In this document: one piece after another, positions 1 to 64,000 of the stretch | Layout: each line of letters starts with the position of its first letter | Numbering within the stretch: position 1 is the stretch's first letter | NCBI GenBank assembly: GCA_008632985.1 | Contig: QPGO01000015.1 | Location: 745,998-809,997 of the forward strand | DNA: 64,000 nt | Reading direction: 5' to 3' | DNA from: Psammoneis japonica | Lineage: Eukaryota | The notes under the pieces: model-generated | What the model saw: only the letters and a program-made list of their open reading frames with translations | Database searches by the model: none | Told to the model about the DNA's origin: nothing | Program-made: the position numbers and the translations under genes

Positions 1-632
1 GAAAACCTGACATTGCGGCGATCGAAGAAGCGGCGAGTCGAAGCGAGTCATGTTTCTGTTGGAAGCGCCTTAATCGAAGGAGCTTTGCGTCGTCTTCCTC
101 CATGTCCTCATCAACTATGGATGCTTCATAAGATTGAAAATTATGGATCTGTCACAAGCTCACAAGCTCGGGCCGCCATGCGGGGAGCGTACTTTTGAAG
201 TCAACCGAAAATCTACATACATAATACACAACAACTAATATAATAAATTGCGGGGGCAAGAATTTGAAATCTCCGCTCCTGCTCGTGGCTCGTGGCCCCA
301 ATAAATCCGAGGAAATGGTTTTAGTCAAACTTCATAATCAATCGATGCTAATAAGCTGTCCCCTTTCATCAACCTGATGGCTAGGATAACGAAAAGGAAC
401 ACGGTGCTAAAACCTTGATCGTGGCGCACTTGATTGAGGACGACCTCCGTGCTTCGCTACCCTTTTATGATGATCTGCGATGATATCAATATGGCCGTGA
501 CAACTCCTACTGCTTCCTCCTGCTTACGACAGCCACACGTCACTCGTCAACATTAACCCACGCTACGAGTACTACCTCGTATTCTGCATAAGTCGTTGGA
601 TCCTTCACCTCACTTCAATTCTTAATCAGTCT

Positions 633-2618
633 ATGAAAGCCATGCTTCGACTTTCCTTTGCTCTCTGGGGTCTTGGGCTCGCCCTTGTTACCAATGTTCG
701 TCTCTCGTGCGCATTCCAACCAGAGGTATTGTGGCGACGTCAACTGCCTCAGAGCGGGAGCATTCAAGGACCAGGGGTCCGAAAAGGCAACGGTGAGCAC
801 GACAGCTTTCCTCTTTCGTCTTCGCCCTAAATATCGCTCACATTGTCATGTTTGTTTATTCTATCGCTGTATCACCTTTCTAGGCGTGGTGGCCTCCGCG
901 GACGGCAGAACATTGTGGGTCACAAATGATTCTGGTTCTTTATTTGTATATGACTTGCAGAGTTCTGAACCAAGCGAGCCCGTGGAGTACAAAGCCCCTC
1001 CCTTGAGCAACCGAGACACGGAGTGCCGCTCAGCTGTGTCTCTCTTCGAATCAGACGCTGGTGTGACGTATGCCGTTTTTGCTGTAGTTGACATTCCGAA
1101 AGCCACTGAAGATATACCCATCAGCAGGTAAGTCTCATTGTCGGGTCAACTTATCCGGTAACCATTATTCTCACGAAATTTATCCCTTTTTCTCCGTCGT
1201 CAGCCGCGTCTTTGCCGTCAACGGAAATGGTGAAGAGCTCGGGTCACGTCGGTGGAAACGAACAGTTTCTGGAATTGCCGTAGGAACGCCTATTATTAGC
1301 TCGGACGGAAAGAGAGTGTATGTCAGCCACAACAAGAACAATACCGGTACGGGTTCGTTGAGCTGTATAAGTGATGAGGATGACGGAAACATCACATACA
1401 CAACTTCCGAGCACACCGAAATTCCATACGGCCCACCTACTCTGACACTGTTCGACGGTATTGAACACGTGGTCTGGGGAGAATTCACGGATAACGGATA
1501 CTCTGGGAGTGGTCGAATTCATTCGCTAGTTGGCGCGCCCAACGCAGAATCCACTCAGAGTGTAGGGCACTTCATTCAAAGCGCTACTACCGTGGCACCG
1601 ACTTTTTCGTCAGACAGATTATCCATGTGGATGGCAGGCAAATCTTCCACGATATACGGTTGGAGTGCCGCTAATTTCGGCAAAATCCCTCTATGGAAGA
1701 CCCAGCTACCAGTGAGCCTACGAAATGAATCCTATCGTACGTTTCTCGTCAAACACCTTTGGAGAACTCACCAAATGTAGCCCTCTGAGTTCTGACCTAT
1801 TTCTATTGTTCGTCCTCGATTCAGCAATCGTCAACCGCATCGTTGCAAGTGAAGATGACTCGCGCCTTTTTGTTGCTTCAGCGTCGAGATCGTTTCATTG
1901 TCTAAATGCAACAAACGGAAGTGAGATTTGGACGACAGAAAATGGCACCAGTGTTTTCATGACTGCAGCGCGATATTCCCGTAACAACAATGTGGTGTAT
2001 TCAATCGAGGTTCGTCATTCTCCATTGATCTTGTCTTTTTCTTCGTCGTAGTCATCTGACGGATTTTGTGAATCGTCAATACCAGCACTTGGATGGGTCA
2101 ATTATCCAACAGGACGCCAATACTGGGCTGATACAATGGCGCTTTACCTGCAAAGACATCACTGGGAACAGACTTTGTCAGAATAGTGTAGAGGCCGAGT
2201 TTTGGTGAGTCAAGAGTGCTCTGCTCTGCAATGAGTTTTTCGCGGAAAACCGATTTTCCTGACACTTCCACTTCTTTCCAGTCTTTCGGCTGATAAGACA
2301 ATCCTCTATTTTGCAGACATATACGGGAGTCTCAATGCAATTCGTGTCTCCGACCCTATTCCAACCGCTGCACCTTCAGAGACGCCGTCAAGGCTCCCTT
2401 CAAGCGTCCCATCCACAACACCGTCAGATTCACCATCCTCTTACCCAACTAATTCGCCCTCCCAACACCCATCGAATGCCCCTTCTGAAGATGGAAATGG
2501 ATTTCCGACGCCGAGTTCCGCTCGCACATTTGCATCTGGGTCAGTCACGCGCCACAGTAGACCAACGTTTTTGTTGACGGCAGTATCCGCCGTTCTTCTA
2601 GTCCTGAAAGAAGTTTGA
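633..2618 (+). CDS. Secreted or surface protein with PQQ-like beta-propeller repeats, a Ser/Pro/Thr stalk and a hydrophobic C-terminus (multi-exon)
   Basis: Signal peptide MKAMLRLSFALWGLGLALVT. GT-AG introns join ORFs 658-1131, 1088-1780 and 1725-2051. Propeller-like motifs GTPIISSDGKRVYV and FHCLNATNGSEIW. The last exon reads PTAAPSETPS...FLLTAVSAVLLVLKEV then TGA at 2616-2618. Confidence 0.7.
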
Positions 2619-2741
2619 CGTTTCAGAATTCAGCCTGATATTGGGTTAAGAACGAAACGCGACTGGAGGTGGGATGTATGCGCGACTGGGAATCCATAGT
2701 AGCATTCTGGTTTTCAATTGCTTAGTCGTTCTCTTCTTCTT

Positions 2742-4692
2742 TCAAACAGAAGCTATGTAAGAAGACTGAGATCTCCGAGAAACCTGCTCTTGAGTGCAGT
2801 GTTTTGGAACAAGCCGTATCGATCCCTTCCCGTCCTTCGGCAGTATAATATCTACCACATCTCCAGCATGATAGGCGATAAAATCTTTCAGTGTCCGGGT
2901 GCGACCATCCGCAAAGGCTTCGTCTTTGTCAGGAAAGGGAGTGTCCGGCCACACCTGTCGCCATTTCTTTCTGACGTTGCTGAAACCACGTCGAAGCATC
3001 CATTTACGAGGCTACAAGTGAGATCACAACAAAAATCAGATGCATCCTTATGAATCTCCTTACCTCATATCCAGACCCTTTTCGCCGTACTCAAGCAAGA
3101 CTGCAATGAGACGGGCCTTGAAGCAAACGATGTCTTGTGGTACCTCCTCTTGCTCGCCGGTTGCCTGACTGAGCTCGAGCATGAGATTTAACGAATGGGC
3201 AGGGTTAACTTGGACCCCGTGTCCGTTACGTTCAACCAAGTGTTGGTATGCTGTATGCAATTCCTCAAAGTCCACCCGGTGCAATTCATTGCTGTCTGAT
3301 GATACATCCGGTCTATGATGTAATCGATCGGGATGTACTTGTCGGGCTTTCACTAAATAAGCTTTGCGAATTTCTTCTCGATTCGCTCCCACCGGAACTC
3401 CAAGGATTTTGCATGACCTTGCCCTGGAGGAACTACACTCCTCTCTCAAAAACCTAGCCACCTCCGAATGCCTTTCGGTGTTCGCCATGTCTGCCAAATC
3501 TGCGGCATAATTCCCAGCATTGTCCTGAAACTCGTCTGTAAGGCCGAACTCGTCTCGCAAGAAACGAAGCAGGGCACCGTGTCCTCCCCATGCAGCCTAA
3601 GTAAAGAGAAATGAACGTTGCGGCATGACATCACATGAGACCCTTCACCCGAAATTGACTAGCAAGTTCTTTCCGACTTATAATGAGTTGGAAACGCACT
3701 TTGTGCATCGCTGTATGCCCTTGACGCTGTCTGTGTAGAAAGTTGACACCTTCTTGACGAGCCAGCCACTGTGCGAGAGGAAGTAACCCGCTACCGTTCT
3801 TTTCCTGGTTTTCGTCTACATCATTGCTTTTATCTGCACGGCTTATTGGGCATATCCCAATCCAGTGTATTGCACCGCAGTCAAAGTCATTCACTTGTGC
3901 CGGGTCGACACCGTGGAACTCAACCTGGCATTTCCGGCACAGAAGTAGAGAGTTGCACGTTGGTTGAGAGATTTCATAGAGAACCAACAGCAAAAAAGAA
4001 TCACTCACGCACCAACCATTTACAAATATCGATTCGATTTTGCCATACTGCGAGCTGAAACGGGGAAACCCCGTGCTTTGCACGAGCGTTAACATTTGCA
4101 CCTGAGATCATACGAGACAGATTGATCGAGCATTGAGCATAGGCCAGCCAGCGCCAGTAAGCAAAAAACGAATGCCTCAAGATATGAGTAGACTAACCGA
4201 GTTGCGTAAGGAGTTCTGCCGCCTCGAAATTCCCATTGCGGCAGGCGTAATGCAGTGGTGTCCTCCCTCGTGCTTTTCGCGTGGCCAGCGTGTCGACATG
4301 AAAGGATCGTTCTTTCACTAGATAGCTAATGGCCCCGATTTTGTTGCTCCCCCTGACATTAGACGTGAGCTGGAACGTGAGAAAGAAAGACGACAGAAGA
4401 AGAAGAAGAAGAAGAAGAAGAAGAAATATACTTACGCAGCCCAATGAAGTGCTGTGCATCCTACGCAATTTTTTGATATGTGTACAAGGTTGAGGTTGGA
4501 GCATTTGCAGTCAAGTGGACGATTGAGTCCTACAACAAATTGTGCATCAGTCGTTCTTAACTCACCTGACTTGCACCGTGCATCATTCAAGCCGCTATCT
4601 GATAAGGTTTCAAGATATTCAAGATCCTCATTCACTGCTGCTTCAAGGACCAATCTAGCTCCTTCAGAATTAGCGCGAATCATCATTTCCAT
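2742..4692 (-). CDS. Ankyrin-repeat plus DnaJ-domain protein with a possible C-terminal LOTUS/OST-HTH-like domain (multi-exon)
   Basis: Ankyrin motifs GCTALHWAA, GRTPLHYACRNG and GHTAMHK. J-domain ILGVPVGANREEIRKAYLVKARQVHPD...FEELHTAYQHL. Tail LLEYGEKGLD/SNVRKKWRQVWPDTPFP...LKDFIAYHAGDVVDI. Confidence 0.75.
4395..4425. repeat. (AGA)n microsatellite, about 10 units, intronic
   Basis: Direct reading of the agaagaaga tract. Confidence 0.9.
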
Positions 4693-5227
4693 CGTTGTCG
4701 CAACACCCAATCAAACAAAGTTAGGGCCTACTGTACTCTAAAACAGAACCATGCATCATCCATCCAAGCAACGCAACACCGAAGCACGAAGTGACAGACG
4801 CATTCATAAAAAATTTATGTTTTTTTCATGAAAATGATGAAACGTTCGAAAATTTGGATTGGGTCGGCGCGATCGTGTAGAAAATATACTATGTCCTACG
4901 TTGGCATGCAAGAACACGAAAGAATATCCTTGTCGAGTCCTGCATCCATCATCCATCATGCTTTTATGATAACAAAGCATGGCTATTTGTAGAAACAGAC
5001 GATGGTGATAGGTCAGGCAGATTGCGACGAATGCCTCTTCACATGCACGGATTGTATTGTTGCGACGTAACAGTCTTTTTTCAAAATTCCTCTTGCAAGT
5101 AAGGTTATTTCATCATTGTATGAGATCTTTCGCGAGCAAGTAAATCATGTCGATGTCATCCTTTGAGTCAGATTGCATCGTCCATCTTGCTTTTTACAGC
5201 GCATACTGTCGGTTTCGTGTGCCAAAG

Positions 5228-5829
5228 ATGTATCGCTATGCGGTGGAGGGAAAATGGCATAAGATTCCAAATAGATGCCACACACACCCTAAAGAAAGTA
5301 AGTTTGTGCATAAATACGCTCCCAACGACACGGCGTTGCATCGAATGGTGAGACCTCCGGAAAAGGCAGGAATGGAAGTAATTGCTTCCAGGATCGGACA
5401 GAATGGATTGGAAGAAGTATCCCAGATGCGGTTGCTCGCAATGGAGGCAATTCTTAGCACATGTCCCTCGGTTGCGTCGATGACAGACCACCTAGGAAGA
5501 ACTCCGTTGCATCTTGCCTGCATGGATCTTTCATACTCGTGTGGCGCTGCCGAGTTGCTGCTCAAGGCATGTCCAATGTCTGCATCTGTACAAGACGCGT
5601 TCGGGAAGACTCCCCTCCACTACATCGTATCTACGAACCAAAAGAATTCTAGCCTCATCCTAAAAAGCTGATGAAAGCCTTCCCAAAGGCTGCGACGTTG
5701 CACGACAAAGACGGACAATCTCCTCTTGCGATTCTCGAAGAAAGCAGGAGATCGTCAGTGAATGCATATGAAACGATAAATGCTTCCGACCCAGGCTCAA
5801 GAAACCTACAGAGCAGCACTGTTCACTAG
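5228..5829 (+). CDS. Ankyrin-repeat protein with an apparent 1 bp frameshift in an A run near 5662
   Basis: Motifs NDTALHR, LGRTPLHLAC and FGKTPLHY. Adding one A to ctaaaaag continues the frame as LKKLMKAFPKAATLHDKDGQSPL. Confidence 0.7.
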
Positions 5830-5930
5830 CGATGCTTCGCGAACCGCCAGAGTTGACTCTTTCTTGTTCATGCATGCAGCCCACGAGCGTAGCAGGGGAA
5901 TCTATTACTAAAGTAAATACTGGTAGCTCT

Positions 5931-7584
5931 TTATGGTCTCAGAGCCTCGATCTTTTTCGCGGGTTCACTGGCTCCATTAACAACTGAATCTTCGTACTCG
6001 TCGTCACCACCCTCTTCCCTCTCTCGGTCGGTCGTGGACCCAGCGTCTTTTGTTTCTTCGGGATCAATGTGGAACGCTGTTTCACGAATGAACTCATCTG
6101 CGAGGACATCGCGACGTATGGCATCACAAAGAATCGAAAGTCTCAATGTGCCTTGAAATGGGTCTTCAATACTATAACCAATTTCATAAACTCCGAATAA
6201 CAGCCAAGAAACAACGAATACAACTGGACCAGTAAGTAACCCTAGGTTTTTCACCAATGCAAACGGTAGAGACCACAGCCACACCGTCAAACTGCGCAGG
6301 GAATGACGTGCATAGTTCAAGGGCACTACAGTTTGGTGAATGCGCTCGCAGGCTCCAATGGCGTGACTCAGCTTCCCCACAAGGCCAATAAGTGCCAGCC
6401 GCTCTCTTGCACTGAAATTCGGGCCATCTGGAACCGTACGAAGTTCAAATGACATTCGATCGCACACCCACAAAGGACGGTTCTGGGCCCTAGCGCATTT
6501 TTGTAACGCGTCAGATGGCAGCAGCCGCCACGGCAAGGCTCGTTTGTCAACCCAGTAGAGTGGTCGTGGCTTACGGCGCGACTTTCCCGTTGTTTCTTCT
6601 ACTGTCGCCAGTGCCGCCGCCTCCGCGTCGGTATCAATCGCAGCAACGTCTCTATACAACAATATCGAATTCTCCGGATCACGTTGATACTGCGTGTCAT
6701 CTAGTCGACGCATGACCAGGTCAGGTCGAATTCGATGTCTGAGCAAGTATGGAAATGCGGCAAGCAGCTTCTGAACGCGTCTTCTCTTTTCTACGCCGAT
6801 TTCGTTTTCGTACAGAACAATCATTCGAAATAAATCCCTTGACGAATTAGTTATTGTTTCCCAGATCTTGCGCCCCTCCTGTATTTTGTTTTTGATCCAA
6901 AGTATGCGGTGAGACAAAACTGGGACGCAGCATTTCAGTCCCAACTGGATTTCCCGATGAAGAAGCAACTTACCGCAAATCTTTGATAGGCTGAATTTGT
7001 TCGAAACACCAGCAGAAGACCCAAAGCGCTCACCGTAAGGGAATGAGGTGCCGACGGGAGACACAACCGGTTCGCCATGGTAGTAAGGCCACGCTTCAAG
7101 AAACTATTGTGTAACATGGAAATGAAGGTCGCCCATGACGTCATTGCAATTACTGGACTACGAATGTCTCGTAAAATAGCCGAATTTGGTAAGCTCTTGG
7201 CATTATGAAACCAATCTCTACGCATGAGGACAGCGGCATTGGATATTGTGAGAACAACGAGTATACAAAGATCTTAAGCACCTCCTACTGTACCCACTTG
7301 GAAGAATATCGATCCGAACGTGGAAGGCCCCCAAAAGCCTCATCCTCTCTCATTCTGACATCAGCTACACCCCGAGTCCCCCCTCTCATCCATACCAACC
7401 ATCGTGTTTTATCTGGATCACTTGACTCTTCGTTAAAACTGATGCGAAATGGATCAAGCATTCGATGCGGATTTTCTCTTGTTGGTTTTGTGCTCAAATT
7501 TGGGAGCGCTGGGAGTTGCGTCGGAGAGATAAATGCACTTGCACCACGAGAGATGAAAGCCACAGTTATTAATGCCCCCATCAT
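5931..7584 (-). CDS. Plastid-targeted bestrophin-like (UPF0187) anion channel (multi-exon)
   Basis: Presequence MMGALITVAFISRGASAF. Family motifs LGLLLVFRTNSAYQRF, EGRKIW, GACERIHQTVVPLNYARH and EIGYSIEDPF. Confidence 0.88.
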
Positions 7585-8048
7585 AAAGCGATGCCGCTGT
7601 AATATGTGCGCTTGAAAGCAATCTGGGCTTGTCTCCCGATGAATGAACACGTGTCGTCCGTCGGCGCATGGACAGCCGAAAATCGCCATAATTTCCCTTA
7701 CTCTAGCGTATTCTACTCCAAGCTCCAAGCACTGTCCAACACGCCTTCTCCGTCGTTCTATCCAACAAAAACACCGCCACACATACAGCGCCTCGGCAAA
7801 TTGGAAACCTGAAACGCTGCGAACGAACCCATGCACGGAGTACAGTGCTGTAACCTGCGCTTTGTCGCTTCTTGTTTTGGCAGGCTTGCATCTCCCAATC
7901 AACGCGCGTGTTCCTGAGCGCGCGGTCGCTCAAAGCTGACATCATGGATGACGATTGTGTTCGACGTCATCATATGATCTGCTGACATCAGAGGGGCAGC
8001 TTAGCCGGCGTAACGTCTGTATTTAACAGTACAGTATTCGAGCCTTAA

Positions 8049-8444
8049 GGGGGGTCATCCCCGCGTTTATCCTAAAATTACCGTTGCATTTGAATAAGGT
8101 TTTTTATATAGTGTTTATTTTTGAATACAAGAATTATTCATAGTCACACCCGATCGCGCACGAAAACGAGAACCATCACCACCGCGACCGAAGCACGACG
8201 ATGATGACAATCATCGATATTTCTCAAAAACGTAGTTTGCCGTCTACCAACTTTTCATGTATATACAATCTTTGATACATAACAAACATAAAATAAATGA
8301 GAGTTGGTAGACGGACCACCTCCGTCACAGACTTATGGCTTGTTGTTTTCACCACGGTGAAGCACGGTGAAATTCAGGAAAAATCATGCAAAATACGAGC
8401 TATTCGGCCGAATTCGAGCTAAAAACAGTAGCAACCGACCACCC
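8049..8444. mobile_element. Possible small TTAA-flanked non-autonomous DNA element
   Basis: ttaa-ggggggtc ... gaccaccc-ttaa, a 7/8 inverted match. Internal imperfect inverted repeat at 8240-8262 and 8293-8314. Weak support. Confidence 0.3.
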
Positions 8445-8620
8445 TTAATAATTCTAATCAGAACAATGGATTTCGCTCGCTCGCTCACCTCGGAGGTGAG
8501 TGACGTCCTCATAGTGAAATCGCGTGAACCCCGCGTGAACCAGGCATTCCTCAAGATTTATTCGCAGAATACTGTACAGTAAAAAATAGAAAAGCACTCC
8601 CATCCAACTGGCAGAAAAGC

Positions 8621-9682
8621 CAGAAAACGTATCTACGGTATGGTAAGTGCGGTCATAACGGCGGTATGGAAATCTGATTGGACAAACGACGTCAGCTATG
8701 AACTTTATTCTTCACAATAAGTAATGTTGACATCATTATTGCCCCCCAGCACCTGCCAGCATCGCGCAGATACCTACTACTAGTACCGGTAGACCCTACT
8801 GTACTGTATGATACAAGTATAGGTACGAGTACCGATAGGGCCCTACGTACGTACAAGTAGCACTCACTCAACACTGGATCAGACGCATCACGTCAAGTAC
8901 TGAAGCCGCACGTAGAATTGTACGTGGAATGAGATGTGGTTTTTTGTGCAAGTCGCCATGGCGGTGTGTGGTTGTTTTGGACAACTTCTCTCGACTTTAT
9001 GACTGTAGAAGTAGGATCAATCGATAATGTGAAGTAGTTATGACATGTGTAGAGAAGGAAATGGTAACGCTTTGCGTAATTCTTTCCAAAATGGACCTGT
9101 TGTATTGCAAGAATTTTCAGGTCTTTTCATGCATCGCAGAAAGCCATGCATAAGGTCCCTAAACTAGATCTCTATGACACAGAAACTGCCGTACAGAGTA
9201 ATTTACACATGGAGGATTGAACGGTGTTATTTGTAAGTTAAATGATTTTAGAGTAGGTAGACTAAATGGCCCGAGAAGGACGGTGCAAAACTTTCTACTT
9301 GAAAGTTGCTGAAATTATCCCATAAGAGGGTCGCACTTGCATTGAACAAAAAGAGACACAACACACGTACTAACAAAAATGCTGCGGTTCTAATGGTGTT
9401 ATTCTTATGCTCACCAGTCCGAAAGTTGCCGCTGTCATGGGCGGTTCGTGCTGTTTGTGTATCATGATGTGTTGTGTTGCTGAGTCTCTTGGGACTTGTG
9501 AATGTTTCAAGTTGGGCGCAGAGCAAATCGCCACGGCCGGGCGGCGGGGCGGATGGTGGGGTAAGGATGATGTCATCATTACTTATTGTGAACAACAAGG
9601 TTCTTAGCTGACGTCGTTTATCCAATCAGATTTCCATACCGCCGTTATGACCGCACTTACCATACCGCAGATACGTTTTCTG
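8621..9682. mobile_element. Mutator (MULE)-type non-autonomous element / MITE, 1062 bp
   Basis: 78 bp TIRs (8621-8698 and 9605-9682) with 2 mismatches. Perfect 9 bp TSD cagaaaagc at 8612-8620 and 9683-9691. No transposase. Confidence 0.9.
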
Positions 9683-9825
9683 CAGAAAAGCAACGCAACG
9701 GTGTCGCGTCGTCCACATCATTCAAGATAAACATACCGGTAGCTTCTCAAGAGTTCTTTTTCCAGGAACACTGCGACGATGCGCAGAGCAAGCTCACTGT
9801 ATTCATCAATGACTAGTACCATAAC

Positions 9826-11012
9826 ATGGAACCTATAGAAGACAGTAAGTTAACTAATGCTGAATGCTTGGATTGTTTGGAATTTGGAGCAAAGTGGGCG
9901 TTTGTCGTTTGACGATGGGCATCGCTGATGTGCGAGGTCGCTGATTTTGATCCTTTAGGGCGGCCCGAATGTGGCAGACGTCCAAGCTGATGTCATGTCA
10001 TCTCTTGTATTCTTACGTTTCTTTCATTTCCCTCATCCTTAGATATTCCTTGTGGAGAAATGGAGAAAGGCGAAGGCCTATCAAGATACTTACGCTCGAC
10101 GCAACAAAGCGCCGATTCGTCTCTTTTTCGAAACTACATGCTTTTTGTAGCAATCACAATTGGGTTATTGGTTATCCTGACGATATGCGTTTGCTTCCTA
10201 CAAGTCTATTGCAAGCGATACTTTGGAATCAACTGCTGTCCAGGTGCAGGAAATGTCACGTCAAGGTCAGTTCGACTGGAGCGTATAAGAGCATATCAAC
10301 AAGCCAGCGCAGCAGCGGAGCTACAACAACAACTCGAAGAAGAAGCGGTTCAACAAAACATCCAAGAGAAAAGACTAGAACGGCGGAAGAGATACAAGGG
10401 ACTTTTGGTTCATAATACAATGGTGAGATCTGACTGCTCGTTTCTTGTGCATGCTACAGCTCGGGGATGTTTTTGTCAGCTCTCTTGAAACTCACTATCT
10501 CGGTTTCCGCCGCGACTAATTTCAAGGTGGTATCTAAAAGTGACCTCATTCATGAGGAAGTACCAAAATCTCCAAGCCGCGATGCAAAGAGAGACATAGA
10601 ATCTCACGAAAAGAACCTGAACCTTTCCGAAGCCTTCGTGTTGGCTCTACCTGTGAAAGATGCTTGCGGCAAATCACGTCATGTCGCTGGTCATTGTGCT
10701 GTCTGCATAGCAGAGTACGAGCCTGGTGATCACGTTGTTTGGTCCACGAGCAAAAGTTGTCCCCACGTCTTTCATGAAGAATGCATTCTCATGTGGCTTA
10801 GCAAAGGCAAGAAGCGATGTCCAATCTGCAGAAATGTGTTTGTTCCGTCGAGCAACGTTACGAGCAAGGACAACAAAGAGACTGCAAATGGAACTGAGGG
10901 TGATAGAACAGAGCAAGTCCATGACCGGGGGATTGAATCAGATGGAAGTACTCTCAGTGGTAGTGCCGTTACTGCAGCACCCACATTGAGTTTGGATCAA
11001 GAGAATCCGTAG
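9826..11012 (+). CDS. Transmembrane RING-H2 E3 ubiquitin ligase (ATL-like), 3 exons
   Basis: TM helix YMLFVAITIGLLVILTICVCFL. RING-H2 CAVCIAEY...CPHVFHEECILMWL...CPICR. Introns start gtaagt near 9845 and gtgaga near 10423. Confidence 0.85.
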
Positions 11013-11308
11013 TTTTGGTCAAGTTCTTCCTTTTTTTTTGACATTTAATTTTTACACTATGGTAGATTTCTTAGACGCAGCACAGAGTGATCGCATGTAA
11101 TTGCTTGGAGTTTCAAAACTCTTCTATACTGTCTAGGCTCTGTCTTTCGTAACACTGTAAAGGAAAATTTTCATGCGTGTTCACTTAACTTCAAAACATA
11201 AGCAAATGCGGCACGCGCTTTCGTGCCGTTTGGTCACATGATCCCTTGCGCCGACTCCAATCACGCTTCCTGTTGTCGACAAGGACAAGGAGAAACCAAC
11301 GAGGTAGA

Positions 11309-11800
11309 TCACCCGGAGCACCGCCGTTCAAAAATTAACCAACCTGATCCCATTCTCTTGTTTCGGCAATGTGCTGATGTGTCCCAACTCGCTCGATCAG
11401 CAACTGGTAAATCAGCAGTCACATTATAAAAACTGCTTGCTACAGCCATGACAGTCCCATCTGCAGATAATGCGACCTTGCTGCCAAAGAAATCCCCTGG
11501 CTGGTCCATTCCGAGAGTTTGACCACATTGTGTCCAAGTCGATGTTTTGTGGTCATTGTGAACCACAGCTCTCTTGTTTTGCGTCTTGGTGCACCGACCG
11601 CCGCAACCAACCTTGTGCGTTCAAAAGAAAGAGAGAATCCAATTTCACCATTGATGACTTGTCCATTGATTGGATCACCCACTGGATCCTTTAATGATGA
11701 TGCAGAATTGAATTCATGCACAGAGACCTGTCCAGAATCCTCTCCACTGAAATCAATTCTGGGTGCCACAAATGCCAAAAAGCTTGCCTGAGCTGCTCAA
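11309..11800 (-). pseudogene. Degenerate FG-GAP-like beta-propeller repeat gene fragment at the edge of a transposon block
   Basis: WTQCGQTLGMDQPGDFFGSKVALSADGTVMAVAS and VGDPINGQVINGEIGFSLS...AVGAP lie in different frames. No start or signal peptide is visible. Confidence 0.6.
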
Positions 11801-14289
11801 GGACAGAGAGTCCTGCCAAATTGATTTCCCAAAACTTGGCCAATGAGTTTCTGCTGTCCAAGTTGGGTCCATGATGATGTGTTGCAGTTGCATCATTGGA
11901 GTGCACAAAGTGACCCCGAATCTTCTCCGCTGCTCTTGTCATCTGAAAGATCTCCTGTGGTGACAATGTCCTGTGTCTGAGAGAGAAATGAGTGTGCCAA
12001 GTGTCGCTCTTGCCTTCACCCAATGCTCCATGGCTGCATTGCACTTGAACATCCAGACAGGATGTGCATCATTTCCACTTTCCCACAGATCTCCAACAGC
12101 TGCTGTTGTCAATTGAAGACAAGGACCTGCCGGAGTTGTTTTTGTTTTGCATTCTCCAGCCAAATCTTGATCCATGCAGGCCCAGTTTTGGGTTGTTGAA
12201 GCAAAGTGGGATCTCACAGTGCTCTCAGTTGGACACCTCTTTTGCATCATGCCATTCAGGTTCAGCACAATTTCCCTGTGCAATTCTGTGCATGATGGCA
12301 TTTTCTCTTGACCATTGTTTTTCACATTGGTTCACTCTTTCAAGCACCTCATCTTTAAAGACAGTCATGTGTTGAGTTTTTTCTGCACTGTGTTTGTTTT
12401 CAGTGGCTCCCATGTGGTGTGGCTGGGCTTCTCCATTTTTTCAAAACACAGCAACCTGGTTTGCCATGTGACAACAAGCATCCAGTCGGGTGCAGTTTCG
12501 ACTTAAAATTGTGGCACATGATGGGCACTTTTTTCTGACAATGTGCCAACAGTGTTTAAATCTGCCATGGTCAGCATTGGCGTTGGTGGTGGTGAGACAA
12601 TGGCACAACTGATTTCTTGCTTTGTCTTCTTTGGTGTCCTGTTCTGCAAGAGCCTCCTCCTCTTGATGATGGTGCTGCACTCTGCCAACATGGTTCCTTT
12701 TCCTGAGCTGCTCTTTTCTTGGCATCTTTTGGATCTCTTTCCAGAGCAACAACAGTGCAATGACTTGGTGGTTTGTTCATCAAGCAATGTTTCTTCTTCT
12801 TTGATGTCATCTTGGTGTGGTTGTCATGTGGAGTTTTTCTGTCATTTCCTTCTTGCCTTGAACCCAGTGCAGAGTCTGCAAGCCATGATTTCAAATTTTT
12901 CCCTTCTTGTTTTGACCTCAATTGTCACCAAGGTGAGTGCCCAGCACATCTTCTCTTGAACTTGTTGTGTTGAACCATCTCATTTCTTTCTGACACATTG
13001 CTCTTCTGCATTTGTTTTGTGGCAATGACAAGAATGAGATGCTTGTTGTGTGTTGAACAAAAGCTTGTCTCCCTCTCTGTCAAAAAAGCAGCAGCAGCAG
13101 CAGCACAGTCCAAATTGAAAGCAGCTCTGCCCTTGTTCATGGTTGCCATTGTTGCAACTTCTTCCCCCCTGCCCTGAAGTCATCCATTTTCACTTTGCTG
13201 CAGCTTGTGTTGAGGGGGACAAGGAATCACAGTCACAACTTTTGACAAAAGCAACACTCTTTTCCCCAGGTTTCTTTTGTGGCTGCATTGTGTGAATTGC
13301 TGTGCATTGCTTCCACCCTGTCTGCACTGTGCAAGGAGGAAGCCATGTCAAAAGTCAAGCCACCATGCAGGGTGTCAACACATGCTGCAAGAGCCAGGCT
13401 TGCAAGACTTGCATGCTCACAGTCTCTCTCTTGTTGGCTGACACCACAAAACACCAACAAAGGGACAAAAAGATGACACCCAAAAATTTTGTTGCAGTCT
13501 TCAGCCAAAACAATGCACGCTGCCCTCAAAAAGTTCCAAGAACCACCTGCTTGGGCCGCCAATTGCTGAACATGTTTTTGGCTGCCAAACAGACCACCAT
13601 TTGGGTTTCTTTCAGCTCACTCTTCCAAAAAGCCAAGAGCAACCAGTTGCTTCCACTGGCAGACAGTTCAACACTGTTGTTGACATGCCATTGAAGGAAA
13701 CTGTGTCTTTGGTTGCCCGTGCTCTCCAAGAAGACCTTGAAAAACAAAGAACAAGATGCTCCTGTCCCCACCACACCACAACAAGAGAGCACCCCACCTC
13801 AAGTGCTGTCAACAAGGTGCACTCCCACCCCACACCAAGAGCACACCCTGCTGCCCCCATCCACAACAAAAAGCTCTCTCTGTTGGTGCTGCCACTGCCG
13901 CTGCGTGTTCCAGCAGCACCCAAGCTAGCTGCACCATGCCTGTTCTGTCTGTGCACATCAGAGCACATCAAGACCTCCCCATCCTGCAGCCACAAAAGCT
14001 CCAATCAACAAGGTGAGTTTGCCAAGGTCATCATCAGCTTTGCAGCCACCAACCAACAGAGTTCTTGACATGATGCAACCTGCAAAAGCTCAGCAAAACA
14101 GCTGCAGCTGCTGCCTCCAAGTGCCACCTCAACATTGCACTTGCACATCACTGTGATGCACAAGGTGTGCAGAAAGTCAAGCCAATCCCCAGAGGTGTCA
14201 CCAGATTGTGCACTGCCCACCAACTGCAACAGTCAGACCAGCTCAACCATGGGACAGCAACACTTCTGGGATGGCTGGAGCATTGGTGC

Positions 14290-15140
14290 TGGGGCAACAC
14301 ACAGCCTTTGCACCATGATGTTGCTGAGGTGACAGCAAACCTTGAGGGCCCAGCCTTGTGTGGGTCAAGCCCCAATGACACTGTGCTGCCATGCTGCACA
14401 TGCAGAGGCCCCCTTTGCTCATGTGAATTTCCTCCTTCCAGAGTCACCCACTGCCACCCAAAGCTGCTTTTGTGATGGCATGTGTTGCAGCCACATGTCC
14501 AGTCAGGCAGGTGCATGGTGGTGCCCTTTGTTCTTGGAGCTTTTGAGGGTGGCATGCAGACCACAAACAATGCCAATGTGCCTTGCCAGCTGCCTCTGGC
14601 TGTTGCTGGTTGGTCTTGCCCCAACAACCAGAGAGCTTTGCAGTTCTGCACAACTGCCCCACTTTGCACACACTGGCTGCTGCTGGCTTGGCTCAAATGC
14701 TGTCAAGCTGGGCAAGCAAACACTGCGTGATGCAAACACACTGTGCACCTTGGGGGTCTCAGCCATTTGTCATGTTGCTGCAGTGTTGTGGTGACTGGCA
14801 ACCCCTCGCATCTCATGATGTTGCTGACATGGCTGCAAATCTGGAGAGCCTGGTCTCTCAGGTCAATCCCTTGACAATGGCACACTGCAGTGCAGCGCAT
14901 TGCAAAGAATTTGCCCCTCAATGTCTCCCCCCCTTGCATTTCCTTGTGTGAATCTCCTCCTTCCAGAACCACCCACTGCCATCTAAAGCTGCATCCATGA
15001 TGGTGCATGCTGCAACTGCGTGGCAACCAGGCAGATGCATGGTGGTGCCCCCTTTGTTTCTGGAGCTTTTGTTGGGATGTGGCATGCATGCAGACCACAG
15101 ACAATGGGGTTGGATGGTCTTGCCCCAACAACCAAGTGCT
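14290..15140. repeat. Internally duplicated degenerate repeat unit, with a further copy at about 23630-24200
   Basis: Shared strings gcatggtggtgccc...ggtggcatgcagaccacaaacaatg, cattgcaaagaatttgcccctcaatgtc and ttggctcaaatg at about 14510, 14900-15100 and 23640-24130. Confidence 0.75.
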
Positions 15141-17441
15141 GCTCTTGTCACTTTCTTTGGTGAAAAGGTCAGAACAAGGGCTTGTGCAAGAAAAATGATG
15201 TGCCCTTTCTCACCCCACAACATCAGGCACAGCTGGTTGACTCAAGGCCTCAGACAACCTTGTGGCAAAGCAGCAGTGCAGAAGTGCTGGAGCTGTGCAG
15301 ATGCTCAACAAGCTGGGGGCAACACACTGGTGACCAAGGCAAGAAGACTCCCATCCAGAGACCTTCCCAGAGCTCCAAGTGACCAAGTTGCTTCAGATTT
15401 GCAAGATCTTTGTCTTGCCCAGCCACCCAACAAGGTTGGTGCCCACACTGTTGTGGCCCAGAATGCCTCAATTGCTGATGTGAAATGAGGCAAGCATTCA
15501 GAGCAGTTTTGAGGCACACATCATGGTGCCACCAGCCACCAAGCCAGTGAGCCCAGGATTTGCAAGGAGCAGTCAAAACATTCTCACACAAGGGGCCAAC
15601 TTTTTTGTTTGGCTTGTCAGTGCTGGAACAATCACAACAAATTTGCCCACAGGCTGCACTGCATCTGCTGCACATTCATGGTGGTGAAAACCACCTGCAA
15701 AGCAGCACCCCCAAAGCTGCAATTGAGAAACCCCATGCAACACACCTCTTTGATGGATCTCAAGAGTGTGCTCCCTCACTGCAACAACTGGCACCATGTG
15801 TGTCTGGCAACCTGCACTTTGCTGACACACACACAAGGGCTCTGGCATCTGTGAAGACAAGGACTTGTGCAGTGGAGCTGTAATGCTGTTCTCAGATCAT
15901 GCTGCTCCACCAGTTTTGGTGACAGCAGAACAGACACCATGACCCCGCCTCAGTTTTTGGTGCAGTGAAAGCACAGGTTTTGAGCCTGAGGTGAAAGGAA
16001 ACTTTGCACCACATTGCCAGCTGCCCCTCCACTTCAGCATTGGCGCCACTGGGACAGTGGCAGACCTTGCCAACAGCAATGCAACCCTTGTGTGCTCAAC
16101 CATGGAGCAGCCACATCCACTTGAACAACTCACAATGAGCAGAGTCCCCCCTCAATGACACCTGAGCTGCACTTCAATGTTCAATGCTGCTGCCAACTTG
16201 TGCAAACAGACACGCATGTTGGCTGCTTTGTCAGAGCTGCCCAGGAACAGAGCACCCAGAGCAGAGTGCACCCTGCTGCAAATGTTTGTTCACACAGCCC
16301 ACCATCAATGAAACTCAACACCCACAGGATGAACAAGATGATGGTGCTGAGTTGACATGCACAAGAAACCAAGAACTCCGCAAGAGCAACACTGTGTGGC
16401 CCACACAAAAAAAGGCTCTCTCTCCTGTCCTGGCTTGTTGACACACATTCAATGACCCCAGCTGTGACTTGCATCTTGCTGCCACTCACCTGTCCATGCA
16501 ACACAGTCTTGAAGGACTGCCCCAAGCCAGAAAGTGTTGCTGCCTGCAGCTGTCACACCAGACCCTTCAAGAGTTGTGTGTTTCCTTGTGCCATGGCTGT
16601 GCTTGGATGCTCTGCCAGAGGCTTTTTCTTGAAGTTCCAAGAAGCTCCAAGCCATGCAGCCCTGGGTGCACAAAAGCCTGACTCACTGAAAATGTGTGCA
16701 CAATTTTGGACAACTTTTGTCCCCTTGTAAAGACCCCAATGCATGCCCAGCATGAGTGCAAGAGCTTGCTTCCCTCCAACTAACTGCACACAGCTCTGTC
16801 ACAACACTGCAGGCCATCATGAGCAGGTGGTGACACACTGCCAACTGCCACCAATGTAGATCAGCTTGCCATCACACATCCAATGAGACACATGGCCCAT
16901 TGCACACTGCACACCATTTCCTGAGGACATTGCCAACAATCTTGCTGCACTCAAAAAGTCAATGGTGCCACCATCAATGTGGGCTTTGACTTGGTTGGGG
17001 CACTGTCCTGTTGTGTTTCATGGTGACCAGCAACATTGGCCTTCAAGAACACACACACACATGTCTCAACCACACAGGCAACTTCTTGGGGGGCATTTGG
17101 TGGCAGCAAAAGGGCTTCACCACACCACACTGCAAAGCTTGCCCACCAAGCTCCTGTGATAAAAAGCAGGCCACCAGCACTGCTGCCATGACATGAGCAG
17201 CCAGTGCAGCTGTTGCCCAATCTCCCAAATTGAGCTGACAATGATGAGTCACATGTGTGCCTTGCCAGCACTGCTTTTTCTTCCATTTCACCATCATGCA
17301 TTTTGCCCACAACAGAGCAAGCCTTGATGGTGCACTCCTTTCTGCTGACCTTGATGCTGCACAGCGCACCATCCAACATTGTTGTGTGCCAGCCTTCTGC
17401 TCCAAACTAGCCATGACCCCCCATTGTCTTCTTGCAAGTCC

Positions 17442-19543
17442 AGGTTGGTTGGTCAGATCAATTGTCTGTTGAAGCAAGAAGGAGGACCCTCCTCCTGGCC
17501 AGGCAAAACCAGTCCCTGCAGCAGTCCTGTGAGCTGGATCTCACCCCCCTTGTTGGTGGAAAAGCTGGCACTGACATGACTGCTGTCCACATTGCCCATC
17601 TTTTCAACATGTGGCCTGGCAAGCACTTGACCACCCCACCCAAGACAGCAACACTGCTCTGCATGCAGCAGACACATGCTTGTTTGCAGGTGGCATTTGC
17701 CCAGACATCTCTTTGCTGCCCCTGAAGCTCACCTTCATGATGCAACCTTCATTTCATTGACCTTTGCCACCCAGGCCAGAGGAGTGCCACACAAAGAGAG
17801 TCGACAGCACCAGGTTGCTCTGGGTGCCCAGATTTGTGCCTGGTGGCACAAGCTGTTGTGAAACAAAGGCCAGCAGTGCTGCACCTGCAAGCACACAGCA
17901 CATTGCCTGACACTCCTTTGTTCCTGTGTGCTTTCAGGCTTGACCCACTCAACATCTCCAGCTTTTGCTTCAGGAGGGCAGCCAGCACTGCTGCTGGCAC
18001 TTTTGTGCACCCATGCTTGTCAGACTCTTGAGCTGCTGGCACTCTGACAAAATGCTCCACACCAGCATCTCCACCTGCAGGCAGAACTGGCTGGTCATGA
18101 ACAATTTCAAATGAGTGCCATGCTTGCAACTTTGTGCTAAATTCCAACATGGATGCCCCAGCTTCTCCCAACAACACCCTCAAAATCCTCACCAGTGCCA
18201 TGCACCACAGCCCTTCACCACCAGCCAATCCTCCCCCAGAGCAGCTGGTGCTTGGTTTTCCATTTGCACCAGGAGCATTTGCAAATTGTGTGCAGACCAG
18301 AGCTGGGGCGGGGCTCTGCCACCCAATTCCAGGGGTGCTGGACTGAGTGTGGTGGCCCCAACTGCACTGGCGCATGGCCATCTCCACTCCTGCACAAACT
18401 GAATGGCTCTGTTTCCCAGCTGGCCTCCCTTTGCTGCTTGAGAGCATGCAACCAGCACACCCTTGGATTCCACCATTGGCGCACTTGCCTGAAGTTTTGA
18501 CAGCAGGGTGAGCAAGAAAAAGAGCAGTGTGACAAGCACAGTCCCTGTAAAGTCCCAACACCTGTGACAGGCCCAGCACCCACCTGTTCAGGCCACCACA
18601 GGTTGAGAGTGTTTTTTGGCTGACATGCCATGTGTGAGAGACTCCGCTGGTTGTTTTGGTTTCTTTCAGCTTGTTGTTCTTCCAAAGAATGGCTGTGAGA
18701 GAGCAACCAACACTTTGGTTGAAAGAAAGTTTTGTGCTCACACAACTCTCACCCTCTCTGGCCCTGCCAGCTCATGGCTTTGGGAGAAAGCTCTGGTTTG
18801 GTTTGCTGCTGCTGCTGCTGTGTGCTGGCTGGCAGCACTTGAAGTCACAAGCCAGGTGCTTTGCACAAAAAAGTGTCCATCAGCTGTTCTTCTTGTTGTT
18901 TCCCAAAGAATCTTGATGCCAGATTTAAGAATGGCATTTTGCTTCTTGCTGCAAGCCAGCTGTGCCTGCCCATGGTGTCCACTGGAAGTCACAAAGTGCA
19001 AGAGCAATGCAGATTTGTTGCACACAGAGAGCCAGATGTGAGCGTGCTGCTGCGGGAGTGCTCTGCAAGCAAGCTCTCCAGCAAGAGGCCATGGCACCAC
19101 AACAGATCAATCAGGGTCAGCATGTCACCTGGCCAGTTGTGCAAGAAGTGCACAGTGGCTCTGCTCCTCCTCTGCTCTCAGCAAAAAAAAAACAGGACAT
19201 TTGAACATGGCGCTGAATTTCCAAGTGGCTGCTGGGCTGCACAAAGCTTTCTCTGCTTGTGGTGGCTTTTTAATTGCCACAACACCAGACAATAACTTCA
19301 AGCAAGAGCCATGGGGTGCAGCAAGGCACCAAAAAGAGAAAGCTGCAAGAGAAAAAAGAGAGGGAAGAAGCTGCTCCTGAGCATCCAAACCATGGCACTT
19401 GGCAATGAATGGGCAGAAGTGCAGAGCACATTTTTTGAATTTTAGAAATGTGAAGCAGAAAGCAGTGGCCACCCTCCCAATGTAATGGGAGGTCAAATCT
19501 TTTGTTGGGATCCCAGCAGGTTGGATGGAGCAGACCAGATTGA
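17442..19543. repeat. Copy A of a long unclassified repeat; copy B is at 26782-28446
   Basis: Colinear with copy B from aggttggttggtcaga to ggag(c/t)agaccagattga. Confidence 0.85.
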
Positions 19544-19545
19544 CA

Positions 19546-22500
19546 AACTGTTGGTGGAGAAATCACTCCTGTGACACATTGAAGTCTCTGTCAGGTTATG
19601 AGCTCATGTTGACCTCTGCCGTTGCACGCAGCAGCGCCTCTGAGAAACCTCCCCACTGTTTGAGTCTGTCCGTTGTTGGACAGACAAAGTGGCTGACGTG
19701 TTTTTGGCTTGCTTTCCAGAGGCTAAGACTTTGGAACGATGTCTGCAACATGCTGAAGACATTTGCAGAAGACTGAGAGATCCGCTTGAGGATCTGCTCA
19801 CAATTTGAGTGAACTGCTGTTTTGTCACTGATTTGTTCTGTTGAGACACTTTTGGCACTTTGTCAGAGCCAGCCTCTGACTGTCTGAGACTGTGGCATTT
19901 GCTGCAGCGCAAACTACCTTTTTCTTTGAGGACAATGACCACATGGGTTTGCCCAACTCAACTTGTGTGCAGCTGGCAGTCGAAGGATTAGAGCAGGTGA
20001 ACAACCTCAATGACTTCAATGAGGACAGTCTCACTCAAGTCTTTGAGAACCTCAAGCATCCTGGAGGCACCATTCAAGATCCCAATCCCGGTGCAGCTGC
20101 TGGAGCTGTCATTCAGACACCAGCATTTGTCACAGGTGCGAAGAGTGTGGTGTGCCTCAAGGTTGCAAGACAAGTGGCGCACAGTGCTGTGAAACTGTTG
20201 GCCGTGATTTGTCGGCAGCCAACATGCATTGGAACCCTGTCCTCAGGAACTTTCAAGAAGCATGGAAGGCGCTGAAGGGCAGGAAGAGTGAAGATGATCC
20301 AGAAGTCCCAAGGACTCCCGATTGTGAAGTGGGTTGAGGCTTTTCATGATCACCTGCAACACATGATCAGAACTCGGACTGCTCCACTTTCATGCACAAC
20401 CAGAGAAATTGTTGATGTCCACACAATGGCTCCACCACTGGCCATGAAACAACCCCACTCAGAAGAACACGGTTCTCTCAAAGATGGGCTTGTGGCTTGA
20501 GCCAGGCACACTCATCCTCTGTTTTGAGAAGACAACTCCACGGTGTGTCATTCCCCAGAGGAAGCTGCTGCCCATGGGACCTCCTGCACAGATTCAATCA
20601 AGCCTTTTCAGCGCAGGAAGGATGGAAGGGGTGCATGGATTGCACTGATGGCACAACATGCTGGCAAAGACAAATGGGTGGCTGAACTCAAGAAGCAAGA
20701 GGACTTCATCCACAATCAAAAATGGAGAGCCCAATCGAATTTCTCCCTTGACCAATTCGTCTCTCAGCATTGCAATGCCTTTGTCTCCATGCAACAGTGT
20801 GCTGAACATGTCACCTTCCAACTCCCAAACAAGTGCACAAGAGTCACGCACCTCTTGGATGCCATTGAGACTTCTGATGCTCCATTGCAGGCTGTGATGG
20901 CTCTGGCCCGCAATGACACAGGATCAAATGGAAAACAAAACAATTTTGAGGCAGCAGCAGCATGTGTCTTGCCTTGTGACCCTGTGGCCAAGAAACAAAC
21001 TGCAAAATGGCCTCACGCTGAGGTGTCTGAAATTGACTCCAGCACCATTGAGTCAGGTGTTGGCAAATCAGGTGTGGAGCCATGCTGCCACACTCACTCT
21101 GAGTGCCAACAATTGAATTCTGAACAAAAGGCCAAACTGAAGGAATGGCACTGCTTGGAGGTTTCTTCTGCCATGAAAAAGAAGGATGGCAAAACCAAGC
21201 CACCGCCGGCTGGTTCACAGAAGAAAATCAAGAAGATGATTTTGGAAGCTGTGGCCCCCGAGCTAGCTTCTCACCAGAAGAAAGAAGAGAAAGCCAAAAT
21301 TGAGTCAGAAGAAGCCAAGGCAGGCACCTGCCTGCTTTTCCTTGTCCAGGCAGCATCACATCAGGCTCCTGCTCCTGCTGCACCGTTGCCTCCTCCACCA
21401 CCACCGACAGCATCAACGGCCCCGGCTCAAGGTGGGTTGGTTCAGTTCAAGCCACCATCGATCTTGTTGCAGTCGATCCTGCAATGTGCCGGGAGCAAGA
21501 AATGAAATGTTGGGACGGCACTGTGTTCTGATGTCTCTTTGCTTGAGGGGAGAAAATGTGCCATCTGTGCCATGGAATCACAGTCATTGATTCCCAATCA
21601 TTCTGTTCTAAAATTCATTGCTCGTTGTGCAATCTCTGATGCTGCTGCAGAGACAATCAAAGAGACTCAAGACAAGAGTGAAAGCACTGAATTGAACTCG
21701 CATGCCAACATGGTCATTGTTGGCAAGGGTTCCTGTGCACTGAACAACACTGGTCACGTGGCTCAAGTCAGTCCTTTCAATCCAGAGTGCAAATCAATGA
21801 AAGATGTCAGGATTGTTGACACTCTCTTGGCATGCAACTGCCCATGCTCTCTGAAAACTTGCTTGCTGGTCCCACACAACGCCCTGCATGTTCTGGTGAT
21901 GGACCACAATCTGTCACCACCTTTTGTGCTGCACAAAGCAGGGGTGGTTGTCAATGGCATTCCCAAAATGCAAGTCCAAGGGTGGGACCAACAGAGGATG
22001 ATCATGCTCTTGTGTTCCTGGAATTGAAAACAAGGATCCCATTGTCTCCATGGGGCACATTCTTGCACTTTCCATCCAGATGACCTGCGATTCAGGAGAT
22101 GCAAGACACCAAAGATGCACTGGTTCTAACTCCATCCAGGCACTCCTGGAATCCTCATTCAGACTCCCATGCTTGCAATGAGGAAAGCATGTTGAACTTG
22201 GAAGGGAGCACATCTGACAAACAACATTGAATCATGATTTTGGTTGAAGACCTGTCTGACTGTCGCTGTCCTCTGTGATGTCAAGTGTTGAGTCTGGGAT
22301 TGTTGACTCCAAGTTGTCAGTTGTTGATTGCTTTGAGGCCAGTGATGACTTGAGTGGATGCCCAGGAGTCATGCAGGAAGCTGACAATTCCCACGTTGTT
22401 GTGTGTGACATTTCTGCCACTCTCAGCCCCGTCTCACTTGCTGAAGGCTCACAGGATCAACGTGACATTGGGGTTTCTGCATCTTCAGTGGGATCCATGA

Positions 22501-23620
22501 TGGTGGGACTGGAAGATGACTCAGATTGAGATGACAATGTTGATTTTGATGTTTTCAAGGATGTCCAACTCAAAGACATTGTTGAAGATCTCATGGGGCA
22601 TTTAGAATCTGATCCCAAGGTCCATGTTGAAGGAACCACTGCATCCAAGTCTGAAGGTGCATCTCCAGAACACTTGTCCAAGATCTGGAGGACAAGCACC
22701 AAGGATGCTGAGTGGACCATCAACATCACCACACAACTCCTTTGGTGTTCTCAAGACCCAGCTTTTTTGAGAAACTGTTCCACAAATGACAGGATGCTGC
22801 AGCATCACCAAATTGCCCAGCACTTCTTCATGGGTGCTTTCTTTGCAAGTGAGAAGGCTGGCAAGTCAACTCAAGGGCACTCGTGCATGCAGCCATTTGT
22901 TGCTGACAAGGGATTTGTCCATGCGGTGCTGATGCATGCCCGCTCTGAGATTCCCAAGGCACTCAAGACGTTTGCCAAGAAAGTGGGTGCACTGGAGGCA
23001 ATTGCACATGACAGCGATCCAGCACAGAAATCCAACAAGATTTGACAGTTTCTTCATTCCATTGGAGCCAGCCTTTGGCCATTGGAGAAAGGAAAACCAT
23101 GGTTGAATCATGCCAAACTCCATGTTGGCTTGCTCAAAGAAGCAGTGCGCAAGGACATGAAAGAGTCCTTGTGTCCTTTGCCTTTCTGGGATTGCTGCTT
23201 TGAGCAATGGGCGTGAATCAACAACTTGATGGCCCGGAACCTGTTTCAACTTGAGGGGAGAAATCCACATTTCTCTGTGACAGGGGAGGAAGGCAACACC
23301 CCAGTCTTGCCCAGTTTGGATGGCATGAATGGCGCCATTTCTGTGAGCACACCAACTCCTTTCCACTCAATTGTGAGGCCCTTGGACATGTGCTGGGTCC
23401 TGCAAAAGGAAAAGGGAATGACATGGCTCAGTGGGTGCTGAAGGGAAATGGGAGTGTTGTTCCATGACGTTCTGTCTGACCCCTTTCAGTTGCCGAGTTG
23501 AACAGCGACACTGAGAAATGCAAGCATGAGATTTTTGACCAATGCATTGAATTGCACTGGGGCTCTGCGGCTCATCCTGTGTCTTCTGCAGGCAAGCAGT
23601 TTCTTCCATGTGGAGACAAA
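19546..23620 (+). mobile_element. Truncated, degenerate Ty1/Copia (diatom CoDi-type) LTR retrotransposon: gag, protease and integrase; RT and RNase H absent
   Basis: LTR end tca at 19591-19593 followed by the copia-type internal tRNA-Met PBS ggttatgagc. Gag SIKPFQRRKDGRGAW...AGKDKW. Protease TELNSHAN. Integrase RNCSTNDRML...DKGFVH...KALKTFAKKVG. Confidence 0.9.
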
Positions 23621-24875
23621 GATGAAAAGGTGCACAGCACATTGCAAAGAATTTGCCCCTCAATGTCCACCCCTTGCCTTGTCACAACTGCATGGCCAAT
23701 CAGGCTGGTGCATGGTGGTGCCCCCTTTCTTTGTTGCAGCTTTTTTTAGGGTGGCATGTGCATGCAGACCACAAACAATGTCAGTGTGTCTTGCTGTCTC
23801 CATCTGACTGTGGGGTTGGCTGAAAAGATGCACCCATTCTCCCCCCCCCCACACACACACACAACACCGGGCACAGCTGGTTGTCTCAATTGCTCCTGCC
23901 TCCTCCTCTCATGGGGCATGGAGTGTTGGAGGAAGACCACCACCAGGCAGGCAGGTGAGTTTTTGGCAGTTGGCTGCATTTGATGATTCAAGTCCAAGAG
24001 CCAACCTCTTGTTGTTGCTGCCACAGGATGGTGTGGCAGAGCTGCCAGCCCACAGACAGAGAGTTTCACAGGCCAGCAGAGAATGGCCCCATTTGGTGCA
24101 GGCAGGTTGTTGCTGGTTTGGCTCAAATGTTGTGTGGTGCAAACATGCTTTTCCTTGGAGGTCTCAGCCACTTGTGTTGTGTTGATGTGCAGTGCAGCAG
24201 AGGTGACTGGGGGGGGGGGGGCTTTGAAAAGCCTGCATGCACCCAGTCCACAGGGTGCTTTGTGGATGCTGCACAAGTGCCAGGAGGAGCCCTCATCATC
24301 ATTGCCACACAACTCACCATGGGTCCACAAAAAGTCAAAGCAAGTTGGTCAGGGGTGTGTGCCAGTGTGTGCTTGCAAGCACATCAATCATCAATGTTTT
24401 GCACAAAGACATGTTGGGTTGCACCAAGAAAGGCTTTGAGGACCCCCCCATGCAACAGAAAAATTTTGGTGGGTTGGAGTGAGGGAAATCATCCTTGGAC
24501 TTCAAATGCACTGCGTTCTGTGCCACACATCTCCCACCATGCAATGTGCTCCTGACAACATCTGCAAGGACATCAATGAGCTTTGTCAACACCAGCACTT
24601 CTTCTGCAACCACATGATGGGAAAGATGGAGCATGGCTTCATTTGCAAACTTTTGACTCCTTGTTCCTTCAAAGGGAGGGACAATGCCCCATCACTCTGT
24701 GCCTGTGCCAACCCATCATGCAAAAGTGCACCCCAGACCTGGATGACAACAAGATCCTTGCCCCACTCACTCATTGCATCAACAACAAGTGGAATGGCAT
24801 GACATCTCATGTCATCACATTTCCAAAGAAATGTTGCACTCAGGTCATGCATGTCATGAACAACCTTGTTCCTGA

Positions 24876-25277
24876 GGCTCGGTGCACAGGCGAACCATGA
24901 TGGATTGGATCGCCGGATCAGATTGCGTCAGAATTCCGTCAGTCGACAGGTGGAACTGGATTGGATCGTGGATCGGATTCGACATTTTGATGAGTCGCAA
25001 AACAACACAAGTTTCAAGATTGTGCTGCCCTGTGTCACAACTGTGTGATGTTGTGCCATTGTCATGATGATGGCATGGAATCTTCCAAACTCAATCCGAC
25101 ATCTGATCTGGATTTTCGGATCCGATTTTGCTCCAAAGACCATCCAATCCGAGATGGTGGATCAGTCCCACAAAGGCCACAGATCAACTTTTTGACTTGA
25201 TGGACCAATGTTTTAATGGGTTGTGAAGGAGTCGATCTGGTGATCCGATCCAGCTCGGTTCACCTGCAGACCAAGCC
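24876..25277. mobile_element. PIF/Harbinger-type (Tourist-like) MITE, 402 bp
   Basis: Imperfect TIRs of about 45 bp (ggctcggtgcacaggcgaacc...ggatcgccggatc and gatctggtgatccgatcc...ggttcacctgcagaccaagcc). 3 bp TSD tga on both sides. Many internal ggatc/gatcc motifs. Confidence 0.75.
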
Positions 25278-25989
25278 TGAGTGTCTCTCCATGTGCTCTG
25301 GGCACCAGCTCATCCAGCTGGTTCATGGGGGCCAACGGCATTGCAGACAATCTGTGGGGCACAAGGAGAGCTGGAAGGAGAAACAAAACTCTGGGACTGA
25401 AGCCAAGCTAAAGAGGAAGTCATCAGAGAAGCAGGACAAGCCGGGCTCTGAGAACAAGAAAGACACAAAGAACAACAACAAAAACCAACCAAAGGCCAGA
25501 CAGAGAAGCAGACCACAAAGACACCAGCTCAGAAGGCAGCTGCAGCACCATCCTGGGCAGATGTCATTGCCTCCATTGGCCCACTCGGGAACAAAGATGA
25601 TGACACACAGCACACAAAAGCAACTCAAAAAGAAGTGCAGTTTGACCCAAAAAAACTTGAACAATGGTTCAAGCATCAACAAACAGATGACAGATCTGTC
25701 AAGACCACTCCTTCTGCCTGTTAAAAGCTCAAGGAGAATCAAGATGAAGTGGCTTTGTTGCATCAAGAGACAGCGGAGTTGAGAGCACAACAAAACACAG
25801 ACCCATCTGGTGGTTTGGCTGCATGTCCAATGGACATTGATGGCCATTCCAGTTCCCAGGCTAAGGGAGCTGGTCAAGACCCCCCAGCCACAATGTCAAT
25901 GGCAGATCAGTTGACAACTGCCAAAGGAGGATGAAATCAGGAAACAGCCGGTCAACAAAGAGGCAGGAGGTGGGGAGACAGAACTGCTC

Positions 25990-26770
25990 TCAAACACCAC
26001 AACTCAGTTTGCATCACCTTTCATGAAATCAGTGGATTGCCAGCAAGCATCTCCGATCATGACAAACACAGAGGAGTGCCAGACTGGATCAGTGCACACC
26101 ATGTGGATGCTGTTGAAATTGCTAAAACAAATCTCAACTTCAACAGGACACCCATGCACGAACAATGGTGGGATCATTGGAAAGCCTGCAAGGAGGCAGT
26201 GCATTGGCATCAACAAAAAACATTGCTCTGTTGACAAAAAACATTTGTGCGGGGGTGTCAGTCACTTGCTCATTGGTTCAGTTGGTCATCATCTGACAGA
26301 AAAAAGGAGAAGACCCCCAGATTTGGCCAATGGACCTGGGCTTGATTGCAAGGGAAGGCAGGACCACACACCAGGATCATTGCCACATGCCGCCCAGTGA
26401 AGATCACACATGCCAACCCTGGAAGAGTGTGCTCTCACAGCAAGAAACCTTCCTTCCATCCAAGAAAGATTTCAGATGCCCAAGACAAGCTCCACCAGAA
26501 GATCTGGAAGGAATGTTTGGAAATGGCAGGACAGAGACTGCTTGATCATCCTTGGAGGTGACTTAAACAAAAATGCTTGAGAGGTGCCTTTCTCCACCTC
26601 ATGTGGTGCACTCCTTTGATCTTGATGCTGCTGCGCAGCACACAATGCAACACGTTGGCACACCACAGCCTTCTGTGCCAAACTGGCCATGATGACCCCA
26701 CTGTCTTTTTGCAAGTCCACCTCCATGGACACCATGCAGATCATGTCACTGTGCTGTTGCAAGGCCACTG
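25990..26770 (+). mobile_element. Non-LTR retrotransposon (LINE) fragment with a degenerate apurinic-like endonuclease; probable ORF1 remnants upstream (about 24250-25930)
   Basis: Motifs HVDAVEIAKTNLNF, LGQWTWA*LQGKAGPHTRIIATCRP (family form TYRP) and IILGGDLNKN. Confidence 0.7.
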
Positions 26771-26781
26771 AAAATTCTGCA

Positions 26782-28446
26782 AGGTTGGTTGGTCAGAAAG
26801 AGAGCCCTCCTCCTGGTGGTCAGGCAAAACCAGCCCCTGCAGCAGTCTTGTGTGCTGAATCTCAGCCCACTTGTTGGCATGAAAGCTGTTGCCAACATGA
26901 TTGCTGTGACACCCATCTTTTCAATGGGCCCTGGCTGCCCCAACAAAGACAGCAGTGCTGCTCCGCATGTGACAGACAAGTGCGCTTGTCCTCAGGAGGT
27001 GGCATTTGCTTGGGCATCATTTCGTTGACCTTTGCTGCACCCAGAGGAGTGCCACATGCAGAGAGTCAACAGCCCTGGGTCACTCTGGGCACCCAGATCT
27101 GTGCCTGCTGGTGGCATGAACCATTGTGAAACAATTTGAAACTGAGGCCAGCAGCACTGGCGCACCTGCAAGCAGACAGCACATTGCCCAACACTCCGTT
27201 GTCTGCCCACTTTCACAAAATGCACTCTGTGGCCATTGGCCCCCCCCCCTCCCCATGCTTTTGGGCTTGACCACCCACTCAACATCTCCAGCTGCTGCCT
27301 TGGGGCAGCTGGCACATTGGCACTTTTGTGCACCCACCCTGATCAGATTTTTGAGCTGCTGGCACTCTGACAAATGCTCCGCCAGCATCTCAACCTGCAG
27401 GCAGAAAGAGCTGGCCACCCACACAACACTTCAAATGAGTGCCATGCTTGCTGCACCAGCAATGTGGCATTTTTGTGCTGAACTCCAACATGGAGGCCCC
27501 AGTTGCCCCCAACAACACCCTCAAAATCCTCATCATGCACTGCAGCCCTCCAGCCAATCTCTCTCTCACTTTTTCCCAACAGCTGCTTGGGTTTTCCATT
27601 TGAACCAGCATCTGTGAATTGTGCAAATGCCTCTGGAGGCCTCTGCTGCCCACCTTCAGGGGCACCAGGTGATGGCCTGGCCCCAGCAGCTGTGATTCCA
27701 TGTGACCATTTTCACTCCTGCACAAGCTGAGTGGACTCGTTCTCCACCTGGCCTGCCTCTGCTGCTGGAGAGCATGCAACCAGAGTGCTTTTGAATGGGA
27801 TTGGTGCCCTTGCCCAGAGAGTTCTGACATGCAGGGTGAGCAAGAAAAAGAGCAATGTGACAGGCACTGCCCCAAAACAGTCCCAAAAACTGCGACATGC
27901 CCAGCACCCACATGTTCAGGCCACCACAGTCGAGTGTTTTGGCTGCCATGTGACAGACTCAGCTGGTCATTTTGGCTTCTTTCAGTTTGTTGTTCTTCCA
28001 ACAAAGAACCATGAGAGAGCAACCAGCCACTTTGTTGCAAGAAAATTTTGTGCTCACACAACTCTCACCCTCTCTGGCCCTGCCAGCTCAGGGGGCTTTG
28101 GGAGAAGGCACTGGCTTGGTTGGTTTGCAGCTGCTGCTCTGTGTGCTGGTTGGCAGCACTTGCAGTCTCAAACTGAGTGCTTTGCACAAAAAGTGGCCAT
28201 CAGCTGAGCCTGTTCTTCTTGTCATTTCCCAAAGAACATTCACTCCATTTGTGCCAGATTTGCAGGAAGCTCAAAGGGGGGAAAAGAGAGAAGCTGCTCC
28301 TGAGCATCTAAACCATGGCATCAGCAATGAACGGGCAGAAGTGCAGAACACATTTTTTGTATTTTGGAAATGTGAAGCAGAAAGCAGTGGCCACCCTCCC
28401 AATGGGGCGTTGAATCGTTGGGGTTGGGTGGAGTAGACCAGATTGA
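26782..28446. repeat. Copy B of the long unclassified repeat (see 17442-19543)
   Basis: Colinear with copy A. Its right end coincides with the end of block A. Confidence 0.85.
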
Positions 28447-28666
28447 TGCGAATGATGAACACTCTGAGCCAACGGCAGCCGGCCACGCGTTTGACGTGCG
28501 TCGTATGTATGTACGCAAGCTGGAAGCGTCGACGTGGCGCCGCGAAAATCCATTCTCGGAATTCCGCCGCCAAGCATGCAACGTTTCTTCTCTCACTTTT
28601 TTCTTGCCCACTTACTACTTCCCAGCGCCTGTTAGTTAAGACGAGAAACGAAGTGACAAAATCGAT

Positions 28667-29208
28667 ATGATGAGAGCACTCGCTCTACTCACATGCTTCT
28701 ATGTCACCCGGTCTGATGCGTTTTCGTCTAGGCAACCATTACCATTGCAAAGCCGCTTCAATTTATCTCGGAACGATATAACGCTTAGTATTTCATCGCC
28801 CACAGATTCTTTCTTGGAAAGTTCACTATCAAGTCCTCTGAGTGACAAAATTGATGCGATTGAGAGAGACATGAAACGAAACCAAAGAGCAGCGGAGGAA
28901 ATGATGACAAGGATCGAGAAGGATGTGAGTTTACAGAGGATGCTACGATCAGAATCGAAAGCTTCGCTGGAGAATTGAAGCTTGTAAAAACTGACATGAT
29001 TATGCGTTTGAATGAAGCTAGAAATCACTATGAGGATGATCGAAACGAGATGTTGAGGGAGCACAAGCGAGAGATTGAAGAGAAAGAAAGACTAATCAGG
29101 GACTACGAGAAGGAACGGTCGAGTTTGCGGAATTGCTTAAGCGCATTCTTGTTCTTGCTGCTTCTCGAGTCAAAACCGTTATCGGACGCGAAGCAAAATT
29201 GTAAATGA
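28667..29208 (+). CDS. Probable plastid-targeted coiled-coil hypothetical protein with an apparent frameshift near 28975
   Basis: Signal-like MMRALALLTCFYVTRSDAF and a Ser-rich transit region. The charged coiled coil continues in the adjacent frame 28975-29208. Confidence 0.55.
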
Positions 29209-29314
29209 GCAGATCTTGTTTGCAAAGAGCATCGTGCGGTTCTTGAAAATAGACCATGGAAACTGTAGCAGTATTTCATGGATCAAACCACTGGTGCTGG
29301 TTTTGTTTTCCCAG

Positions 29315-30279
29315 CTAGTTTGGAGAAATTGTGTCCATGTTAACATCAATCCCCCACTGGGCTCCATTGAAGTGCCACAAATCATCTAAAACTACATCTG
29401 CAAGGTTCTGAAACACGTCCTTCTTCATTCGCGGATCAGGCACAGCAACCACACTGCAGCCAGCTGCCACACCGGCTCTGGCTCCAGACAACGCATCTTC
29501 AAAAACAAGACATTCTGAAGGCTTTAAACCGAGTCGACGGGCCGCTTCCAAGTACATGTCTGGAGCAGGTTTTCCATTCTTTACTGCGGGGTCATCTCCA
29601 GCGACAACCGCTGTCATTTTTTGAAACATGGACTCATGTCTGGTTTTTGTATGCAAGACAAACAAACACGTTTCTTTAGAAATTCATACTTTCTTGGTTC
29701 ACAATAAAATGTGCCACAATACAGACCTTTTCCGCTTCTTCATAACTGAAGCCATTCGGCTGGAAGTGGCGATGGCGAGTGGAATACCGCGATTGTGTAG
29801 CTCCTGTACAAGTTCACTCGCTCCAGGGCAGGCCTTTACCTCGCCACATAGATCGTTTAGATGGCTCTCCCAGTCAACCCAAAACTGATCCCTGAAAGCA
29901 GACGTTACAATCTATTGTTAAGTAAAACTGCAGCAAAAAAGCTCAAAACGTAAGCGAGGAACTTGATGAGTTGGTCGTACAATGTCGGTGGAGGCGATAG
30001 AGAAGAATTCTTATCCGAGACACCCCAGTGTTCTTTTCCGTAGTTGAGTACAATGGGAATCCACTCCGCTCCTCTCAGCCCTAGAATTTGTTTCTTAAGC
30101 TCCCACGGCAAAACCCAGCCCGTCTGAGCCAATAATTCATCCCTCACATGCGATGGAAGAGAATCGCCGAACGCCTTGACAACTGCAATGTCGCTTAGCG
30201 CCTCCGTATCTAGCAGCGTACCGTCCAAATCAAATAGCACACCCTTGATGGCGTTGCTAGATGCTTGCATCCCCGTCAT
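29315..30279 (-). CDS. HAD-superfamily phosphatase (pseudouridine-5'-phosphatase / HDHD1-like), multi-exon
   Basis: Motif I VLFDLDGTLLDTE, then AIATSS, GKPAPDMY and CLVFEDALSGARAGVAAG. Confidence 0.88.
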
Positions 30280-30618
30280 GTTTGAAAGGCGGGATGCCGA
30301 TTGCCGAGGAAAGAATGAGAAAATTTGGAGTAGGAGTAGTTGTGAGACCTTCGAAGCGATCGAGCGGCGGCGTGTGAGAAAAGGCGCGCCCGAAACATAC
30401 AGCGAAAACACCAATGACGTCAGCGAGGATTGGATCGTCGAATACTGTAATCATCAATCCAGAATGCGCTGATGGATGTCCAGACACCAGACAATATTGG
30501 AATCACCATGATGTAGTGTCCTGTGTCCGCGATGATTGTCTTCATCTCCAAGGTGCCAGTCGCTAGAGGAGAGACACTCTAGAGTAGAGAGTAGACTTCA
30601 CCGAGCGCAACAACCAGG

Positions 30619-31524
30619 ATGGCTCGTACCGGTATGCTCGCATGTCTACTGCTTTTGGTGCTGCAAGTTGGCATCCTTCCTCTTGGCAATTGTCTATCAC
30701 CCCCCAAGCACGCAAATATTCCAAGACGCAAAGCATTCCAATGCACCGTTGGGCTGTCGCAACAATGATAAGTCCGGCTGTCCTACCTTCCTACCTGCCT
30801 TCGTACGATGGTTTTCTGCTTCCTGCTTTGGCATTGGATCTTTCGTCGTACCAGGATGGGCCTAGAGGACTGAAATACCAGGTTACTCTTGAGGGTGACG
30901 GACCCCAGCCGGTTCGCGCTCAAAAAGTGAGCACAAGCTATTCACTTTATCTGAAGGGGTTTCCCGAAGACGGCGGCGAAAAAATCGATAGCAGCAAAGG
31001 ATTGCTGGGCGACAAGCCATTTGAATTTATGGTTGGCGTTGGACAGGTGATAAAAGGTTGGGATATTTCTCTTCTTGATATGAATGTTGGTGAGGCGAGA
31101 AGGCTTGTCATTCCCTCGGATATGGGTTATGGTGACAAGGGTAAGTGCAGCTACGAGCCTTCTACTACTCCTAGTGCATAATCTCGCGCATCGGAGAGGA
31201 TGACGACACAGAACAATCAATAGGATCGATAGGACTGAACATTGTGATGTCAACGATTTATTAAATGCATGACTGACTCCGAAAGTCGTTGTTCTGAACG
31301 ACGTTGCGGCAAGAAATCAAAAACGAAGGCACAAACGTCAGATTTGTGCTCTCTAACACTTCTTTGTTCTCCATCATTTCTTACAACACATTTTTGTAAC
31401 AGGCGCAGGCGGAAAGATCCCGGGAGGAGCTACTCTCTACTTTGAGGTAGAGCTAAAGGGAGTTGGTAAAGAACCTGAACTAAAACCCGAACAATTGAAG
31501 TGGCTTGAAGAGCATCCCTTGTAG
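30619..31524 (+). CDS. FKBP-type peptidyl-prolyl isomerase, probably in the thylakoid lumen, with an apparent 1 bp frameshift in a G run near 30752
   Basis: Signal peptide MARTGMLACLLLLVLQV, RR motif IPRRKAF and ALA cleavage site. FKBP core KIDSS...PFEFMVGVGQVIKGWD...GEARRLVIPSDMGYG, then exon GAGGKIPGGATLYFEVEL. Confidence 0.88.
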
Positions 31525-31621
31525 CGGGTGCGATACCCTTCCTCTATGATTTTTGTGGGGCAGACATGGCAACCACAGTAGGAAACGTCGTAGTCTAAGT
31601 CCTTTCAAGTAAGATCTATGA

Positions 31622-33621
31622 CTACCGAACGCTCCAATCGATTGGATCTTGCCCAAATTTCTGCAATGCAACATTCGCTCGAGAGAAGCATTTCGATCCT
31701 AGGAACGGTGATTTGGTTTTTGCCGCTCCCAAAGGACTAGGATGGCTTGTCCTTATGATACAGTGTTTCGATTCATCCACTCTGCTTCCCTTCTTCTGTG
31801 AGGGATTGCCCCACAATAGAAACACCAATGATCTTGGACCTTTGTCGAGGGCAGCAACGATTTCATCGGTAACCTCCTCCCATCCCACACTGGCGTGACT
31901 ATTGGCTTGTCCCCTTCGTACTGTAAGCACCGCATTGATCATGAGCACCCCTTGTTTCGCCCAATATTCCAAGTTTCCATGTGGTGGATTGGGAATCCCT
32001 ACATCAGCCATGGCTTCTCTGAATATGTTCTTCAGAGACGCAGGAGGACTCACACCTCTTCGAACTGAAAACGAAAGACCGTGAGCTTGTCCGCCGTGGT
32101 AAGGATCCTTTTCACATTGTAATAAAATGAAAGGTCAAACGTGTTGTGGGAATTGTCAACCATCAAACAAAGTGATCTTATCTTGTCACTGTAACTTACC
32201 TGCCCGATAATGACAACCTTGACCTGATCAAGAGGGCATAGATTCAAGGCAGAGAAGATTTCATTTTCTGGCGGATAGACTGTTTTACCTCCAACTCTTT
32301 CGCTTTCAAGAAACATCGCTAGGTCCTGGAAGGATTCCGAGTGGAATGTGTTCGAAAGGGCGGACTTCCATGTGGGCTCTTTCAGTCCGGCGACAAGGCG
32401 TTCCACCGCGGGAGCTGCGTCCGCAGTTGCGTCGTCAGACTGGTAACCTCTGTTTTTACTCTCTGTATTAGCATCTTCTTTGTTTATTGGTGACGCGTCT
32501 CCCTTTCGTAGAATGCGAGGGAGAAAGAGCTGGTCTTCCACATACCAAATTGCACGGCCGTGCGGTCCATCCGTTTCCTTGATCACCGGCTTTCCCTTCG
32601 CACATACATTGCGCCCATAACATTGAAGTTCAAACTGAAATTGACCTCGTGTTCCATCAACACCACGAAAGGTGCCCCCCTTTCTTGTTAGTCCCTGAGC
32701 TTTGTAAGATTCGAGCGCTATAGACTGAATCTCACGGAACAGCGATCTTTGCTGGTCAGTTGTCAATTCACTTACGGAGCAAAATGGATCAATGCTTGCT
32801 CGGTATAGACTTTCCGATAGGATGTAGTTCCCAATACCAGCCAATTTCGACTGATTCAGTAGAAATTTGCAAACATTTAGCTCTGGCTTTTGTTTGGACA
32901 CAAGGGCGACAAAAACCTCTTCGGTTGTGGCTTCGGTATTCAAAATATCTGGACCCAACTTGCTTAGCTTATCCGCCAATGCGGTTTGCGACAAACAAAA
33001 CTTGAGAGTTCCAAAATTTCGGGAATCATGGTAGTATATCTTTCGTCTTTGTCGAGTATTCACGTCCAGGAGTTCAAGATACCATCTCGCGTGTGCTGGA
33101 TTAGTTTCATGGGCAGCTTGACTCAAAAAACGGCCGCTCATCCCCAAGGTTATCCAGATACTCCTTTGAAAGTCACCATCAGAAAACCGATTGTTTCCGT
33201 CATCGAGGATTATGTAAATAAACTTTCCCTTGACGTTCCACTCCCGGATCATGTCAACGCTTGCTGTGGGGCTAGCATCGCTGCAGAGAGTCATAGTTTT
33301 TGCAAAGCCATCAAAACCATCGGGTTTTCCATGTCTGACATACCGCCCAGACAGAAAGCTGATATCGCAGAGTCGCATTCCAACCCCTCCCTGTAATTGA
33401 TCGACCAGCGTACGCACTTCGGGTCCTTCCGGCATCATTGTGATAAGTGCTCGAGTGGAATAACTTGCTCGGCGTCCTCCCCGATAGGGAGATACTCGAA
33501 CTCCAGAAGAACGGTCACAAAACGACGATGTCTTTGCGGCTAACGCTTTTACAAAACTTCTGCTACAGTATGTCATGGACGACAGACACAGTAACACAAG
33601 CATGAGTCTTTCATGCCTCAT
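31622..33621 (-). CDS. Fusion of an Fpg/Nei-family DNA glycosylase and a family-1 uracil-DNA glycosylase, with an N-terminal targeting presequence
   Basis: Fpg/Nei motifs MPEGPEV, KGKFI, LGMSG, DSRNFG and H2TH LLNQSKLAGIGNYILSESLYRA. These run in frame into UNG VYPPENEIF...KVVIIGQ, intron, DPYHG...HGLSFSV, NAVLTV and HPSPL. The start codon is uncertain. Confidence 0.9.
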
Positions 33622-33972
33622 GCTTTGAGTGTCATGGGCAAAGTACCGCCGGGACAAGGGACAAGTACCATCGTCTTGTTTTCTTTGTTGTTTTCGTGCC
33701 GTGTGCCGTGCTGCGGCTCGCGCGAGCTCGCGCGACATTGAAAGATTTATTGTGTTGTCAGCAAGAAAATCACACATGGTTTCCGACTCTCACTCGTTTT
33801 CAAATTTGAAAGTGACTGCGTGAACTCGCGACTTCGCTTCGACACATTCGACAACAAAATGGCGCAAGACACAACGGTCGACATTACAAAGCCGCCGTTC
33901 AATTTCCTTGTCCGAAATAAAACAATGGGCAGCGGCAAACCTTTCTAACTACATAACCTTTTGTCGATTGCT

Positions 33973-36588
33973 ATGGTACTATCGCAGAACCCACCGCCGG
34001 TCGTGCGTAATCCTTACGCAAAGCCGCCAGCAAAGCGCCAGCGACAGAACGAAAGCATCAGCCTCGGAACGGAAGGAATACCGACCATAGCGAGGAATGA
34101 AGTTGGCAATGGAACTGTATCTGTCGCATATGGAAGAAGGTGTGAAGCTTCAATTCAAAATGGGTCTTTAAAATCGGATTCCCCAGCAGTACAAGGCGCT
34201 CACGTTTCTACCATGTCGAATAATCAACATCGACTAGCCCAGATGTCAAACCCATATCGCAAATCGCCAGAAAGACCAACGCTTCCCATTCAACAGGCGC
34301 ATGATTATACATTGCCTATGAAACAGCGCGAAAATCAGGAAATGCCTCCCTCGCCCTGTCAGGAAAGCTCTACAAACCAAACAGATTTGTTTGATACAGG
34401 TTTTAACTGGGAAGCTGCTGCTGCCGAACTAAATTATGCATGTTCGCAGACAACATCATTTTCAGCTAACGGCAGCGGAGATCAAAATGATGTTTATCGC
34501 AAGTCCACGTCGACAAACGAGCTCACCAGTTGCCATAGTGACAATGTAGCTGCGCGGAGAGAAAGCACCGCACACGCCCCACCGACTTCGGTATCACGCA
34601 CAGCATCTGGTCCTTCGTTGCATGTCTCGGGACAGAGTCAAGATTCGCGACAGGTAGCATCATCTACGGCAGCGGCGCTAGGTCATGGCATTCGCCCATC
34701 GTCTTGGCTGCGATCAGGCCAACCCGCGGTCCCAGATTCGCAAGTGTCCACTACTTCATCTTTAGATCGATCAAATTTTTCAGCAGGCAGCAAGACAGGA
34801 TCGAACGCCGCTGCTTCCTCTGTCGGAAGTGGCAAGCCACAGCTCCCTCACCAGTTGAACTACTCTCCGGCAAGTGTCCTACCAGTTGCTGATGAATACC
34901 GTGGATTACTCATAAAGAATGCGGACTTATCTACGCCACTCTTGAACGGATGGACTTTGTTTCAACATCAAAAACGAGCGATATTGAAAGGTCTGGTTAT
35001 GAGACGTGTGATACTAGCTTTGGATATGGGATTAGGGAAAACATGCATTGGCTGTGTTTGGTCGAAAGCATTCTACAAAACTTTTCCGGACCTAAGGATA
35101 TACGTCATCTGCCCTGTGTCTTTAAAGAAGGAGTGGAAGCGTACAGCTGTCGAAGCTGTAGGGCTTGAAGCAACAGAGGATGAGATGAAAGACGGCGAAA
35201 GTGGGATGCAAGTCTGCAGCTGGTCCAAGGTTCCTTCGATCAAATCCACTAAAGATTTTAAATTTATCATTGTGTGTGATGAAGCTCATTCAATGCAGTC
35301 CATGCAATCAGCAAGAACAAAGAATGCTCTTCAGCTAGCATCCTCAAGACGGTAAGCACGATTACCTTGTGGTTGGCCATTCGACATAATTTTTCCTTTC
35401 CGCTAATTCGTTCTGCTCTTTATCAGGTGCTTGGGCGTCCTACTTTTAACGGGGACTCCAATGAAAAACGGAAAGCCATTAAACCTTTTTCCATTGCTGA
35501 AAGCAGTCCGTCACCCTTTTGGGTATAACCAAAAGGCCTATGAGATTCATTTTTGTGAAGGCAGGGAGAAATCCTTTGGGAGAGGCCGCTCGATCTGGGA
35601 CGCCAACGGCGCTTCCAATCTACCACTGCTACGGGCGCACATATCAAGCCATTTATTGCACATGACAAAAGAAGACTGCCTCAAAGATTTGCCTCCGCAG
35701 ACACGAGTTTTCCATAAGATACCTGTGAGCAGTCGATATCAGCTTAGACACGACGATGCCCTCAAGGACTTGGTAAGTATCCCACACAATTAGCTGAAAT
35801 GACTTTCTTTATTTGCTTCTTGCAGAAGTAGCTGATTTGCCCCCCTGTCGTATTCCTTGGAAGGCTCGATTGTATCAGAACAGTCAGAATTTCGAGAATA
35901 GCTGTGATGTTATTCTCACCGCCGTTCAAAGAGTTCGGAAGATTGGTTCTGAGTCGAAGATTGATTCAACTGTTGCTCTCGCAAAATCTGTATTGGAGGA
36001 GGAGCCGGCGGTTGTTATCTTTACTAGTTTTGTAGGGGTTGCACAGTCGGTCCACAAGAGATTAGGAGAGCTTGGTTGGTCGGGAGAACTTTTGACTGGA
36101 GAAACAGCTCAGAATAAACGACAAGCAATGGTTGACAACTTTCAGGTATGTCACTCATGTATCTTCCAACCTATCATTTCACTACTATGAGGCCTCGTTC
36201 ATTGTCGGAGGAAGCTGATCCCTCCATATCTCTTGTCTTCGTAGGCCGGAATGTCGTCTGTGTTTGTTTGTACTTTTGGTGCCGGTGGTGTTGGATTGAC
36301 ACTGACAGCGGCACACACGGTCATCTTATTGGATCGCCCATGGACTCCAGGAGATGCATCACAAGCGGAAGACAGAGTCAGAAGAATTGGGCAGACCAAA
36401 CCCGTCAAGAGCATTTGGGTAGTAGCGTTTGATCTGGATGAACAAATTGACTCGGTGTTGGAGCAGAAAAGCCAGAACGCCAGCACTGTCTTGACTCAGG
36501 AGGAGGTGATGATTCAGGGACTGTCGTTGACTCGGCTCCAAAAATATCTATTTTTCGACTACTCAAGTCTGTCTTGCCGCGCTTTTAA
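33973..36588 (+). CDS. SNF2-family helicase, SMARCAL1/HARP-like (multi-exon)
   Basis: Motifs ALDMGLGKT, VCDEAH, LLTGTP, GAGGVGLTLTAA and PWTPGDASQAEDRVRRIGQ. Long disordered N-terminus with NPY motifs. Confidence 0.88.
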
Positions 36589-36666
36589 ATGGTGTCGACC
36601 TGTCAGAAAGCAATTCATAATACATTATTTTTAAATAATACACCAAGCCCTTATCGTCTTTGCTAC

Positions 36667-37344
36667 TTAAGTTGAAGCTTCGTCTCCATCCAACTGGACT
36701 GTTTCGCCGGAAAACATCCCACCGAATAGTCCTCCTTTCTTTTCTTCTTTCGGTTTCGCCTCGGTGTCGGTTTCCAGTATTTTGCTTCCGATGTTTTTGA
36801 ACGCATTCAAAACATCACCGGGAGTGAGCGGCTTTTCTTCTTCGACTTCAATGCTGACCGGCGATTCGTAGTTTTCATCCATAATGACAACATCGTCGTC
36901 ATTAAAATCTTGTTTATCGTCATCAGAATTCATGTTGTCAAGGATTGTGTAGAGACTGCTAACGGGACCGCGGTAAAGTTGCAACTCTAATTCACCTTGA
37001 GCATCAACCAACATTGACATTACCGTATCGAAGCTTTCTCCCACCACCATTTCACCGTTTATGGCTACCAGATTATCACCCAAACGCAATCCTGCTCTAC
37101 CTCCATTGAGTCCTTCCGACACATCATCCACTACGAGGCCAAAGAATGGTTCTGGGTTCTCCCCAAAAACGACGCCAAGTGGCTTCTCGACCACCGTGGT
37201 GTAACCAACACCTTCAAAGTAGCTGAAACGACTTGAGAACAATCTCGTCGCGGGTTGAAAGGCGCTGGGAACAACGAACCCGTGTGTTTCAATCAACAAG
37301 GCGAAAGCTGCGATAGCAAGGATCAATCGCGTAGTCATCGTCAT
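36667..37344 (-). CDS. Plastid-targeted PDZ-domain protein
   Basis: Presequence MTMTTRLILAIAAFALLIETHGF. PDZ core EKPLGVVFGE...GGRAGLRLGDNLVAINGE...FDTVM. Confidence 0.8.
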   Translation of the reverse strand: MTMTTRLILAIAAFALLIETHGFVVPSAFQPATRLFSSRFSYFEGVGYTTVVEKPLGVVFGENPEPFFGLVVDDVSEGLNGGRAGLRLGDNLVAINGEMVVGESFDTVMSMLVDAQGELELQLYRGPVSSLYTILDNMNSDDDKQDFNDDDVVIMDENYESPVSIEVEEEKPLTPGDVLNAFKNIGSKILETDTEAKPKEEKKGGLFGGMFSGETVQLDGDEAST

Positions 37345-37831
37345 GGTGACACGAACGAGAAAAAACAAAAAGATATTCCGCGACTTCAACGTGCTTCCGC
37401 GCGCATGTTGAAAGGCAATCGAATGAATCAAACTTGAGCACGCACGGACGCACGGACCGATCACGCGGATAGCACTACTCGTACTCGCACTCGATCGAAA
37501 ACCACGAAACTGGCAGTCGACCATGCTCGTCTCCTGTCTTCTGCGGTTTATTTCATACTGTATTGCATGCTCTGCCTTTCACGGCCCCGTTGACTGAGTA
37601 GTCTGTTGAACAAAGATGAATCATCAGAAAGGAATGTGGGAAGGCCTTGGTGGTCCGGTCAACACAACGCGACCGAATTTTGATGACATTGATCCAACTC
37701 TTGCTGCTTGTTGTCGTCGCGAGGTATGTTACAATGTTGCGTGTTGACTGAGTGTGACGTAGTTTGTGTAAGCCGTTGCTTCTCGAACATGGCATGCAGA
37801 CTTACACTTGTGCCTTGTAAATGGCCCATAG

Positions 37832-38878
37832 GTGGAGTCGAACCGTCAGAGATCAGCGTTGGAAGGGACGCTCCGTCGTCATGATGTCGTAGCCCAGGCA
37901 GAACGTCGTAGGCGGCATTTGATTCAGAACCTTAGTTGGGGTTCGGGATGTCGATGTTGCTACGACCCAAACAGCGACGGGGGCGAATATCGAGCCTTGA
38001 TCGAAGCTCGTGAAAAGCAACGTCAAAGTGCTGTTGATGAGAAGGAACAAGACGATCAAGAGAATGATCACGTAGAAGAGACCGAGGAGAGCGATTCGGA
38101 GGATGAGTTTGATTACCTATTAGACGAGGATTTTCCCACCGCGGACAACGATAACGACAACAGTGCCCTGAAGGAAATCGAGGATCGTCGACGAGCTGAG
38201 CTGGAAATGTTGGCCTTTCATCAAGAAGCGTCTGTCCAGCATGGTTATGGCGCTCACCGACAGATGCATCCGTCTCGTATTTTGCGTGCAGCAGGATTGG
38301 GAGCTCAGACAAAGGGCGGCCTGGCTGCGCCTCCTCCCGGGGTGGTCTTGCACTTGGTTGATCCTGATTCTTTGCTCTCGGCTGAAGTGGACCTTTACCT
38401 TGAAAAGCTTGCCACTGGCTATCGTGGAACAAAGTTCTTAAGAAGCGATGGACGTGCTACTCTCCTTATGGATGCAGACGGTGCTCAGAAACACCTGCCG
38501 CGCCTCAGCCCTGACAAGGACATGCCCACTCTTGTAGCTATTCGCGATGGTGCCGTCGTTGCAACTTGCCCGGGGCTCTCTGGTCTCGTAGATACGAGTG
38601 CTTGTCGGCTAGAAACGTTGGCGGTCAAGGACTGGTTGGACCACGCCGGTGTTCTCATCAGTCGTCCTCCTCCCATGGAGGAATTGTGTCGTATTCGTCC
38701 TGAAGAGATGGCGCTATATGACTTTTTGCCTCAGAGCAACCCTAAGGAAAACGAATTGGAGGAGCGATATGATTGCGGGATGTGTGGTTGCAACAAAACG
38801 TTTCCTCACGATCACATCGGGATAAAAACGGATCAGCAAAATGGACTGGTGGTGCAGGAAGAACATGTAGTGACTTAA
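37832..38878 (+). CDS. Phosducin-like / thioredoxin-fold protein; start uncertain
   Basis: Acidic DEFDYLLDED...IEDRRRAEL, then HGYG and VVLHLVDPDS...YLEKLATGYRGTKFLR...PTLVAIRDGAVV. Cys/His-rich ends. Confidence 0.7.
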   Translation: MESNRQRSALEGTLRRHDVVAQAERRRRHLIQNLSWGSGCRCCYDPNSDGGEYRALIEAREKQRQSAVDEKEQDDQENDHVEETEESDSEDEFDYLLDEDFPTADNDNDNSALKEIEDRRRAELEMLAFHQEASVQHGYGAHRQMHPSRILRAAGLGAQTKGGLAAPPPGVVLHLVDPDSLLSAEVDLYLEKLATGYRGTKFLRSDGRATLLMDADGAQKHLPRLSPDKDMPTLVAIRDGAVVATCPGLSGLVDTSACRLETLAVKDWLDHAGVLISRPPPMEELCRIRPEEMALYDFLPQSNPKENELEERYDCGMCGCNKTFPHDHIGIKTDQQNGLVVQEEHVVT

Positions 38879-39069
38879 AAATTTAGGCGGGTTGAAACAA
38901 CTGTAGTTCACTTCTCCTGTTGGTATTGGATGTTCACGTCTGCTTGCTAGCGTAGGCTCGTTGTCATTGGTCCTCCTCGTCGCTAAGCACGTTGCTTCGG
39001 AGTGGGCACTTCGACGTCCCTGTATCAGTACGCTCCACTCAACTTTTTGGATATATAGTGTTCTTTCAA

Positions 39070-40540
39070 TCACCAGAATTCTCGCTCACGTCTCTTTTTT
39101 CTTCTAGCGGATTTGATTTTATTCTTGTAAGCTTGAAATGACTCGTCAGAATGTCTCTTCGACTTACGTCGACCTCCCTCACTCACGTTTTCGGCTGTTT
39201 CGTCTTGCGGAATATCCCACAAGACCGCCAATTCTCTTGCCATCTGCCTTGCCTTGGAGCGGTCACCCTCAAAGACTCCCATACTCACAGCTGGAAGCTC
39301 AAATATGGGCTTTTCCATCGATGTTTCCTCGTCCAATGTAATGACGTATTCTCGCAGTGGCGATGATAATTCGGTGTCCTCCTGCCAAAGGCAAATAGAG
39401 TTATCCTCTACGTAATCGTTACGAAGTTCCATTCCGGCTTGGGTTGCAGCAGTCAGAATATCCTTCCTCCACGACAGAAGAAAGTCGTCCATGGACCTGA
39501 GGTTATCATTGAGTAAACCGCCGATGCGTAGAGGTGAGAGGTCCACAATGACATTGTCCAAGGCTCTACCACCCGTTGCCTTGCACAAAATGACCTGCGG
39601 TCTTGCATGGTCATCACACCATTGCCGATGTCTTGTTGCCAATGCAGAGCCTTTACGACCACGCCGATATCCCGTCCCATTAAGCTCGACATAACCACGA
39701 CGGACGGCACGGTCCATAGATTGCTGTTCTTTCTCATTAAGACGAATACTTCTGTTGGTATCGTGTGCCTTGTGCTTGTGACTGGGATGCTTTCGATGCT
39801 TCTTGATGCGCTTGTTTTTCACTATTCGTTCCGAAGAGGTCCGTCGCATCGTGTTGGTCTTTCCATCACGAGTTCTTTTAGCTTCTCCGCAGGCATAAAG
39901 AACCATTCGTTCCGGAACACGCACCCTATTAAAGGTGGGATCAACCTTGATGCTCTCTACTTTGATTCGTTTGCCATGCAACATCGACCCATGAAATCTA
40001 AGAATGGCAGCCTGAGGCAAGTTTACAAATTGCAGTGTGAGAGACAGATGTTGATAAAAAAGGAAATTATCTCAATCTTCAAGCTGGTACCTCTTTTTCT
40101 TGGATGGTTGGGAAAGTTACAAAGCCGTAGTGAAGCGAATTTGTGTTGGGTTTTCGTGCTACACATGCAGGAACGGAGTTCAAAGTACTGACAGCTTGGA
40201 ACAGGTCGGATAAAATGTCGTCATTGACAAATTCACACAGGTTTCCTACAAACACCGTTGTAGGAACCATGCTGTCGGGAAGCGGGACCATTTCGTATCG
40301 TTCACCTCCCACCATCATTTCAATAAAATCGGCGTCTCGAATTTGAGACACTTTGAGTTCGGAAGAAGTATCACAGCGCCTGAATCGCCCATGTTCTTGT
40401 TGATGGAGCTCTGGCGAACTTCGGGAGGCATTCTTGCGACAACAACTCGTTATTCTCATCAACTTAAAGGCGGCAGGCTGAAACCCGGTGACTGCACTAA
40501 AAACGCCGAGAGAGACGTAAATCAACAGCAAAACAACCAT
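39070..40540 (-). CDS. Organelle-targeted RRM RNA-binding protein (2 exons)
   Basis: Signal MVVLLLIYVSLGVFSAVTGF. RNP2 VFVGNL and RNP1 HYGFVTF. Exon 2 AAILRFHGSMLHGKRIKVE completes the RRM. Confidence 0.8.
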
Positions 40541-42706
40541 GGCAGTCGACACACTGTTGCAAAAGATCTTTGTGGTTGAAGAACTCCAATGACCAAGTGT
40601 ACTGTGCCCTCTGACGTGAATCTTGGGCCGAATTTGGCATCTCCGAAAAGAGACGGGAATGCGACACGAGACACGAGACACGAGAAACAACTGGTTCAAG
40701 CTTTGGTTAGCGGTGCGTGGCGGCGTGGTGTGCGATGGCGACTGGTGGGAATTCTGAATTCTGCGCCTGCCAAATTCGTGTAGAATTCTACGCAAGCCAG
40801 CAGCGCTGCGCCAAAATTTCAAAATTCTGCATGTGCGCGCCGATGCGATGCGTCGCGCGTGACCACCACCACGGCGCCCATGTCTGCCCGCCTCCCGCCA
40901 TCAAGAGAATGGAGAGTGCACAGTGGGGCAGGGCCTCCACCCTCTTCAGTCGAGGCCCGCCTGCCACTTCCAAGAGGCTGCGACTTGCTTCTCCGCTTGG
41001 CCGATGCCTCAAGGAACTCTTTTCTGAAAAAACCTTTGACACTTTACATGGTGATGTCAATCTTTGCACACATGGTGTTTTGTCCCTCCCAACATGACTC
41101 TGTGCATCAAACCTTCAACACCCAGTTTTCAGAATTTGGCTCAGAATTTGGGTCGACACTTGAGTGCTGGCACACTGCAGAGACTTTTTCCAACGATGGA
41201 ATTTGGCTGAATGACAGAAATTGTCCTTTTCATCATCAAAAAGCAGCAGCAAAAGTGCGGTGTGTGTGTGCACAGAGTCAGCTGTCACAGCTGCGCGGCT
41301 GAACACAAGCCAGCTGGCTGTGAGGTCAAAGTGCAGGGGGGCCGGACTTTGTGAGCCAAGCAGAAAACTGAAGATCCCAGTCAGAAATGGGGGGGGGGCA
41401 GCAGAAGGAAGTGCAAAGGCAGCTGTCAAAGTGGAGGGACAGAAGGGGCACATGATGCGGCGCAGCCACACATGAGCTGAAGAGCTTGAACTGAAAGATG
41501 ATGCAAGACGATGCAGCCCAGCATTTGGGTGGCCCACTGACAGAAAGCAGAGGAGTGATGGGTGCTGCCACAAAGTGGTCATTGGCGGATGGTTCCGGGC
41601 AAAGTTAGTGGAAAGAAAAGGGGAAGAAGCGGGGCAGGTGAGGGCACACACGCACGAGGGCAAACAGAGCTGGAGGCACCAGGGCTGTGAAGAGTGGAGG
41701 GAGACTGCCAGGAAGGCTTGGGTTGGGAGCAAGTGGCAGCAAATGAGGAGCCAAGAAAGAAGCAGCAGAAAAGAAGCCAAGAACTGCGCAAGTGGTTGAC
41801 AGCAAAAGGGAGAGGAAAGACCCTGTCAAGGCCTGTGTTCCAGCTCCAGGTGCTCCGCTTTTCATCACGCTAGATTTTCTGCGCAGTTTTCAGCACCAGA
41901 CATTTTTGTCTCCACCCGGCAGAGCTCGCACTTTTTGGCTTTATGCAAACATTGATTGTTTTGATGATGCAACACATTTGTGACATCAACGCTCATGCAC
42001 AACAACTGAGGTGCATGATGCGTCACAGGAAGAATCGTGTCAGTTGGCATTTAATGTTTTTCTGGTGATGCGCAGAACAATGCTGACTTCTACGAACACG
42101 TGCCATCCACCCAACACACACCAGCCACAATGCAGCACACTGCTGTCACCGCTCCACAACCCCCTCTTTGCCCTTGCAATTGCATGGAACCGTCTGTTCC
42201 TTTCATTTCAAAGTTACACCATTGTTGTCATCGCAATGCGATTGCGGCTCTAAAGAGTTGCTGTCATTGCGGATGACACCATCTCTTTGTGTTCTCTCAT
42301 TTCGAATTCGGCAAGTCGTTCCATCATGTTTTTTTTTTGCGCATCACCACGCGCGTGCATTTTTCTGGTTGCTTCTCACGTGTTGTTTTATGGTTGTTTT
42401 GCACCAGGGCCTTCGGAATTTCTACAAAACTCAAGTGTTTGCCCGAGCGTTCTCCGAGTGACAGTTTCTACTGGAACAAACTTGTCTTGGTTTGTTTTCA
42501 CTGTGGCACTTGCTGTTTGCACTTTTCAGCATCTGGAGCTGCCCCAGAGGCTGCCTCTGTTCATCCGCATCACTTTCGCGGCAACTGACGTTGGCCCCCT
42601 CTCTGGAGTGCATTTGTCACACAAGCGGGAGTGCAGCTTGCTGTTTGATGCTTTTCAGCATCTGGAACTGCCTTAGAGGCTGCCTCTGTTCATCCGTGTC
42701 ACTTTT

Positions 42707-45700
42707 GTGGCAACAGATGTTGGCCCCCTCTCTGGAGTGCATTTGTCGTACAAACAGGAGTGCAAAAGCAGTGCACTCACCATGGACACGTTGGCCAAAG
42801 TAGCCTCCCAGCAGCATCCCGTTGGTGGCAGTTCCCCTCAAGCAAACGATGACTCTTCCAGCATGTTGAAGGTTTCCTTTTGCATCCAGCGTCACGTCGA
42901 GGCACTCACGGAACATTGTCCACCGCAGGGTAAAGCCAAAACTTGGCACACTGTGCCTCTCCAAGATGCAGTTGACCCCCTTGAGTGCCCTCAAGGTCTT
43001 GTGTGTTTGAGCATCTTGACCACAGAAGATCGTGGAACAAAGAAGACGAGCCCTCTCTTTCATGTTCTTCATCACAAGAATGGTTTGGATGGGTTCAACA
43101 GTGTCAAAACATGGAGCACACTCCGCAACACTGTTGTCGATTGGTTTTGTGAAAAATTTAACTCCAAGAATCGACCGCAACCAAACCAGTGCATCAAGGA
43201 CAAGAACCAGCACCTCTTGATGTTGGTTGTGGTGCCATCAGGAATGTCGATGAGGGATGCCGTGAAGGACAAGCAAAATGTTGCTGCTGTTTTGATGCAC
43301 CGTGTCAAGACAAACATTGGCCTGCTTGTTGATTGTGTCCGTGTGACAGAGTCTCCGGTTGTGTCAGTTGGGACGGGCGATGAGAGTGAGTCGATCGCAC
43401 CGTTGAGTCGAGGTGTGTGTCCTTTTTTGACTGGACTTGCCCAAGCCATTTGCTGTGGTGTTGTCAAGAAGATGGATGCACACCTTCATTGTCAGAAGAC
43501 TTTGAAGTCTTGTCACATGGGAGTGATGGGTTTTGAGGACATCACAGACACCATGAGTGATCGTTCCGATCTGGCGGACGTCCGCAAGCACTGGGGCTGG
43601 GATGATCTCATGATGAATGATCGAGGCAACACTGTCGCCCTGTGTGCAAAGGAGAGGATCACTCCAATGAGCTCTGCAATTGTTTTGGCATTGCCTCGTT
43701 CCAGCGCCGAGCATCAGAATGTTGCAACAGAGATCCGCAAGGATGAAGACTGTTGGGAGGAACCGCTTGTTGAAGGAGGATGCATTGCTGATCATTCGTG
43801 CATTGCCAAGCGCCGATTCCACTTGGCATCTTTGGTCAACATTCAAAACCTAGAAACACACGATGATGAAAAGCTGATCAAAGATTTAAAGATGCATGAG
43901 TGGCTGCCTTTTGGCGAGGTCATGTTTCAAAGTTGGTGGCAAGTTGAGTCTCCAAAGGGGGTGACGAACAATTTTGAAATGTTGGCTTTGAAGGGGTTGG
44001 ACGTCAAGTTCAAATGTGAAACAAGACACCCCGTTCTATCTGCAAAACAGCGCTGGGGTTCAATCTGCAACCATCGCTCTGTTCCAAACGAAATCGCTCA
44101 GAGGAAGCAGGTGGATGAAAAGCCACTTCGAAAACCATGCATCAGCCACAAGAAGTTTAAGAAGCCCATTGTGGATCACAGCGATGATTGTGTTTTTCAT
44201 GACGAGCATTGCAAAAGGGAGAAGCTTGAACAGTCGGATGACAACATGCAGGAAGATCCCTGCATTCCCGAACTTCCCACCAACGCACCACACAAAGTGC
44301 TCATGAGTTGCACGAGTGGCTGCCGGAGGATTTTCTTTATTTGGGCCATTCAACACCAATGACAGACTGCCATCTGAGGCCTTGTTTAACATCGTTGTAG
44401 GTTGGTGGTACAACCATGCATTGCGGATTGCCTCTGATGGTGAATGCAGAGGCACCACTTGTCCGCCGGACCAGTGGTGCAAGCCTTTCAAGCCGCAACG
44501 ATGCTCCGAGTCAGTGGAGGCCATCACCAAAGACAAACACATGGTTGAAGTTCACTTCCCTGCCAGACCAAGCAGGAAGGAATGTTTCAAAGAGCCGCTT
44601 GCTCACCTTGCTGATTCGTGCAAGGCAGCTCCTGGACTTGCATGGTGCAAGTTTTGCAGAAGGATTCGTTGCCATCGTTGCATGCATCATGCCAGTGCCC
44701 GTGATGCAGGGTTGAAGGAAGAGGTGGAGGAGGAGGAAGAGGAAGAGGGGAAGGAGGGCACTGAAGAGACGGATGACCTGCAAAAGGCCGAGGCTGGCAC
44801 TGCAAGGTTGCAACTGCGAGACAAAAAACCAGGAGGAGGAAGATGGGGCCATGGATCAATTGCCTGAGGAAGAGGAGGAAGATGGGGCGATGGATCAATC
44901 ACCTGAGGAAGAGGAGGAAGATGACGGTGTGCAAGACGAAATCCAGGAGGAGCAAGATCCAGAGGAAACTGAGGACAAGGAGGACGATGAATGCAAGGAA
45001 GAAGTTTCTGTGGCTGCAGAAGAGAAGAGGGAGAAAGCCAAGACTGCCAAAGAGAAGAGGGAGAAAGCCAAGGCAGCTGAAGAGAAGAGGGAGAAAGCCA
45101 AGGCTGCAAGAGACAAGAGGGAGAAAGCCCCGGCTGCAGAAGAGAAGCGGGAGACAGTGGGAGATGCTGGATGCAGACATGCGCATCAGACCTTGAAAGA
45201 AATGGCTGGAGTGCGTGAGGATGAGGATCTCATTGGCCTTTGCAGCTCTGTCCCGAAACCAAGGCCAAAAGGAGACACTTCATGGCGTCGGTTGACCAAA
45301 GTGCAGTGACACCAACAAGAAAGGGATCGACTCAAGCGTGAGTGCAAAGATGCTCAAGTGATGTTCTTGCAGGTTAAAAAACTCATTTGGATTGATCCAA
45401 GCAAATGGAACAGCAGGCGTCAGCATCCTGGCGATTCCAAAGGAGCCGTTCCTCACTTGTTTGGTTGCTTTGAAGGGAAAAACAAGGGCGTCATGTTGTG
45501 GGAACCATGGTTTGACTTGCAATGCAATGAAATGAACGGCCATCCCATGAACACATGTGCGGGCCTCATTTTACGTGCCAAACACAAACCAAACATTCCC
45601 CAGCAACTCAATCGAAAATGCAGGGACGAGATTAAGAACAAGGTGGAATCGATTTGCAACCCACCACAGATTGCCAAACTAAAGAGATTGGCTGAAGCGG

Positions 45701-46940
45701 AGATTCAAAAACTTCCAAATTATGGGCGGGGAGCTGACTTCATTGGTTGCAGCTTGGAGGGGAACTGTCCCATGCATGCAACCCTAGATTGAGCTGAGTG
45801 AAATTTCAAGTTTTGGTTTCCAGATGTGTGGAAAGATTTGAAAGAATTGAAGCCATCGGATGGTTGTCGCTCCTTGCCGGAAGGAAACGTGTTGATGCCA
45901 TCAAACAGCAACTTGCCAACGAGCAAGTCCACCCGTGAAATTCCTGCAAGGACAAAACGACACTTGCATTTTTTCCTCCCTGGCCAGTGTTCTTGATCAT
46001 GCTGGCAACGTGGAAATGAGAGACCACATTGCTTCTCACATTCAAACATCCACCAACTGTGCTGACACCAACAACAAGCGCAAGTTGTTTGCAAAGAACA
46101 TGTTGAACGGTCATTTGAAGGGAAAATTCCCACCTGAGAACTCAAACATGAAGTTTTGCGGCAGTGTGGATCGAACGATTTCCCTTGCAGCAGGTGGTGA
46201 ATTTGACGTGACGACCTGCAATGATGACTTCATAACTTTGTGCAACATGCAGCTGCTGATGAGAGTCAATGTGTCACGGCGACGTGCCACAGCCTTTGAA
46301 TGTCACAAAGGGCGTGACAAAAATAACCTTTTGTCTGCATGCATGCTGCATTGTGAATTCACAGCGGAGTGGTTCATCGCAACCATTGGGCAGGAGGCCA
46401 GGGGTTCGAAACCCTGAGTGGGAGTTGTCTGCAGCAACGTTGATCACTGTCGAACACGTAAAACTCTGTGCAGTTCTGTGTGTTCCTTCGTGCGCACCCA
46501 CACTGTTCCGCCAAAACCATGCAGTGTCAGCACACATCAGTGAAGAGCCGCACGGACGCGTGACACATGGGGAGGAGTGCAACACACAGCTGCTGACAAG
46601 AGCCAATGCATCACGACGACGTGTTGCAGCCTTTAAATGTCACAAAGGGCGTGACAAAAACAACCTTTTGTCTGCATGCATGCTGCATTTGTGCCGTCTT
46701 GTGAACAACCACTGCACTGCCTTGCACCGTGGATGGATCTTTGATTCCAGCCACCCTTTTGCATTGCCAGCAAAGGACATTGAGTGTTTCAATTGGTGTC
46801 TTGGGAACGAGGAACATGAGGTGAAACACGTGGCGAAAAAGCATCTGCAACAAGTGCTCGTGGTGCACCAGTTCGAACTTCCTGGGGCGGTGCAGCAGAA
46901 GTTGTGTGCAAAAAGGAAAGCTTTTGTGTTGGATGGTTGA
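42707..46940 (+). pseudogene. Second (cargo) ORF of the transposon, broken: GNAT-like segment, acidic/charged repeats and a C-terminal papain-like Cys-His-Asp segment
   Basis: LLVDCVRVTE...SRGVCPFLTGLAQAI...AHLHCQKTLKSCHMGVMGF; EEEEEDGAMDQ and EEKREKAKAA repeats; QGQNDTCIFSSLASVL...NNHCTALHRGWIFDSS. Domain calls are by eye. Confidence 0.55.
46241..46687 (+). mobile_element. TRIM (miniature LTR retroelement), 447 bp, with a tRNA-like internal segment
   Basis: 110 bp TG...CA LTRs at 46241-46350 and 46578-46687. PPT ggggaggag at 46569-46577. TSD tttg. Removing it restores the host frame FITLC-RLVNNHC. Confidence 0.9.
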
Positions 46941-46963
46941 TCCAGTTGCACAACATTGCCACC

Positions 46964-49900
46964 TCATTTGTCCAAATTGTCACTGTCACTGTCCCCTGCT
47001 GCACTCTCATCATCCTCCACAGTGTCTTCCATGTCGTCATTCTCTCCCCCCCACTCACCAGCTTCGATGTCTTGTTTGTCCACCTCGTCCAAACAGTCCT
47101 CAAAATGGCCCATTGCCTCCCGCTGTCGGACGGCATCCAGAACTCCTTCATGCTCGTCATCGCTCAAATGACATGGTTGAAGAAGTGAAGCCTCATTCCT
47201 GTTGCACGTGCTTGGCAGCACCAGATTGGCTGATGGCTCATTGAGCTCAATGTTGGCAACCGCAATTTGCTTGAGCAACACTCTTGTCTCACATTCCTCA
47301 GCATCACCGGGAGTGTGCCATCCTCTGGCCCGTGGAACAGGGTTGAGATGCGCTCCCTTGCAAACCCATTCACTGGCCTCAACAATCATGGGCAGGTCAA
47401 ACTCTTTCCAAACCTCGTCCTCCTGTGCTTTGTGGGGGAGTTCATCCCATTGCAGCAGATGGGGTCCCTCCTCAGATTCACAAGACAATGCGGCACAGCT
47501 GTTTGGAACAATTTCCTTGGCCATTTCCTCAGTCAGGAAGTCCAACACAGATTTGTGAACCAGCTGCACCTCGTCGGCGTCACTCTCATCTGTTTGAATC
47601 ACCTGACGCACTTGCCAATCATTCAGTCCCTCAAAGATGGGCCACAGTTTGCAAGCTCGGTTGCCACCTGCATGTGTCATGGCTGCTCTGTTGGCTCGAC
47701 ATTTTTAACCCAAGGCCATTTCAGCTGATCCAGGCAGGCTTCACAAGCACAAGGAATTCTTGCATCGCAACCCAACCAATGGGGAAAAGAGGTTCAAATC
47801 GGAAATGGCACAAGGCTCCAATGCCACAATGGCGCATGCACACTTGCACCAATCCAATCAACTTGACTTTGATTGAAGAGCCAAGAACTTCGTCAGCTTC
47901 CTGCAGATGACACACCCTTTGCATTGGCTTTTGAAGGGATTCCCTCTTGGCATGTTTTCTGTCACCAACTGCGCCGAAAGCATTCTTGTTCTTTGCAACT
48001 GTTTTGCAACATTCCTTTGCATGACTGTGCGCGGCTGCAACACTGTTGTCATCCATGACCAAAGCTTCAGGTCTAATTTTCCCATCCTTGTCATTGACTC
48101 CTGCAACAGTTGTGGGCTGCATTTCTCAATGTGCGAGTGATTTGATGCAGGCTCCAATGCCATCAACCTCTCCTTTGACATGTCCAGGTGCTCCAATGGC
48201 GCGGTCAAACACAATGTTGCATTTGTGCGCAAAGACAGACAACAAGTGCAGTGCCAAAGCACATCGGCATTGTTTGGCACAACCATCAGTGTGATCCCAA
48301 ATCACAAGCCATGCCTCACACAGGTTGCGGTTTTTTAACCAGGTGACAAACTTTTCCAAGTGAGCATTGGTGGTGGTGGCATCTTGCTTGGAAGAGTCAG
48401 AGAGATGCGCATGATGTGTTTTCTGAAGCTCGTTGTCAACCATTGCATCGCAAACTCTTCCTTCGATTGACAATGTTTGGTTGTTGCCACAATGGTCACC
48501 CTGAACTTGGTTGTTGAACTCTGCCTTCTGACGCTCGGAGCAGTCATGAGACGTGAACAGGCTGTTGGGTGTTGACTCAAATGCTTTGCGACGCATTTCC
48601 ATGCAACAATTTTTCCCAAGAATGACCGTGTGGGGAAGGTGGCAGCGGAGCTTCTCTAAACTTGGAATGCAGTGCTCTTTCACAAAGACACCGACTGGTT
48701 TTTGGAACCTTGTCAACAAGGTCCTGCGTTTCACCTTTGCATCCTTGTTCCCATCTGGATCTGCCTCACAAACAGGACATGCTTCCATGTGCACACCATG
48801 CTTGGAACAACTTTTTGCAGTCAAGCAACATTGAAACAAAACTTGGGGTGCACTGGGACTTTCATTCTGTTCCAACAATGGAGTTGGATGGGATGGGCAA
48901 TGCTCGCATTCACCCAAAACGCGTTTCCAATGAGGATGATCATGACCATTGACATTGCCACAAATGATGGTTGCAACTGCATCTCGGGCTTTAGGATGAA
49001 GGTGATGGCCGTTGGGGCCAAAAGCTTCCTCTTGACAGACACGCATTGTTTCCTCCAATTTGCCAAGGGCACTGTCATGGTTCTCCAAGTTCTCAGGATC
49101 CTTGCTCGCAAGCTTCAACCAATTTTGCTCCACCTCCATCTCTTTTAAAAGTTTCCTTTGAAACCTGTTCAATGCATCTTGCAGAAAATTGGCGTTGGTG
49201 CAATCGCTGCATTGACACATGCTGTGTTGACTTGCGTTCATTTTTCGACACTGCTTGGGAGTCAAAAATCGAAACATCGTGTCGCCAAGGAGGGTCTTGC
49301 CATTGGTGTCACGCGCGTGTTCGAATCCGCCAACAGACACAGGCTTCAACATGTTGTTGTGCAGCTCACGCATGGACACATTGCGCAACCATTTGTTCAC
49401 TCGTTTCTTGTTTCCATCTTCATCTTTAATGAGAATCATGTCTCGTGTGTTGGGAGACTGCACCATGTCGGGATGATTTGACAACCAGTGCACAAATGCC
49501 TTTCAGATCTCAGGGGAAACTTTGTGAGGACGCTGACGGGGTTGCACTGAAGACCACATGACATCGTCAGTGTTTGAAATCAATGCCTCTCTGGCAATCT
49601 TTCCCTTCTTCATTTGGCAACAAACAGTGCTCCATTTCAGGCCAAGTGCCTTGGCGCAGTCATGGGAAGACAACTTTTCCTCTTCAGCAGATTTTTCTGG
49701 TGAACCGGAGATTCCAGTTGCAAGAGCACGGACAAACAATTTTTTGTCGTCGGTGAGGTGTTGACCATTGCTGGTGTCATTGGCACGTGCCCACATTTTG
49801 CCCAACTGCTCGGCAATTTGCAAGGCCACAGAATTTGTTTTCGGCAATGTCAAATTGCAAGCCTGAAGAAATGGGGCCATTTCGGGAAAATGCAAAGCAC

Positions 49901-50762
49901 ACACAAATGCACAGATTTGTTGTTCTTGAGTGGCGGCGCAAGACAACACTCCTTCTCTCACTTTGACCGCTGCACGACAAAGTGCCTGTTGGGGATCTTT
50001 GTGGGTTGCTTCAAATGCATGAGGATCAAAAGTGGGGCAACCTTGGGAGGCGGTGAGGTTGACAGCAGTTCGGTTGGCTGAAGCGACAGAGGGAGTGACG
50101 GTGGCATTGTCAGAGTCAGGGTTGGAGGGAGTGGCGGCCGCTCCTGCAGCAAGCATTTGGGAGGGGCCTGGCTGTCTTGGCAAGGACGACCCTGGACAAT
50201 GAGTGGGGTGTTCCTTGGAGGTGTTCGGGTTGAAAGCAGCCAGGTCAGTGGGAGCAACGGAGGGAGTGACGGCGGCATTGTCAGAGTCAGGGTTGGAGGG
50301 AGTGGCGGCCGCTCCTGCAGTGTGCATTTGGGAGGGGCCTGGCGGTCTTGGCAAGGACGACACTGGACAATGAGTGAGGTGTTCTGTGGAGGGGTTTGGG
50401 TTGAAAGCAGCCAGGTCGGTGGGAGCAACGGAGGGAGTGATGGAGGCAGCAGAGCTCGGATTGTTCGGATTGAAGGGAGTGGCTGCAGCTGCTTCAGCTG
50501 CAGCAACGACATGGTCGGAGACCATGGAGTGTGTTTCAAGCTCACGATGAGGCTTCTTGTTTTTGCTGTTGCCAGTCCCTGACTTGTGTCGATGGCCAAC
50601 TCCATTTTGCTTCTTCCTCTTGCTGCCCACGATGCACTGGAAATTTGATTGAAAGTGTGCATTGAGAGGGCTGGTGGATGAGACGGATGGCAAGTCGAGA
50701 GGACACATTTTTTTGGTGTGCTCAATCAAATTCACTGCATTGTGTCTGTAGAAATGAGGCAT
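46964..50762 (-). pseudogene. Degenerate Sola-like transposase
   Basis: Colinear ORFs split by in-frame TGA and one frameshift. Motifs HDCSE...QVQGDHCG, HLSDSSKQD, DHTDGCAKQCR and GAPGHVKGEVDGIGA. Confidence 0.75.
50085..50450. repeat. 180 bp (60 aa) tandem repeat in the transposase N-terminus
   Basis: TPSVAPTDLAAFNPN...PGPSQM..AGAAATPSNPDSDNA repeated about twice. Confidence 0.85.
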
Positions 50763-52223
50763 GTTCGGACGTCAGTTGAGTTGAAGAAGACCAAACACAC
50801 GAGCTCCGAAAAATGTAAAGTGAGTGATCACGAGCATTTTTCACGTGGAATGGGACACCAGCCGAAAATCACATTTGGCACAATTAAGTCCTTCATTTTT
50901 GATCATTTCGAAAATCGAAAGGTGAGTGTGCACCCGAAAACACATGTAAAGTGCACACTTGCCATTCGATTTGGCAAAAAACGGATTTTGAAAAAGTCAT
51001 TTGCGCTGAACCTAAAAGGCCAATGATGGGAATCGAACCCACTCGGAGCACCTGGAGCTGGAACAGGCCTCAAGAGAAAGTGCGGCGATCCCCACAGGCG
51101 CCATCAAAGACAGCATGGCCACAGTGGCAGGGGGAGAGCCAGTTGAGCAGGAAGAAAGGGTGGCAATGGCATGGATGTCAGAAGCAAGGAAGGTGGAAGA
51201 AGAGTGTGATGGGATGAGAGGGAGTGAAGGGAGAGGCTTGCAAGGGGAGAGAGGAGGAAAGAGAAACTGAGTGTCAGAGGGAGTGCCGTCCGGGAGGGCA
51301 GAAGCAGCGAAGATCTGGTGATGATCATGGCAGAGACCAAGGCGGGCAAGACAGAAGGTTGACAGGGAAGCAGTGGAGGTTGCAGAGTCGGGGTCAAGGA
51401 TGGAAGCAAAGGGGTGAAAGAGATGCCACATTGGCCCCAAAAATGGCCCCTGCACGCGTCTTGCTTTTGCCGGCACTGTTCAGCAGACCACCGGTGCTGC
51501 CACTCTCTAGAGTGGAGAGTGGCCACTAGAGAGCAAGTACGGTAGAGCTCTAGCAGAATAGAGACTACGAGATGTTTTATCACTTCATGAGCGTTGCGTC
51601 TTACAGTCCCTACATCGAGTGCCAGCAGCCCCTTCACGCCGCCGGTGCCGAAACAGATCACTTCATAAAACATGTTATTCCTACAAGCTTACTGCTTCTC
51701 GTACCGACCCCAGTAGCATTCTACGTTACATACCAGAATTTTTAATTATTTATTTAGTCATTCATATATCATTTTATGAATTGACAACCACCGATTTTTG
51801 GCACGCGACACCACCACGATGACACGTTCCGTCGAACGAGTTCGGGCCCACTCGGAATAATTACCAAGCCATTTGGGTACAGCTATATCAATGAGGTACT
51901 TGCGGATCATATATGTCTCATTGGCTTGGTAATTCTTTGTGGTTGACAAATAAACGACGGCAAAGGATTCACGTGTTGTTTTGTCGTGCTTTGGCGTCAA
52001 GAGCCAGGTTAGTCGAGTTAATCCCAGTAGAAAACCTACGTAGGCCTACTCTGAGCCACAAGCGCGCGTAATAAGCTTGTATCCGATGGCACTAACTGAC
52101 GAGCTTGCTAATGAACAGATATTGCAACTGACAGAACAAAATGAGAGAATCATAATTGAATGCCTAGATTAATTATGACTGCTGGAAACTTCCAACCTTG
52201 AGGCCACGGAGGAACGAACCAAG

Positions 52224-54381
<2,158 letters not shown>

Positions 54382-55219
54382 GATGAAAAAGCTTGTTTAC
54401 AAATGCGGTAGGGCCCTACGTCGCAAATTGGGCTGCACCGAATTTTATGAGAGAACCAAGCCGCGAGTGAAGTTGACGAACGTCCCGCAGAAATCGAATG
54501 GCATCTTCTGCGTTTCGCGTAGCGTTTGTACCAGCGTTTACGCAGAAAGACTCGCGGAAGCTGAATACCAACAAGCGTGTGTAATCTACATACGATCAGC
54601 TTGGTATTAGTCCCTGTACCTACAGTACCGTATGATACACAGTACGTATGTAGCGTAGCTCGAGTGCGATCTGGTCGTGAATGCCAAACCGAATTAACGG
54701 TAAAATGCCCTGTACATTTCTACGTCATTGTACTGCAGAATTATATGATTCCTCTATCCATGAACATATTTATCCATGACGAAATTTTTAAAAAGTTGCG
54801 CCATTGCCATCTTGGGGGGCGTCTTTGGAAGTGAGATCGTCGAAGGCGGTCTGATCGCCAGTGCGTTGGGGGTTTTCCAGTACAATTTGTACGCACAAGA
54901 AACACGTAGGATCTGTCCAGGTCCCAATACCCAATCGCACTGATTGACAGACTGTTTTAGTACAAATTCTACGTAACTTTCTTCGACAGTCTCACTTCCG
55001 AAGACGTCCCCCAATCTGCCTGTGGTATTTGTGGTACAGTATTTAGAAGTATTATGCTGAAAGCGAAGGAAGGCTGTTGAAAATTTGACAAGGGGTGATT
55101 GGCAGTTGCAAGATTGAAGGTGGGCTTGCTTCCGTTTGTTGGGACGTAAAACGACAACGTGAACGTCGAAGGATCAACAAGAATTCAATGAAAATGGCGT
55201 GAAAAATGATGGAACCAAC

Positions 55220-56202
55220 ATGATTGAACGTGGCTTGGAATCATACATCAGGTCTTGTCTGTTCTGTTGTCGTTTTTTCTTCCTGTTGGTGTGCTGTAAT
55301 GTCTCATCGGCACTATCCCTTGCCCTAGCCGAACGTCGTTTATTGGTATTGGGTCTCGGGCCTGTAGGCCAAGCCGTGGCTAGTCAAGCGTTGCATTCAG
55401 AAGACAAGGACATCCGAAAAGACTTTGAAGAAGTGTTCGGGACTGTCCGTGCTCCACAAGAAGATACGGGAGATCTTCGAAAGATATTGTTCTCACGACA
55501 TAAAATTCGCCAAATTCTGCCTCTCTGCACTCACGTGTTAATCACCATTCCACCCCAGCTCAACGATTTGTGCCTAGGGGCTGTCTACACAGATATGGAG
55601 GAACTTCTAGGTCGAAATGCATGGGTTGGATTTGTGTCTACAAGCGGTGTGTATGGCAATCATGATGGGGCCTGGGTAACCGAGGAATCTCCCTTGCCGT
55701 GCGGAGAGAATACGCAGGCTGCGACATATCGGGACGCAGAAGATGCGTGGCGACGACGAGCTGCAGCTAATGGATGGACCTTTTCTGTTTTTCGGTGTGC
55801 TGGAATTTATGGTCCTCAACGATCAGCCTTGCACACCGTGTACAAGAAGGGATACAACCCAGAAAACGCGCCACCTTCAAAGGAAGGCGTGACGAATCGA
55901 ATTCACGAGGTTGACGTTGCCCGTGCCATCGTATCAGCAATGAAACATTGTGATTCCTCACGTACTGGCGATCACCGTGTCTTCAACCTCTGCGACAATG
56001 AACCAGCACCTCGATCGAAGGTGATGCAACACGCTTCACACGTACTGCGCGGTCATGGGATCTCCATTAATACCAACATAAAGATTCTCCACTGACTGAA
56101 CGCTCGAGACGACGAAGCGCAGATATGAAACGAGTTTCGAACCGACGCATGCATACAGAGCTGCTGGATGATGATGGTGGGCTGAAGTTCGATCCTGAAT
56201 GA
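55220..56202 (+). CDS. NAD(P)-dependent epimerase/dehydratase (YeeZ-like atypical SDR) with an apparent frameshift near 56090
   Basis: Motifs VLGLGPVG, FVSTSGVYGNHDGAWVTEES, FRCAGIYGP, NRIHEVDVA and FNLCDNEP. KRVSNRRM follows in another frame. Confidence 0.82.
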
Positions 56203-56849
56203 CTCTGCGACACCATGGTCAGTCATCAAGTAAATTGGTTCGAACAGCAATTCTGTTGGTAGGACCAGTGTGTTGGGATTTTGGCTATCTTTCTATTTCT
56301 TTTACCAGTGTTGTCGCAAATAAAAATTGAAACGCCTTAAAGTCCTTGAGGTCCTTCGTCATTATCATTGCTTTTCTCTGTTTTCGAATCATGCCTATAG
56401 TCACAACCTTCTCAGGAATATCAGGGACCACTGCCTTTGACACCTTCTGGTTGAGAAGAAGCTCCGCAGCAACTGCGAAATCAAAGATGCTATTAGCGCT
56501 CCGCCTGATTCGCTCGTTTCATGTACTTAGTCTTGAATTCTCGGCCGCAACTCGAAGCAAATCGCGAAGAAAGTCTTTCTGTTGGAGAGCCGAGTGTGTG
56601 AGACAAGAATTCAAATGCATTAGAATGCACCAGTGTGCGACGGTGCGTACGATGAATGGAATCCTAACAGGTCTCACCTGGGTCCTTTGCCGCCCGTTTT
56701 GGAAGCCATGTCGTTGTCATGTTTTCTACTGCCTCGACTCCAACCCCAGGGAGATAGACCAAAATTTGGTGTGGGAAGTCACTCGAAGTGACAAGCATTC
56801 CACCACCTTGCAGAGGCAATTCTGCCATCTTAGCTTGTTCAAACTGAGA

Positions 56850-59800
56850 CAGGTTGCGGGGATCGCGATGCTGCTGTTGGCCTGGGCCTTGCACTCCAGG
56901 CTGCCAGCATCTGCCCAAGCACCAATCTGCAGCATGTGTCATGAAGCAAGTTGATCACATCCCACATGATGCTGACCATCTGTTGTCAAGGTCATCTTGT
57001 GGTCAATTGGCTGTGCACATTGTGGAGACCATGCCACAGTCTCAATCGATGCCCAATCTTGGTGCACAGGCAACAAGCACATGCATTGGACACAACAGAC
57101 CAACACTGCTGCAGCCAAACGATCATGCAAGCAGAGCTTCATGCCAAAGAGATGCAACACTCCAATGGTTTGCACATGAATGACCATCAATCGGAGGCTG
57201 CCACTGGTCTTTCATGCTCCAAGAACAAAAAAGGGACATTGCAAAAATGCCAAGATGCTTTCGTGCATCAATTGCCTCTCCTGCTTCTTGGCCCATGGCA
57301 TTCCACCCACATTCACTTTCTGCCCAGATCCAAGGCAACTCCAATGACCCATGCCAAGCATTGAGTGGTCATTTCTTTTCAAAAACCTGTTCTTCCTTTG
57401 CTTGGTTGGCAAGCACAAGAGCCCCGTGCAACAAGTGATGAAATGCACACAATTTGAGTGGTGAGTGGTGGGCACCACAAAGCAGAGAATTTCCAAGATC
57501 ATCAGACAAACACAATGACCAGCACCTTTCAGTGAAAAAGCTGACAGTGAGATGTTGCCAAAGATTCAAGTGAGATTGACTCAGCTCTTTTCCAACCCAC
57601 TTTGCCAGCAACAAGGGCCAAGTCATCATCAAAAGAACAGCACCAGCACAGTGAGATGTGAGCCATTCTTTTCCTCTGCACGGTGCTGGCACAGCAGCTG
57701 CCACACCACATTCAGCTGACATCAGCACTGGAGGAGTCTTCAAATTTGAGTTTGAGGCCATCAGACAGACTGAAATGCTCTGCACTTGATGCTGCATGGG
57801 CTCAAATGCCAGGCTGAAAATTGAGGTCAGGGCCCCATGTGGTGAGCAGCACACATTGTTGATGGGAAACTCAGAAGCAACATTTTGAGCAGCTCTGTGT
57901 GTCACATCAAGTGCCTGTGTTCCATTGACTGGAGATGAGCACCATCAGCAATCACTTGCACCAACCAAGCAAAGATGCCTGTCAGCTGTGGAGCAAAAAA
58001 AGCACCTTTTGCCCTGCAGCTGATCCCAACATTTGTGGGCATGTGCTGTGCAAGGCAACTCACTGAACTGGCTGCTTCATTTGGGAGCAACGCTCATGTT
58101 TTTTCCCTTGCACTTGGCCACAGCACTTCCTGCAGCCACTCCTGAACAAAGACTCTGCCCAATTTGTTGCTGCCCTGCTGCTTCGACAAGCATGGTTGTC
58201 ATCAGAAAGAGCACAAGCATGCAGCATTGGAGATGGGATCAGACAACAGGGCAGCTTGATGATGCTCTCTGGTGTGCTGTGCTTGAAGAAAAATTGCAAA
58301 TGAAAGCAGAACAAATCATGAAAAGTGGAAAATTGCGAGATTAAATTTTGCTCTGTGATTTTGGATTTCTCCAAACAAGAAGCTCTCAATGGCCCAAAGC
58401 ATTTGCACTGCTCCACAGAGCAAAGGCCTTTCAGAGAATCCAGTCATGACAACAGATCATCCAGATGTGATCAACACTGACATCTCATGTGTCAACATCA
58501 TCCATTGTTTGCATCTGCAATTTCAGACATCAAATCAATTCTGTGTGATTGACCTGACCTTTGCATGCATCCATGATTGCCACGCAATTGACACACCTGA
58601 CAACACACAATTGCAAGCACATGCACACTTTCTTCTGTTTGACAATGGACAACACATGCTGTGCTTGCCTTGTCAATTGCACATGTGAGTCATTTGTCAA
58701 ATGGAGTTGTTCGATGGACATTGACTGTGTTGACAATGTCACCACATTTTGATCTGCACTGTGTCATTGGTGTGCACCATTGTCATCTCATGAGGCTCAG
58801 AACAGGGCTGTTCTAATTTTTGCAAATCTTTCTCTGGCAGGATCTTTTCTCCCATGCTGCATGTGCATGGAGCCCATTGTGCATTCTCTCTGGTGTTGTT
58901 TTTGTTCACAACATCTTGTTTTTGTTTCTGAGTGAGCTTCTGGTCAGCAATGTGTTGGGCATCAAATGTTGTGTCTCCTTTGAAGACTGGTTGTCCTGGC
59001 ACAGCTTGTGCAGTGGCATGATGTGTTGAATGTGCTGCAAAGGCTGCTGCAGACAGCATCCCCTCAAATAGATTCTGTGCATCCAGGGATGGATTTTGTA
59101 AATCAAAAGTGCACAGCACATTGCCCAGCCAGCACTTGATGCACATGCTCAATTGCACCATTTGCTTGTTGACTCTGTGCAGTTGTGGGCATGCATTCAA
59201 TGCCACAATCATCTCAAACCACAGCTCTAAATTGGTGTCCAATGAACTCACTTCCATGGTCACAAGCAATTGACAACAGTCAAGGACATCTGCTCAACAT
59301 GTTCTTTCTAACAACCCAGTGACAGTTGTGGATTCCTCATTTGGAATTTCTGCCATTTCAAACCATCCTGTTTGCCAAACACTTCAGGACTGGGTTTTTT
59401 CTGTGCTTTGATGCATCTTGTGTGGTCCAATGAGATCCACACATGTGGTCTTTCCCATCACGCTGATTCTGTGCACTCCTTGGGAGGCAAATGACAGCAT
59501 TTCTTTTGTTTCTTCTTAAATTTCTTGCTCGCCTCACATTTTGACATGCATTTTCTCATGTTCTCATGCAATGCACTTGCCTCTGTGAAAAGTCTTTGCA
59601 TGACATGTCACATCTGACAATTTAGCGAGAATGTCTTTGACCAGTTTTTGTTCAGCATCAAGAACTTTGTGTGTCAACAGAAAGAAATCCTTGTCGCAGG
59701 ATCCAGGTGCAACTTTCTCAGCCAGCTCTTTGTTGCTGAGGTTTTCCACAGGTGTTTTGTTTTCTTCACACAAGTCAACTGATCACATCTGCAATGGCAC

Positions 59801-62800
59801 TGGCCTTGCTCCTGCTGAGACAGATCATTTCAGGACTGCACTCCTCAGTTGTCAGATGCCAACACATGACTCTGTCCATTGCAAATTCTCATTGGTGAGA
59901 TTTTTGTGATCTGTGCATGCATTTGTCTGTTGGCCAAACAGCACATTTCAGAATTGATCAAATGTTTTTGCTGTTGACAGAAGTTCTTTTCCCGCTGCAG
60001 TGTGTCATGCCTGTGCTCCATTTGGCTTGCGGCCATGAAAGTCAATGGGTCTGTTATTCTGCACTGTTGTGACTGCTCCCAATCAAAATTGCTTGCACCA
60101 CCAGCACATGTCTCAAAGAAGGGTGTGTGTTGAAATTTGGGTGTGACAATGACATGTCTTTCAACACAACTGGCTTCACATTTTTGAAAGCTTTTGTTCT
60201 GTGCCTGTCCATCGCCACTCAACCTCCTCAGATGAGGTGAGTTTGGCCAAAGGAGCAAGCACACAAGATTGTTGAGACCACATGTCTTGGTGGTGATTGA
60301 TCTCACCAATGAAACATCATTTCAGTTCCTTGCAAGTTGCAGGAGTTGCAATTGTTTGAATTGCCTCAACTTTCTTGGGCATTGGTCTGATGCCATTTTG
60401 GGTGACACAAAAGCCCAGACAGCTTGCTTCAGGCTCAGCAAAAATGACCTTTTGGCATTGACCTTCAAACTGGCTTGTTGGAACCATGTGAATGTTGTCT
60501 CGAGCTTCTTTTCACATGATCTTTGAAGTCACCTTTTGCCAGGCATGGCACCATGGCATCAGGGCAAGTTCTGACAAACTCTGGTCCTGCCATGAGCTTG
60601 CTTGTGTGCTCCTGAAAAATGTCTGGAGCTCCACAAATTCCCGTTGGAAGCCTGCAGGGCTCATGCTTGCCCCGCAGCATCACGATCATGCACAAACAAT
60701 GTGTGTGTGGTGTCAACTCAATGTTGCAGCATCCCATGTTCAAATTGAGTGAGGTTGCACACATGAATCCTTCTGGTTTCTGTGGCATGTCCTGAATTTT
60801 GGCGAAAGATGCAGAGAGCACATTGACCTTCCATCAAGCTCATGGAAGCGGCAGAAGTCAAACCAAACTCAACTGTTTTCCTTTGGGCTGAACAAAGATT
60901 GGAGCTGCCCACTCAGAATGGCCCGCTCTTCTCAGGACTCCCAACTTGCACAGTCAGTTTGCTTCCCAAGCAGTTGCCTCCAAGGCTTGTGGAACTGGAA
61001 AAGGTTTCACATGGCGCAGAGTTGCGCCAGTGCAAGATCCACCAGTGTTCCTGTCCATTTGCCTGGAGAACTGTCAAAAAGATGTTCAGAAGAAGTTCAA
61101 ATGATCCTGTTCCTCTGGGATCAGATGCCAGTCACATCATTGAGATCAGCAGCATGACAGTCAGTGTGGAGGATTTTTTGTTGATCCTGTCATTAAGACC
61201 ATTCATGGCATGAGATTCTTCAATGTGACCAGCAATCAGCTTTGACACTTTGGCTTTGAAGAGTGCATCAACATTCTTCACTGGCACAGTTGTGTCTTGT
61301 TCCCATTTGATTTGTCTGCTCACAAAATCAAGTGTGACTCTAAGACTGCTCATCAAGTCATGTCCCACAATCATGTCATGTTGCAAAAGAAGTGGCAGCA
61401 CTGTCAACATGTGCTGTCTTCTCAATTCAACTCACACTTGTCAAATGCAGGCAGTGAGAACTGAGTGGAGAGCATCAACTGTCAGTTGTAAAGAACCTGC
61501 CCTTGGTTTCCCAAGTCTTGGTGGCAGATTTCTCATTTCTCAACTTCCACATTGATTTGCACAAAATTGTGGTTGATGATGTTCTGCTGTTGAGAAGAAA
61601 GCACAGAGGCTGATTTTTCTTCTCCCCCCAAGGAAGCATTCACACAAGCAGCAATGGCTGCTGGACCAGTGTGACTGCTTTGGCCCTTTCTCCAGGCTTC
61701 TTCTGACATCCAGCAACATGCAACAAGACTCCTCAACAGGAGCCAGTTGTTCCTCAAAATTGCTGCAAGTCACTTTTTCAAACCAACTGTTTTCCTCACT
61801 GAGGATGCCTGAGTCACATTCCTCACTCTTGTCCATCTGATTCTTTGTGGAGGAACTTGTCTTCAGAGATTTGTTGGTTGCCTGAGTGATCATGAAATTC
61901 AATTCTTCCTGCCTGTTGAGAGGTGTTTTTAGCATCGCAACAAGACCATGTGGGATCGCCATTTGAACATTGCCATTTCATGTTTTGTTCAGCATTCTCT
62001 TGGCATTCTTTTGCTGGCCTGGTCTTTTGATGCCCAGCACTGGCCCACATTGTGGGTGGCTTTCTCATGATGGCTGCACCACTTGTCACAGACTCAGATC
62101 ATTTGGCACCAGATTGGCAACCATTTTTGGGACCACAATGAGATCCATTCTTGGCTTTGGAACCAAACTTGTTGGCAGTGTCAGGCTGGGCATGAGTTTG
62201 GTCAAATGTGTCCTCTCAGTGACCTCCAGGCACTTCAAGAACTCCACCAACTTGTCAAAGGCATGGTCTAAAATTTCAAAACCTTGCAGGGTTGACTGAT
62301 GTTGCCATCAATGAGGTGCATGATTGCAAGCAATGTTGCAGAGCTCATCTTTGTCCAGATTCTGTTTGGACTCAAAGGGAGGATGACACTTGAAATCTTT
62401 GTCAACTTGTTCCTGCATTCAATTGGCAATTTCTTGGATCTTCACAGAGTCCAGCTTCTTGAGTTCACGTCACAGATGCATTTTCTGGCTCTGAAGTGCA
62501 TTCTTGGGAAAGACATGGTCAGAGAGGCAATGATGACATTTTTCAAAGGCTCCTTCATCTTCAACATTCATTGCCTTGTTCTCAAAAACTTGCAGAGCAT
62601 CCCCTTCCAATGACCCATGCACAAGTCAGAAATTGTCAGCTTTTTCTTGATGTTCTGGTCCACCTGAGTTTGCTGAATGTTTTTGAGAATTTGATGTGCT
62701 CAAGGGACTCCCTGCTTGTTGTGGTGCACGACAATGAATGTGTGAGCACAACTCTTCTTGTCTTTTGGATGAAAACACTGCTGCATTTTGAGGTGCTGGC

Positions 62801-64000
62801 TTGGTTTGAGTGTCTTTGGCTCAGAAGTTGACTCCAGCGGTGCAGGTGCAATCTTCTCCGGCTTGATGGCAGACACTGGAGGCAAAAGCTTTGTTTTTGC
62901 ATTTTGCCCTCTGTGGTGTGTGTGCACAATGCACCATGCTCAAAGAATGAGTGCTGCAAATGAAAGTGTGACAAATCATGAAAAGTGGAAAATTGTGAGA
63001 TTAAATTTCACTCTGCAGTTTGGGGTTTCTCTGAGCAAGCTCTCAATGGCCCAAAACATTTGTGCTGCTCCTGCAGAGCAAAGGCCTTTCAGACAATCCA
63101 GTCCTGACAACAGATTGTCCGGGTGCAACCAACACTGACATCTCATGTGTCAACATCATCTGTCAATTGCATTTGCAATTTGAGACATCCAATCAACTCT
63201 GTGTGATCAATCTGACCTTCACCCTCATCCACCATTGTTGTGTGGCTGACATGTGTGATGACACATGACTGTGAACACATGCAATTTCTTCTGCTTGGCA
63301 ATGCATGCTGCACTGAATGTGACACATCAAATGCCACATAAAAAATCTGCAGGAGTGTGGAAAAATTCTGGGCCACAGGGCAGAGCAAATGGGTCATTTG
63401 ATGATGTGTCTTTGAAGCCAGCGGGCTTTTGTCTCAAGGAAATTCTCTGCTTGCCTGCAGCCAAGCTTCCAAAAGCTGGTGGCAAGCCTGAAAGCAGGGT
63501 CCCACCATTGCCCCTTTCCATGAAGACAAGCCTCATGACAATGCTTTCTGGCTGACAACAACTGGGCAATCAACAAAAGCAATTGAGCAAACTGTGCTGT
63601 GACCATCTTTTGATGTTGGCCAGGCCAGCAACACTTGAAGAAAGTTTGGAAGCTTGTGCACCCCCCGAATGTTTTCAAAAAGTGTTCAATGGAGAAGACA
63701 TGCTGACCAAGCACTCAAAAAAAGTCAGCAGCAAAGTTTTTTGAGTGTGAGCAGTTGGAGGTTGGGGTTGGTGACAGCAGCAACACACAACAAAAACTCA
63801 CAGAGGTGTGTGCAGTTTGGCTGGAGAAGTCTTTTTCACAACATCAGCACCTTCTTGGTTGCTTTGCTTGGATGTGACAACAAAAAAGATGCAAGGAAAC
63901 CTTCATGACAGCCACCATCAGAGTGATGAGGCTCTTTTGCTGTTCCTTGGCCCAACAACCTCTCCCCAGCTGCGTGCTTGCAGTCACTCAGATTGTTGCC
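56850..64000. other. TpA- and CpG-depleted block C, running off the window
   Basis: Only about 15 TA seen by eye in 57000-64000. Confidence 0.95.
58295..63310 (-). mobile_element. Degenerate Ty3/Gypsy LTR retrotransposon with both LTRs
   Basis: LTRs at about 58295-58650 and 62955-63310, both starting tgcaaatgaaag. Minus-strand order is gag, protease (HDMIVGHDLM), RT (KIQDM...ATSLNLNMGCC...RLPTGICGAPDIFQ), then RNase H and integrase remnants. Confidence 0.88.

Follow-up and report, generated by a model that had tools for sequence, protein, structure and literature searches.

Within a 64-kb window of Psammoneis japonica DNA (the whole stretch analyzed, 64,000 nucleotides), three blocks have lost nearly all of their TpA dinucleotides, and these blocks are probably old, silenced mobile-element DNA of the diatom that has been rewritten in place by a TpA-specific A:T to G:C hypermutation. 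The blocks, to which no strand is assigned, were mapped with per-kb dinucleotide tables and TA-free gaps across the window. Block 1 (11469 to 28309, 16.8 kb) retains 34 TA and has observed/expected (o/e) ratios of 0.03 for TA, 0.13 for CG and 1.74-1.92 for TG/CA; block 2 (40790 to 51508, 10.7 kb) retains 46 TA, with a TA o/e of 0.07 and a CG o/e of 0.52, the smallest CpG depletion of the three; and block 3 (56832 to 64000, at least 7.2 kb, running off the window end) retains 16 TA, with a TA o/e of 0.03 and a CG o/e of 0.11. The intervening gene islands (1-11468, 28310-40789 and 51509-56831, unstranded) served as controls, with TA o/e of 0.54-0.68 and CG o/e of 0.98-1.03, and contain genes with Pfam domains for FKBP, an Fpg-UDG fusion, SNF2, PDZ, RRM, bestrophin, RING and polyubiquitin. 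An initial annotation of this DNA had described blocks nearly without TpA and rich in TpG/CpA, lying beside gene islands normal in TA and CG, and the counts bear this out, with its block coordinates proving accurate to about 100 bp: the three blocks together (34,726 dinucleotides) contain 96 TA against 1443 expected at island frequency, and binomial P values for the deficit in the single blocks run from 1e-106 down to values smaller than machine precision. The o/e ratios of TpG and CpA in the blocks are 1.54-1.94, while GC content is nearly unchanged, at 0.46-0.50 in the blocks versus 0.47-0.49 in the islands.

The block edges are abrupt at 100-bp resolution, as across 51508, where TA per 100 bp passes from 0, 0, 0, 0 to 9, 6, 11; the confinement of TpA loss thus described is that of three blocks against three islands within one 64-kb window. 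Some TA is left in patches, with 8 TA remaining at 19271-19989 in block 1 and further patches in block 2 at 41.9-42.9, 44.0-44.4, 45.4-45.8 and 50.7-51.0 kb. The content found in the blocks comprises a Copia remnant, a second mobile-element protein and high-copy DNA, and targeting of TpA loss to mobile elements is seen for these two families and the high-copy DNA. In block 2 the summed contig depth is 1400-63000, where single-copy DNA has a depth of about 52. Block 2 is highly repeated, and at a likeness of at least 85% some TpA-free stretches, at 40.8-41.3 kb and at 56.8-58 kb, occur as single copies; hypermutation itself lowers such likeness.

Only two mobile-element proteins are recognized in the blocks. 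The first, on the plus strand at 21593 to 23626, is a remnant of a Ty1/Copia-type polyprotein comprising its N-terminal half (gag to integrase), with the reverse-transcriptase half absent; it has 258 public relatives at E ≤ 1e-3 (best 1e-83, 60% identity), mostly of about 1450-1500 amino acids with PF07727, and by tblastn it covers residues 11-686 of about 1470. The second, on the minus strand at 47078 to 50390, is a nearly full-length remnant of a large mobile-element protein (about 1150 amino acids) that belongs to no Pfam family, which has 1058 representatives at E ≤ 1e-3 (best 1.8e-81) and of which tblastn recovers residues 3-1136 of 1157. Pfam found nothing in six of six full-length homologues of this protein, and a protein atlas look-up of the family returned unnamed eukaryotic clusters and one DUF7869 lead. 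The elements are dead, as judged by in-frame stops and truncation. A read set that behaves like RNA, run X2, gives almost no cover in the blocks, which does not show that they are silent.

Upstream of the Copia remnant lies copy A of an LTR-like direct repeat (17328 to 18910, plus strand), which self-BLAST and MAFFT pair with copy B (26604 to 28236, plus strand); copy A matches 26795-28236 with 71% identity over 1555 columns by self-BLAST and 77% identity by MAFFT. An additional 178-nt piece is common to 28289-28446 and 19366-19543, and the TpA-free zone of block 1 stops at 28309, about 140 bp inside the repeat end. Block 2 contains a very high-copy short repeat (46005 to 46671, unstranded; summed depth 63308 in its bin) with 113-nt internal direct repeats at 46240-46352 and 46577-46689 that are 88% identical, and block 3 contains a plus-strand direct repeat at 58295 to 58647 whose partner at 62955-63303 is 78.5% identical. 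Pfam domains gave no hit among 224 block ORFs of at least 80 amino acids (24 + 106 + 94), nor in the stop-read-through frames of 20400-26600 and block 3, both on the plus strand, and by Pfam on ORFs and plus-strand read-through the content of block 3, 11.5-17.3 kb and 23.6-26.6 kb is unclassified. Among the element labels in the initial annotation, Copia therefore stands, as an N-terminal remnant, while Gypsy, LINE, Sola-like, MITE and TRIM are not confirmed, the label Sola-like being neither confirmed nor excluded for the Pfam-less family.

DNA that is free of TpA has no codons for tyrosine and neither of the stops TAA and TAG, and so produces long false ORFs; indeed, shuffled block sequence alone yields ORFs of up to 368-522 amino acids. 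A 561-amino acid ORF at 42677-44359 is longer than any in 200 shuffles (maximum 465) and has no relative at E ≤ 1e-3; it is left unexplained and not taken for a gene, since TpA-free DNA makes long ORFs unaided. Domain searches fail in such blocks, and transposon pipelines will mis-annotate or miss them.

The direction of change from TpA to TpG/CpA can be established by comparing the two remnants with their homologues (30 of the Copia type and 14 of the Pfam-less family) at columns that are at least 70% conserved. Conserved tyrosines have been lost at 22 of 22 positions in the two unrelated families, and are now cysteine (TGY, 12) or histidine (CAY, 10). The Copia remnant keeps none of 12, with seven changed to His and five to Cys, and the Pfam-less remnant keeps none of 10, with seven changed to Cys and three to His, whereas conserved His, Trp, Gln and Met are 100% kept in both families. 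Single TA to TG/CA changes make up 22 of 111 and 11 of 54 conserved-column substitutions in the two remnants. Together with CpG changes, they bring the share of these substitutions accounted for by the two dinucleotide processes to only 46% (51/111) and 33% (18/54), so the copies have aged by ordinary decay as well. The evidence for A>G or T>C at TpA is comparative, with no de novo mutation seen. A mass balance agrees with the tyrosine changes: across the blocks a TA deficit of 3.88% and a CG deficit of 4.18% sum to 8.06%, against a TG + CA excess of 7.86%, and the balance is valid in every block, with a deficit of 6.13% and an excess of 5.66% in block 2. Both strands are affected, as there are 3780 TG and 3869 CA in the blocks, and in a runs test TG and CA do not cluster by strand within the blocks (z from -1.8 to +1.8), so that a processive one-strand burst is not supported.

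CpG has also been lost to TpG/CpA in the blocks (CG o/e 0.11-0.52), as in deamination of 5-methyl-CpG, and methylation is presumed here; transposons in diatoms are CG-methylated through DNMT5a (PMC9998398). The likeness to methyl-CpG deamination extends to part of the TpG/CpA gain and to the replacement of arginine by Cys, Trp, stop, His or Gln: the Copia remnant keeps 6 of 23 conserved arginines, and the 17 replacements are those of CGN to TGN/CAN (Gln 4, stop 4, His 4, Trp 3, Cys 2). Deamination of this kind leaves TpA untouched, however, and the CG deficit of 4.18% is equal to only about half of the TG + CA excess. In block 2, TpA is far more depleted than CpG (o/e 0.07 versus 0.52), and residual CpG shows no periodicity in block 2 or at 19-28.3 kb. 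Relatives depleted in CpG keep their TpA as well: all 80 of the metagenome loci of the Pfam-less family have a TA o/e of 0.27-1.09, every locus under 0.5 is rich in GC (0.61-0.65) and has TG/CA close to 1, and five loci with a CG o/e below 0.2 (0.02-0.19) nevertheless have a TA o/e of 0.57-0.70. CpG decay in the same blocks thus does not explain the TpA loss, in agreement with the initial annotation, which had held that 5-methylcytosine deamination explains CpG loss but does not remove TpA. Its proposal of a second, locus-restricted process that converts TpA to TpG/CpA on either strand is likewise supported, by the tyrosine test, the mass balance, the CpG-poor relatives that carry TpA and the discordance between repeat copies.

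This discordance bears on when and where the changes arose. In the LTR-like pair aligned by MAFFT there are 37 adjacent double transitions of CA opposite TG, while the other classes have 1-6 each and the other seven together have 22. Eight further repeat pairs have 34 CA/TG doubles versus 20 in other classes; the pair 58295-58647/62955-63303 has 58 transitions, 12 transversions and 17 CA/TG doubles versus 6 in all other classes, and the pair 46240-46352/46577-46689 has 13 transitions, no transversions and 4 CA/TG doubles. As a control, polyubiquitin units show 7 CA/TG and 4 AG/GA doubles among 28 pairs of a coding repeat, which are not independent of one another, a difference too slight to build on. 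The presence of TG opposite CA at the same site, far more commonly than other doubles, argues that the change occurred on DNA, in place, on both strands and after duplication. CA/TG discordances are not separable into those with ancestral TA and those with ancestral CG, so the in-place case for TA alone draws on strand symmetry, on three TA/TG pairs in the LTR-like pair and on one polymorphism. This polymorphism, at position 41606, is TA in the window and CA in contigs of a separate read set, run X1 (one of eight listed differences in single-copy block sequence), and it hints that TpA loss may still be ongoing. At the level of sequence comparison, then, depletion, direction, strand symmetry, post-duplication timing and separation from CpG decay are demonstrated.

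The 96 residual TA differ by 3' context, with TAT and TAC nearly gone, TAG intermediate and TAA, especially TTAA, surviving best. The context preference of ADAR does not match this 3' pattern across the 96 sites, and that of TadA/ADAT substrates matches only in part. In the proposed mechanism each TpA would become TpG or CpA depending on the strand struck, with a preference for TA followed by a pyrimidine, and decay of methylated CpG in the same domains would lead to the same two dinucleotides, the TpA process probably being the faster. Changes would accumulate site by site over many generations and not in a single processive burst, and the process would halt no more than about 100-200 bp from the block edges, sparing the adjoining genes. 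As a tentative candidate for the chemistry, slightly less likely than not to be correct as specified, a TadA/ADAT-like deaminase directed by small RNA or repressive chromatin would convert adenine in DNA to hypoxanthine. Pfam showed no deaminase domain in the 16 island ORFs that were scanned. A role in genome defense would fit this picture.

The initial annotation had regarded such a system as undescribed, a view that is overturned by a preprint on the chlorarachniophyte Bigelowiella natans, which reports the same signature as de novo mutations (10.64898/2026.01.13.699255). In B. natans, integrated NCLDV and virophage DNA undergoes TpA to TpG/CpA hypermutation; of the 231 mutations that arose in two viral inserts of mutation-accumulation lines, 230 were A>G or T>C and each of these lay at TpA, the de novo rate being about 1000-fold over background (10.64898/2026.01.13.699255). 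The B. natans genome also has 324 TpA-depleted predicted coding sequences, in which reverse-transcriptase and DDE domains are over-represented, as well as 124 clusters of 1-kb windows poor in TpA and rich in CpA/TpG (10.64898/2026.01.13.699255). The two systems are alike in target dinucleotide, in the two products, in acting on both strands and in their restriction to integrated foreign or mobile DNA, and the process in the diatom is probably of the same kind. They differ in host, a diatom (Stramenopila) here and a member of the Rhizaria there; in target and degree, with transposon blocks at o/e 0.03-0.07, that is, at saturation, compared with 0.45 for an NCLDV insert; and in evidence, the rate having been measured directly in B. 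natans, while the evidence here is comparative. CpG depletion and a 3' neighbor effect are also seen here, whereas the words CpG, context, trinucleotide and diatom are absent from the main text of the preprint, which was the only report that our literature searches for the signature in diatoms or stramenopiles found.

Fungal RIP resembles the diatom process as a transition-only mutator acting at the DNA level on repeated or mobile DNA, destroying reading frames and leaving neighboring genes intact. Its direction is opposite, as the initial annotation had recognized: RIP converts CpA to TpA and leaves DNA rich in AT and TpA, whereas here TpA is erased, CpA/TpG is raised and GC stays the same. 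The hypermutation of animal retroelements by APOBEC3 and ADAR is similar in being a context-specific transition hypermutation of deaminase type that acts in defense, but those enzymes act on the cDNA or RNA of one strand before integration, with asymmetric results, while here both strands are changed equally and after integration.

The alternative that survives best, though unlikely, is that the altered base is thymine. In silent chromatin a TET/JBP-type dioxygenase would oxidize the T of TpA, and the resulting 5-hydroxymethyl- or 5-formyluracil would mispair with G, causing a T to C change that is equivalent to A to G on the other strand. A>G and the complementary T>C look identical in sequence alone, and the context in which TAY is lost and TAA kept is equally one in which RTA is lost and TTA kept. 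5-Hydroxymethyluracil in dinoflagellate DNA is biased towards TpA, and a literature search for this TpA bias in dinoflagellates found nothing. The thymine route is a conjectural candidate, and the only published proposal for the signature is adenine deamination.

A sequencing artefact, in which modified bases of heterochromatin were miscalled in a long-read assembly whose true sequence has TA and CG, is very improbable. Modification of CpG, and possibly of adenine, is expected in such domains, and comparison of the window with run X1 contigs shows small indels in a gene region, 7 gaps over 2677 bp, of the sort that a long-read assembly could have. Against this, run X1 contigs with a k-mer depth of 49-66 reproduce the TpA-free sequence at single-copy depth over 40741-41258 (1 difference), 41343-41859 (7), 51046-51713 (3) and 56553-58000 (4, depth 65.7), which argues against a base-calling artefact. 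Run X1 is one sample, possibly the source of the assembly, with no platform on record, and its accuracy is deduced from the k-mer depth of about 50 and contigs of up to 315 kb. Among the 40 differences listed (there are 669 further), three change TG/CA in the window to TA, all three in multi-copy DNA, and the separate read set thus does not show TA at the sites in question, as it should if the bases were miscalled. The graded patches and the independent TG and CA states of repeat copies are also not expected from miscalls.

About equally improbable is that element transcripts underwent ADAR-like A-to-I editing and were then reverse transcribed and re-inserted, so that the edits became fixed in the genome. 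ADAR-type enzymes favor a 5' U, as the preprint points out (10.64898/2026.01.13.699255), and one of the affected elements is a retrotransposon; however, editing of the sense strand would give only Tyr to Cys, whereas the Copia remnant has more changes to His, TG equals CA overall, and the CA/TG discordances arose after duplication. Non-coding and unrelated neighboring sequence is also affected up to a common sharp edge, and the B. natans mutations arise de novo in single-copy integrated DNA (10.64898/2026.01.13.699255). Least credible of all is that there was no mutation process, the elements having always been poor in TpA or selection having removed it, for while a mild TpA deficit exists everywhere (as in the islands), homologues carry Tyr at the positions where the window has Cys or His, 80 of 80 related loci have ordinary TpA, and selection on elements that are dead is implausible. 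Neither of the two outcomes that the initial annotation had named as refutations was obtained.

Under TpA-specific hypermutation, our preferred reading, a mutational arm would be added to transposon control in diatoms, beside CG methylation. To our knowledge, hardly any natural enzyme is known to convert A to G in chromosomal DNA, and adenine base editors were evolved in the laboratory from a tRNA deaminase. Finding the TpA signature in a second, independent lineage, where it has reached saturation and genetic tools exist for the group, makes the enzyme search tractable, and a route to the enzyme lies in features common to this diatom and B. natans and absent from unaffected diatoms. More speculatively, and on balance doubtfully, diatoms may carry a dedicated defense enzyme that acts on double-stranded chromosomal DNA, deaminating the adenine of TpA and working best at TAY, and that is directed to silenced mobile DNA up to edges defined to about 100 bp; if it shared ancestry with the B. 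natans system, it would represent an old defense of the stramenopile-alveolate-rhizarian (SAR) supergroup and the first natural eukaryotic DNA adenine base editor. Screening element proteins for a lack of Tyr and an excess of Cys/His could reveal the process in public data. Tyr-free copies of the same element family are found among marine metagenome proteins, and if a dedicated SAR enzyme exists they would mark the process as widespread in the sea.

Per-kilobase dinucleotide observed/expected (o/e) ratios and a map of TA-free gaps define three blocks, at 11469-28309 (B1; 34 TpA, o/e 0.03, CpG o/e 0.13), 40790-51508 (B2; 46 TpA, o/e 0.07, CpG o/e 0.52) and 56832-64000 (B3, which continues past the window end; 16 TpA, o/e 0.03, CpG o/e 0.11), recovering from counts the blocks that the initial annotation had seen and their coordinates. 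By dinucleotide counts, TpG and CpA o/e are 1.54-1.94 in the blocks, and the three gene-bearing islands that serve as control have TpA o/e of 0.54-0.68 and CpG o/e of 0.98-1.03; at the island TpA frequency of 4.15% the blocks would hold 1443 TpA, against the 96 present. Block edges are sharp at 100-bp resolution, with TpA per 100 bp passing at 51508 from 0, 0, 0 and 0 to 9, 6 and 11, and at the left edges 11469 and 40790 the loss of TpA reaches about 200 bp farther outward than that of CpG. The blocks are also graded, some TpA being left in B2 patches and at 19.27-19.99 kb. The patch in B1 (19271-19989) has eight TpA and 12 CpG per kb. It includes 178 nt (19366-19543) that recur, likewise only partly mutated, at the outer block edge (28289-28446), and this end of the repeat seems refractory in either copy.

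The process has affected elements of at least two unrelated families, one found in B1 and one in B2. With 22530-23420 as query, 258 matches among public proteins reached E<=1e-3, the best at 1e-83 with 60% identity; most matched proteins are about 1450-1500 aa long with PF07727, the Copia-type reverse transcriptase. In this family tblastn places the remnant at 21593-23626 (+), covering residues 11-686, with the reverse-transcriptase half absent. On either side of the remnant, and in its orientation, lie the two copies of a direct repeat of some 1.6 kb (17328-18910 and 26604-28236), which may represent its LTRs. The second family, a large mobile-element protein of about 1150 aa, has 1058 representatives that match 48129-49502 (-) at an E-value of 1e-3 or below, the lowest being 1.8e-81; its remnant spans 47078-50390 (-) by tblastn, and Pfam found no domain in any of six full-length members scanned. 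Nor was a Pfam domain found in 224 block ORFs of at least 80 aa, or in the read-through frames of 20400-26600 (+) and B3 (+). ORF length is a poor guide in the blocks because TAA and TAG are nearly impossible there: shuffled block sequence yields ORFs of up to 368-522 aa, and longer ones occur in B2 only. The B2 ORF at 42677-44359 (+) has 561 aa against a maximum of 465 in 200 shuffles; Pfam assigned it no domain, and comparison with 5032 word-sharing candidates (308-982 aa) yielded no relative at E<=1e-3. Contigs of X1, a public DNA run of a single sample, have a summed depth over B2 of 1400-63000 versus about 52 for single-copy DNA, and B2 is therefore built of high-copy families. From the initial element labels the Copia-type remnant stands; Gypsy, LINE, Sola-like, MITE and TRIM were not confirmed.

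Tyrosine, the one residue that cannot be encoded without TA, reveals the direction of change. With a minimum conservation of 70% among 30 Copia-type and 14 second-family homologues, 12 and 10 tyrosine columns qualify, respectively, and the window has tyrosine at none of these 22. In its place stand 12 Cys (TGT/TGC) and 10 His (CAT/CAC), every replacement being one TA to TG or TA to CA transition away. His, Trp, Gln and Met are 100% kept in both alignments. Conserved Arg is kept at 6 of 23 columns in the Copia remnant, and its 17 replacements (Gln 4, stop 4, His 4, Trp 3, Cys 2) are exactly the CGN to CAN/TGN set, indicating CpG decay; in the B2 element, where CpG is less depleted, 11 of 18 such columns still have Arg. 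Single TA to TG/CA changes make up 22 of 111 conserved-column substitutions in the Copia remnant and 11 of 54 in the second family, and CG to TG/CA changes 29 and 7, the remainder being other transitions, transversions and multiple changes, so the copies are old in the ordinary way too. Composition agrees if an island-like start is presumed, since the deficits of TpA (3.88% of dinucleotides) and CpG (4.18%) balance a TpG plus CpA excess of 7.86%, per block as well, and CpG decay alone covers about half of that excess.

Relatives of the second family show that it is not TpA-poor by nature. None of 80 metagenome loci is TpA-free (o/e 0.27-1.09), although Tyr was obligatory in one of two search patterns, a bias against mutated copies; the lowest TpA values come from loci rich in GC (0.61-0.65) whose TG/CA is near 1, an ordinary state. 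In five marine eukaryote loci (L078, L080, L079, L008 and L046), CpG o/e of 0.02-0.19 goes with TpA o/e of 0.57-0.70, a CpG-only decay of this family elsewhere, and CpG decay alone therefore spares TpA. A long-read miscall should reveal TA in separate reads. X1 contigs (k-mer depth 49-66) instead repeat TpA-free sequence at 40741-41258 (1 difference), 41343-41859 (7), 51046-51713 (3) and 56553-58000 (4), and 42% of sampled words from 42000-50000 are present in X1, whose sample is possibly the assembly's own, making this support from other data but not from a second laboratory. Clean contigs of up to 315 kb at a depth of about 50 imply that the X1 reads are accurate. The window and X1 differ at 709 positions; among the 40 differences listed, all eight in single-copy block DNA are transitions, including TA in the window versus CA in X1 at 41606, and four of nine in the neighboring gene region are.

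Both strands are affected equally (TG 3780 versus CA 3869 in the blocks). The LTR-like pair has 37 aligned TG/CA discordances, compared with 22 in total for seven other adjacent double-transition classes (1-6 each); a B3 repeat pair has 17 versus 6, and eight further pairs pooled have 34 versus 20. TG opposite CA arises because an ancestral self-complementary step, TA or CG, indivisibly pooled in these counts, was resolved independently in each copy, and the changes therefore postdate duplication and occurred on chromosomal DNA. No same-strand runs of TG or CA were found in the blocks (z -1.8 to +1.8), which fits many independent events over one processive burst. In B2, TpA is at about one-tenth of the island frequency and CpG at 58%, which would make TpA loss about four times faster per site, if both began together. 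Among the 96 surviving TpA, a small sample, survival relative to islands is highest in TTAA (0.43), followed by CTAA/TTAG (0.25); ATAG, GTAC and CTAC stand at 0.015-0.033, and ATAT and ATAC/GTAT have none left, an order unchanged when each is normalized to the identically flanked TG/CA pool. Per-strand retention by 3' base is 0.062 for A, 0.028 for G, 0.011 for C and 0.007 for T, indicating that the process prefers TAY, or RTA read on the other strand.

Chromosomal DNA here has thus undergone a TpA-specific A:T to G:C change that struck both strands, stayed within mobile-element blocks, built up progressively and depended on sequence context; it is distinct from the CpG decay running in the same domains. 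A second, TpA-directed process had been proposed in the initial annotation, and the fate of the tyrosines together with CpG-poor relatives that keep TpA bears it out. In diatoms, silenced transposon chromatin is known to be CG-methylated; the blocks would correspond to such chromatin, to which a deaminase might be recruited that converts adenine at TpA to hypoxanthine, pairing with C. The tRNA wobble adenine edited by TadA/ADAT is in all known cases preceded by U33, and the triplet recognized by bacterial TadA is UAC, a substrate habit that would suit the preference for TA and TAC and leaves TAT unexplained. A thymine-centered route, in which T is oxidized to a mispairing base, is compatible with the sequence alone, though we consider it improbable. 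For adenine deamination, an ADAT2-like enzyme was proposed by the authors of a study of Bigelowiella natans (Mettrop et al., bioRxiv 10.64898/2026.01.13.699255). As to the chromatin, in Phaeodactylum methylation disappears and young transposons are derepressed once DNMT5a is lost (PMC9998398).

The B. natans hypermutation is the closest system to that of the window, and the initial annotation's remark that it knew of no described system of this kind has been overtaken. In mutation-accumulation lines, 231 of 302 nuclear mutations fell in NCLDV and virophage inserts, 230 of these 231 were A to G or T to C, all 230 on TpA, and TpA-poor CDS of that genome are enriched in reverse-transcriptase and DDE domains; sequence context goes unmentioned in the preprint's main text (bioRxiv 10.64898/2026.01.13.699255). 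Both cases have the TpA target, the products, strand symmetry and restriction to integrated mobile DNA in common, but the window differs in lineage, in saturation and in the CpG loss alongside. Literature searches found no report of this TpA signature in diatoms or other stramenopiles; the finding is real, its precedent is one 2026 preprint, and the window extends it to a second major lineage, in the most extreme form so far. Fungal RIP is likewise a transition mutator confined to repeats but runs in the opposite direction, as initially annotated, and the window lacks its defining CpA to TpA change. Editing of retroelements by ADAR and APOBEC does not fit the strand symmetry and timing, and sense-RNA editing, which predicts Tyr to Cys only, is contradicted by seven Tyr to His beside five Tyr to Cys in the single Copia copy.

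The signature may extend beyond the window. Seven of 150 public second-family representatives have less than 0.5% Tyr. Median retention is 80% among the 95 that lie outside the consensus set and span three or more conserved Tyr columns; P0223 keeps 0 of 3, P0224 0 of 8, P0227 0 of 4 and P0188 1 of 4, with Cys or His as the main replacements. These four proteins derive from ENA and JGI metagenome assemblies and may belong to the window's species or to others.

Island genes are ordinary eukaryotic ones with few interruptions (by Pfam, bestrophin, RING finger, FKBP, Fpg-UDG fusion, SNF2, PDZ, RRM and polyubiquitin). The glycosylase, a fusion of Fpg/Nei-type (PF01149, PF06831) and family-4 uracil-DNA glycosylase (PF03167 in relatives), matches 218 proteins at E<=1e-10 and is conserved across diatoms, its best named matches being the raphid pennates Cylindrotheca, Fistulifera and Nitzschia (49-55% identity) and its best unnamed 65%, which makes the organism a diatom without a near relative in the protein set searched. 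The fusion gene and that of an SNF2-type helicase are arranged head to head (32050-33789, -; 33949-35355, +). One island contains a 125-nt inverted repeat (8621-8745/9558-9682; arms 92% complementary and separated by 812 nt). It falls within the kilobase with the highest TpA of the window (TA o/e 0.98, CG o/e 1.28) and, if it is a young terminal-inverted-repeat element, would be mobile DNA spared hypermutation. The polyubiquitin gene (52229-54049, -), 700 bp from the B2 edge, has eight 228-nt units of 89-94% DNA identity with normal TpA. In X2, another run, only genes are covered (depth above 18000 over polyubiquitin) and one contig links 40010 to 40090; X2 is therefore RNA-like, and the 79 nt at 40011-40089 are an intron in the gene with the RRM domain.

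Follow-up and report, generated by a model that had tools for sequence, protein, structure and literature searches.

Twin LTRs of a TRIM-like element and a candidate TpA-directed hypermutation of silent chromosomal DNA in the diatom Psammoneis japonica

In RIP, known from Neurospora and other ascomycetes, transitions confined to repeats and transposons convert CpA to TpA, and TA becomes enriched. In repeat families subject to the decay of methylated CpG, TG and CA alternate at the former CG sites. Editing of retroelement RNA or cDNA by ADAR or APOBEC changes one strand, and the change is copied into both LTRs.

De novo hypermutation of chromosomal DNA from TpA to TpG or CpA was described in Bigelowiella natans (Mettrop et al., bioRxiv 10.64898/2026.01.13.699255, version of 2026-04-14). 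According to this preprint, the targets were integrated giant-virus and virophage DNA, present in single copy and retaining at least half of their TpA, and the rate in mutation-accumulation lines was about 1000 times background (10.64898/2026.01.13.699255). The long-term footprint reported there consisted of TpA depletion and CpA plus TpG enrichment, seen in clusters of genomic windows and in genes with DDE or reverse-transcriptase domains (10.64898/2026.01.13.699255).

The locus presented here lies in a stretch of 64,000 nucleotides of the diatom Psammoneis japonica, referred to below as the window. Its signature matched the TpA hypermutation of B. natans. No description of TpA hypermutation in a diatom was found in the literature searched, which included PMC9998398, 10.1101/2025.10.24.684338 and 10.1101/2025.01.10.632494.

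Anatomy of the element and differences between its LTRs

The element is a TRIM-like, non-coding insertion of 447 bp flanked by LTRs, with the following features:

46237..46240, + strand: left copy of the target-site duplication, TTTG, identical to the four bases at 46688-46691
46241..46350, + strand: 5' LTR (LTR1), 110 bp, TG...CA; doublets TG, TG, TG, CA; TG at 46297-8 and TA at 46324-5
46351..46577, + strand: internal part, 227 bp, non-coding, between both LTRs
46569..46577, + strand: polypurine tract of nine purines, adjoining the 3' LTR
46578..46687, + strand: 3' LTR (LTR2), 110 bp; doublets CA, CA, CA, TG; TA at 46634-5 and CA at 46661-2
46688..46691, + strand: right copy of the target-site duplication, TTTG, matching the left copy

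The direct repeats 46240-46352 and 46577-46689 were detected independently, and trimming to TG...CA gave 110 bp each. The LTR ends read TGCAAC...TGCA and the pair is 88% identical without gaps. An empty site was observed in paralogues, where two contigs of sequencing run X1 fused 46236 to 46688, skipping 451 bases with an ambiguity of 7 bases. The 4-bp target duplication and the empty-site paralogues show that the two LTRs are sisters.

With TRIM and Cassandra-type elements the insertion shares the 110-bp TG...CA LTRs, the polypurine tract, the 4-bp target duplication, a tiny non-coding size and a high copy number. It differs from them in the look-alikes of tRNA-gene-like promoter boxes that its internal part carries in sense orientation (46362-46372 and 46403-46413). 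No tRNA was detected in the internal part by ARAGORN or as an Rfam tRNA match, and no tRNA genes were found in the whole window. The fold of the internal part was no better than that of shuffled sequences (z -0.57), and a 10-base palindrome was located among the bases just after the 5' LTR. Weak matches to C/D-box snoRNAs at 46216-46252 were put down to chance, the best having an E of 0.04 and 23.1 bits where the gathering score is 64.

No further copies of the TRIM were found within the window, and exact scans of metagenome, genome and viral contig collections with the 23-base conserved LTR core returned 0 matches each. In the sequencing contigs the family was high-copy: 1278 contigs of run X1 fell on the element, with a summed depth of up to 334,491 compared with 1,172-3,500 in the flanks.

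A sequence-only reading of this DNA had counted 13 differences between the 110-bp LTRs, all of them transitions, made up of four TG/CA sites, one TA/TG, one TA/CA and three others, and the recount reproduced these numbers exactly (13/13 transitions, 0 gaps). TG in LTR1 faced CA in LTR2 at three doublets (46248-9/46585-6, 46260-1/46597-8 and 46272-3/46609-10), and the reverse arrangement, CA facing TG, was found at 46288-9/46625-6. At 46297-8/46634-5 LTR1 carried TG and LTR2 TA; at 46324-5/46661-2 LTR1 carried TA and LTR2 CA. The remaining three transitions (46266, 46279 and 46287) all lay outside YpR steps (0/3 within one). The CpGs at 46277, 46280, 46283 and 46313, equivalent to 46614, 46617, 46620 and 46650, were unchanged in both LTRs (0/8 altered). 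Counted by pairs, TA sites comprised no intact pair, two half sites and four doublets, and CpG sites four intact pairs and no half-decayed one. Both change orientations were present within each LTR.

When 13 transitions were placed randomly on either LTR in 200,000 trials, at least four TG/CA doublets were obtained with a probability of 8.5e-5 or 5.5e-5, according to the LTR used as the start, or about 7 per 100,000. The differences were unevenly distributed, with 12 of the 13 at LTR positions 8-58 and one at 59-110. The two TAs that survived in a single LTR were both in a TAA context, the most resistant class of the window-wide survival model given below.

TA-poor blocks and the neighbouring pseudogene

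The composition of the window was bimodal, with normal gene islands alternating sharply with nearly TA-free blocks:

11501..28500, unstranded: Block A; per kb, TA 2.2, CG 8.5, TG+CA 228.1, YpR sum 238.8
40501..51500, unstranded: Block B, containing the TRIM; per kb, TA 4.6, CG 33.9, TG 99.5, CA 97.8, YpR sum 235.9
57001..64000, unstranded: Block C; per kb, TA 2.3, CG 5.3, TG+CA 233.5, YpR sum 241.0

The gene islands contained 42.3 TA, 56.9 CG, 70.4 TG and 70.6 CA per kb, with a YpR sum of 240.1. From islands to blocks, TA fell from 42.3 to 2.2-4.6 per kb, a domain-wide loss of 89-95%, and TG+CA rose from 141 to 197-233 with an equal increase of TG and CA, and the YpR total was conserved (236-241). 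Block B had lost 89% of its TA and 40% of its CG, and the CG loss in Blocks A and C reached 85-91%. The GC content was 0.46-0.50 in the blocks and 0.475 in the islands, and the observed/expected ratio over the whole window was 0.31 for TA and 0.58 for CG. The TA count per 500-bp bin was 0-7 within blocks, at most 8 where a bin spanned an edge, and 12-40 in the islands. The edges were sharp to about 100 bp: TA recovered at 28504 and 51508, and its thinning at the left edge of Block B started at 40518. Over the whole window, the edges were placed at 11.47-11.69, 28.45-28.50, 40.5-41.0, 51.0-51.5 and 56.83 kb. In the window-wide survival model the loss constant of TA varied with the 3' neighbour (A 0.40, G 1.06, C 2.07, T 2.86), and all ten tetranucleotide classes were fitted.

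Among the dinucleotide differences in 12 repeat pairs of the window, TG/CA was the commonest (61), followed by CG/x (27), TA/x (15), AC/GT (7) and CC/TT (7). The repeat pair of Block A (17477-18910/26795-28236, 71% identity) contained 28 TG/CA doublets and that of Block C (58295-58647/62955-63303) contained 17; in a tandem pair of Block B, CG/TG and CG/CA differences were common. Transversions accounted for 146 of the 454 differences in old repeat pairs. Runs tests on doublet orientation within the repeat pairs gave no signal of strand coordination (p 0.58, 0.24, 0.50 and 1.0). In a gene island, seven offset comparisons among eight tandem ubiquitin units gave 0 TG/CA doublets, a count that is confounded by selection on the gene.

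Pfam searches with 20 long ORFs and all 119 block ORFs of at least 110 aa gave no match above the cut-off in the blocks, and a word-indexed search recovered no relative of the ORF at 42677-44359. What could be recognised in the blocks was the TRIM and a pseudogene resembling a transposase gene, which has no Pfam name:

47000..50390, - strand: pseudogene of a family of ~1150-aa proteins without a Pfam name, in Block B, 300 bp from the TRIM

This family is probably one of transposases. A full HMMER search with the ORF at 48129-49502 as query yielded 1058 relatives at E<=1e-3, and tblastn with eight full-length relatives spanned 50390 to 47000. None of the 15 conserved Tyr codons was retained, eight having become Cys (TGY), six His (CAY) and one Pro (CCC), and against single relatives 0 of 17-29 aligned Tyr were kept. 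Conserved residues were retained at 17/18 Cys, 9/10 His and 7/7 Trp, and none of the 28 conserved Cys and His codons (TGY/CAY) had flipped. This outgroup comparison of sequences showed that the direction of change in Block B was from TA to TG or CA.

The proposal that the target was chromosomal DNA, on both strands, was borne out by the sister LTRs that differ, by the two orientations found in each of them, by the effect on a pseudogene that is not a retroelement and by the sharp block edges. The first three of these observations also upheld the companion claim that the RNA or cDNA intermediate was not the target. A third claim, that the process outpaces CpG decay here, agreed with the losses in Block B (TA -89% vs CG -40%) and with the unaltered LTR CpGs (0/8), with the reservation that CpG decay was not zero.

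Former state of the TG/CA sites and rival explanations

The family copies in the sequencing contigs provided information on the ancestral state. The changed places of the family in the X1 contigs comprised 51 transitions and five transversions, and at least 11 TG/CA doublets were counted among the places listed, including six in the internal part (46352/3, 46387/8, 46479/80, 46491/2, 46541/2 and 46551/2). The element has 106 TG/CA steps, and the flips among the places listed affected only 11. In 326 X1 contigs at least 99% alike to the stretch, the doublets read TG or CA and rarely TA. TA was ahead of CG at all 11 listed doublets when depth was compared (sign test, p 0.001) and at 10 of them when contigs were counted (p 0.012). 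At the three listed LTR doublets CG had a ceiling of 8.1%, 8.7% and 6.9% of the depth and TA a floor of 1.8%, 8.0% and 5.1%. The family majority by depth at 46597/8, 46609/10 and 46625/6 was CA, CA and TG, the state of LTR2, and TA made up 1.8-16.7%. These shares cover the three of the four LTR doublets with listed places, 46585/6 falling outside, and they are biased and incomplete because contigs fitting both LTRs went to the better-fitting one and the places were listed in part.

Other positions of the family varied in their behaviour. One contig of run X3 carried TA at 46541/2, and TA at 46634-5 was retained by nearly all of the family depth. At 46459 and 46538 the family was split between TA and CA at about 40/60 with TG unlisted, unlike the prediction of a symmetric fast process. 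The A at 46616 was private to the copy studied here (family G in 124397.8 of 124428.5 depth), as were three CG>CA changes in its internal part, at 46456, 46519 and 46536, where CG made up 99.8%, 98.1% and 91.4% of the family depth. The CpGs of this copy were thus intact within the LTRs, as the sequence-only reading stated, but not in the element as a whole.

Under a homogeneous-rate model, the likelihood ratio of a TA-only over a CG-only ancestry was about 3000:1, a value that assumes one rate for all CpGs and that patchy methylation would weaken. The maximum-likelihood loss per LTR was about 0.87 for TA and about 0 for CG, and the ratio of rates, taken roughly from this TA loss and the 3/42 non-YpR sites that differ, was about 50-fold. 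With gene-island densities as prior, the expected share of TA-derived doublets was 0.92 and the probability that all four were so derived 0.79. The direction of resolution was predicted from context almost equally under both ancestries (r 0.62 for TA and 0.60 for CG) and did not discriminate between them. Since 40% of CG had been lost in Block B, some doublets in the block must derive from CG. For the four particular TG/CA sites, a former TA is the state to which these data point. The refuting observation named in the sequence-only reading, a CG consensus, was absent at the three listed sites, and the prevalence of TA over CG by depth (11/11), the likelihood ratio and the conserved Tyr codons (0/15 kept) agreed with the claim. 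TA, the state to be confirmed in other copies according to that reading, was present in the family contigs and outnumbered CG, but the majority was the resolved state at the three listed sites.

Four other explanations were weighed against a former TA, beginning with former CpGs in which methylated C was deaminated on opposite strands and from which the four surviving CpGs were spared by being unmethylated or protected. CG had indeed been lost in the blocks (40% in B, 85-91% in A and C), three private CG>CA changes occurred in the internal part, CG/TG and CG/CA differences were common in the tandem pair of Block B, and the context-direction test separated neither ancestry. Nevertheless, this explanation was considered unlikely: the LTR CpGs were changed at 0 of 8 places with no half-decayed pairs (~3000:1 against it under one rate), at three of the four sites CG, with at most 6.9-8.7% of the family depth, was outnumbered by TA, and the bona fide CpGs of the family (46456, 46519 and 46536) were 91-100% intact. 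It would also imply an ancestral LTR with 1-2 TA and at least 10 CG per 110 bp, compared with 42 TA and 57 CG per kb in untouched DNA. Slightly less probable than former CpGs was a two-step history, in which the inserted LTR was already in the majority state (CA, CA, perhaps CA, and TG, like LTR2) and LTR1 flipped its sites by CA>TA>TG, because any new TA would be short-lived in the block. The very short lifetime of TA there and the agreement of LTR2 with the family majority at the three listed doublets would fit such a history. It requires, however, eight hits on four dinucleotides of one LTR with no intermediates remaining, and the older neighbouring pseudogene showed 0/28 flips of TGY/CAY codons while 15/15 TAY were lost. 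Moreover, flips were listed at only 11 of 106 TG/CA steps, a restriction suggesting that these steps had a special ancestral state, and the chance that four minority states all fall in one LTR, given that the sites differ, is 1 in 8.

A gene-conversion tract from another family copy, which would have overwritten the 5' half of one LTR and imported its polymorphisms, was rated no more probable than the two-step history. The concentration of 12 of the 13 differences in LTR positions 8-58 and the wide occurrence of both doublet states in a family of more than 1000 contigs are what such a tract could produce; this clustering is, however, expected anyway, because candidate TA sites are few in the 3' half of the LTR, the part best conserved within the family. 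The target-site duplication was intact and the empty site precise, and under conversion the donor copy would in turn have needed this chromosomal process to acquire its states. The least probable explanation, and a highly improbable one, was an artefact in which dense base modification of silent DNA causes a long-read base-caller to misread TA and CG and the assembly fixes TG or CA randomly. The erasure is extreme, its edges are sharp, the best run contained only 42% of the 31-mers sampled from 46100-46900, and the sequencing runs came without a recorded library type, all of which would suit an artefact. Nonetheless, TG or CA with rare TA appeared at the doublets in the 326 X1 contigs at least 99% alike, transversions in old repeat pairs (146/454) were as in truly diverged DNA, and doublet orientation was random along the repeat pairs (p 0.58 and 0.24). 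In addition, LTRs only 337 bp apart leaned oppositely, which fits poorly with a strand-coverage effect of long reads, and in B. natans this signature was shown by measurement to be genuine mutation, according to the preprint.

The preferred reading, which was considered probable, is that of a TRIM-like insertion in a silent block under TpA-specific A:T>G:C hypermutation, the LTRs having resolved their TAs independently. When the 447-bp element inserted into a silent, transposon-rich block of a diatom chromosome, its two LTRs would have been identical. A TA would then change at its A on the top strand (TA>TG) or at that on the bottom strand (TA>CA), independently in the two LTRs; hits on opposite strands would leave one LTR with TG and the other with CA (four sites), resolution in one LTR alone would leave TA/TG or TA/CA (two sites), and like resolution in both would be invisible. 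Ordinary CpG decay would proceed in parallel and more slowly in Block B, so that the CpGs of the LTRs would still be intact. By the logic of the LTR comparison, the process would have acted on chromosomal DNA after integration. Its chemistry may be adenine deamination, as proposed for the parallel in B. natans, or thymine oxidation.

Comparison with described systems and implications

The process here shares several features with the B. natans type. A>G or T>C on TpA gives TpG or CpA according to strand (14 of the 15 Tyr codons turned into TGY or CAY), either strand of TpA is hit (eight Tyr>Cys and six Tyr>His; both orientations per LTR), discrete silent or foreign regions are affected with normal neighbouring genes (sharp blocks here), and the action follows chromosomal integration (here by the logic of the LTRs). 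The differences concern, among others, the host and the target. B. natans is a chlorarachniophyte (Rhizaria) and the host here a diatom (stramenopile), a group without mention in the preprint text; the targets there are single-copy viral insertions, whereas here they are transposon-like repeats that have lost 89-95% of their TA. CpG is absent from that text and CG is lost here too, more slowly. The preference for the 3' neighbour, T>C>G>A here, is not described in it, and the rate was measured in the B. natans lines but is deduced from sequence comparison here.

RIP shares with this process the transition hypermutation, the repeats and transposons as targets, the sharp limits and the destruction of the coding capacity of mobile elements. 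Its chemistry and footprint are nevertheless opposite: here TA was erased and the GC content kept, which sets the locus apart from RIP. RIP is triggered by duplication; the blocks here hold repeats, the tandem ubiquitin units had 0 doublets (with selection as a confounder) and the B. natans target is single-copy. The decay of methylated CpG gives the same TG/CA pattern through opposite-strand hits on a self-complementary dinucleotide and is also present in the blocks, but in the LTR pair and in the family the CpGs were stable and TA was unstable. Like this process, ADAR and APOBEC editing gives rise to clusters of transitions within mobile elements and favours an A that is preceded by a 5' U/T. 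The two are told apart here by the sister LTRs that differ, each with both orientations, and by the affected pseudogene that is not a retroelement.

In the literature searched, one 2026 preprint on one alga is the sole description of a targeted A:T>G:C hypermutation that acts on chromosomal DNA. The same signature near saturation in a diatom suggests that the process is more than a peculiarity of a single species. Beyond what composition can tell, the twin LTRs indicate that the hits postdate integration, that the two strands of a single TA are independent targets, and that TA loss in Block B far exceeds both background change and CpG decay. In genomes of this kind, LTR-divergence dating and homology-based transposon annotation would be misled (0/119 block ORFs reached the Pfam cut-off), as would the building of repeat consensus sequences, in which TG/CA alternation is routinely taken as former CpG. 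The replacement of Tyr by Cys or His would be a simple diagnostic of TpA hypermutation.

More tentatively, and with somewhat less than even confidence, these observations may reflect a dedicated TpA-editing genome defence of diatoms, the same as or convergent with the chlorarachniophyte one and maybe widespread or ancient in SAR. It would convert TA to TG or CA on integrated DNA in sharply bounded silent domains, with a preference for TA followed by T or C and at about 50 times background. If so, sister LTRs would constitute a built-in clock for the rate and order of TpA editing relative to the decay of methylated CpG.

Composition of gene islands and TA-poor blocks

The window was sharply two-phased, with gene islands alternating with TA-poor blocks.

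Dinucleotide steps per kb in the two phases (YpR, sum of TA, CG, TG and CA)
Gene islands (1-11500, 28501-40500, 51501-56500): TA 42.3, CG 56.9, TG 70.4, CA 70.6, YpR 240.1
Block A (11501-28500): TA 2.2, CG 8.5, TG 111.2, CA 116.9, YpR 238.8
Block B, containing the TRIM, a miniature LTR element (40501-51500): TA 4.6, CG 33.9, TG 99.5, CA 97.8, YpR 235.9
Block C (57001-64000): TA 2.3, CG 5.3, TG 116.6, CA 116.9, YpR 241.0

The YpR total was constant across the phases, and the gain in TG and CA equaled the loss of TA and CG. Block B had lost 89% of its TA but only 40% of its CG, an approximately four-fold rate difference; the proposal that TA loss outpaces CpG decay was thus borne out, with CpG decay still present. 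The block edges were sharp, as illustrated by the absence of TA from 51014 to 51507 followed by eight TA in 70 bp. At two edges the TA-erased domain extends beyond the CG-erased domain: the last dense TA lay at 11468 with CG still dense to 11618 (edge at 11468-11692), and TA thinning started at 40518 with CG dense up to 41002 (edge at 40518-41002). Additionally, blocks A and B had fewer AT steps (about 50 per kb, down from 65.4) and more GC steps (71-76 per kb, up from 56.5), shifts hardly seen in block C; in A and B they exceeded a hand estimate from TA and CG loss alone.

Two island genes were characterized:
32050-33789, minus strand: ORF of 579 aa, Fpg-type glycosylase with Fpg/Nei N-terminal and H2TH domains
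52229-54052, minus strand: polyubiquitin gene, eight 228-bp units with 89-94% identity between units

The first had relatives in Cylindrotheca, Fistulifera, Nitzschia and other diatoms (44-55% identity), which identifies the source of the window as a diatom; most of these relatives also carried the uracil-DNA-glycosylase domain PF03167. A base-excision-repair fusion protein co-occurs in this genome with a base-editing-like mutator, a matter of co-occurrence only. The polyubiquitin gene, in the island immediately adjoining block B, had normal TA and CG content, and seven offset comparisons among its eight tandem units yielded zero doublets (dinucleotides reading TG in one copy and CA in the other).

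The TRIM and its diverged LTR pair

One direct-repeat pair of the window (46240-46352 and 46577-46689, 88% identity) delimited the TRIM, with the following features:
46241-46350: LTR1, 110 bp after trimming to TG...CA
46578-46687: LTR2, 110 bp after trimming to TG...CA
46248-9, 46260-1 and 46272-3: TG/CA doublets, LTR1 reading TG
46288-9: TG/CA doublet, LTR1 reading CA
46297-8 (LTR1, TG) and 46634-5 (LTR2, TA): TG/TA half site, one copy still TA
46324-5 (LTR1, TA) and 46661-2 (LTR2, CA): TA/CA half site
46266, 46279 and 46287: single transitions, not in a YpR step
46569-46577: polypurine stretch of nine purines adjoining LTR2

The LTRs differed at 13 positions, without gaps and by transitions only, and four CpGs were unchanged in both. 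The sequence-only reading had described these differences correctly in every detail, from the 13 transitions and four doublets to the TG/TA and TA/CA sites and the four CpGs. When 13 transitions were placed randomly on either LTR, four doublets arose in about 7 of 100,000 trials.

Both outer ends of the element were marked by TTTG. Furthermore, two contigs from public runs of apparently the same organism connected 46236 to 46688, omitting 451 bases (seven bases being ambiguous between the sides); they are paralogues of the flanking sequence without the insertion. Because of this empty site, the TTTG duplication and the TG...CA ends, the two LTRs are sisters from one clean insertion. The element (447 bp, non-coding) showed every TRIM feature that was tested, and its family was very abundant, with 1278 contigs in run X1 and a summed depth of up to 334,491 versus 1,172-3,500 in the flanks.

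In the element's interior, two sense-strand stretches about 40 bases apart (46362-46372 and 46403-46413) are what we take to be look-alikes of tRNA-gene internal promoter boxes. No tRNA was detected in this interior by ARAGORN, Rfam or folding, and the window held no tRNA gene for comparison with a primer-binding site. A 10-base palindrome (46353-46362) directly followed LTR1. Weak C/D-box snoRNA model matches at 46216-46252, spanning the left junction and scoring 23.1 bits at best (E 0.04; gathering score 64), were probably due to chance. In the flank (46216-46236), an empty-site paralogue had TG where the window retains TA at 46233 (an ATAA context), so copies of the host repeat vary at this TA.

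Ancestry of the LTR doublets and context of TA loss

The LTR pair held four intact and no half-decayed CpGs, no intact and two half-resolved TA, and four doublets. Under a Poisson model that gave each dinucleotide a single loss probability, the maximum-likelihood estimate per LTR was about 0.87 for TA loss and close to 0 for CG loss, and a TA-only origin of the doublets was favored over a CG-only origin by a likelihood ratio of about 3000, equal rates among CpGs being assumed. Taking gene-island densities as the prior, TA was expected to account for a share of 0.92 of the doublets, and for all four of them with probability 0.79. TA ancestry would give an ancestral LTR with TA and CG content resembling the untouched DNA of the genome; CG ancestry would give one almost without TA and with about ten CG per 110 bp. 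Only 3/42 non-YpR positions differed, about 3.6% per LTR, which would put the TA rate at some 50 times the background, with a wide error.

Family copies (contigs at least 80% alike) differed by 51 transitions and 5 transversions at the changed places. Among the rows listed, doublets occurred at 11 places, some in the TRIM interior and free of LTR mapping ambiguity. TA-bearing copies outnumbered CG-bearing ones, taken as the difference of the two rows, at 11/11 doublets when measured by depth (sign test, 0.001) and at 10/11 when contigs were counted (0.012). At the three LTR doublets with listed rows, CG made up at most 8.1%, 8.7% and 6.9% of family depth and TA at least 1.8%, 8.0% and 5.1%, shares that are biased and incomplete because contigs matching both LTRs were assigned to the better-fitting one and not all table rows were listed. 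Hence, the expectation of TA in other copies held in that TA was present and outnumbered CG, but TA was a minority, the depth majority being CA, CA and TG, the LTR2 state. TA reached about 42% of family depth at 46541/2 (and was found in one contig of run X3), and TA/CA stood at about 40/60 at 46459 and 46538, with TG absent among the listed rows. The TA at 46634-5, in a TTAA context, was retained in nearly all family depth. Family CpGs were stable: CG was kept by 99.8%, 98.1% and 91.4% of depth at 46456, 46519 and 46536, where the window copy has CA, three private CG>CA changes.

TA survival in the blocks relative to gene-island density, a baseline that may differ from the original make-up of the blocks, was 0.415 for TTAA, 0.27 for CTAA/TTAG, 0.09 for CTAG, 0.004 for ATAC/GTAT and 0 for ATAT. 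A per-strand four-parameter model fitted ten of ten tetranucleotide classes, with loss constants ranking the 3' neighbor T (2.86) > C (2.07) > G (1.06) > A (0.40); relative to a uniform model, the gain in log-likelihood, doubled, was 137.5 (3 df). Both half sites still holding TA in one LTR lay in TAA contexts. The four doublets, if derived from TA, would have been ATAC, ATAA, GTAT and (C/T)TAC, and the context-predicted TG:CA ratio did not separate the ancestries (r 0.62 for TA versus 0.60 for CG).

Across 12 repeat pairs of the window, ubiquitin excluded (308 transitions, 146 transversions), TG/CA was the commonest dinucleotide difference (61), followed by CG/TG plus CG/CA (27), TA/TG plus TA/CA (15), AC/GT (7) and CC/TT (7). 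One 1.4-kb pair in block A (17477-18910 and 26795-28236; 71% identity, about 9.3 kb apart) showed 28 doublets, six CG/x and one TA/x differences. Its members are possibly the LTRs of a big old retroelement, and no recognizable protein domains were found between them. Doublet orientation along repeat pairs was random (runs tests, p 0.58, 0.24, 0.50 and 1.0), which fits independent strikes on either strand.

A conversion tract, an unlikely source of the LTR differences, could also produce the confinement of 12/13 of them to LTR positions 8-58. A base-calling artefact is unlikely to have produced the TG/CA states. Most or all four doublets quite probably go back to TA that was resolved, once the element had integrated, on opposite strands in the two LTRs, and the sequence-only reading is supported in this. 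Block B lost 40% of its CG, and a minority of the doublets in the block must therefore be former CpGs.

Direction of change and a related process

A long minus-strand ORF in block B was used for polarization. A 458-aa part had 1058 relatives at E<=1e-3 (full HMMER search) and was assigned to no Pfam family; eight full-length relatives aligned from 50390 to 47000, an end point some 300 bp away from the TRIM.

Fate of columns conserved in at least 60% of 24 relatives
Tyr (TAY), 15 columns: 0 kept; 8 to Cys (TGY), 6 to His (CAY), 1 to Pro
Cys, 18 columns: 17 kept; 1 to Arg, 0 to His
His, 10 columns: 9 kept; 1 to Leu, 0 to Cys
Trp, 7 columns: 7 kept

In single-relative comparisons, 0 of 17-29 aligned Tyr were retained. 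With polarity given by the outgroup, this shows that both strands of block B underwent a change of TA, to TG or to CA, and that the original TG and CA steps of the pseudogene stayed as they were (0/28 flipped). Fourteen lost Tyr (47107-49037, minus strand) formed two runs: the eight that became Cys lie between 49037 and 47810, and the six that became His follow between 47676 and 47107, with the switch close to a frameshift at about 47.7 kb. A post hoc test under the context model gave a P of about 0.002. The runs may point to kb-scale tracts in which hits were coordinated by strand, in contrast to the repeat pairs, where doublet orientation was random.

No description of a TpA-erasing process in diatoms was found in the literature searched; for the RID-related DNMT4 of diatoms, the function is given as unknown in PMC9998398. 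According to the available part of a preprint on Bigelowiella natans mutation-accumulation lines (bioRxiv 10.64898/2026.01.13.699255), two regions of integrated viral DNA accumulate mutations about 1000 times as fast as the rest of the genome; 230/231 changes in these regions are A>G or T>C, all on TpA, giving TpG or CpA by strand. The larger region is silent and single-copy, the genome has clustered windows low in TpA and high in CpA plus TpG, and the authors propose that an ADAT-like adenine deaminase is responsible; that part mentions neither diatoms nor CpG nor a neighbor preference. A TA-erasing process as such in the window is close to certain, and its chemistry is something we only infer. 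As far as the preprint's available part describes the B. natans hypermutation, the diatom process is of the same kind, in another lineage and with transposon-like repeats as targets, its TA loss near saturation and accompanied by a slower loss of CG.

What the first reader, a model, noticed from the sequence alone, without database searches (positions are those of the whole stretch)
57000..64000. Surviving TpA sites are mostly YTAR, implying a TAY target motif
Seen (hand count, approximate): about 15 TAs survive in this 7 kb. About 11 are TTAA, CTAA or TTAG (e.g. near 58342, 58814, 59228, 59518, 61193, 62269). The rest are RTAR and none is RTAY. Blocks A and B show the same bias. Inference: if the target is 5'-T-A-Y, a TA is protected on both strands only as Y-TA-R, which matches the survivors. 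Such trinucleotide specificity suggests an enzyme. TadA-family deaminases recognise UAC in tRNA, and their DNA-acting derivatives prefer a 5' T, but that link is speculative.
Basis: partly seen in the sequence, partly recalled or inferred. Interest (0 to 1): 0.8.

Follow-up and report, generated by a model that had tools for sequence, protein, structure and literature searches.

The report
Flank-dependent TpA loss in diatom transposons
In stretches of silenced mobile DNA of a diatom nearly every TA has been changed to TG or CA, and the few TAs that remain sit in a protective TTAA-like setting, which points to an undescribed DNA-mutating activity that reads the neighbouring bases.

Summary
Over all three TA/CG-free blocks 96 TpA survive: YTAR 60, RTAR+YTAY 34, RTAY 2. 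That differs from neighbouring DNA (p=2e-28), from related intact retrotransposons (p=4e-18) and from a new-mutation null (p=2e-18).

The window is diatom nuclear DNA. The loss is true mutation of DNA in place. Conserved tyrosine codons (TAY) are His or Cys in 37 of 50 columns and never Tyr, while other conserved residues are kept in 48-65% of columns. The two LTRs of one element carry TG against CA at 24 sites.

The predicted order RTAY << RTAR=YTAY < YTAR holds, but the rule is richer than TAY. The hit rate by 3' neighbour runs T>C>>G>A, and an A two bases away also protects.

It is unresolved whether the pyrimidine acts on its own strand (TAY) or both flanks gate a duplex RTAY site: 15 against 8 informative events, and the two models tie. 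CpG loss is a separate process, almost independent of flanks. The TadA link is untested. Six literature searches found no description.

The parts
11650..28300 (.). Block A: TA- and CG-free DNA (34 TpA left in 16.7 kb)
   Evidence: TA is about 2 per kb and CG 3.6-9.8 per kb. CA/TG is 111-121 per kb against 71 outside. The edges are sharp within about 100-200 bases.
17475..18921 (+). Left copy of a 1.45-kb direct repeat (LTR-like) in block A
   Evidence: It pairs with 26794-28247 at 74-81% identity in four letters and 83-94% in purine/pyrimidine code. There are 31 TG-against-CA sites.
26794..28247 (+). Right copy of the same direct repeat
40850..51480 (.). Block B: TA nearly gone (46 left in 10.6 kb) but CG only about half lost
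   Evidence: TA is 4.3 per kb and CG 32.5 per kb against 57 outside.
46961..49292 (-). Remnant of a protein gene of unknown family in block B, still largely open
   Evidence: Nine metagenomic relatives (28-47% identity). Conserved Tyr columns 17: His 8, Cys 7, Tyr 0. Other conserved residues are kept in 159 of 245 columns. The Atlas gave only a lead to DUF7869, a transposase-associated family, and Pfam gave no match.
56900..64000 (.). Block C, the region of the finding: 16 TpA in 7.1 kb; runs to the end of the window
58270..58701 (-). One LTR of a Ty3/gypsy-type retrotransposon
   Evidence: It pairs with 62927-63354 at 78% identity in four letters and 92% in purine/pyrimidine code. TG stands against CA at 24 sites. 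The TTAA at 58342 is kept in both LTRs.
62927..63354 (-). The other LTR of the same element
58750..61540 (-). Decayed pol region (RT, RNase H, integrase) of the gypsy element, with frame shifts
   Evidence: Pfam RT_RNaseH, E=2.7e-6; 66 homologous pol proteins align here by tblastn. Conserved Tyr columns 33: His 11, Cys 11, Tyr 0.

Best explanation
SETTING. The window is nuclear DNA of a diatom. Three blocks of old mobile-element DNA have been exposed to a persistent process. It acts on DNA in place, works on both strands, and turns the A:T pairs of TpA into G:C (TA to TG or CA).

FLANK RULE. The rate of this process depends strongly on the bases around the TpA. It is highest when a pyrimidine follows the A on both strands (RTAY; ATAT, ATAC and GTAT have no survivor). 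It is lowest when A follows, and lower still when AA follows (TTAA, TTTAAA). The surviving TpA are therefore mostly YTAR. They are the slow class of a graded specificity, not an untouched class.

STRAND CHOICE.

CpG. The loss of CpG in the same blocks is a second process, almost flank-blind and slower. It fits deamination of methylated cytosine.

SHOWN: the direction of the change, that it happens after integration, the flank dependence, the separation from CpG decay, and the persistence.

INFERRED: an enzyme that reads at least two bases on each side. The most likely candidate is a nucleic-acid deaminase that converts adenine to hypoxanthine in silenced chromatin.
For: DIRECTION AND MASS BALANCE. 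Per flank class, the loss of TA plus CG equals the gain of TG plus CA within about 3-5 per kb.

PROTEIN LEVEL. Conserved Tyr (always TAY) is His or Cys in 22 of 33 columns in block C and 15 of 17 in block B, and is never Tyr. Other conserved residues are kept in 338 of 703 and 159 of 245 columns (Fisher p=9e-10 and 5e-8). In block B, TA loss therefore far outruns general decay.

AFTER INTEGRATION, BOTH STRANDS. The LTR pair of block C differs by TG against CA at 24 of 96 shared pyrimidine-purine sites. Over ten duplicate pairs the count is 92 of 580. On the coding strand His and Cys are about equal (19 and 18).

FLANK DEPENDENCE. See, with the p-values given under the observation check.

ORIENTATION. 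In purine-flanked sites the gain of CA exceeds the gain of TG in 4 of 4 sub-blocks (all blocks pooled: 13.3 against 5.9 per kb). Ile ATA-R gives ACA 5 and ATG 1. One duplicate shows GTAG against GCAG. A run contig reads TTGT for the window's TTAT.

PERSISTENCE. LTR pairs differ by 12-13% transitions outside pyrimidine-purine steps. About 40 TA-against-TG/CA pairs would therefore be expected among about 330 TG/CA sites (my arithmetic), but 2 are seen.

SEPARATE FROM CpG. Block B has lost about 90% of TA but only about 45% of CG. CG survivors vary only 0.22-0.58 by flank. Five of 70 related metagenomic elements are CpG-poor with normal TA.

NOT A CONSENSUS ERROR. Contigs built by another assembler from a public run match block C with 0-5 differences per 0.5-1.8 kb at unique depth.
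Against: STRAND CHOICE. Among Tyr codons preceded by a pyrimidine the products are Cys 9 and His 7. The per-strand hazards fitted to the survivors predict about 4 His (P=0.074). A 50:50 split fits as well.

MODEL TIE. The additive and multiplicative models of survival tie.

MASS BALANCE. The CA/TG asymmetry is confounded with products of CpG. In a rough comparison across four sub-blocks (my arithmetic) it scaled with CG loss at least as well as with TA loss.

CODON BOUNDARIES. At TA sites that span a codon boundary, TA-A to TG-A changes are not rare. At Asn/Lys codons preceded by a pyrimidine there are 11 TG, 27 CA and 2 TA.

BASELINE. The density of TA before mutation is assumed, not known.

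INDEPENDENCE OF THE READS. The run that confirms the sequence is probably the sample the window was assembled from, so it is not independent.

IDENTITY OF THE BLOCKS. Blocks A and B have no Pfam-recognisable transposon domain. 'Mobile element' rests there on repeats and on an Atlas lead only.

ENZYME. No enzyme, no base modification and no dependence on repeats or on sex has been shown.
Confidence: 0.5

Rival explanations
1. Duplex-site reading. The activity recognises the double-stranded palindrome RTAY (extended, non-A flanks on both sides). The two flanks jointly decide whether a TpA is hit, and which of the two A:T pairs is changed is then close to random. The survivors are the same, but the target is not a single-strand trinucleotide.
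For: The multiplicative model fits the survivors as well as the additive one (logL -18.9 against -18.5). In my hand calculation it fits better if the counts are treated as an equilibrium between creation and loss. Tyr products are near 50:50 in both contexts: YTAY gives Cys 9 and His 7, and RTAY gives Cys 9 and His 12.
Against: Ile ATA-R gives ACA 5 and ATG 1. The gain of CA exceeds the gain of TG at purine-flanked sites in 4 of 4 sub-blocks. Pooled informative events are 15 against 8, which is not significant against 0.5 (p=0.21).
Confidence: 0.28
2. Thymine-directed chemistry. The base attacked is the T of TpA, not the A. One route would be oxidation by a TET/JBP-type enzyme to 5-hydroxymethyl- or 5-formyluracil, which mispairs with G and gives T to C. 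The flank rule is then read on the other strand as R-T-A.
For: Sequence alone cannot tell an A-to-G change from a T-to-C change on the complementary strand, so every count above fits both. From memory, not from a call: thymine hydroxylases of trypanosomes and the hydroxymethyluracil of dinoflagellates favour T before A, and 5-formyluracil causes T-to-C transitions.
Against: No evidence from this window. No such enzyme or base is known to me in diatoms (recalled, not searched).
Confidence: 0.12
3. RNA editing before reverse transcription. Transposon RNA is edited A to I (by ADAR- or ADAT-type enzymes) and the edited copies are integrated.
For: Editing by fungal tRNA deaminases needs U before the A (PMC11156358, abstract seen in the listing), which matches the TpA requirement.
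Against: The two LTRs are copied from one RNA, yet they differ by TG against CA at 24 sites. Changes are equally common on both strands (His 19, Cys 18). The gene in block B has no reverse-transcriptase relatives. Fungal editing favours UAG and UAA (same abstract), which here are the least-hit contexts.
Confidence: 0.02
4. Sequencing or assembly artefact. Modified bases in silenced DNA are miscalled, so true TA and CG are written as TG or CA.
For: At 63913-63914 the window has CA where the only contig of run X1 has TG. The run is probably the same sample.
Against: Contigs assembled independently from the run reproduce the TA/CG-free sequence at 66-72x word depth with 0-5 differences per contig. 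Random miscalls on the two strands would also write CG and TA, which are absent. The blocks also carry frame shifts, 3% transversions and 12-13% other transitions between LTRs.
Confidence: 0.03
5. No specificity. The remaining TAs are recent random mutations, or reflect the original composition of the elements.
For: About 16 TAs in 7 kb is the order expected from about 1% new transitions at TG/CA sites (my estimate).
Against: The flank classes of TG/CA in the blocks are even (24/51/24%), against 60/34/2 observed (p=1.9e-18). Related intact elements have 25% YTAR and 28% RTAY. The TTAA at 58342 and 63002 is shared by both LTRs, so it is ancestral.
Confidence: 0.01

Closest known systems
Repeat-induced point mutation (RIP) of Neurospora and other ascomycetes
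   Same: Dinucleotide-specific transitions wreck mobile or duplicated DNA in place, on both strands, in blocks with sharp edges, leaving a strongly skewed dinucleotide content. Diatoms carry DNMT4 enzymes that group with the RIP enzyme RID, and their function is unknown (PMC9998398, passages read).
   Different: RIP changes C:G to T:A at CpA and so creates TpA. Here A:T becomes G:C at TpA and CpA/TpG pile up, the exact reverse. A cytosine methyltransferase-like enzyme cannot act on TpA. Dependence on duplication and on the sexual phase is unknown here. Part of block C (56900-58135) has only one laid contig, so no close copy is seen in that run.
CpG decay by deamination of 5-methylcytosine in methylated transposons
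   Same: The CG to TG/CA part of the pattern, with little flank dependence. It is also seen alone in 5 of 70 related elements from metagenomes.
   Different: It cannot touch TpA. In block B the TA loss is nearly complete while CG loss is about half.
tRNA adenosine deaminases (TadA; ADAT2/ADAT3) and the fungal mRNA editing they perform
   Same: They have an absolute need for U (T) directly 5' of the deaminated A (fungal editing: PMC11156358 abstract). From memory: TadA reads U-A-C-G, and the trypanosome ADAT2/3 can also deaminate C in DNA.
   Different: Their substrates are RNA hairpin loops, not chromosomal DNA. Fungal editing favours UAG and UAA, which are the protected contexts here. No gene could be examined.
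ADAR hyperediting and APOBEC hypermutation of retroelements
   Same: Clustered transitions that inactivate retroelements.
   Different: Both act on one strand of a replication intermediate and give strand-asymmetric changes and identical LTRs. Here both strands are hit and the LTRs differ. From memory, ADAR favours a 3' G.
CTAG depletion through very-short-patch T:G mismatch repair in enterobacteria (recalled)
   Same: TA is converted to CA/TG in a defined tetranucleotide context.
   Different: There CTAG is the tetramer that is lost. Here CTAG is among the better survivors (6 against 51 outside, ratio 0.12, compared with 0.006 for RTAY).

Membership tests
RIP (Neurospora type) | C:G to T:A transitions, mainly at CpA, so that TpA rises and CpA/TpG fall | tested here: not met
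   TpA falls to 2-4 per kb and CpA/TpG rise from 71 to 99-121 per kb.
RIP (Neurospora type) | Mutation of chromosomal DNA after integration, on both strands | tested here: met
   LTR pairs carry TG against CA at 24 and 31 sites. His and Cys products are about equal.
RIP (Neurospora type) | Triggered by sequence duplication, in the premeiotic phase, needing a RID/DNMT4-type enzyme | not testable with these tools
   No genome is held and no crosses are possible. Only the published presence of DNMT4 in many diatoms is available (PMC9998398).
5-methylcytosine CpG decay | Loss confined to CpG, giving TpG/CpA | tested here: not met
   It is met for the CG component. The finding concerns TpA, which has no cytosine and is lost faster than CG in block B.
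TadA / ADAT2-ADAT3 type adenosine deamination | T (U) immediately 5' of the target A | tested here: met
   Block-wide near-elimination of an A-containing dinucleotide is specific to TpA. ApA and GpA change little and ApT falls by at most about 30%. Conserved Tyr codons are all changed.
TadA / ADAT2-ADAT3 type adenosine deamination | 3' neighbour preference of the known enzymes (C for TadA, recalled; G or A for fungal mRNA editing, PMC11156358 abstract) | tested here: inconclusive
   The order here is T>C>>G>A. C is well hit, as for TadA, but T is hit at least as well. G and A, favoured in fungal editing, are the protected neighbours.
TadA / ADAT2-ADAT3 type adenosine deamination | A deaminase-fold gene responsible for the change; hypoxanthine as intermediate | not testable with these tools
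   No genome is held for the window. None of the window's ORFs scanned gave a deaminase domain.
ADAR hyperediting of retroelement RNA | Changes only on the transcribed strand, made before integration (identical LTRs) | tested here: not met
   (LTR discordance). (His 19, Cys 18 on the coding strand).
Very-short-patch-repair type CTAG loss | CTAG is the tetramer preferentially lost | tested here: not met
   CTAG has the fourth-highest survival of the 16 NTAN tetramers.

The most novel reading that the evidence does not exclude
This diatom has a natural DNA adenine deaminase, or an equivalent base-modifying enzyme. It is aimed at silenced mobile DNA, reads an extended RTAY-like site, and erases TpA. 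That would be a genome defence which is the mirror image of fungal RIP, and a natural counterpart of engineered adenine base editors.
Probability: 0.3. Interest if true: 0.95.

Novelty: new variant of a known kind. Interest (0 to 1): 0.8.

Why it matters
Point-mutation defences against transposons are known only as cytosine deamination: RIP, the TCG hypermutation of rust relatives, APOBEC, and CpG decay. A process that removes A:T pairs at TpA from mobile DNA, at a rate far above general decay and with a readable flank code, would be a second chemistry for genome defence, in a major group of marine algae.

The flank code measured here is T>C>>G>A at the first neighbour, with A protective at the second. 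It is a concrete fingerprint. It can be used to screen candidate enzymes (deaminase-fold or thymine-oxidising proteins) on oligonucleotides. It can also recognise the same process in other genomes, and undo it computationally when classifying decayed repeats.

A natural enzyme that makes A:T to G:C changes in chromosomal DNA would also interest the base-editing field.

There is a practical consequence for annotation. TAA and TAG vanish from such blocks, so dead elements keep long open frames in several phases and can be called as genes.

Tried and rejected
- WHOLE GENOME. None is held for the window, so genome-wide tetramer counts, family consensus sequences and a search for deaminase genes were impossible.
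- EARLIER FINDINGS.
- SIX-FRAME SCANS. Scanning their 40 longest ORFs of 150-250 aa instead gave no transposon domain, and five further long ORFs gave none at E up to 5.
- PROTEIN ATLAS. It gave nothing for ORF 42677-44362. For ORF 48126-49502 it gave only a 0.92-score lead to DUF7869, which Pfam did not confirm.
- RNA. No RNA holder is listed among the public runs, so nothing can be said on expression.
- SPLITTING TA- AND CG-DERIVED PRODUCTS. I tried to separate them by comparing sub-blocks with different CG loss. With four points the fit is ill-conditioned and I do not rely on it.
- DIRECT TA-AGAINST-TG/CA PAIRS. Only 7 sites were found in duplicates, almost all YTAR, too few for orientation.
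- CODON-BOUNDARY TEST. It depends on an unknown ancestral T:C ratio at third codon positions and is inconclusive.
- ARG-CODON TEST FOR CpG PRODUCT ORIENTATION. CAN 16 against TGN 8, with no flank pattern.
- LITERATURE. Searches covered diatom plus hypermutation, TpA/TpG plus genome defence, RIP-like plus diatom, adenine deamination plus repeats, diatom plus TpA plus CpG, and repeat-induced plus adenine deaminase. None returned a paper describing TpA-directed mutation of repeats. The library lacks most subscription journals, so this is not proof that it is unpublished.
- RELATED ELEMENTS. None of 70 related metagenomic elements is TA-poor. That search was seeded with Tyr-containing peptide patterns and would miss mutated copies, so it says little about how widespread the process is.
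Full report
WHAT THE WINDOW IS

The non-block parts carry ordinary eukaryotic genes. An ORF at 5931-7103 (-) is a bestrophin whose best relatives, at about 80% identity, are proteins of pennate diatoms. The other Pfam matches are an Fpg/Nei-type glycosylase, an SNF2 helicase and a PDZ protein. No whole genome is held.

In 1-kb bins the window falls into two states. Ordinary DNA has 31-77 TpA and 38-76 CpG per kb. Three blocks have 0-11 TpA, and TpG+CpA rise from about 140 to 200-258 per kb. Finer counts place the blocks at 11650-28300 (A), 40850-51480 (B) and 56900-64000 (C), with edges sharp to 100-200 bases.

CpG is almost gone in A and C (3.6-9.8 per kb) but only about half gone in B (32.5 against 57 per kb).

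THE OBSERVATION

Block C holds 16 TpA: 11 YTAR, 4 RTAR, 1 YTAY and no RTAY. Only the single TTAT at 60055 was overlooked.

Over the three blocks 96 TpA remain: YTAR 60, RTAR 20, YTAY 14, RTAY 2. The 1206 TpA of the neighbouring DNA split 195, 335, 322, 354 (p=1.8e-28; each block alone p<=1e-7).

Two other baselines give the same answer:
- 273 kb of related, coding-intact gypsy elements fetched from metagenomes have 24.8% YTAR and 27.9% RTAY (p=4e-18).
- If the TAs were fresh transitions from TG or CA they would inherit the even flank distribution of those dinucleotides, 24/51/24% (p=1.9e-18).

The TTAA at 58342 and 63002 is the same site in both LTRs, so at least some of these TAs are true survivors.

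THE LOSS IS MUTATION OF DNA IN PLACE

Four lines of evidence support this.

1. Mass balance. In each flank class the loss of TA plus CG is matched by the gain of TG plus CA to within 3-5 per kb.

2. Proteins.
- Block C contains a decayed Ty3/gypsy element on the minus strand (RT_RNaseH; 66 homologous pol proteins). At 33 columns where the homologues agree on tyrosine, whose codon is always TAY, the window has His 11, Cys 11, other 11, and never Tyr. Other conserved residues are kept in 338 of 703 columns. Conserved arginines read CAN 16, TGN 8, CGN 1 and AGR 7; the other 17 of the 49 columns carry other codons.
- Block B contains the remnant of a gene of unknown family (46961-49292, minus strand; nine relatives). 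It is otherwise well kept (159 of 245 conserved columns; Trp 5/5, Cys 15/17, Pro 12/14), yet its 17 conserved tyrosines are His 8, Cys 7, Leu 1, Pro 1 (Fisher p=5e-8). In block B, therefore, the attack on TpA has run nearly to completion while general decay is still mild. This is targeted hypermutation, not slow drift.

3. LTRs. The LTR pair of block C (58270-58701 and 62927-63354) is 78% identical in four letters but 92% identical in purine/pyrimidine code. It has 77 transitions against 20 transversions and carries TG opposite CA at 24 sites. A second long direct repeat in block A has 31 such sites. LTRs are identical at integration, so the changes happened afterwards and independently on the two strands. 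Together with the equal numbers of His and Cys on the coding strand, this excludes editing of transposon RNA.

4. Independent assembly. Contigs assembled by another pipeline from a public run reproduce block C at unique depth (66-72) with 0-5 differences per 0.5-1.8 kb. A consensus or polishing artefact is therefore unlikely. The run is probably the source sample, so this is not independent biological confirmation.

THE PROCESS IS PERSISTENT

Between LTRs, sites outside pyrimidine-purine steps differ by 12-13% transitions and about 3% transversions. At that rate about 40 of the roughly 330 aligned TG/CA sites of the two LTR pairs should show TA in one copy (my arithmetic). Two do. New TpA in unprotected contexts are evidently removed again.

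THE FLANK RULE

Each TpA can be treated as two adenines, one per strand, each with its own 3' neighbour. A model with one loss rate per neighbour then gives per-strand survival of A 0.68, G 0.34, C 0.10 and T 0.06.
- It fits the ten strand-symmetric tetramer classes closely (observed 26, 13, 28, 11, 2, 8, 0, 6, 2, 0; fitted 28.4, 13.2, 25.4, 8.6, 1.1, 8.4, 1.3, 6.9, 2.5, 0.3).
- It beats a flank-blind model (p=8e-31) and a purine/pyrimidine-only model (p=3e-5).
- The next base out also counts. After TA-A, a second A is found in 60 of 104 half-sites, against 168 of 540 outside (p=3e-6). The same trend holds after TA-G and TA-C (position frequencies).

The protected site is thus TTTAAA-like, and the most exposed sites are ATAT, ATAC and GTAT (0 survivors against 272 outside).

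CpG survivors show only a shallow flank effect (block/non-block ratio 0.22-0.58). Five of 70 related metagenomic elements are CpG-poor with normal TpA. CpG decay is therefore a separate and ordinary process.

IS THE TARGET REALLY T-A-Y ON ONE STRAND?

The survivors cannot tell. A model in which both flanks multiply, as for an enzyme reading the duplex palindrome RTAY, fits as well (logL -18.9 against -18.5). The products can tell, because TAY predicts YTAY to YTGY and RTAR to RCAR.

In favour of TAY:
- At purine-flanked sites the gain of CA exceeds the gain of TG in all four sub-blocks (13.3 against 5.9 per kb overall). CpG products confound this.
- Conserved Ile read as ATA-R has become ACA five times and ATG once.
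- One duplicate shows GTAG against GCAG.
- The run contig reads TTGT for the window's TTAT.

Against a strong effect:
- Tyrosine codons preceded by a pyrimidine became Cys 9 and His 7, where the fitted rates predict about 4 His (P=0.074). A 50:50 split fits well.
- BLOSUM scoring favours Tyr-His over Tyr-Cys and may slightly inflate His at the ends of alignments.

Pooled, 15 events fit TAY and 8 do not, which is compatible with both 0.5 and 0.75. The opposite orientation, with a purine two bases upstream directing the change, is rejected (P=0.006).

MECHANISM

Shown:
- an activity restricted to the blocks, acting on both strands, after integration, and persistent;
- it converts TpA to TpG/CpA at rates that depend on at least two neighbours on each side;
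- it is distinct from CpG decay.

Inferred:
- An enzyme, because spontaneous chemistry would respect neither block borders nor such a flank code.
- Adenine deamination to hypoxanthine is the simplest chemistry. The strict need for a 5' T recalls tRNA adenosine deaminases, and the fungal mRNA editing they perform needs U at -1 (PMC11156358, abstract). However, that editing favours UAG and UAA, which are the protected contexts here.
- Attack on the thymine (oxidation to a G-mispairing base) is the same event read on the other strand and cannot be excluded.
- What directs the activity to the blocks is unknown: repeats, methylation or chromatin state. Diatom DNMT4 enzymes related to the RIP enzyme RID exist and have no known function (PMC9998398, passages), but they could account only for the cytosine part.

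COMPARISON AND NOVELTY

The phenomenon works like RIP in outline but is its chemical mirror image. RIP makes TpA from CpA; here TpA is destroyed and CpA/TpG accumulate. It fails the defining tests for ADAR or APOBEC hypermutation, for CpG decay, and for repair-driven CTAG loss (see the membership table).

Six full-text searches found no description of TpA-directed mutation of repeats in diatoms or elsewhere. The library is incomplete, so this is not proof of absence. I rate it a new variant of a known kind (mutational genome defence). There is a fair chance that the enzyme behind it is categorically new.

LIMITS

- One 64-kb window, 96 surviving sites and 23 orientation-informative events.
- The ancestral TA density is assumed from neighbours and relatives.
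- Blocks A and B are called mobile DNA on the strength of repeats and a weak Atlas lead, without a Pfam domain.
- There is no independent sample, and no enzyme or modified base has been examined.

Noticed in passing
window 41000-51480 and 11650-28300: TAA and TAG are absent from the blocks, so many long open frames survive in several phases and on both strands (for example 42677-44362, 561 aa; 48126-49502 plus 49503-50771). Most have no Pfam match. Gene callers would probably report them as genes.
   Followed up: partly
window 46961-49292 (-): This gene remnant has nine 'hypothetical' relatives in metagenomes and no Pfam domain. The protein Atlas places it near DUF7869 proteins, which are sometimes joined to a DDE transposase. 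It may be an unclassified DNA transposon family of diatoms.
   Followed up: partly
window 52231-54125: A tandem array of eight 228-bp units (68-96% identical) lies in ordinary, TA-containing DNA, with long open frames on both strands (52179-53099 +, 52224-53534 -).
   Followed up: no
window 32050-35355: An Fpg/Nei-type DNA glycosylase ORF (32050-33789, -) lies head to head with an SNF2-type helicase ORF (33949-35355, +), 160 bases apart. A link to the mutation process was not examined.
   Followed up: no
LTR pairs 17477-18921/26795-28247 and 58270-58697/62927-63350: Outside pyrimidine-purine steps the LTR copies still differ by 12-13% transitions against about 3% transversions (ratio 4-5). ApT is lower and GpC higher in blocks A and B than outside. 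A weaker second target, such as A before T, may exist.
   Followed up: partly
window 19350-19495 and 28273-28417: This 146-base segment is repeated at 97% identity in purine/pyrimidine code. The second copy straddles the right edge of block A and still has TA and CG where the inner copy has CA and TG. The mutated state may therefore stop inside a repeat rather than at its end.
   Followed up: partly
window 63913-63914 and 60056: The only contig of run X1 over these places reads TG where the window has CA, and G where the window has the A of TTAT. These may be allelic copies that were mutated independently, or assembly differences.
   Followed up: no
window 58136-58402 and 62942-63208: The LTR of the gypsy element has summed word depth in the thousands in run X1, against about 66 for unique DNA. 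In all, 939 contigs of that run were laid on 56000-64000 at 85-100% likeness. This is a high-copy family, perhaps with many solo LTRs.
   Followed up: no
blocks B and C, conserved Leu columns: Conserved leucines read TGG three times in block B and TGA four times in block C. Transitions cannot produce these from any Leu codon. The cause is unexplained and may be misalignment or a T-to-G change at TTG/TTA.
   Followed up: no
loci L021, L023, L038, L069, L070: Five of 70 related gypsy elements from metagenomes have CpG observed/expected of 0.12-0.22 with normal TpA. They show plain CpG decay in other hosts.
   Followed up: no
window 8621-8745 and 9558-9682: An inverted repeat of 125 bases (97% identical in purine/pyrimidine code) lies in the most TA-rich kilobase of the window (77 TpA in 8001-9000).
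   Followed up: no

Follow-up and report, generated by a model that had tools for sequence, protein, structure and literature searches.

Hypermutation directed at TpA in invading DNA has one earlier description, in a 2026 preprint on the chlorarachniophyte Bigelowiella natans (Mettrop et al. 2026, bioRxiv 10.64898/2026.01.13.699255). In the mutation-accumulation data reported there, two viral insertions gained 231 new mutations, of which 230 were TpA>TpG/CpA changes, with a rate of ~6e-7 per site per generation. The preprint also reports that reverse transcriptase and DDE domains are over-represented among the low-TpA coding sequences of B. natans, and it proposes adenine deamination. A literature search, with most subscription journals outside its reach, turned up no account of TpA being erased from the elements of diatoms. 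Here we describe such erasure in a diatom, a second major lineage, where it is seen in its saturated end state: TpA is depleted in clusters with a matching gain of CpA and TpG, TA is the ancestral state and host genes are spared.

The window (the whole stretch analysed, 64,000 nucleotides of Psammoneis japonica contig QPGO01000015.1) contains three blocks of mobile-element DNA with a TA o/e of 0.00–0.18 and a TG/CA o/e of 1.3–2.5, all of them multi-copy by summed contig depth. Block 1 (11470–28310), erased of both TA and CG, has a long repeat pair (17300–19560 and 26580–28460) around a 7-kb interior; its triplets in all frames include 23 TAA, 8 TAG and 379 TGA. It is possibly a Copia-type element, although this is a lead only: the ORF at 22530–23045 leads in the Atlas to diatom protein clusters, with rve and gag_pre-integrs scores below 0.9. 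Block 2 (40790–51510), erased of TA and of about half its CG, is a high-copy repeat family with a summed contig depth of 2000–62657, compared with ~65 for single-copy contigs (56–124 in most bins of the host parts). Block 3 (56830–64000), again erased of TA and CG, comprises a Gypsy element and flanking repeat DNA and continues past the end of the window; its 7,151 bp from 56850 to 64000 contain 16 TA and 40 CG alongside 837 TG and 837 CA. Together, the blocks retain 94 TA in 33,953 bp, compared with 1,201 across the 28,802 bp of host sequence, where TA o/e is mostly 0.5–0.8 (up to 0.98) and the ORFs show an ordinary TA content along with normal Pfam domains. TA erasure is confined to the mobile-element blocks. 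None of 11 block ORFs (the reverse-transcriptase ORF described below and 10 others) matched Pfam at the family cut-off, one having a sub-threshold match to eIF3h_C, and the ORF at 42677–44362 had no homologue at E ≤ 1e-3 among 5,032 candidates.

The Gypsy element lies on the minus strand. A stop-to-stop ORF of 122 residues (60465–60833), whose translation contains EGFMCATSLNLNMGCCNIELTPHTHCLCMIVMLRGKHEPCRLPTGICGAPDIFQEHTSKLMAGPEFVRTCPDAMVPCLAKGDFKDH, aligns with the fingers and palm of Ty3/gypsy reverse transcriptase (RT). A phmmer search of 1.84 billion representatives returned 398 matches at E ≤ 1e-3, of which 64 reached E ≤ 1e-10, and the top one had E = 1e-22 and ~50% identity; the matched proteins bear RVT_1, and the ORF itself had no Pfam match at E ≤ 0.1. 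Intact homologues, with their RVT_1 domain, carry the motifs FQYATSLDLNMGYYHIEL, GKYEY and Y[IL]DD, the last of which reads CPDA here, in agreement with the loss of the catalytic YxDD proposed in an earlier note on this DNA. An intact YxDD is required for activity though not for descent, and its replacement shows inactivation of the element, not non-membership of Ty3/gypsy.

An intact homologue of 1,004 residues (P0007; domain order RVT_1, RT_RNaseH, Integrase_H2C2 and rve, with the integrase after the RT as in Ty3/gypsy) maps by tblastn colinearly from 61380 down to 58748, delineating a pol remnant with protease, RT, RNase H and integrase (58748–61400). This remnant runs through three frames, with at least three frame changes, 14 in-frame TGA and no TAA or TAG. 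Any of its inactivating lesions (Tyr loss, TGA and frame changes) may have come first. An open frame of 158 residues at 59845–60321 was considered as RNase H and rejected: tblastn places the RNase H homology in a different frame with seven TGA, so the open frame is a by-product of stop-poor DNA. LTR-like direct repeats (approximate ends) flank the element upstream (62650–63420) and downstream (58000–58760), with 63–79% identity between the two copies and 78.5% in the blastn match of 62955–63303 to 58295–58647. Contigs from a public run show high summed depth at these repeats as well as LTR-to-LTR joints. On sequence grounds, this diatom element is a dead LTR retrotransposon of the Ty3/gypsy type. 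It is like the Ty3/gypsy elements (Metaviridae) of protists in its PR-RT-RNase H-integrase order, its flanking direct repeats and its size (~5.4 kb), but differs from P0007 and from 80 metagenome loci of ~5.3–5.8 kb by its CPDA, its TGA codons and frame changes, and its lack of Tyr.

The earlier note had read this RT as one in which conserved Tyr had become Cys or His, and all three strings that it quoted, from a stretch it gave as 60465–60821, are found in the ORF. Twelve RT columns are conserved as Tyr in 134 intact homologues (605 of 708 cells, with 29 Cys and 14 His), so that Cys and His are not natural to the family at these positions. None of the 12 is Tyr in the window: four are Cys (TGY), five His (CAY), and one each Arg, Pro and Phe. 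Judged by this alignment, where the background of Cys and His is 6%, their presence at 9 of 12 Tyr columns far exceeds what chance would give. The alignment to P0007 covers 610 residues of the window and has no Tyr among them. The other codons that could lose a TA behave alike when tabulated against intact relatives: Leu became Pro four times (every one CCA), Ile became Thr three times (every one ACA) and Val became Ala twice (both GCA), in agreement with the direction from TA to TG or CA that the note had put forward. Among 54 mismatches at conserved columns, 19 are reversed by a single TA>TG/CA step and nine by a single CG>TG/CA step, each class making up ~9% of all possible single-base changes.

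Two of the note's claims need narrowing. It had specified the change as A-to-G at TpA; the TpA>TpG/CpA outcome stands, but because TA is its own reverse complement, A-to-G is inseparable in sequence from T-to-C on the opposite strand. It had also ascribed inactivation to Tyr erasure rather than to new TAA or TAG stops, an overstatement: the pol remnant has neither TAA nor TAG, but it does have frame changes and the TGA stops produced by CG decay. That parallel decay of CG to TG or CA, which itself yields Cys and His from Arg CGY codons, had gone unnoticed, and the effect is not a property of this RT but spans ~34 kb of the window.

The direction of change is from TA to TG or CA. At within-codon TA sites of the intact relatives (n = 80), the window has TA at 1%, TG at 33% and CA at 21%, whereas an intact-versus-intact control gave TA at 52%, TG at 8% and CA at 2%. 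All 80 relatives have an ordinary TA o/e (0.47–1.18), and TA loss is therefore not a family trait. Both strands were hit equally, as seen in the TG:CA counts of the three blocks (837:837, 1024:1014 and 1847:1953) and in the Cys:His ratios of the RT (4:5) and of a second protein family in block 2 (5:6). Strand-coordinated patches of mutation are weak at best (runs test, z −1.39, p 0.11 and z −2.14, p 0.025). The changes also came after the repeat copies diverged: CA-versus-TG outnumbers every other dinucleotide difference in each of the two repeat pairs (43 of 1,696 and 33 of 726 aligned columns), with all other adjacent double transitions at seven or fewer each, and the two LTR-like Gypsy copies, which account for the 33 sites, resolved the same sites differently.

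The block 2 family is represented by the minus-strand remnant of an unnamed mobile-element protein of ~700 residues (46961–49292), recognized through its homologues P0151–P0159. Of its 12 conserved Tyr none is kept, six being His, five Cys and one Leu, whereas eight of 12 Arg are kept, CGT, CGA and CGG codons among them. Judged against these homologues, it is a second, independent case of Tyr erasure, unrelated to the RT. Pfam gave no family for P0151–P0154, and in the Atlas they led to nothing but eukaryotic clusters without a name, with DUF7869 on 17% of one of these (a lead only); no RT was found in block 2. Relatives in a similar state exist elsewhere: 12 RT proteins with <1% Tyr, from other JGI/ENA metagenome assemblies, keep Tyr in two of 74 columns, with Cys in 39 and His in 22, while 22 of 33 Arg are kept. 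A scan of viral contigs with one Tyr-free protein (P0022) found no relative.

CG has decayed in parallel. At CG sites of the relatives, the window has CG at 3%, TG at 14% and CA at 31%, and seven of eight conserved Arg in the RT are lost (three to Gln and two to TGA). Arg CGA has become TGA or CAA, and Asp has become Asn across a codon border. The elements of other diatoms are reported to be CpG-methylated via DNMT5a (PMC9998398), and the CG changes are best read as methylated-CpG decay, a second and slower process on the same blocks. Such decay explains the CG part of the spectrum and leaves TpA untouched. CG is erased along with TA in blocks 1 and 3 but less so in block 2, where TpA loss is nearly complete (TA o/e 0.02–0.18) with half of CpG remaining (CG o/e 0.34–0.63). 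Because most CG or Arg survives in block 2 and in the Tyr-free proteins from metagenomes, the two losses are separable, and the TpA process is independent of, and ahead of, CpG decay.

The 94 surviving TA are enriched in TTAA (25) and CTAA/TTAG (27), whereas none lies in ATAT or ATAC/GTAT. These contexts fit a per-strand multiplicative model, with relative survival by the base 3′ of the A of 11.7 for A, 5.8 for G, 1.8 for C and 1 for T, and this trend is alike in all three blocks. The pattern points to a process preferring 5′-T-A-Y, as judged from 94 survivors of which some may be back-mutated TA; the back-mutation expectation for the surviving TA as a whole is rejected (chi-square 99.5). Such a preference would narrow the field of candidate enzymes.

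Taking these results together, we consider it probable that the RT belongs to a dead diatom Ty3/gypsy element altered after integration by an element-confined TpA>TpG/CpA process, presumably targeted hypermutation driven by an enzyme. Under this reading, A:T to G:C transitions on one strand or the other would have converted essentially every TpA in element DNA to TpG or CpA. In the encoded proteins, Tyr TAY would become Cys or His, Leu CTA Pro, Ile ATA Thr or Met and Val GTA Ala, and TAA and TAG would never be created; the slower CG decay on the same blocks would supply TGA stops from CGA. In its simplest form, the process would be deamination of adenine to hypoxanthine with a 5′-T-A-Y preference, its target would be silenced or repeated DNA, and it would be the same kind of genome defence as that proposed for B. 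natans. A hint of a raised local rate is that 7 of 9 differences seen at single-copy depth in block 3 lie at TA/CG<->TG/CA sites, among the 40 of 657 read-level differences listed. The elements are old, however, as their many transversions show, and a TpA rate raised moderately for a long period could also lead to this end state.

A bolder version, which we hold tentatively and at somewhat less than even chances, is a diatom 'adenine RIP'. A dedicated DNA-level mutator would recognize repeated or silenced DNA, deaminate adenine in 5′-T-A-Y on both strands until TA is exhausted, and kill elements through the loss of Tyr, Ile-ATA, Leu-YTA and Val-GTA codons, not through stops. It would be shared with B. 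natans, possibly old in SAR, and widespread in nature, a point suggested by the Tyr-free Gypsy proteins of unrelated metagenome assemblies.

A mutator enzyme would not be needed if a modified base at the palindromic TpA (for example 5-hydroxymethyluracil or methylated adenine) decayed passively in silenced element DNA, mispairing or deaminating spontaneously as 5mC does. We regard this as unlikely, although several points favour it: TA and CG are both self-complementary pyrimidine-purine steps with TG/CA as their common sink, both strands are hit equally, and the elements of other diatoms are known to carry CpG methylation. In dinoflagellate DNA, 5hmU occurs mainly at TpA and TpC, but we know of no TpA-specific modification in diatoms. 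In addition, TA loss runs ahead of CpG loss in block 2, so such decay must outpace that of 5mC. The effect of the 3′ neighbour fits an enzyme that reads trinucleotides on each strand, a preference that a modifying enzyme could share.

Less probable still is that no special process is at work, and that ordinary neutral decay, driven over the long term by a mutation bias against TA and CG throughout the genome, becomes visible only where selection is absent. The host parts are themselves mildly TA-poor, and the elements are old, as indicated by many transversions between repeat copies (192 of 1,696 columns in the block 1 pair). However, the host intergenic DNA adjoining the blocks has 10–18 TA per 200 bp compared with 0–2 inside them, and block edges, including the left edge of block 3, are sharp within ~200 bp. 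The RT also keeps Phe at seven of seven conserved columns and Gly at 10 of 11 while keeping Tyr at none of 12, and general decay has therefore been modest relative to TA loss.

Editing before integration, by an ADAR-like A-to-I activity on element RNA or by a deaminase on cDNA, and inherited through retrotransposition, is very improbable. ADAR favours a 5′ U, and APOBEC-type enzymes are known to edit the cDNA of retroelements, but such editing is strand-asymmetric, in contrast to the balanced Cys:His and TG:CA counts found here. The CA-versus-TG sites between the LTR-like copies require changes after divergence, and block 2, with no RT found, is erased too. Least probable of all are an artefact, of the kind that modified bases can produce as systematic transition errors in some long-read assemblies, and a naturally TA-free element lineage: independent contigs, at single-copy depth in a public run that may be of the window's own sample, differ from the window at 0–5 positions per 0.6–1.8 kb, the 12 Tyr-free relatives come from other assemblies, every intact relative has normal TA, and a working RT is impossible without the YxDD tyrosine.

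Conserved Tyr turned to Cys or His offers a simple protein-level read-out of the TpA process. If that process is enzyme-driven, as we favour, the hunt for the enzyme becomes practical, since the diatom lineage has genetically tractable species, with CRISPR knock-outs reported in P. tricornutum (PMC9998398). The case carries a practical caution as well: with TGA as its sole stop, TA-free DNA gives rise to long false ORFs, and the resulting Tyr-free 'hypothetical proteins' are already in public databases.

Among known systems, animals have APOBEC3, which edits retroelement cDNA, and ADAR, which edits the RNA of repeats; both are cases of deaminase-driven hypermutation of elements with a neighbour-base preference, as proposed for the diatom. 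They are, however, strand-asymmetric and work on RNA or ahead of integration, whereas the changes here are strand-symmetric and post-divergence and extend to a block with no RT found. RIP in Neurospora and other ascomycetes is alike in that it is a transition hypermutation of repeated or mobile DNA that depends on dinucleotide context, hits both strands, has sharp edges and kills elements through many substitutions. It nevertheless runs the other way: RIP changes C to T mainly at CpA, raises TpA and makes TAA and TAG stops, whereas the diatom blocks lose TpA to near zero, gain G+C there and acquire no TAA or TAG. The likeness to B. natans, as reported in the preprint, extends to TpA changing to both TpG and CpA, to both strands, and to confinement to foreign DNA in an otherwise ordinary genome. 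There the host is a chlorarachniophyte, here a stramenopile; CpG decay, absent from the preprint's main text, runs alongside in the diatom; and the rate was measured only in B. natans, while the TAY preference is seen in the diatom. Compared with the TA o/e of 0.45 given in the preprint for the B. natans NCLDV region, the diatom blocks are saturated, and they record the process at codon level, on LTR retrotransposons and on another repeat family.

The decayed reverse transcriptase (RT) is a stop-to-stop open frame of 122 aa on the minus strand (60465–60833), which contains FMCATSLNLNMGCCNIEL, GKHE and VRTCPDA exactly as the earlier note had claimed. It matches no Pfam family at E ≤ 0.1, showing how strongly it has decayed. 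A phmmer search of 1.84 billion cluster representatives returned 398 proteins at E ≤ 1e-3, 64 of them at E ≤ 1e-10 (top match E = 1e-22, ~50% identity), and an RVT_1 domain is present in matches P0002, P0004 and P0007. The corresponding sites of intact matches are FQYATSLDLNMGYYHIEL, GKYEY and Y[IL]DD, bearing out the Tyr-rich motifs that the note gives for Gypsy RTs. P0007, an intact pol of 1004 aa used here as reference, has the domain order RVT_1, RT_RNaseH, Integrase_H2C2 and rve. A pol remnant colinear with it is spread over three minus-strand frames (61380 down to 58748), and repeat comparison places direct repeats on either side (~58000–58760 and ~62650–63420). Together, homology and repeats indicate a dead Ty3/gypsy element of ~5.4 kb, the size of many contigs bearing intact relatives.

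Conserved columns were defined from 134 matches with normal Tyr content (≥2.5%), placed on the window by tblastn; coverage by at least 5 homologues and agreement of at least 70% yielded 155 columns. None of the 12 Tyr columns is kept: four are Cys (TGY), five His (CAY), and one each Arg (CGC), Pro (CCC) and Phe (TTT). Tyr is likewise absent from all 610 window residues aligned to P0007. Phe (7 of 7), His (3 of 3) and Gln (3 of 3) are fully kept, as is Gly at 10 of 11 columns, with one other residue. Leu is kept at 17 of 26 columns, with four changes to Pro, every one CCA; Ile at 6 of 9, with three changes to Thr, every one ACA; and Val at 3 of 5, with two changes to Ala, both GCA. The change of conserved Tyr to Cys or His is as the note had read it. 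Arg is kept at only 1 of 8 columns (three Gln, two TGA, two Lys). Among the 54 mismatches at conserved columns, 19 are reverted by a single TA>TG/CA step and 9 by a single CG>TG/CA step, each class making up only ~9% of the single-base changes possible in those codons (45/486 and 44/486, respectively); the remainder comprise 7 other transitions, 9 transversions and 10 codons with at least two changes. Cys and His are not natural at these positions, since the 12 Tyr columns hold Tyr in 605 of 708 cells of intact homologues (Cys 29, His 14). The proposal that the element was inactivated by Tyr erasure rather than by stops is valid in a narrow sense only: the TpA process cannot create TAA or TAG, but the pol path carries 14 in-frame stops, all TGA (three on Arg columns), and at least three frame changes.

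The direction of change was read in DNA against 80 intact loci from one metagenome scan, in all of which TA is ordinary (observed/expected 0.47–1.18). With codon register set through P0007 as hub and 10 intact loci as control, positions at which relatives have TA are TA 1%, TG 33% and CA 21% in the window, versus 52%, 8% and 2% in the control. Positions at which relatives have CG are CG 3%, TG 14% and CA 31% in the window, versus 32%, 1% and 13%. This comparison indicates that TA, as the note had held, and independently CG, are ancestral and TG/CA derived. An outgroup-free test is provided by repeat pairs inside the window, in both of which CA versus TG is the commonest dinucleotide difference (43 sites in 1696 columns and 33 in 726), other adjacent double transitions each numbering 7 or fewer. 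Such an excess is the outcome expected when each copy independently resolves one ancestral TA or CG, and shows that much of the change post-dates divergence of the copies. The elements are old, many transversions separating the repeat copies.

Erasure extends over three blocks (~11470–28310, ~40790–51510 and ~56830–64000, the last holding the Gypsy element), in which TA stands at 0.00–0.18 of expectation (94 in 33,953 bp) and TG and CA at 1.3–2.5. In the host-gene parts, TA is mostly 0.5–0.8 of expectation (up to 0.98; 1201 in 28,802 bp) and CG is near 1; edges are sharp to within ~200 bp. Pfam domains of ordinary kinds occur in the host ORFs (bestrophin, FKBP, SNF2, RING, DnaJ, Fpg/Nei, UDG and others). 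Of 11 block ORFs scanned, none reached a Pfam family cut-off, one giving a sub-threshold eIF3h_C match. The blocks are multi-copy families, as contig depth summed from a public run amounts to 2000–62657 for block 2 and 440–3500 for the Gypsy element, far above single-copy contigs (~65) and most host-part bins (56–124). The highest depth (62,657) belongs to a very high-copy repeat at 46002–46668, with a 113-bp direct repeat pair (46240–46352 and 46577–46689); at 46492 and 46542 the window has TG and the majority of other copies TA. Also in block 2, a 172-bp tandem repeat (50041–50497, 83% identical) within ORF 49503–50771 (minus) codes for a Pro/Ser/Ala-rich repeat.

Block 2 also contains the remnant of a second, unrelated protein (46961–49292, minus); its nine homologues match no Pfam family. 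None of its 12 conserved Tyr is kept (six His, five Cys, one Leu), repeating the RT result, and Arg is kept at 8 of 12 columns, CGT, CGA and CGG codons among them.

The note's placement among stramenopiles is right, and the named relatives of the bestrophin ORF (5931–7103) are all diatoms (Nitzschia, Mayamaea, Cylindrotheca, Pseudo-nitzschia, Entomoneis and a Bacillariaceae MAG; ~62–82% identity). A polyubiquitin array (52224–54091, minus) consists of about eight 228-bp units with 89–94% DNA identity and almost identical protein, its frame broken near 53430–53530. The monomer junction, RGG-MQIF, has no inserted residue, which we take to speak against a cercozoan such as Bigelowiella natans. 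Two minus-strand ORFs, one bearing the Fpg/Nei glycosylase domains Fapy_DNA_glyco and H2TH (32050–33789) and the other a uracil-DNA glycosylase domain (31622–32134), share 85 bp in different frames; they may form one gene (31622–33789) with a small intron, encoding a fused double DNA glycosylase.

TpA loss and CG loss are two separate processes. Loss of CG to TG/CA is uneven (observed/expected 0.03–0.26 in blocks 1 and 3 versus 0.34–0.63 in block 2), and TA is at its floor in all three blocks whatever the CG level. Two otherwise intact-looking Gypsy relatives from metagenomes, L020 and L037, have low CG (0.19 and 0.12) and normal TA (0.62); they come from hosts with CpG decay and without TpA erasure, so the processes are separable. 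Because diatom elements are reported to be CpG-methylated in the species studied (PMC9998398), the CG part is best read as ordinary 5mC decay.

The TpA outcomes fall alike on the two strands: the ratio of Cys to His is 4:5 for the RT and 5:6 for the block-2 remnant, and across the three blocks TG:CA counts are 837:837, 1024:1014 and 1847:1953. Both this symmetry and the changes after copy divergence speak against editing of element RNA or of a single cDNA strand, and point instead to a process that would act on integrated double-stranded DNA. The note's "A-to-G at TpA" stands as to TA becoming TG or CA; as TA is self-complementary, A-to-G on one strand and T-to-C on the other give the same result.

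The 94 surviving TA include 25 in TTAA, 27 in CTAA/TTAG and none in ATAT or ATAC/GTAT, a distribution differing from host TA contexts (chi-square 199) and from back-mutation of TG/CA (chi-square 99.5). A model that gives each strand's A an independent chance of survival, set by the 3′ neighbour, accounts for all ten context classes, with weights of 11.7 (A), 5.8 (G), 1.8 (C) and 1 (T), a trend common to all three blocks. These weights, from the small number of 94 survivors, suggest that T-A-Y, that is, the Tyr codon, is the favoured target and TAA the most resistant context. Among 40 listed of 657 differences, seven of the nine between block 3 and contigs at single-copy depth fall at TA/CG<->TG/CA sites, which, in a run that is possibly the window's own sample, hints at recent activity. 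Listed differences include 60056 (window TA, contig TG) and the two adjacent changes at 63913–63914 (window CA, contig TG), possibly allelic or strain differences from the same process.

Tyr content is bimodal across database matches to the RT ORF, and 12 of the best 150, all from JGI/IMG and ENA metagenome assemblies, have <1% Tyr. At their 74 conserved-Tyr columns, 2 are kept, 39 are Cys and 22 His, and Arg is kept at 22 of 33. Judged from these proteins, the same erasure appears to have occurred in further assemblies, in most cases with no strong CpG decay. With TA erased, TGA is the sole remaining stop (block 1 holds 23 TAA, 8 TAG and 379 TGA triplets), and spurious long ORFs therefore abound in the blocks (11700–28300, 40800–51000 and 56850–64000). 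Examples are one of 340 aa within a repeat (17749–18771) and one of 158 aa out of frame with RNase H (59845–60321); gene callers have deposited such Tyr-free 'hypothetical proteins', among them P0011, P0036 and P0048.

The process resembles repeat-induced point mutation (RIP) as a hypermutation by context-dependent transitions, limited to mobile elements, but differs in chemistry, RIP being defined by C-to-T changes at CpA that raise TA. Our literature search found no report of a TpA signature other than a 2026 preprint on B. natans (Mettrop et al., bioRxiv 10.64898/2026.01.13.699255), the main text of which is silent on diatoms, CpG and flanking-base context. It describes two viral insertions in which 230 of 231 new mutations were TpA>TpG/CpA, at ~6e-7 per site per generation, with RT and DDE domains enriched in low-TpA coding sequences, and proposes an ADAT2-like adenine deaminase as the cause. 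Set against that account, the diatom case, read here from its end state, appears to be the same kind of TpA process in another lineage. It adds LTR retrotransposons in which erasure has run to saturation, a TpA process that separates cleanly from CpG decay, and a candidate preference at the trinucleotide level.
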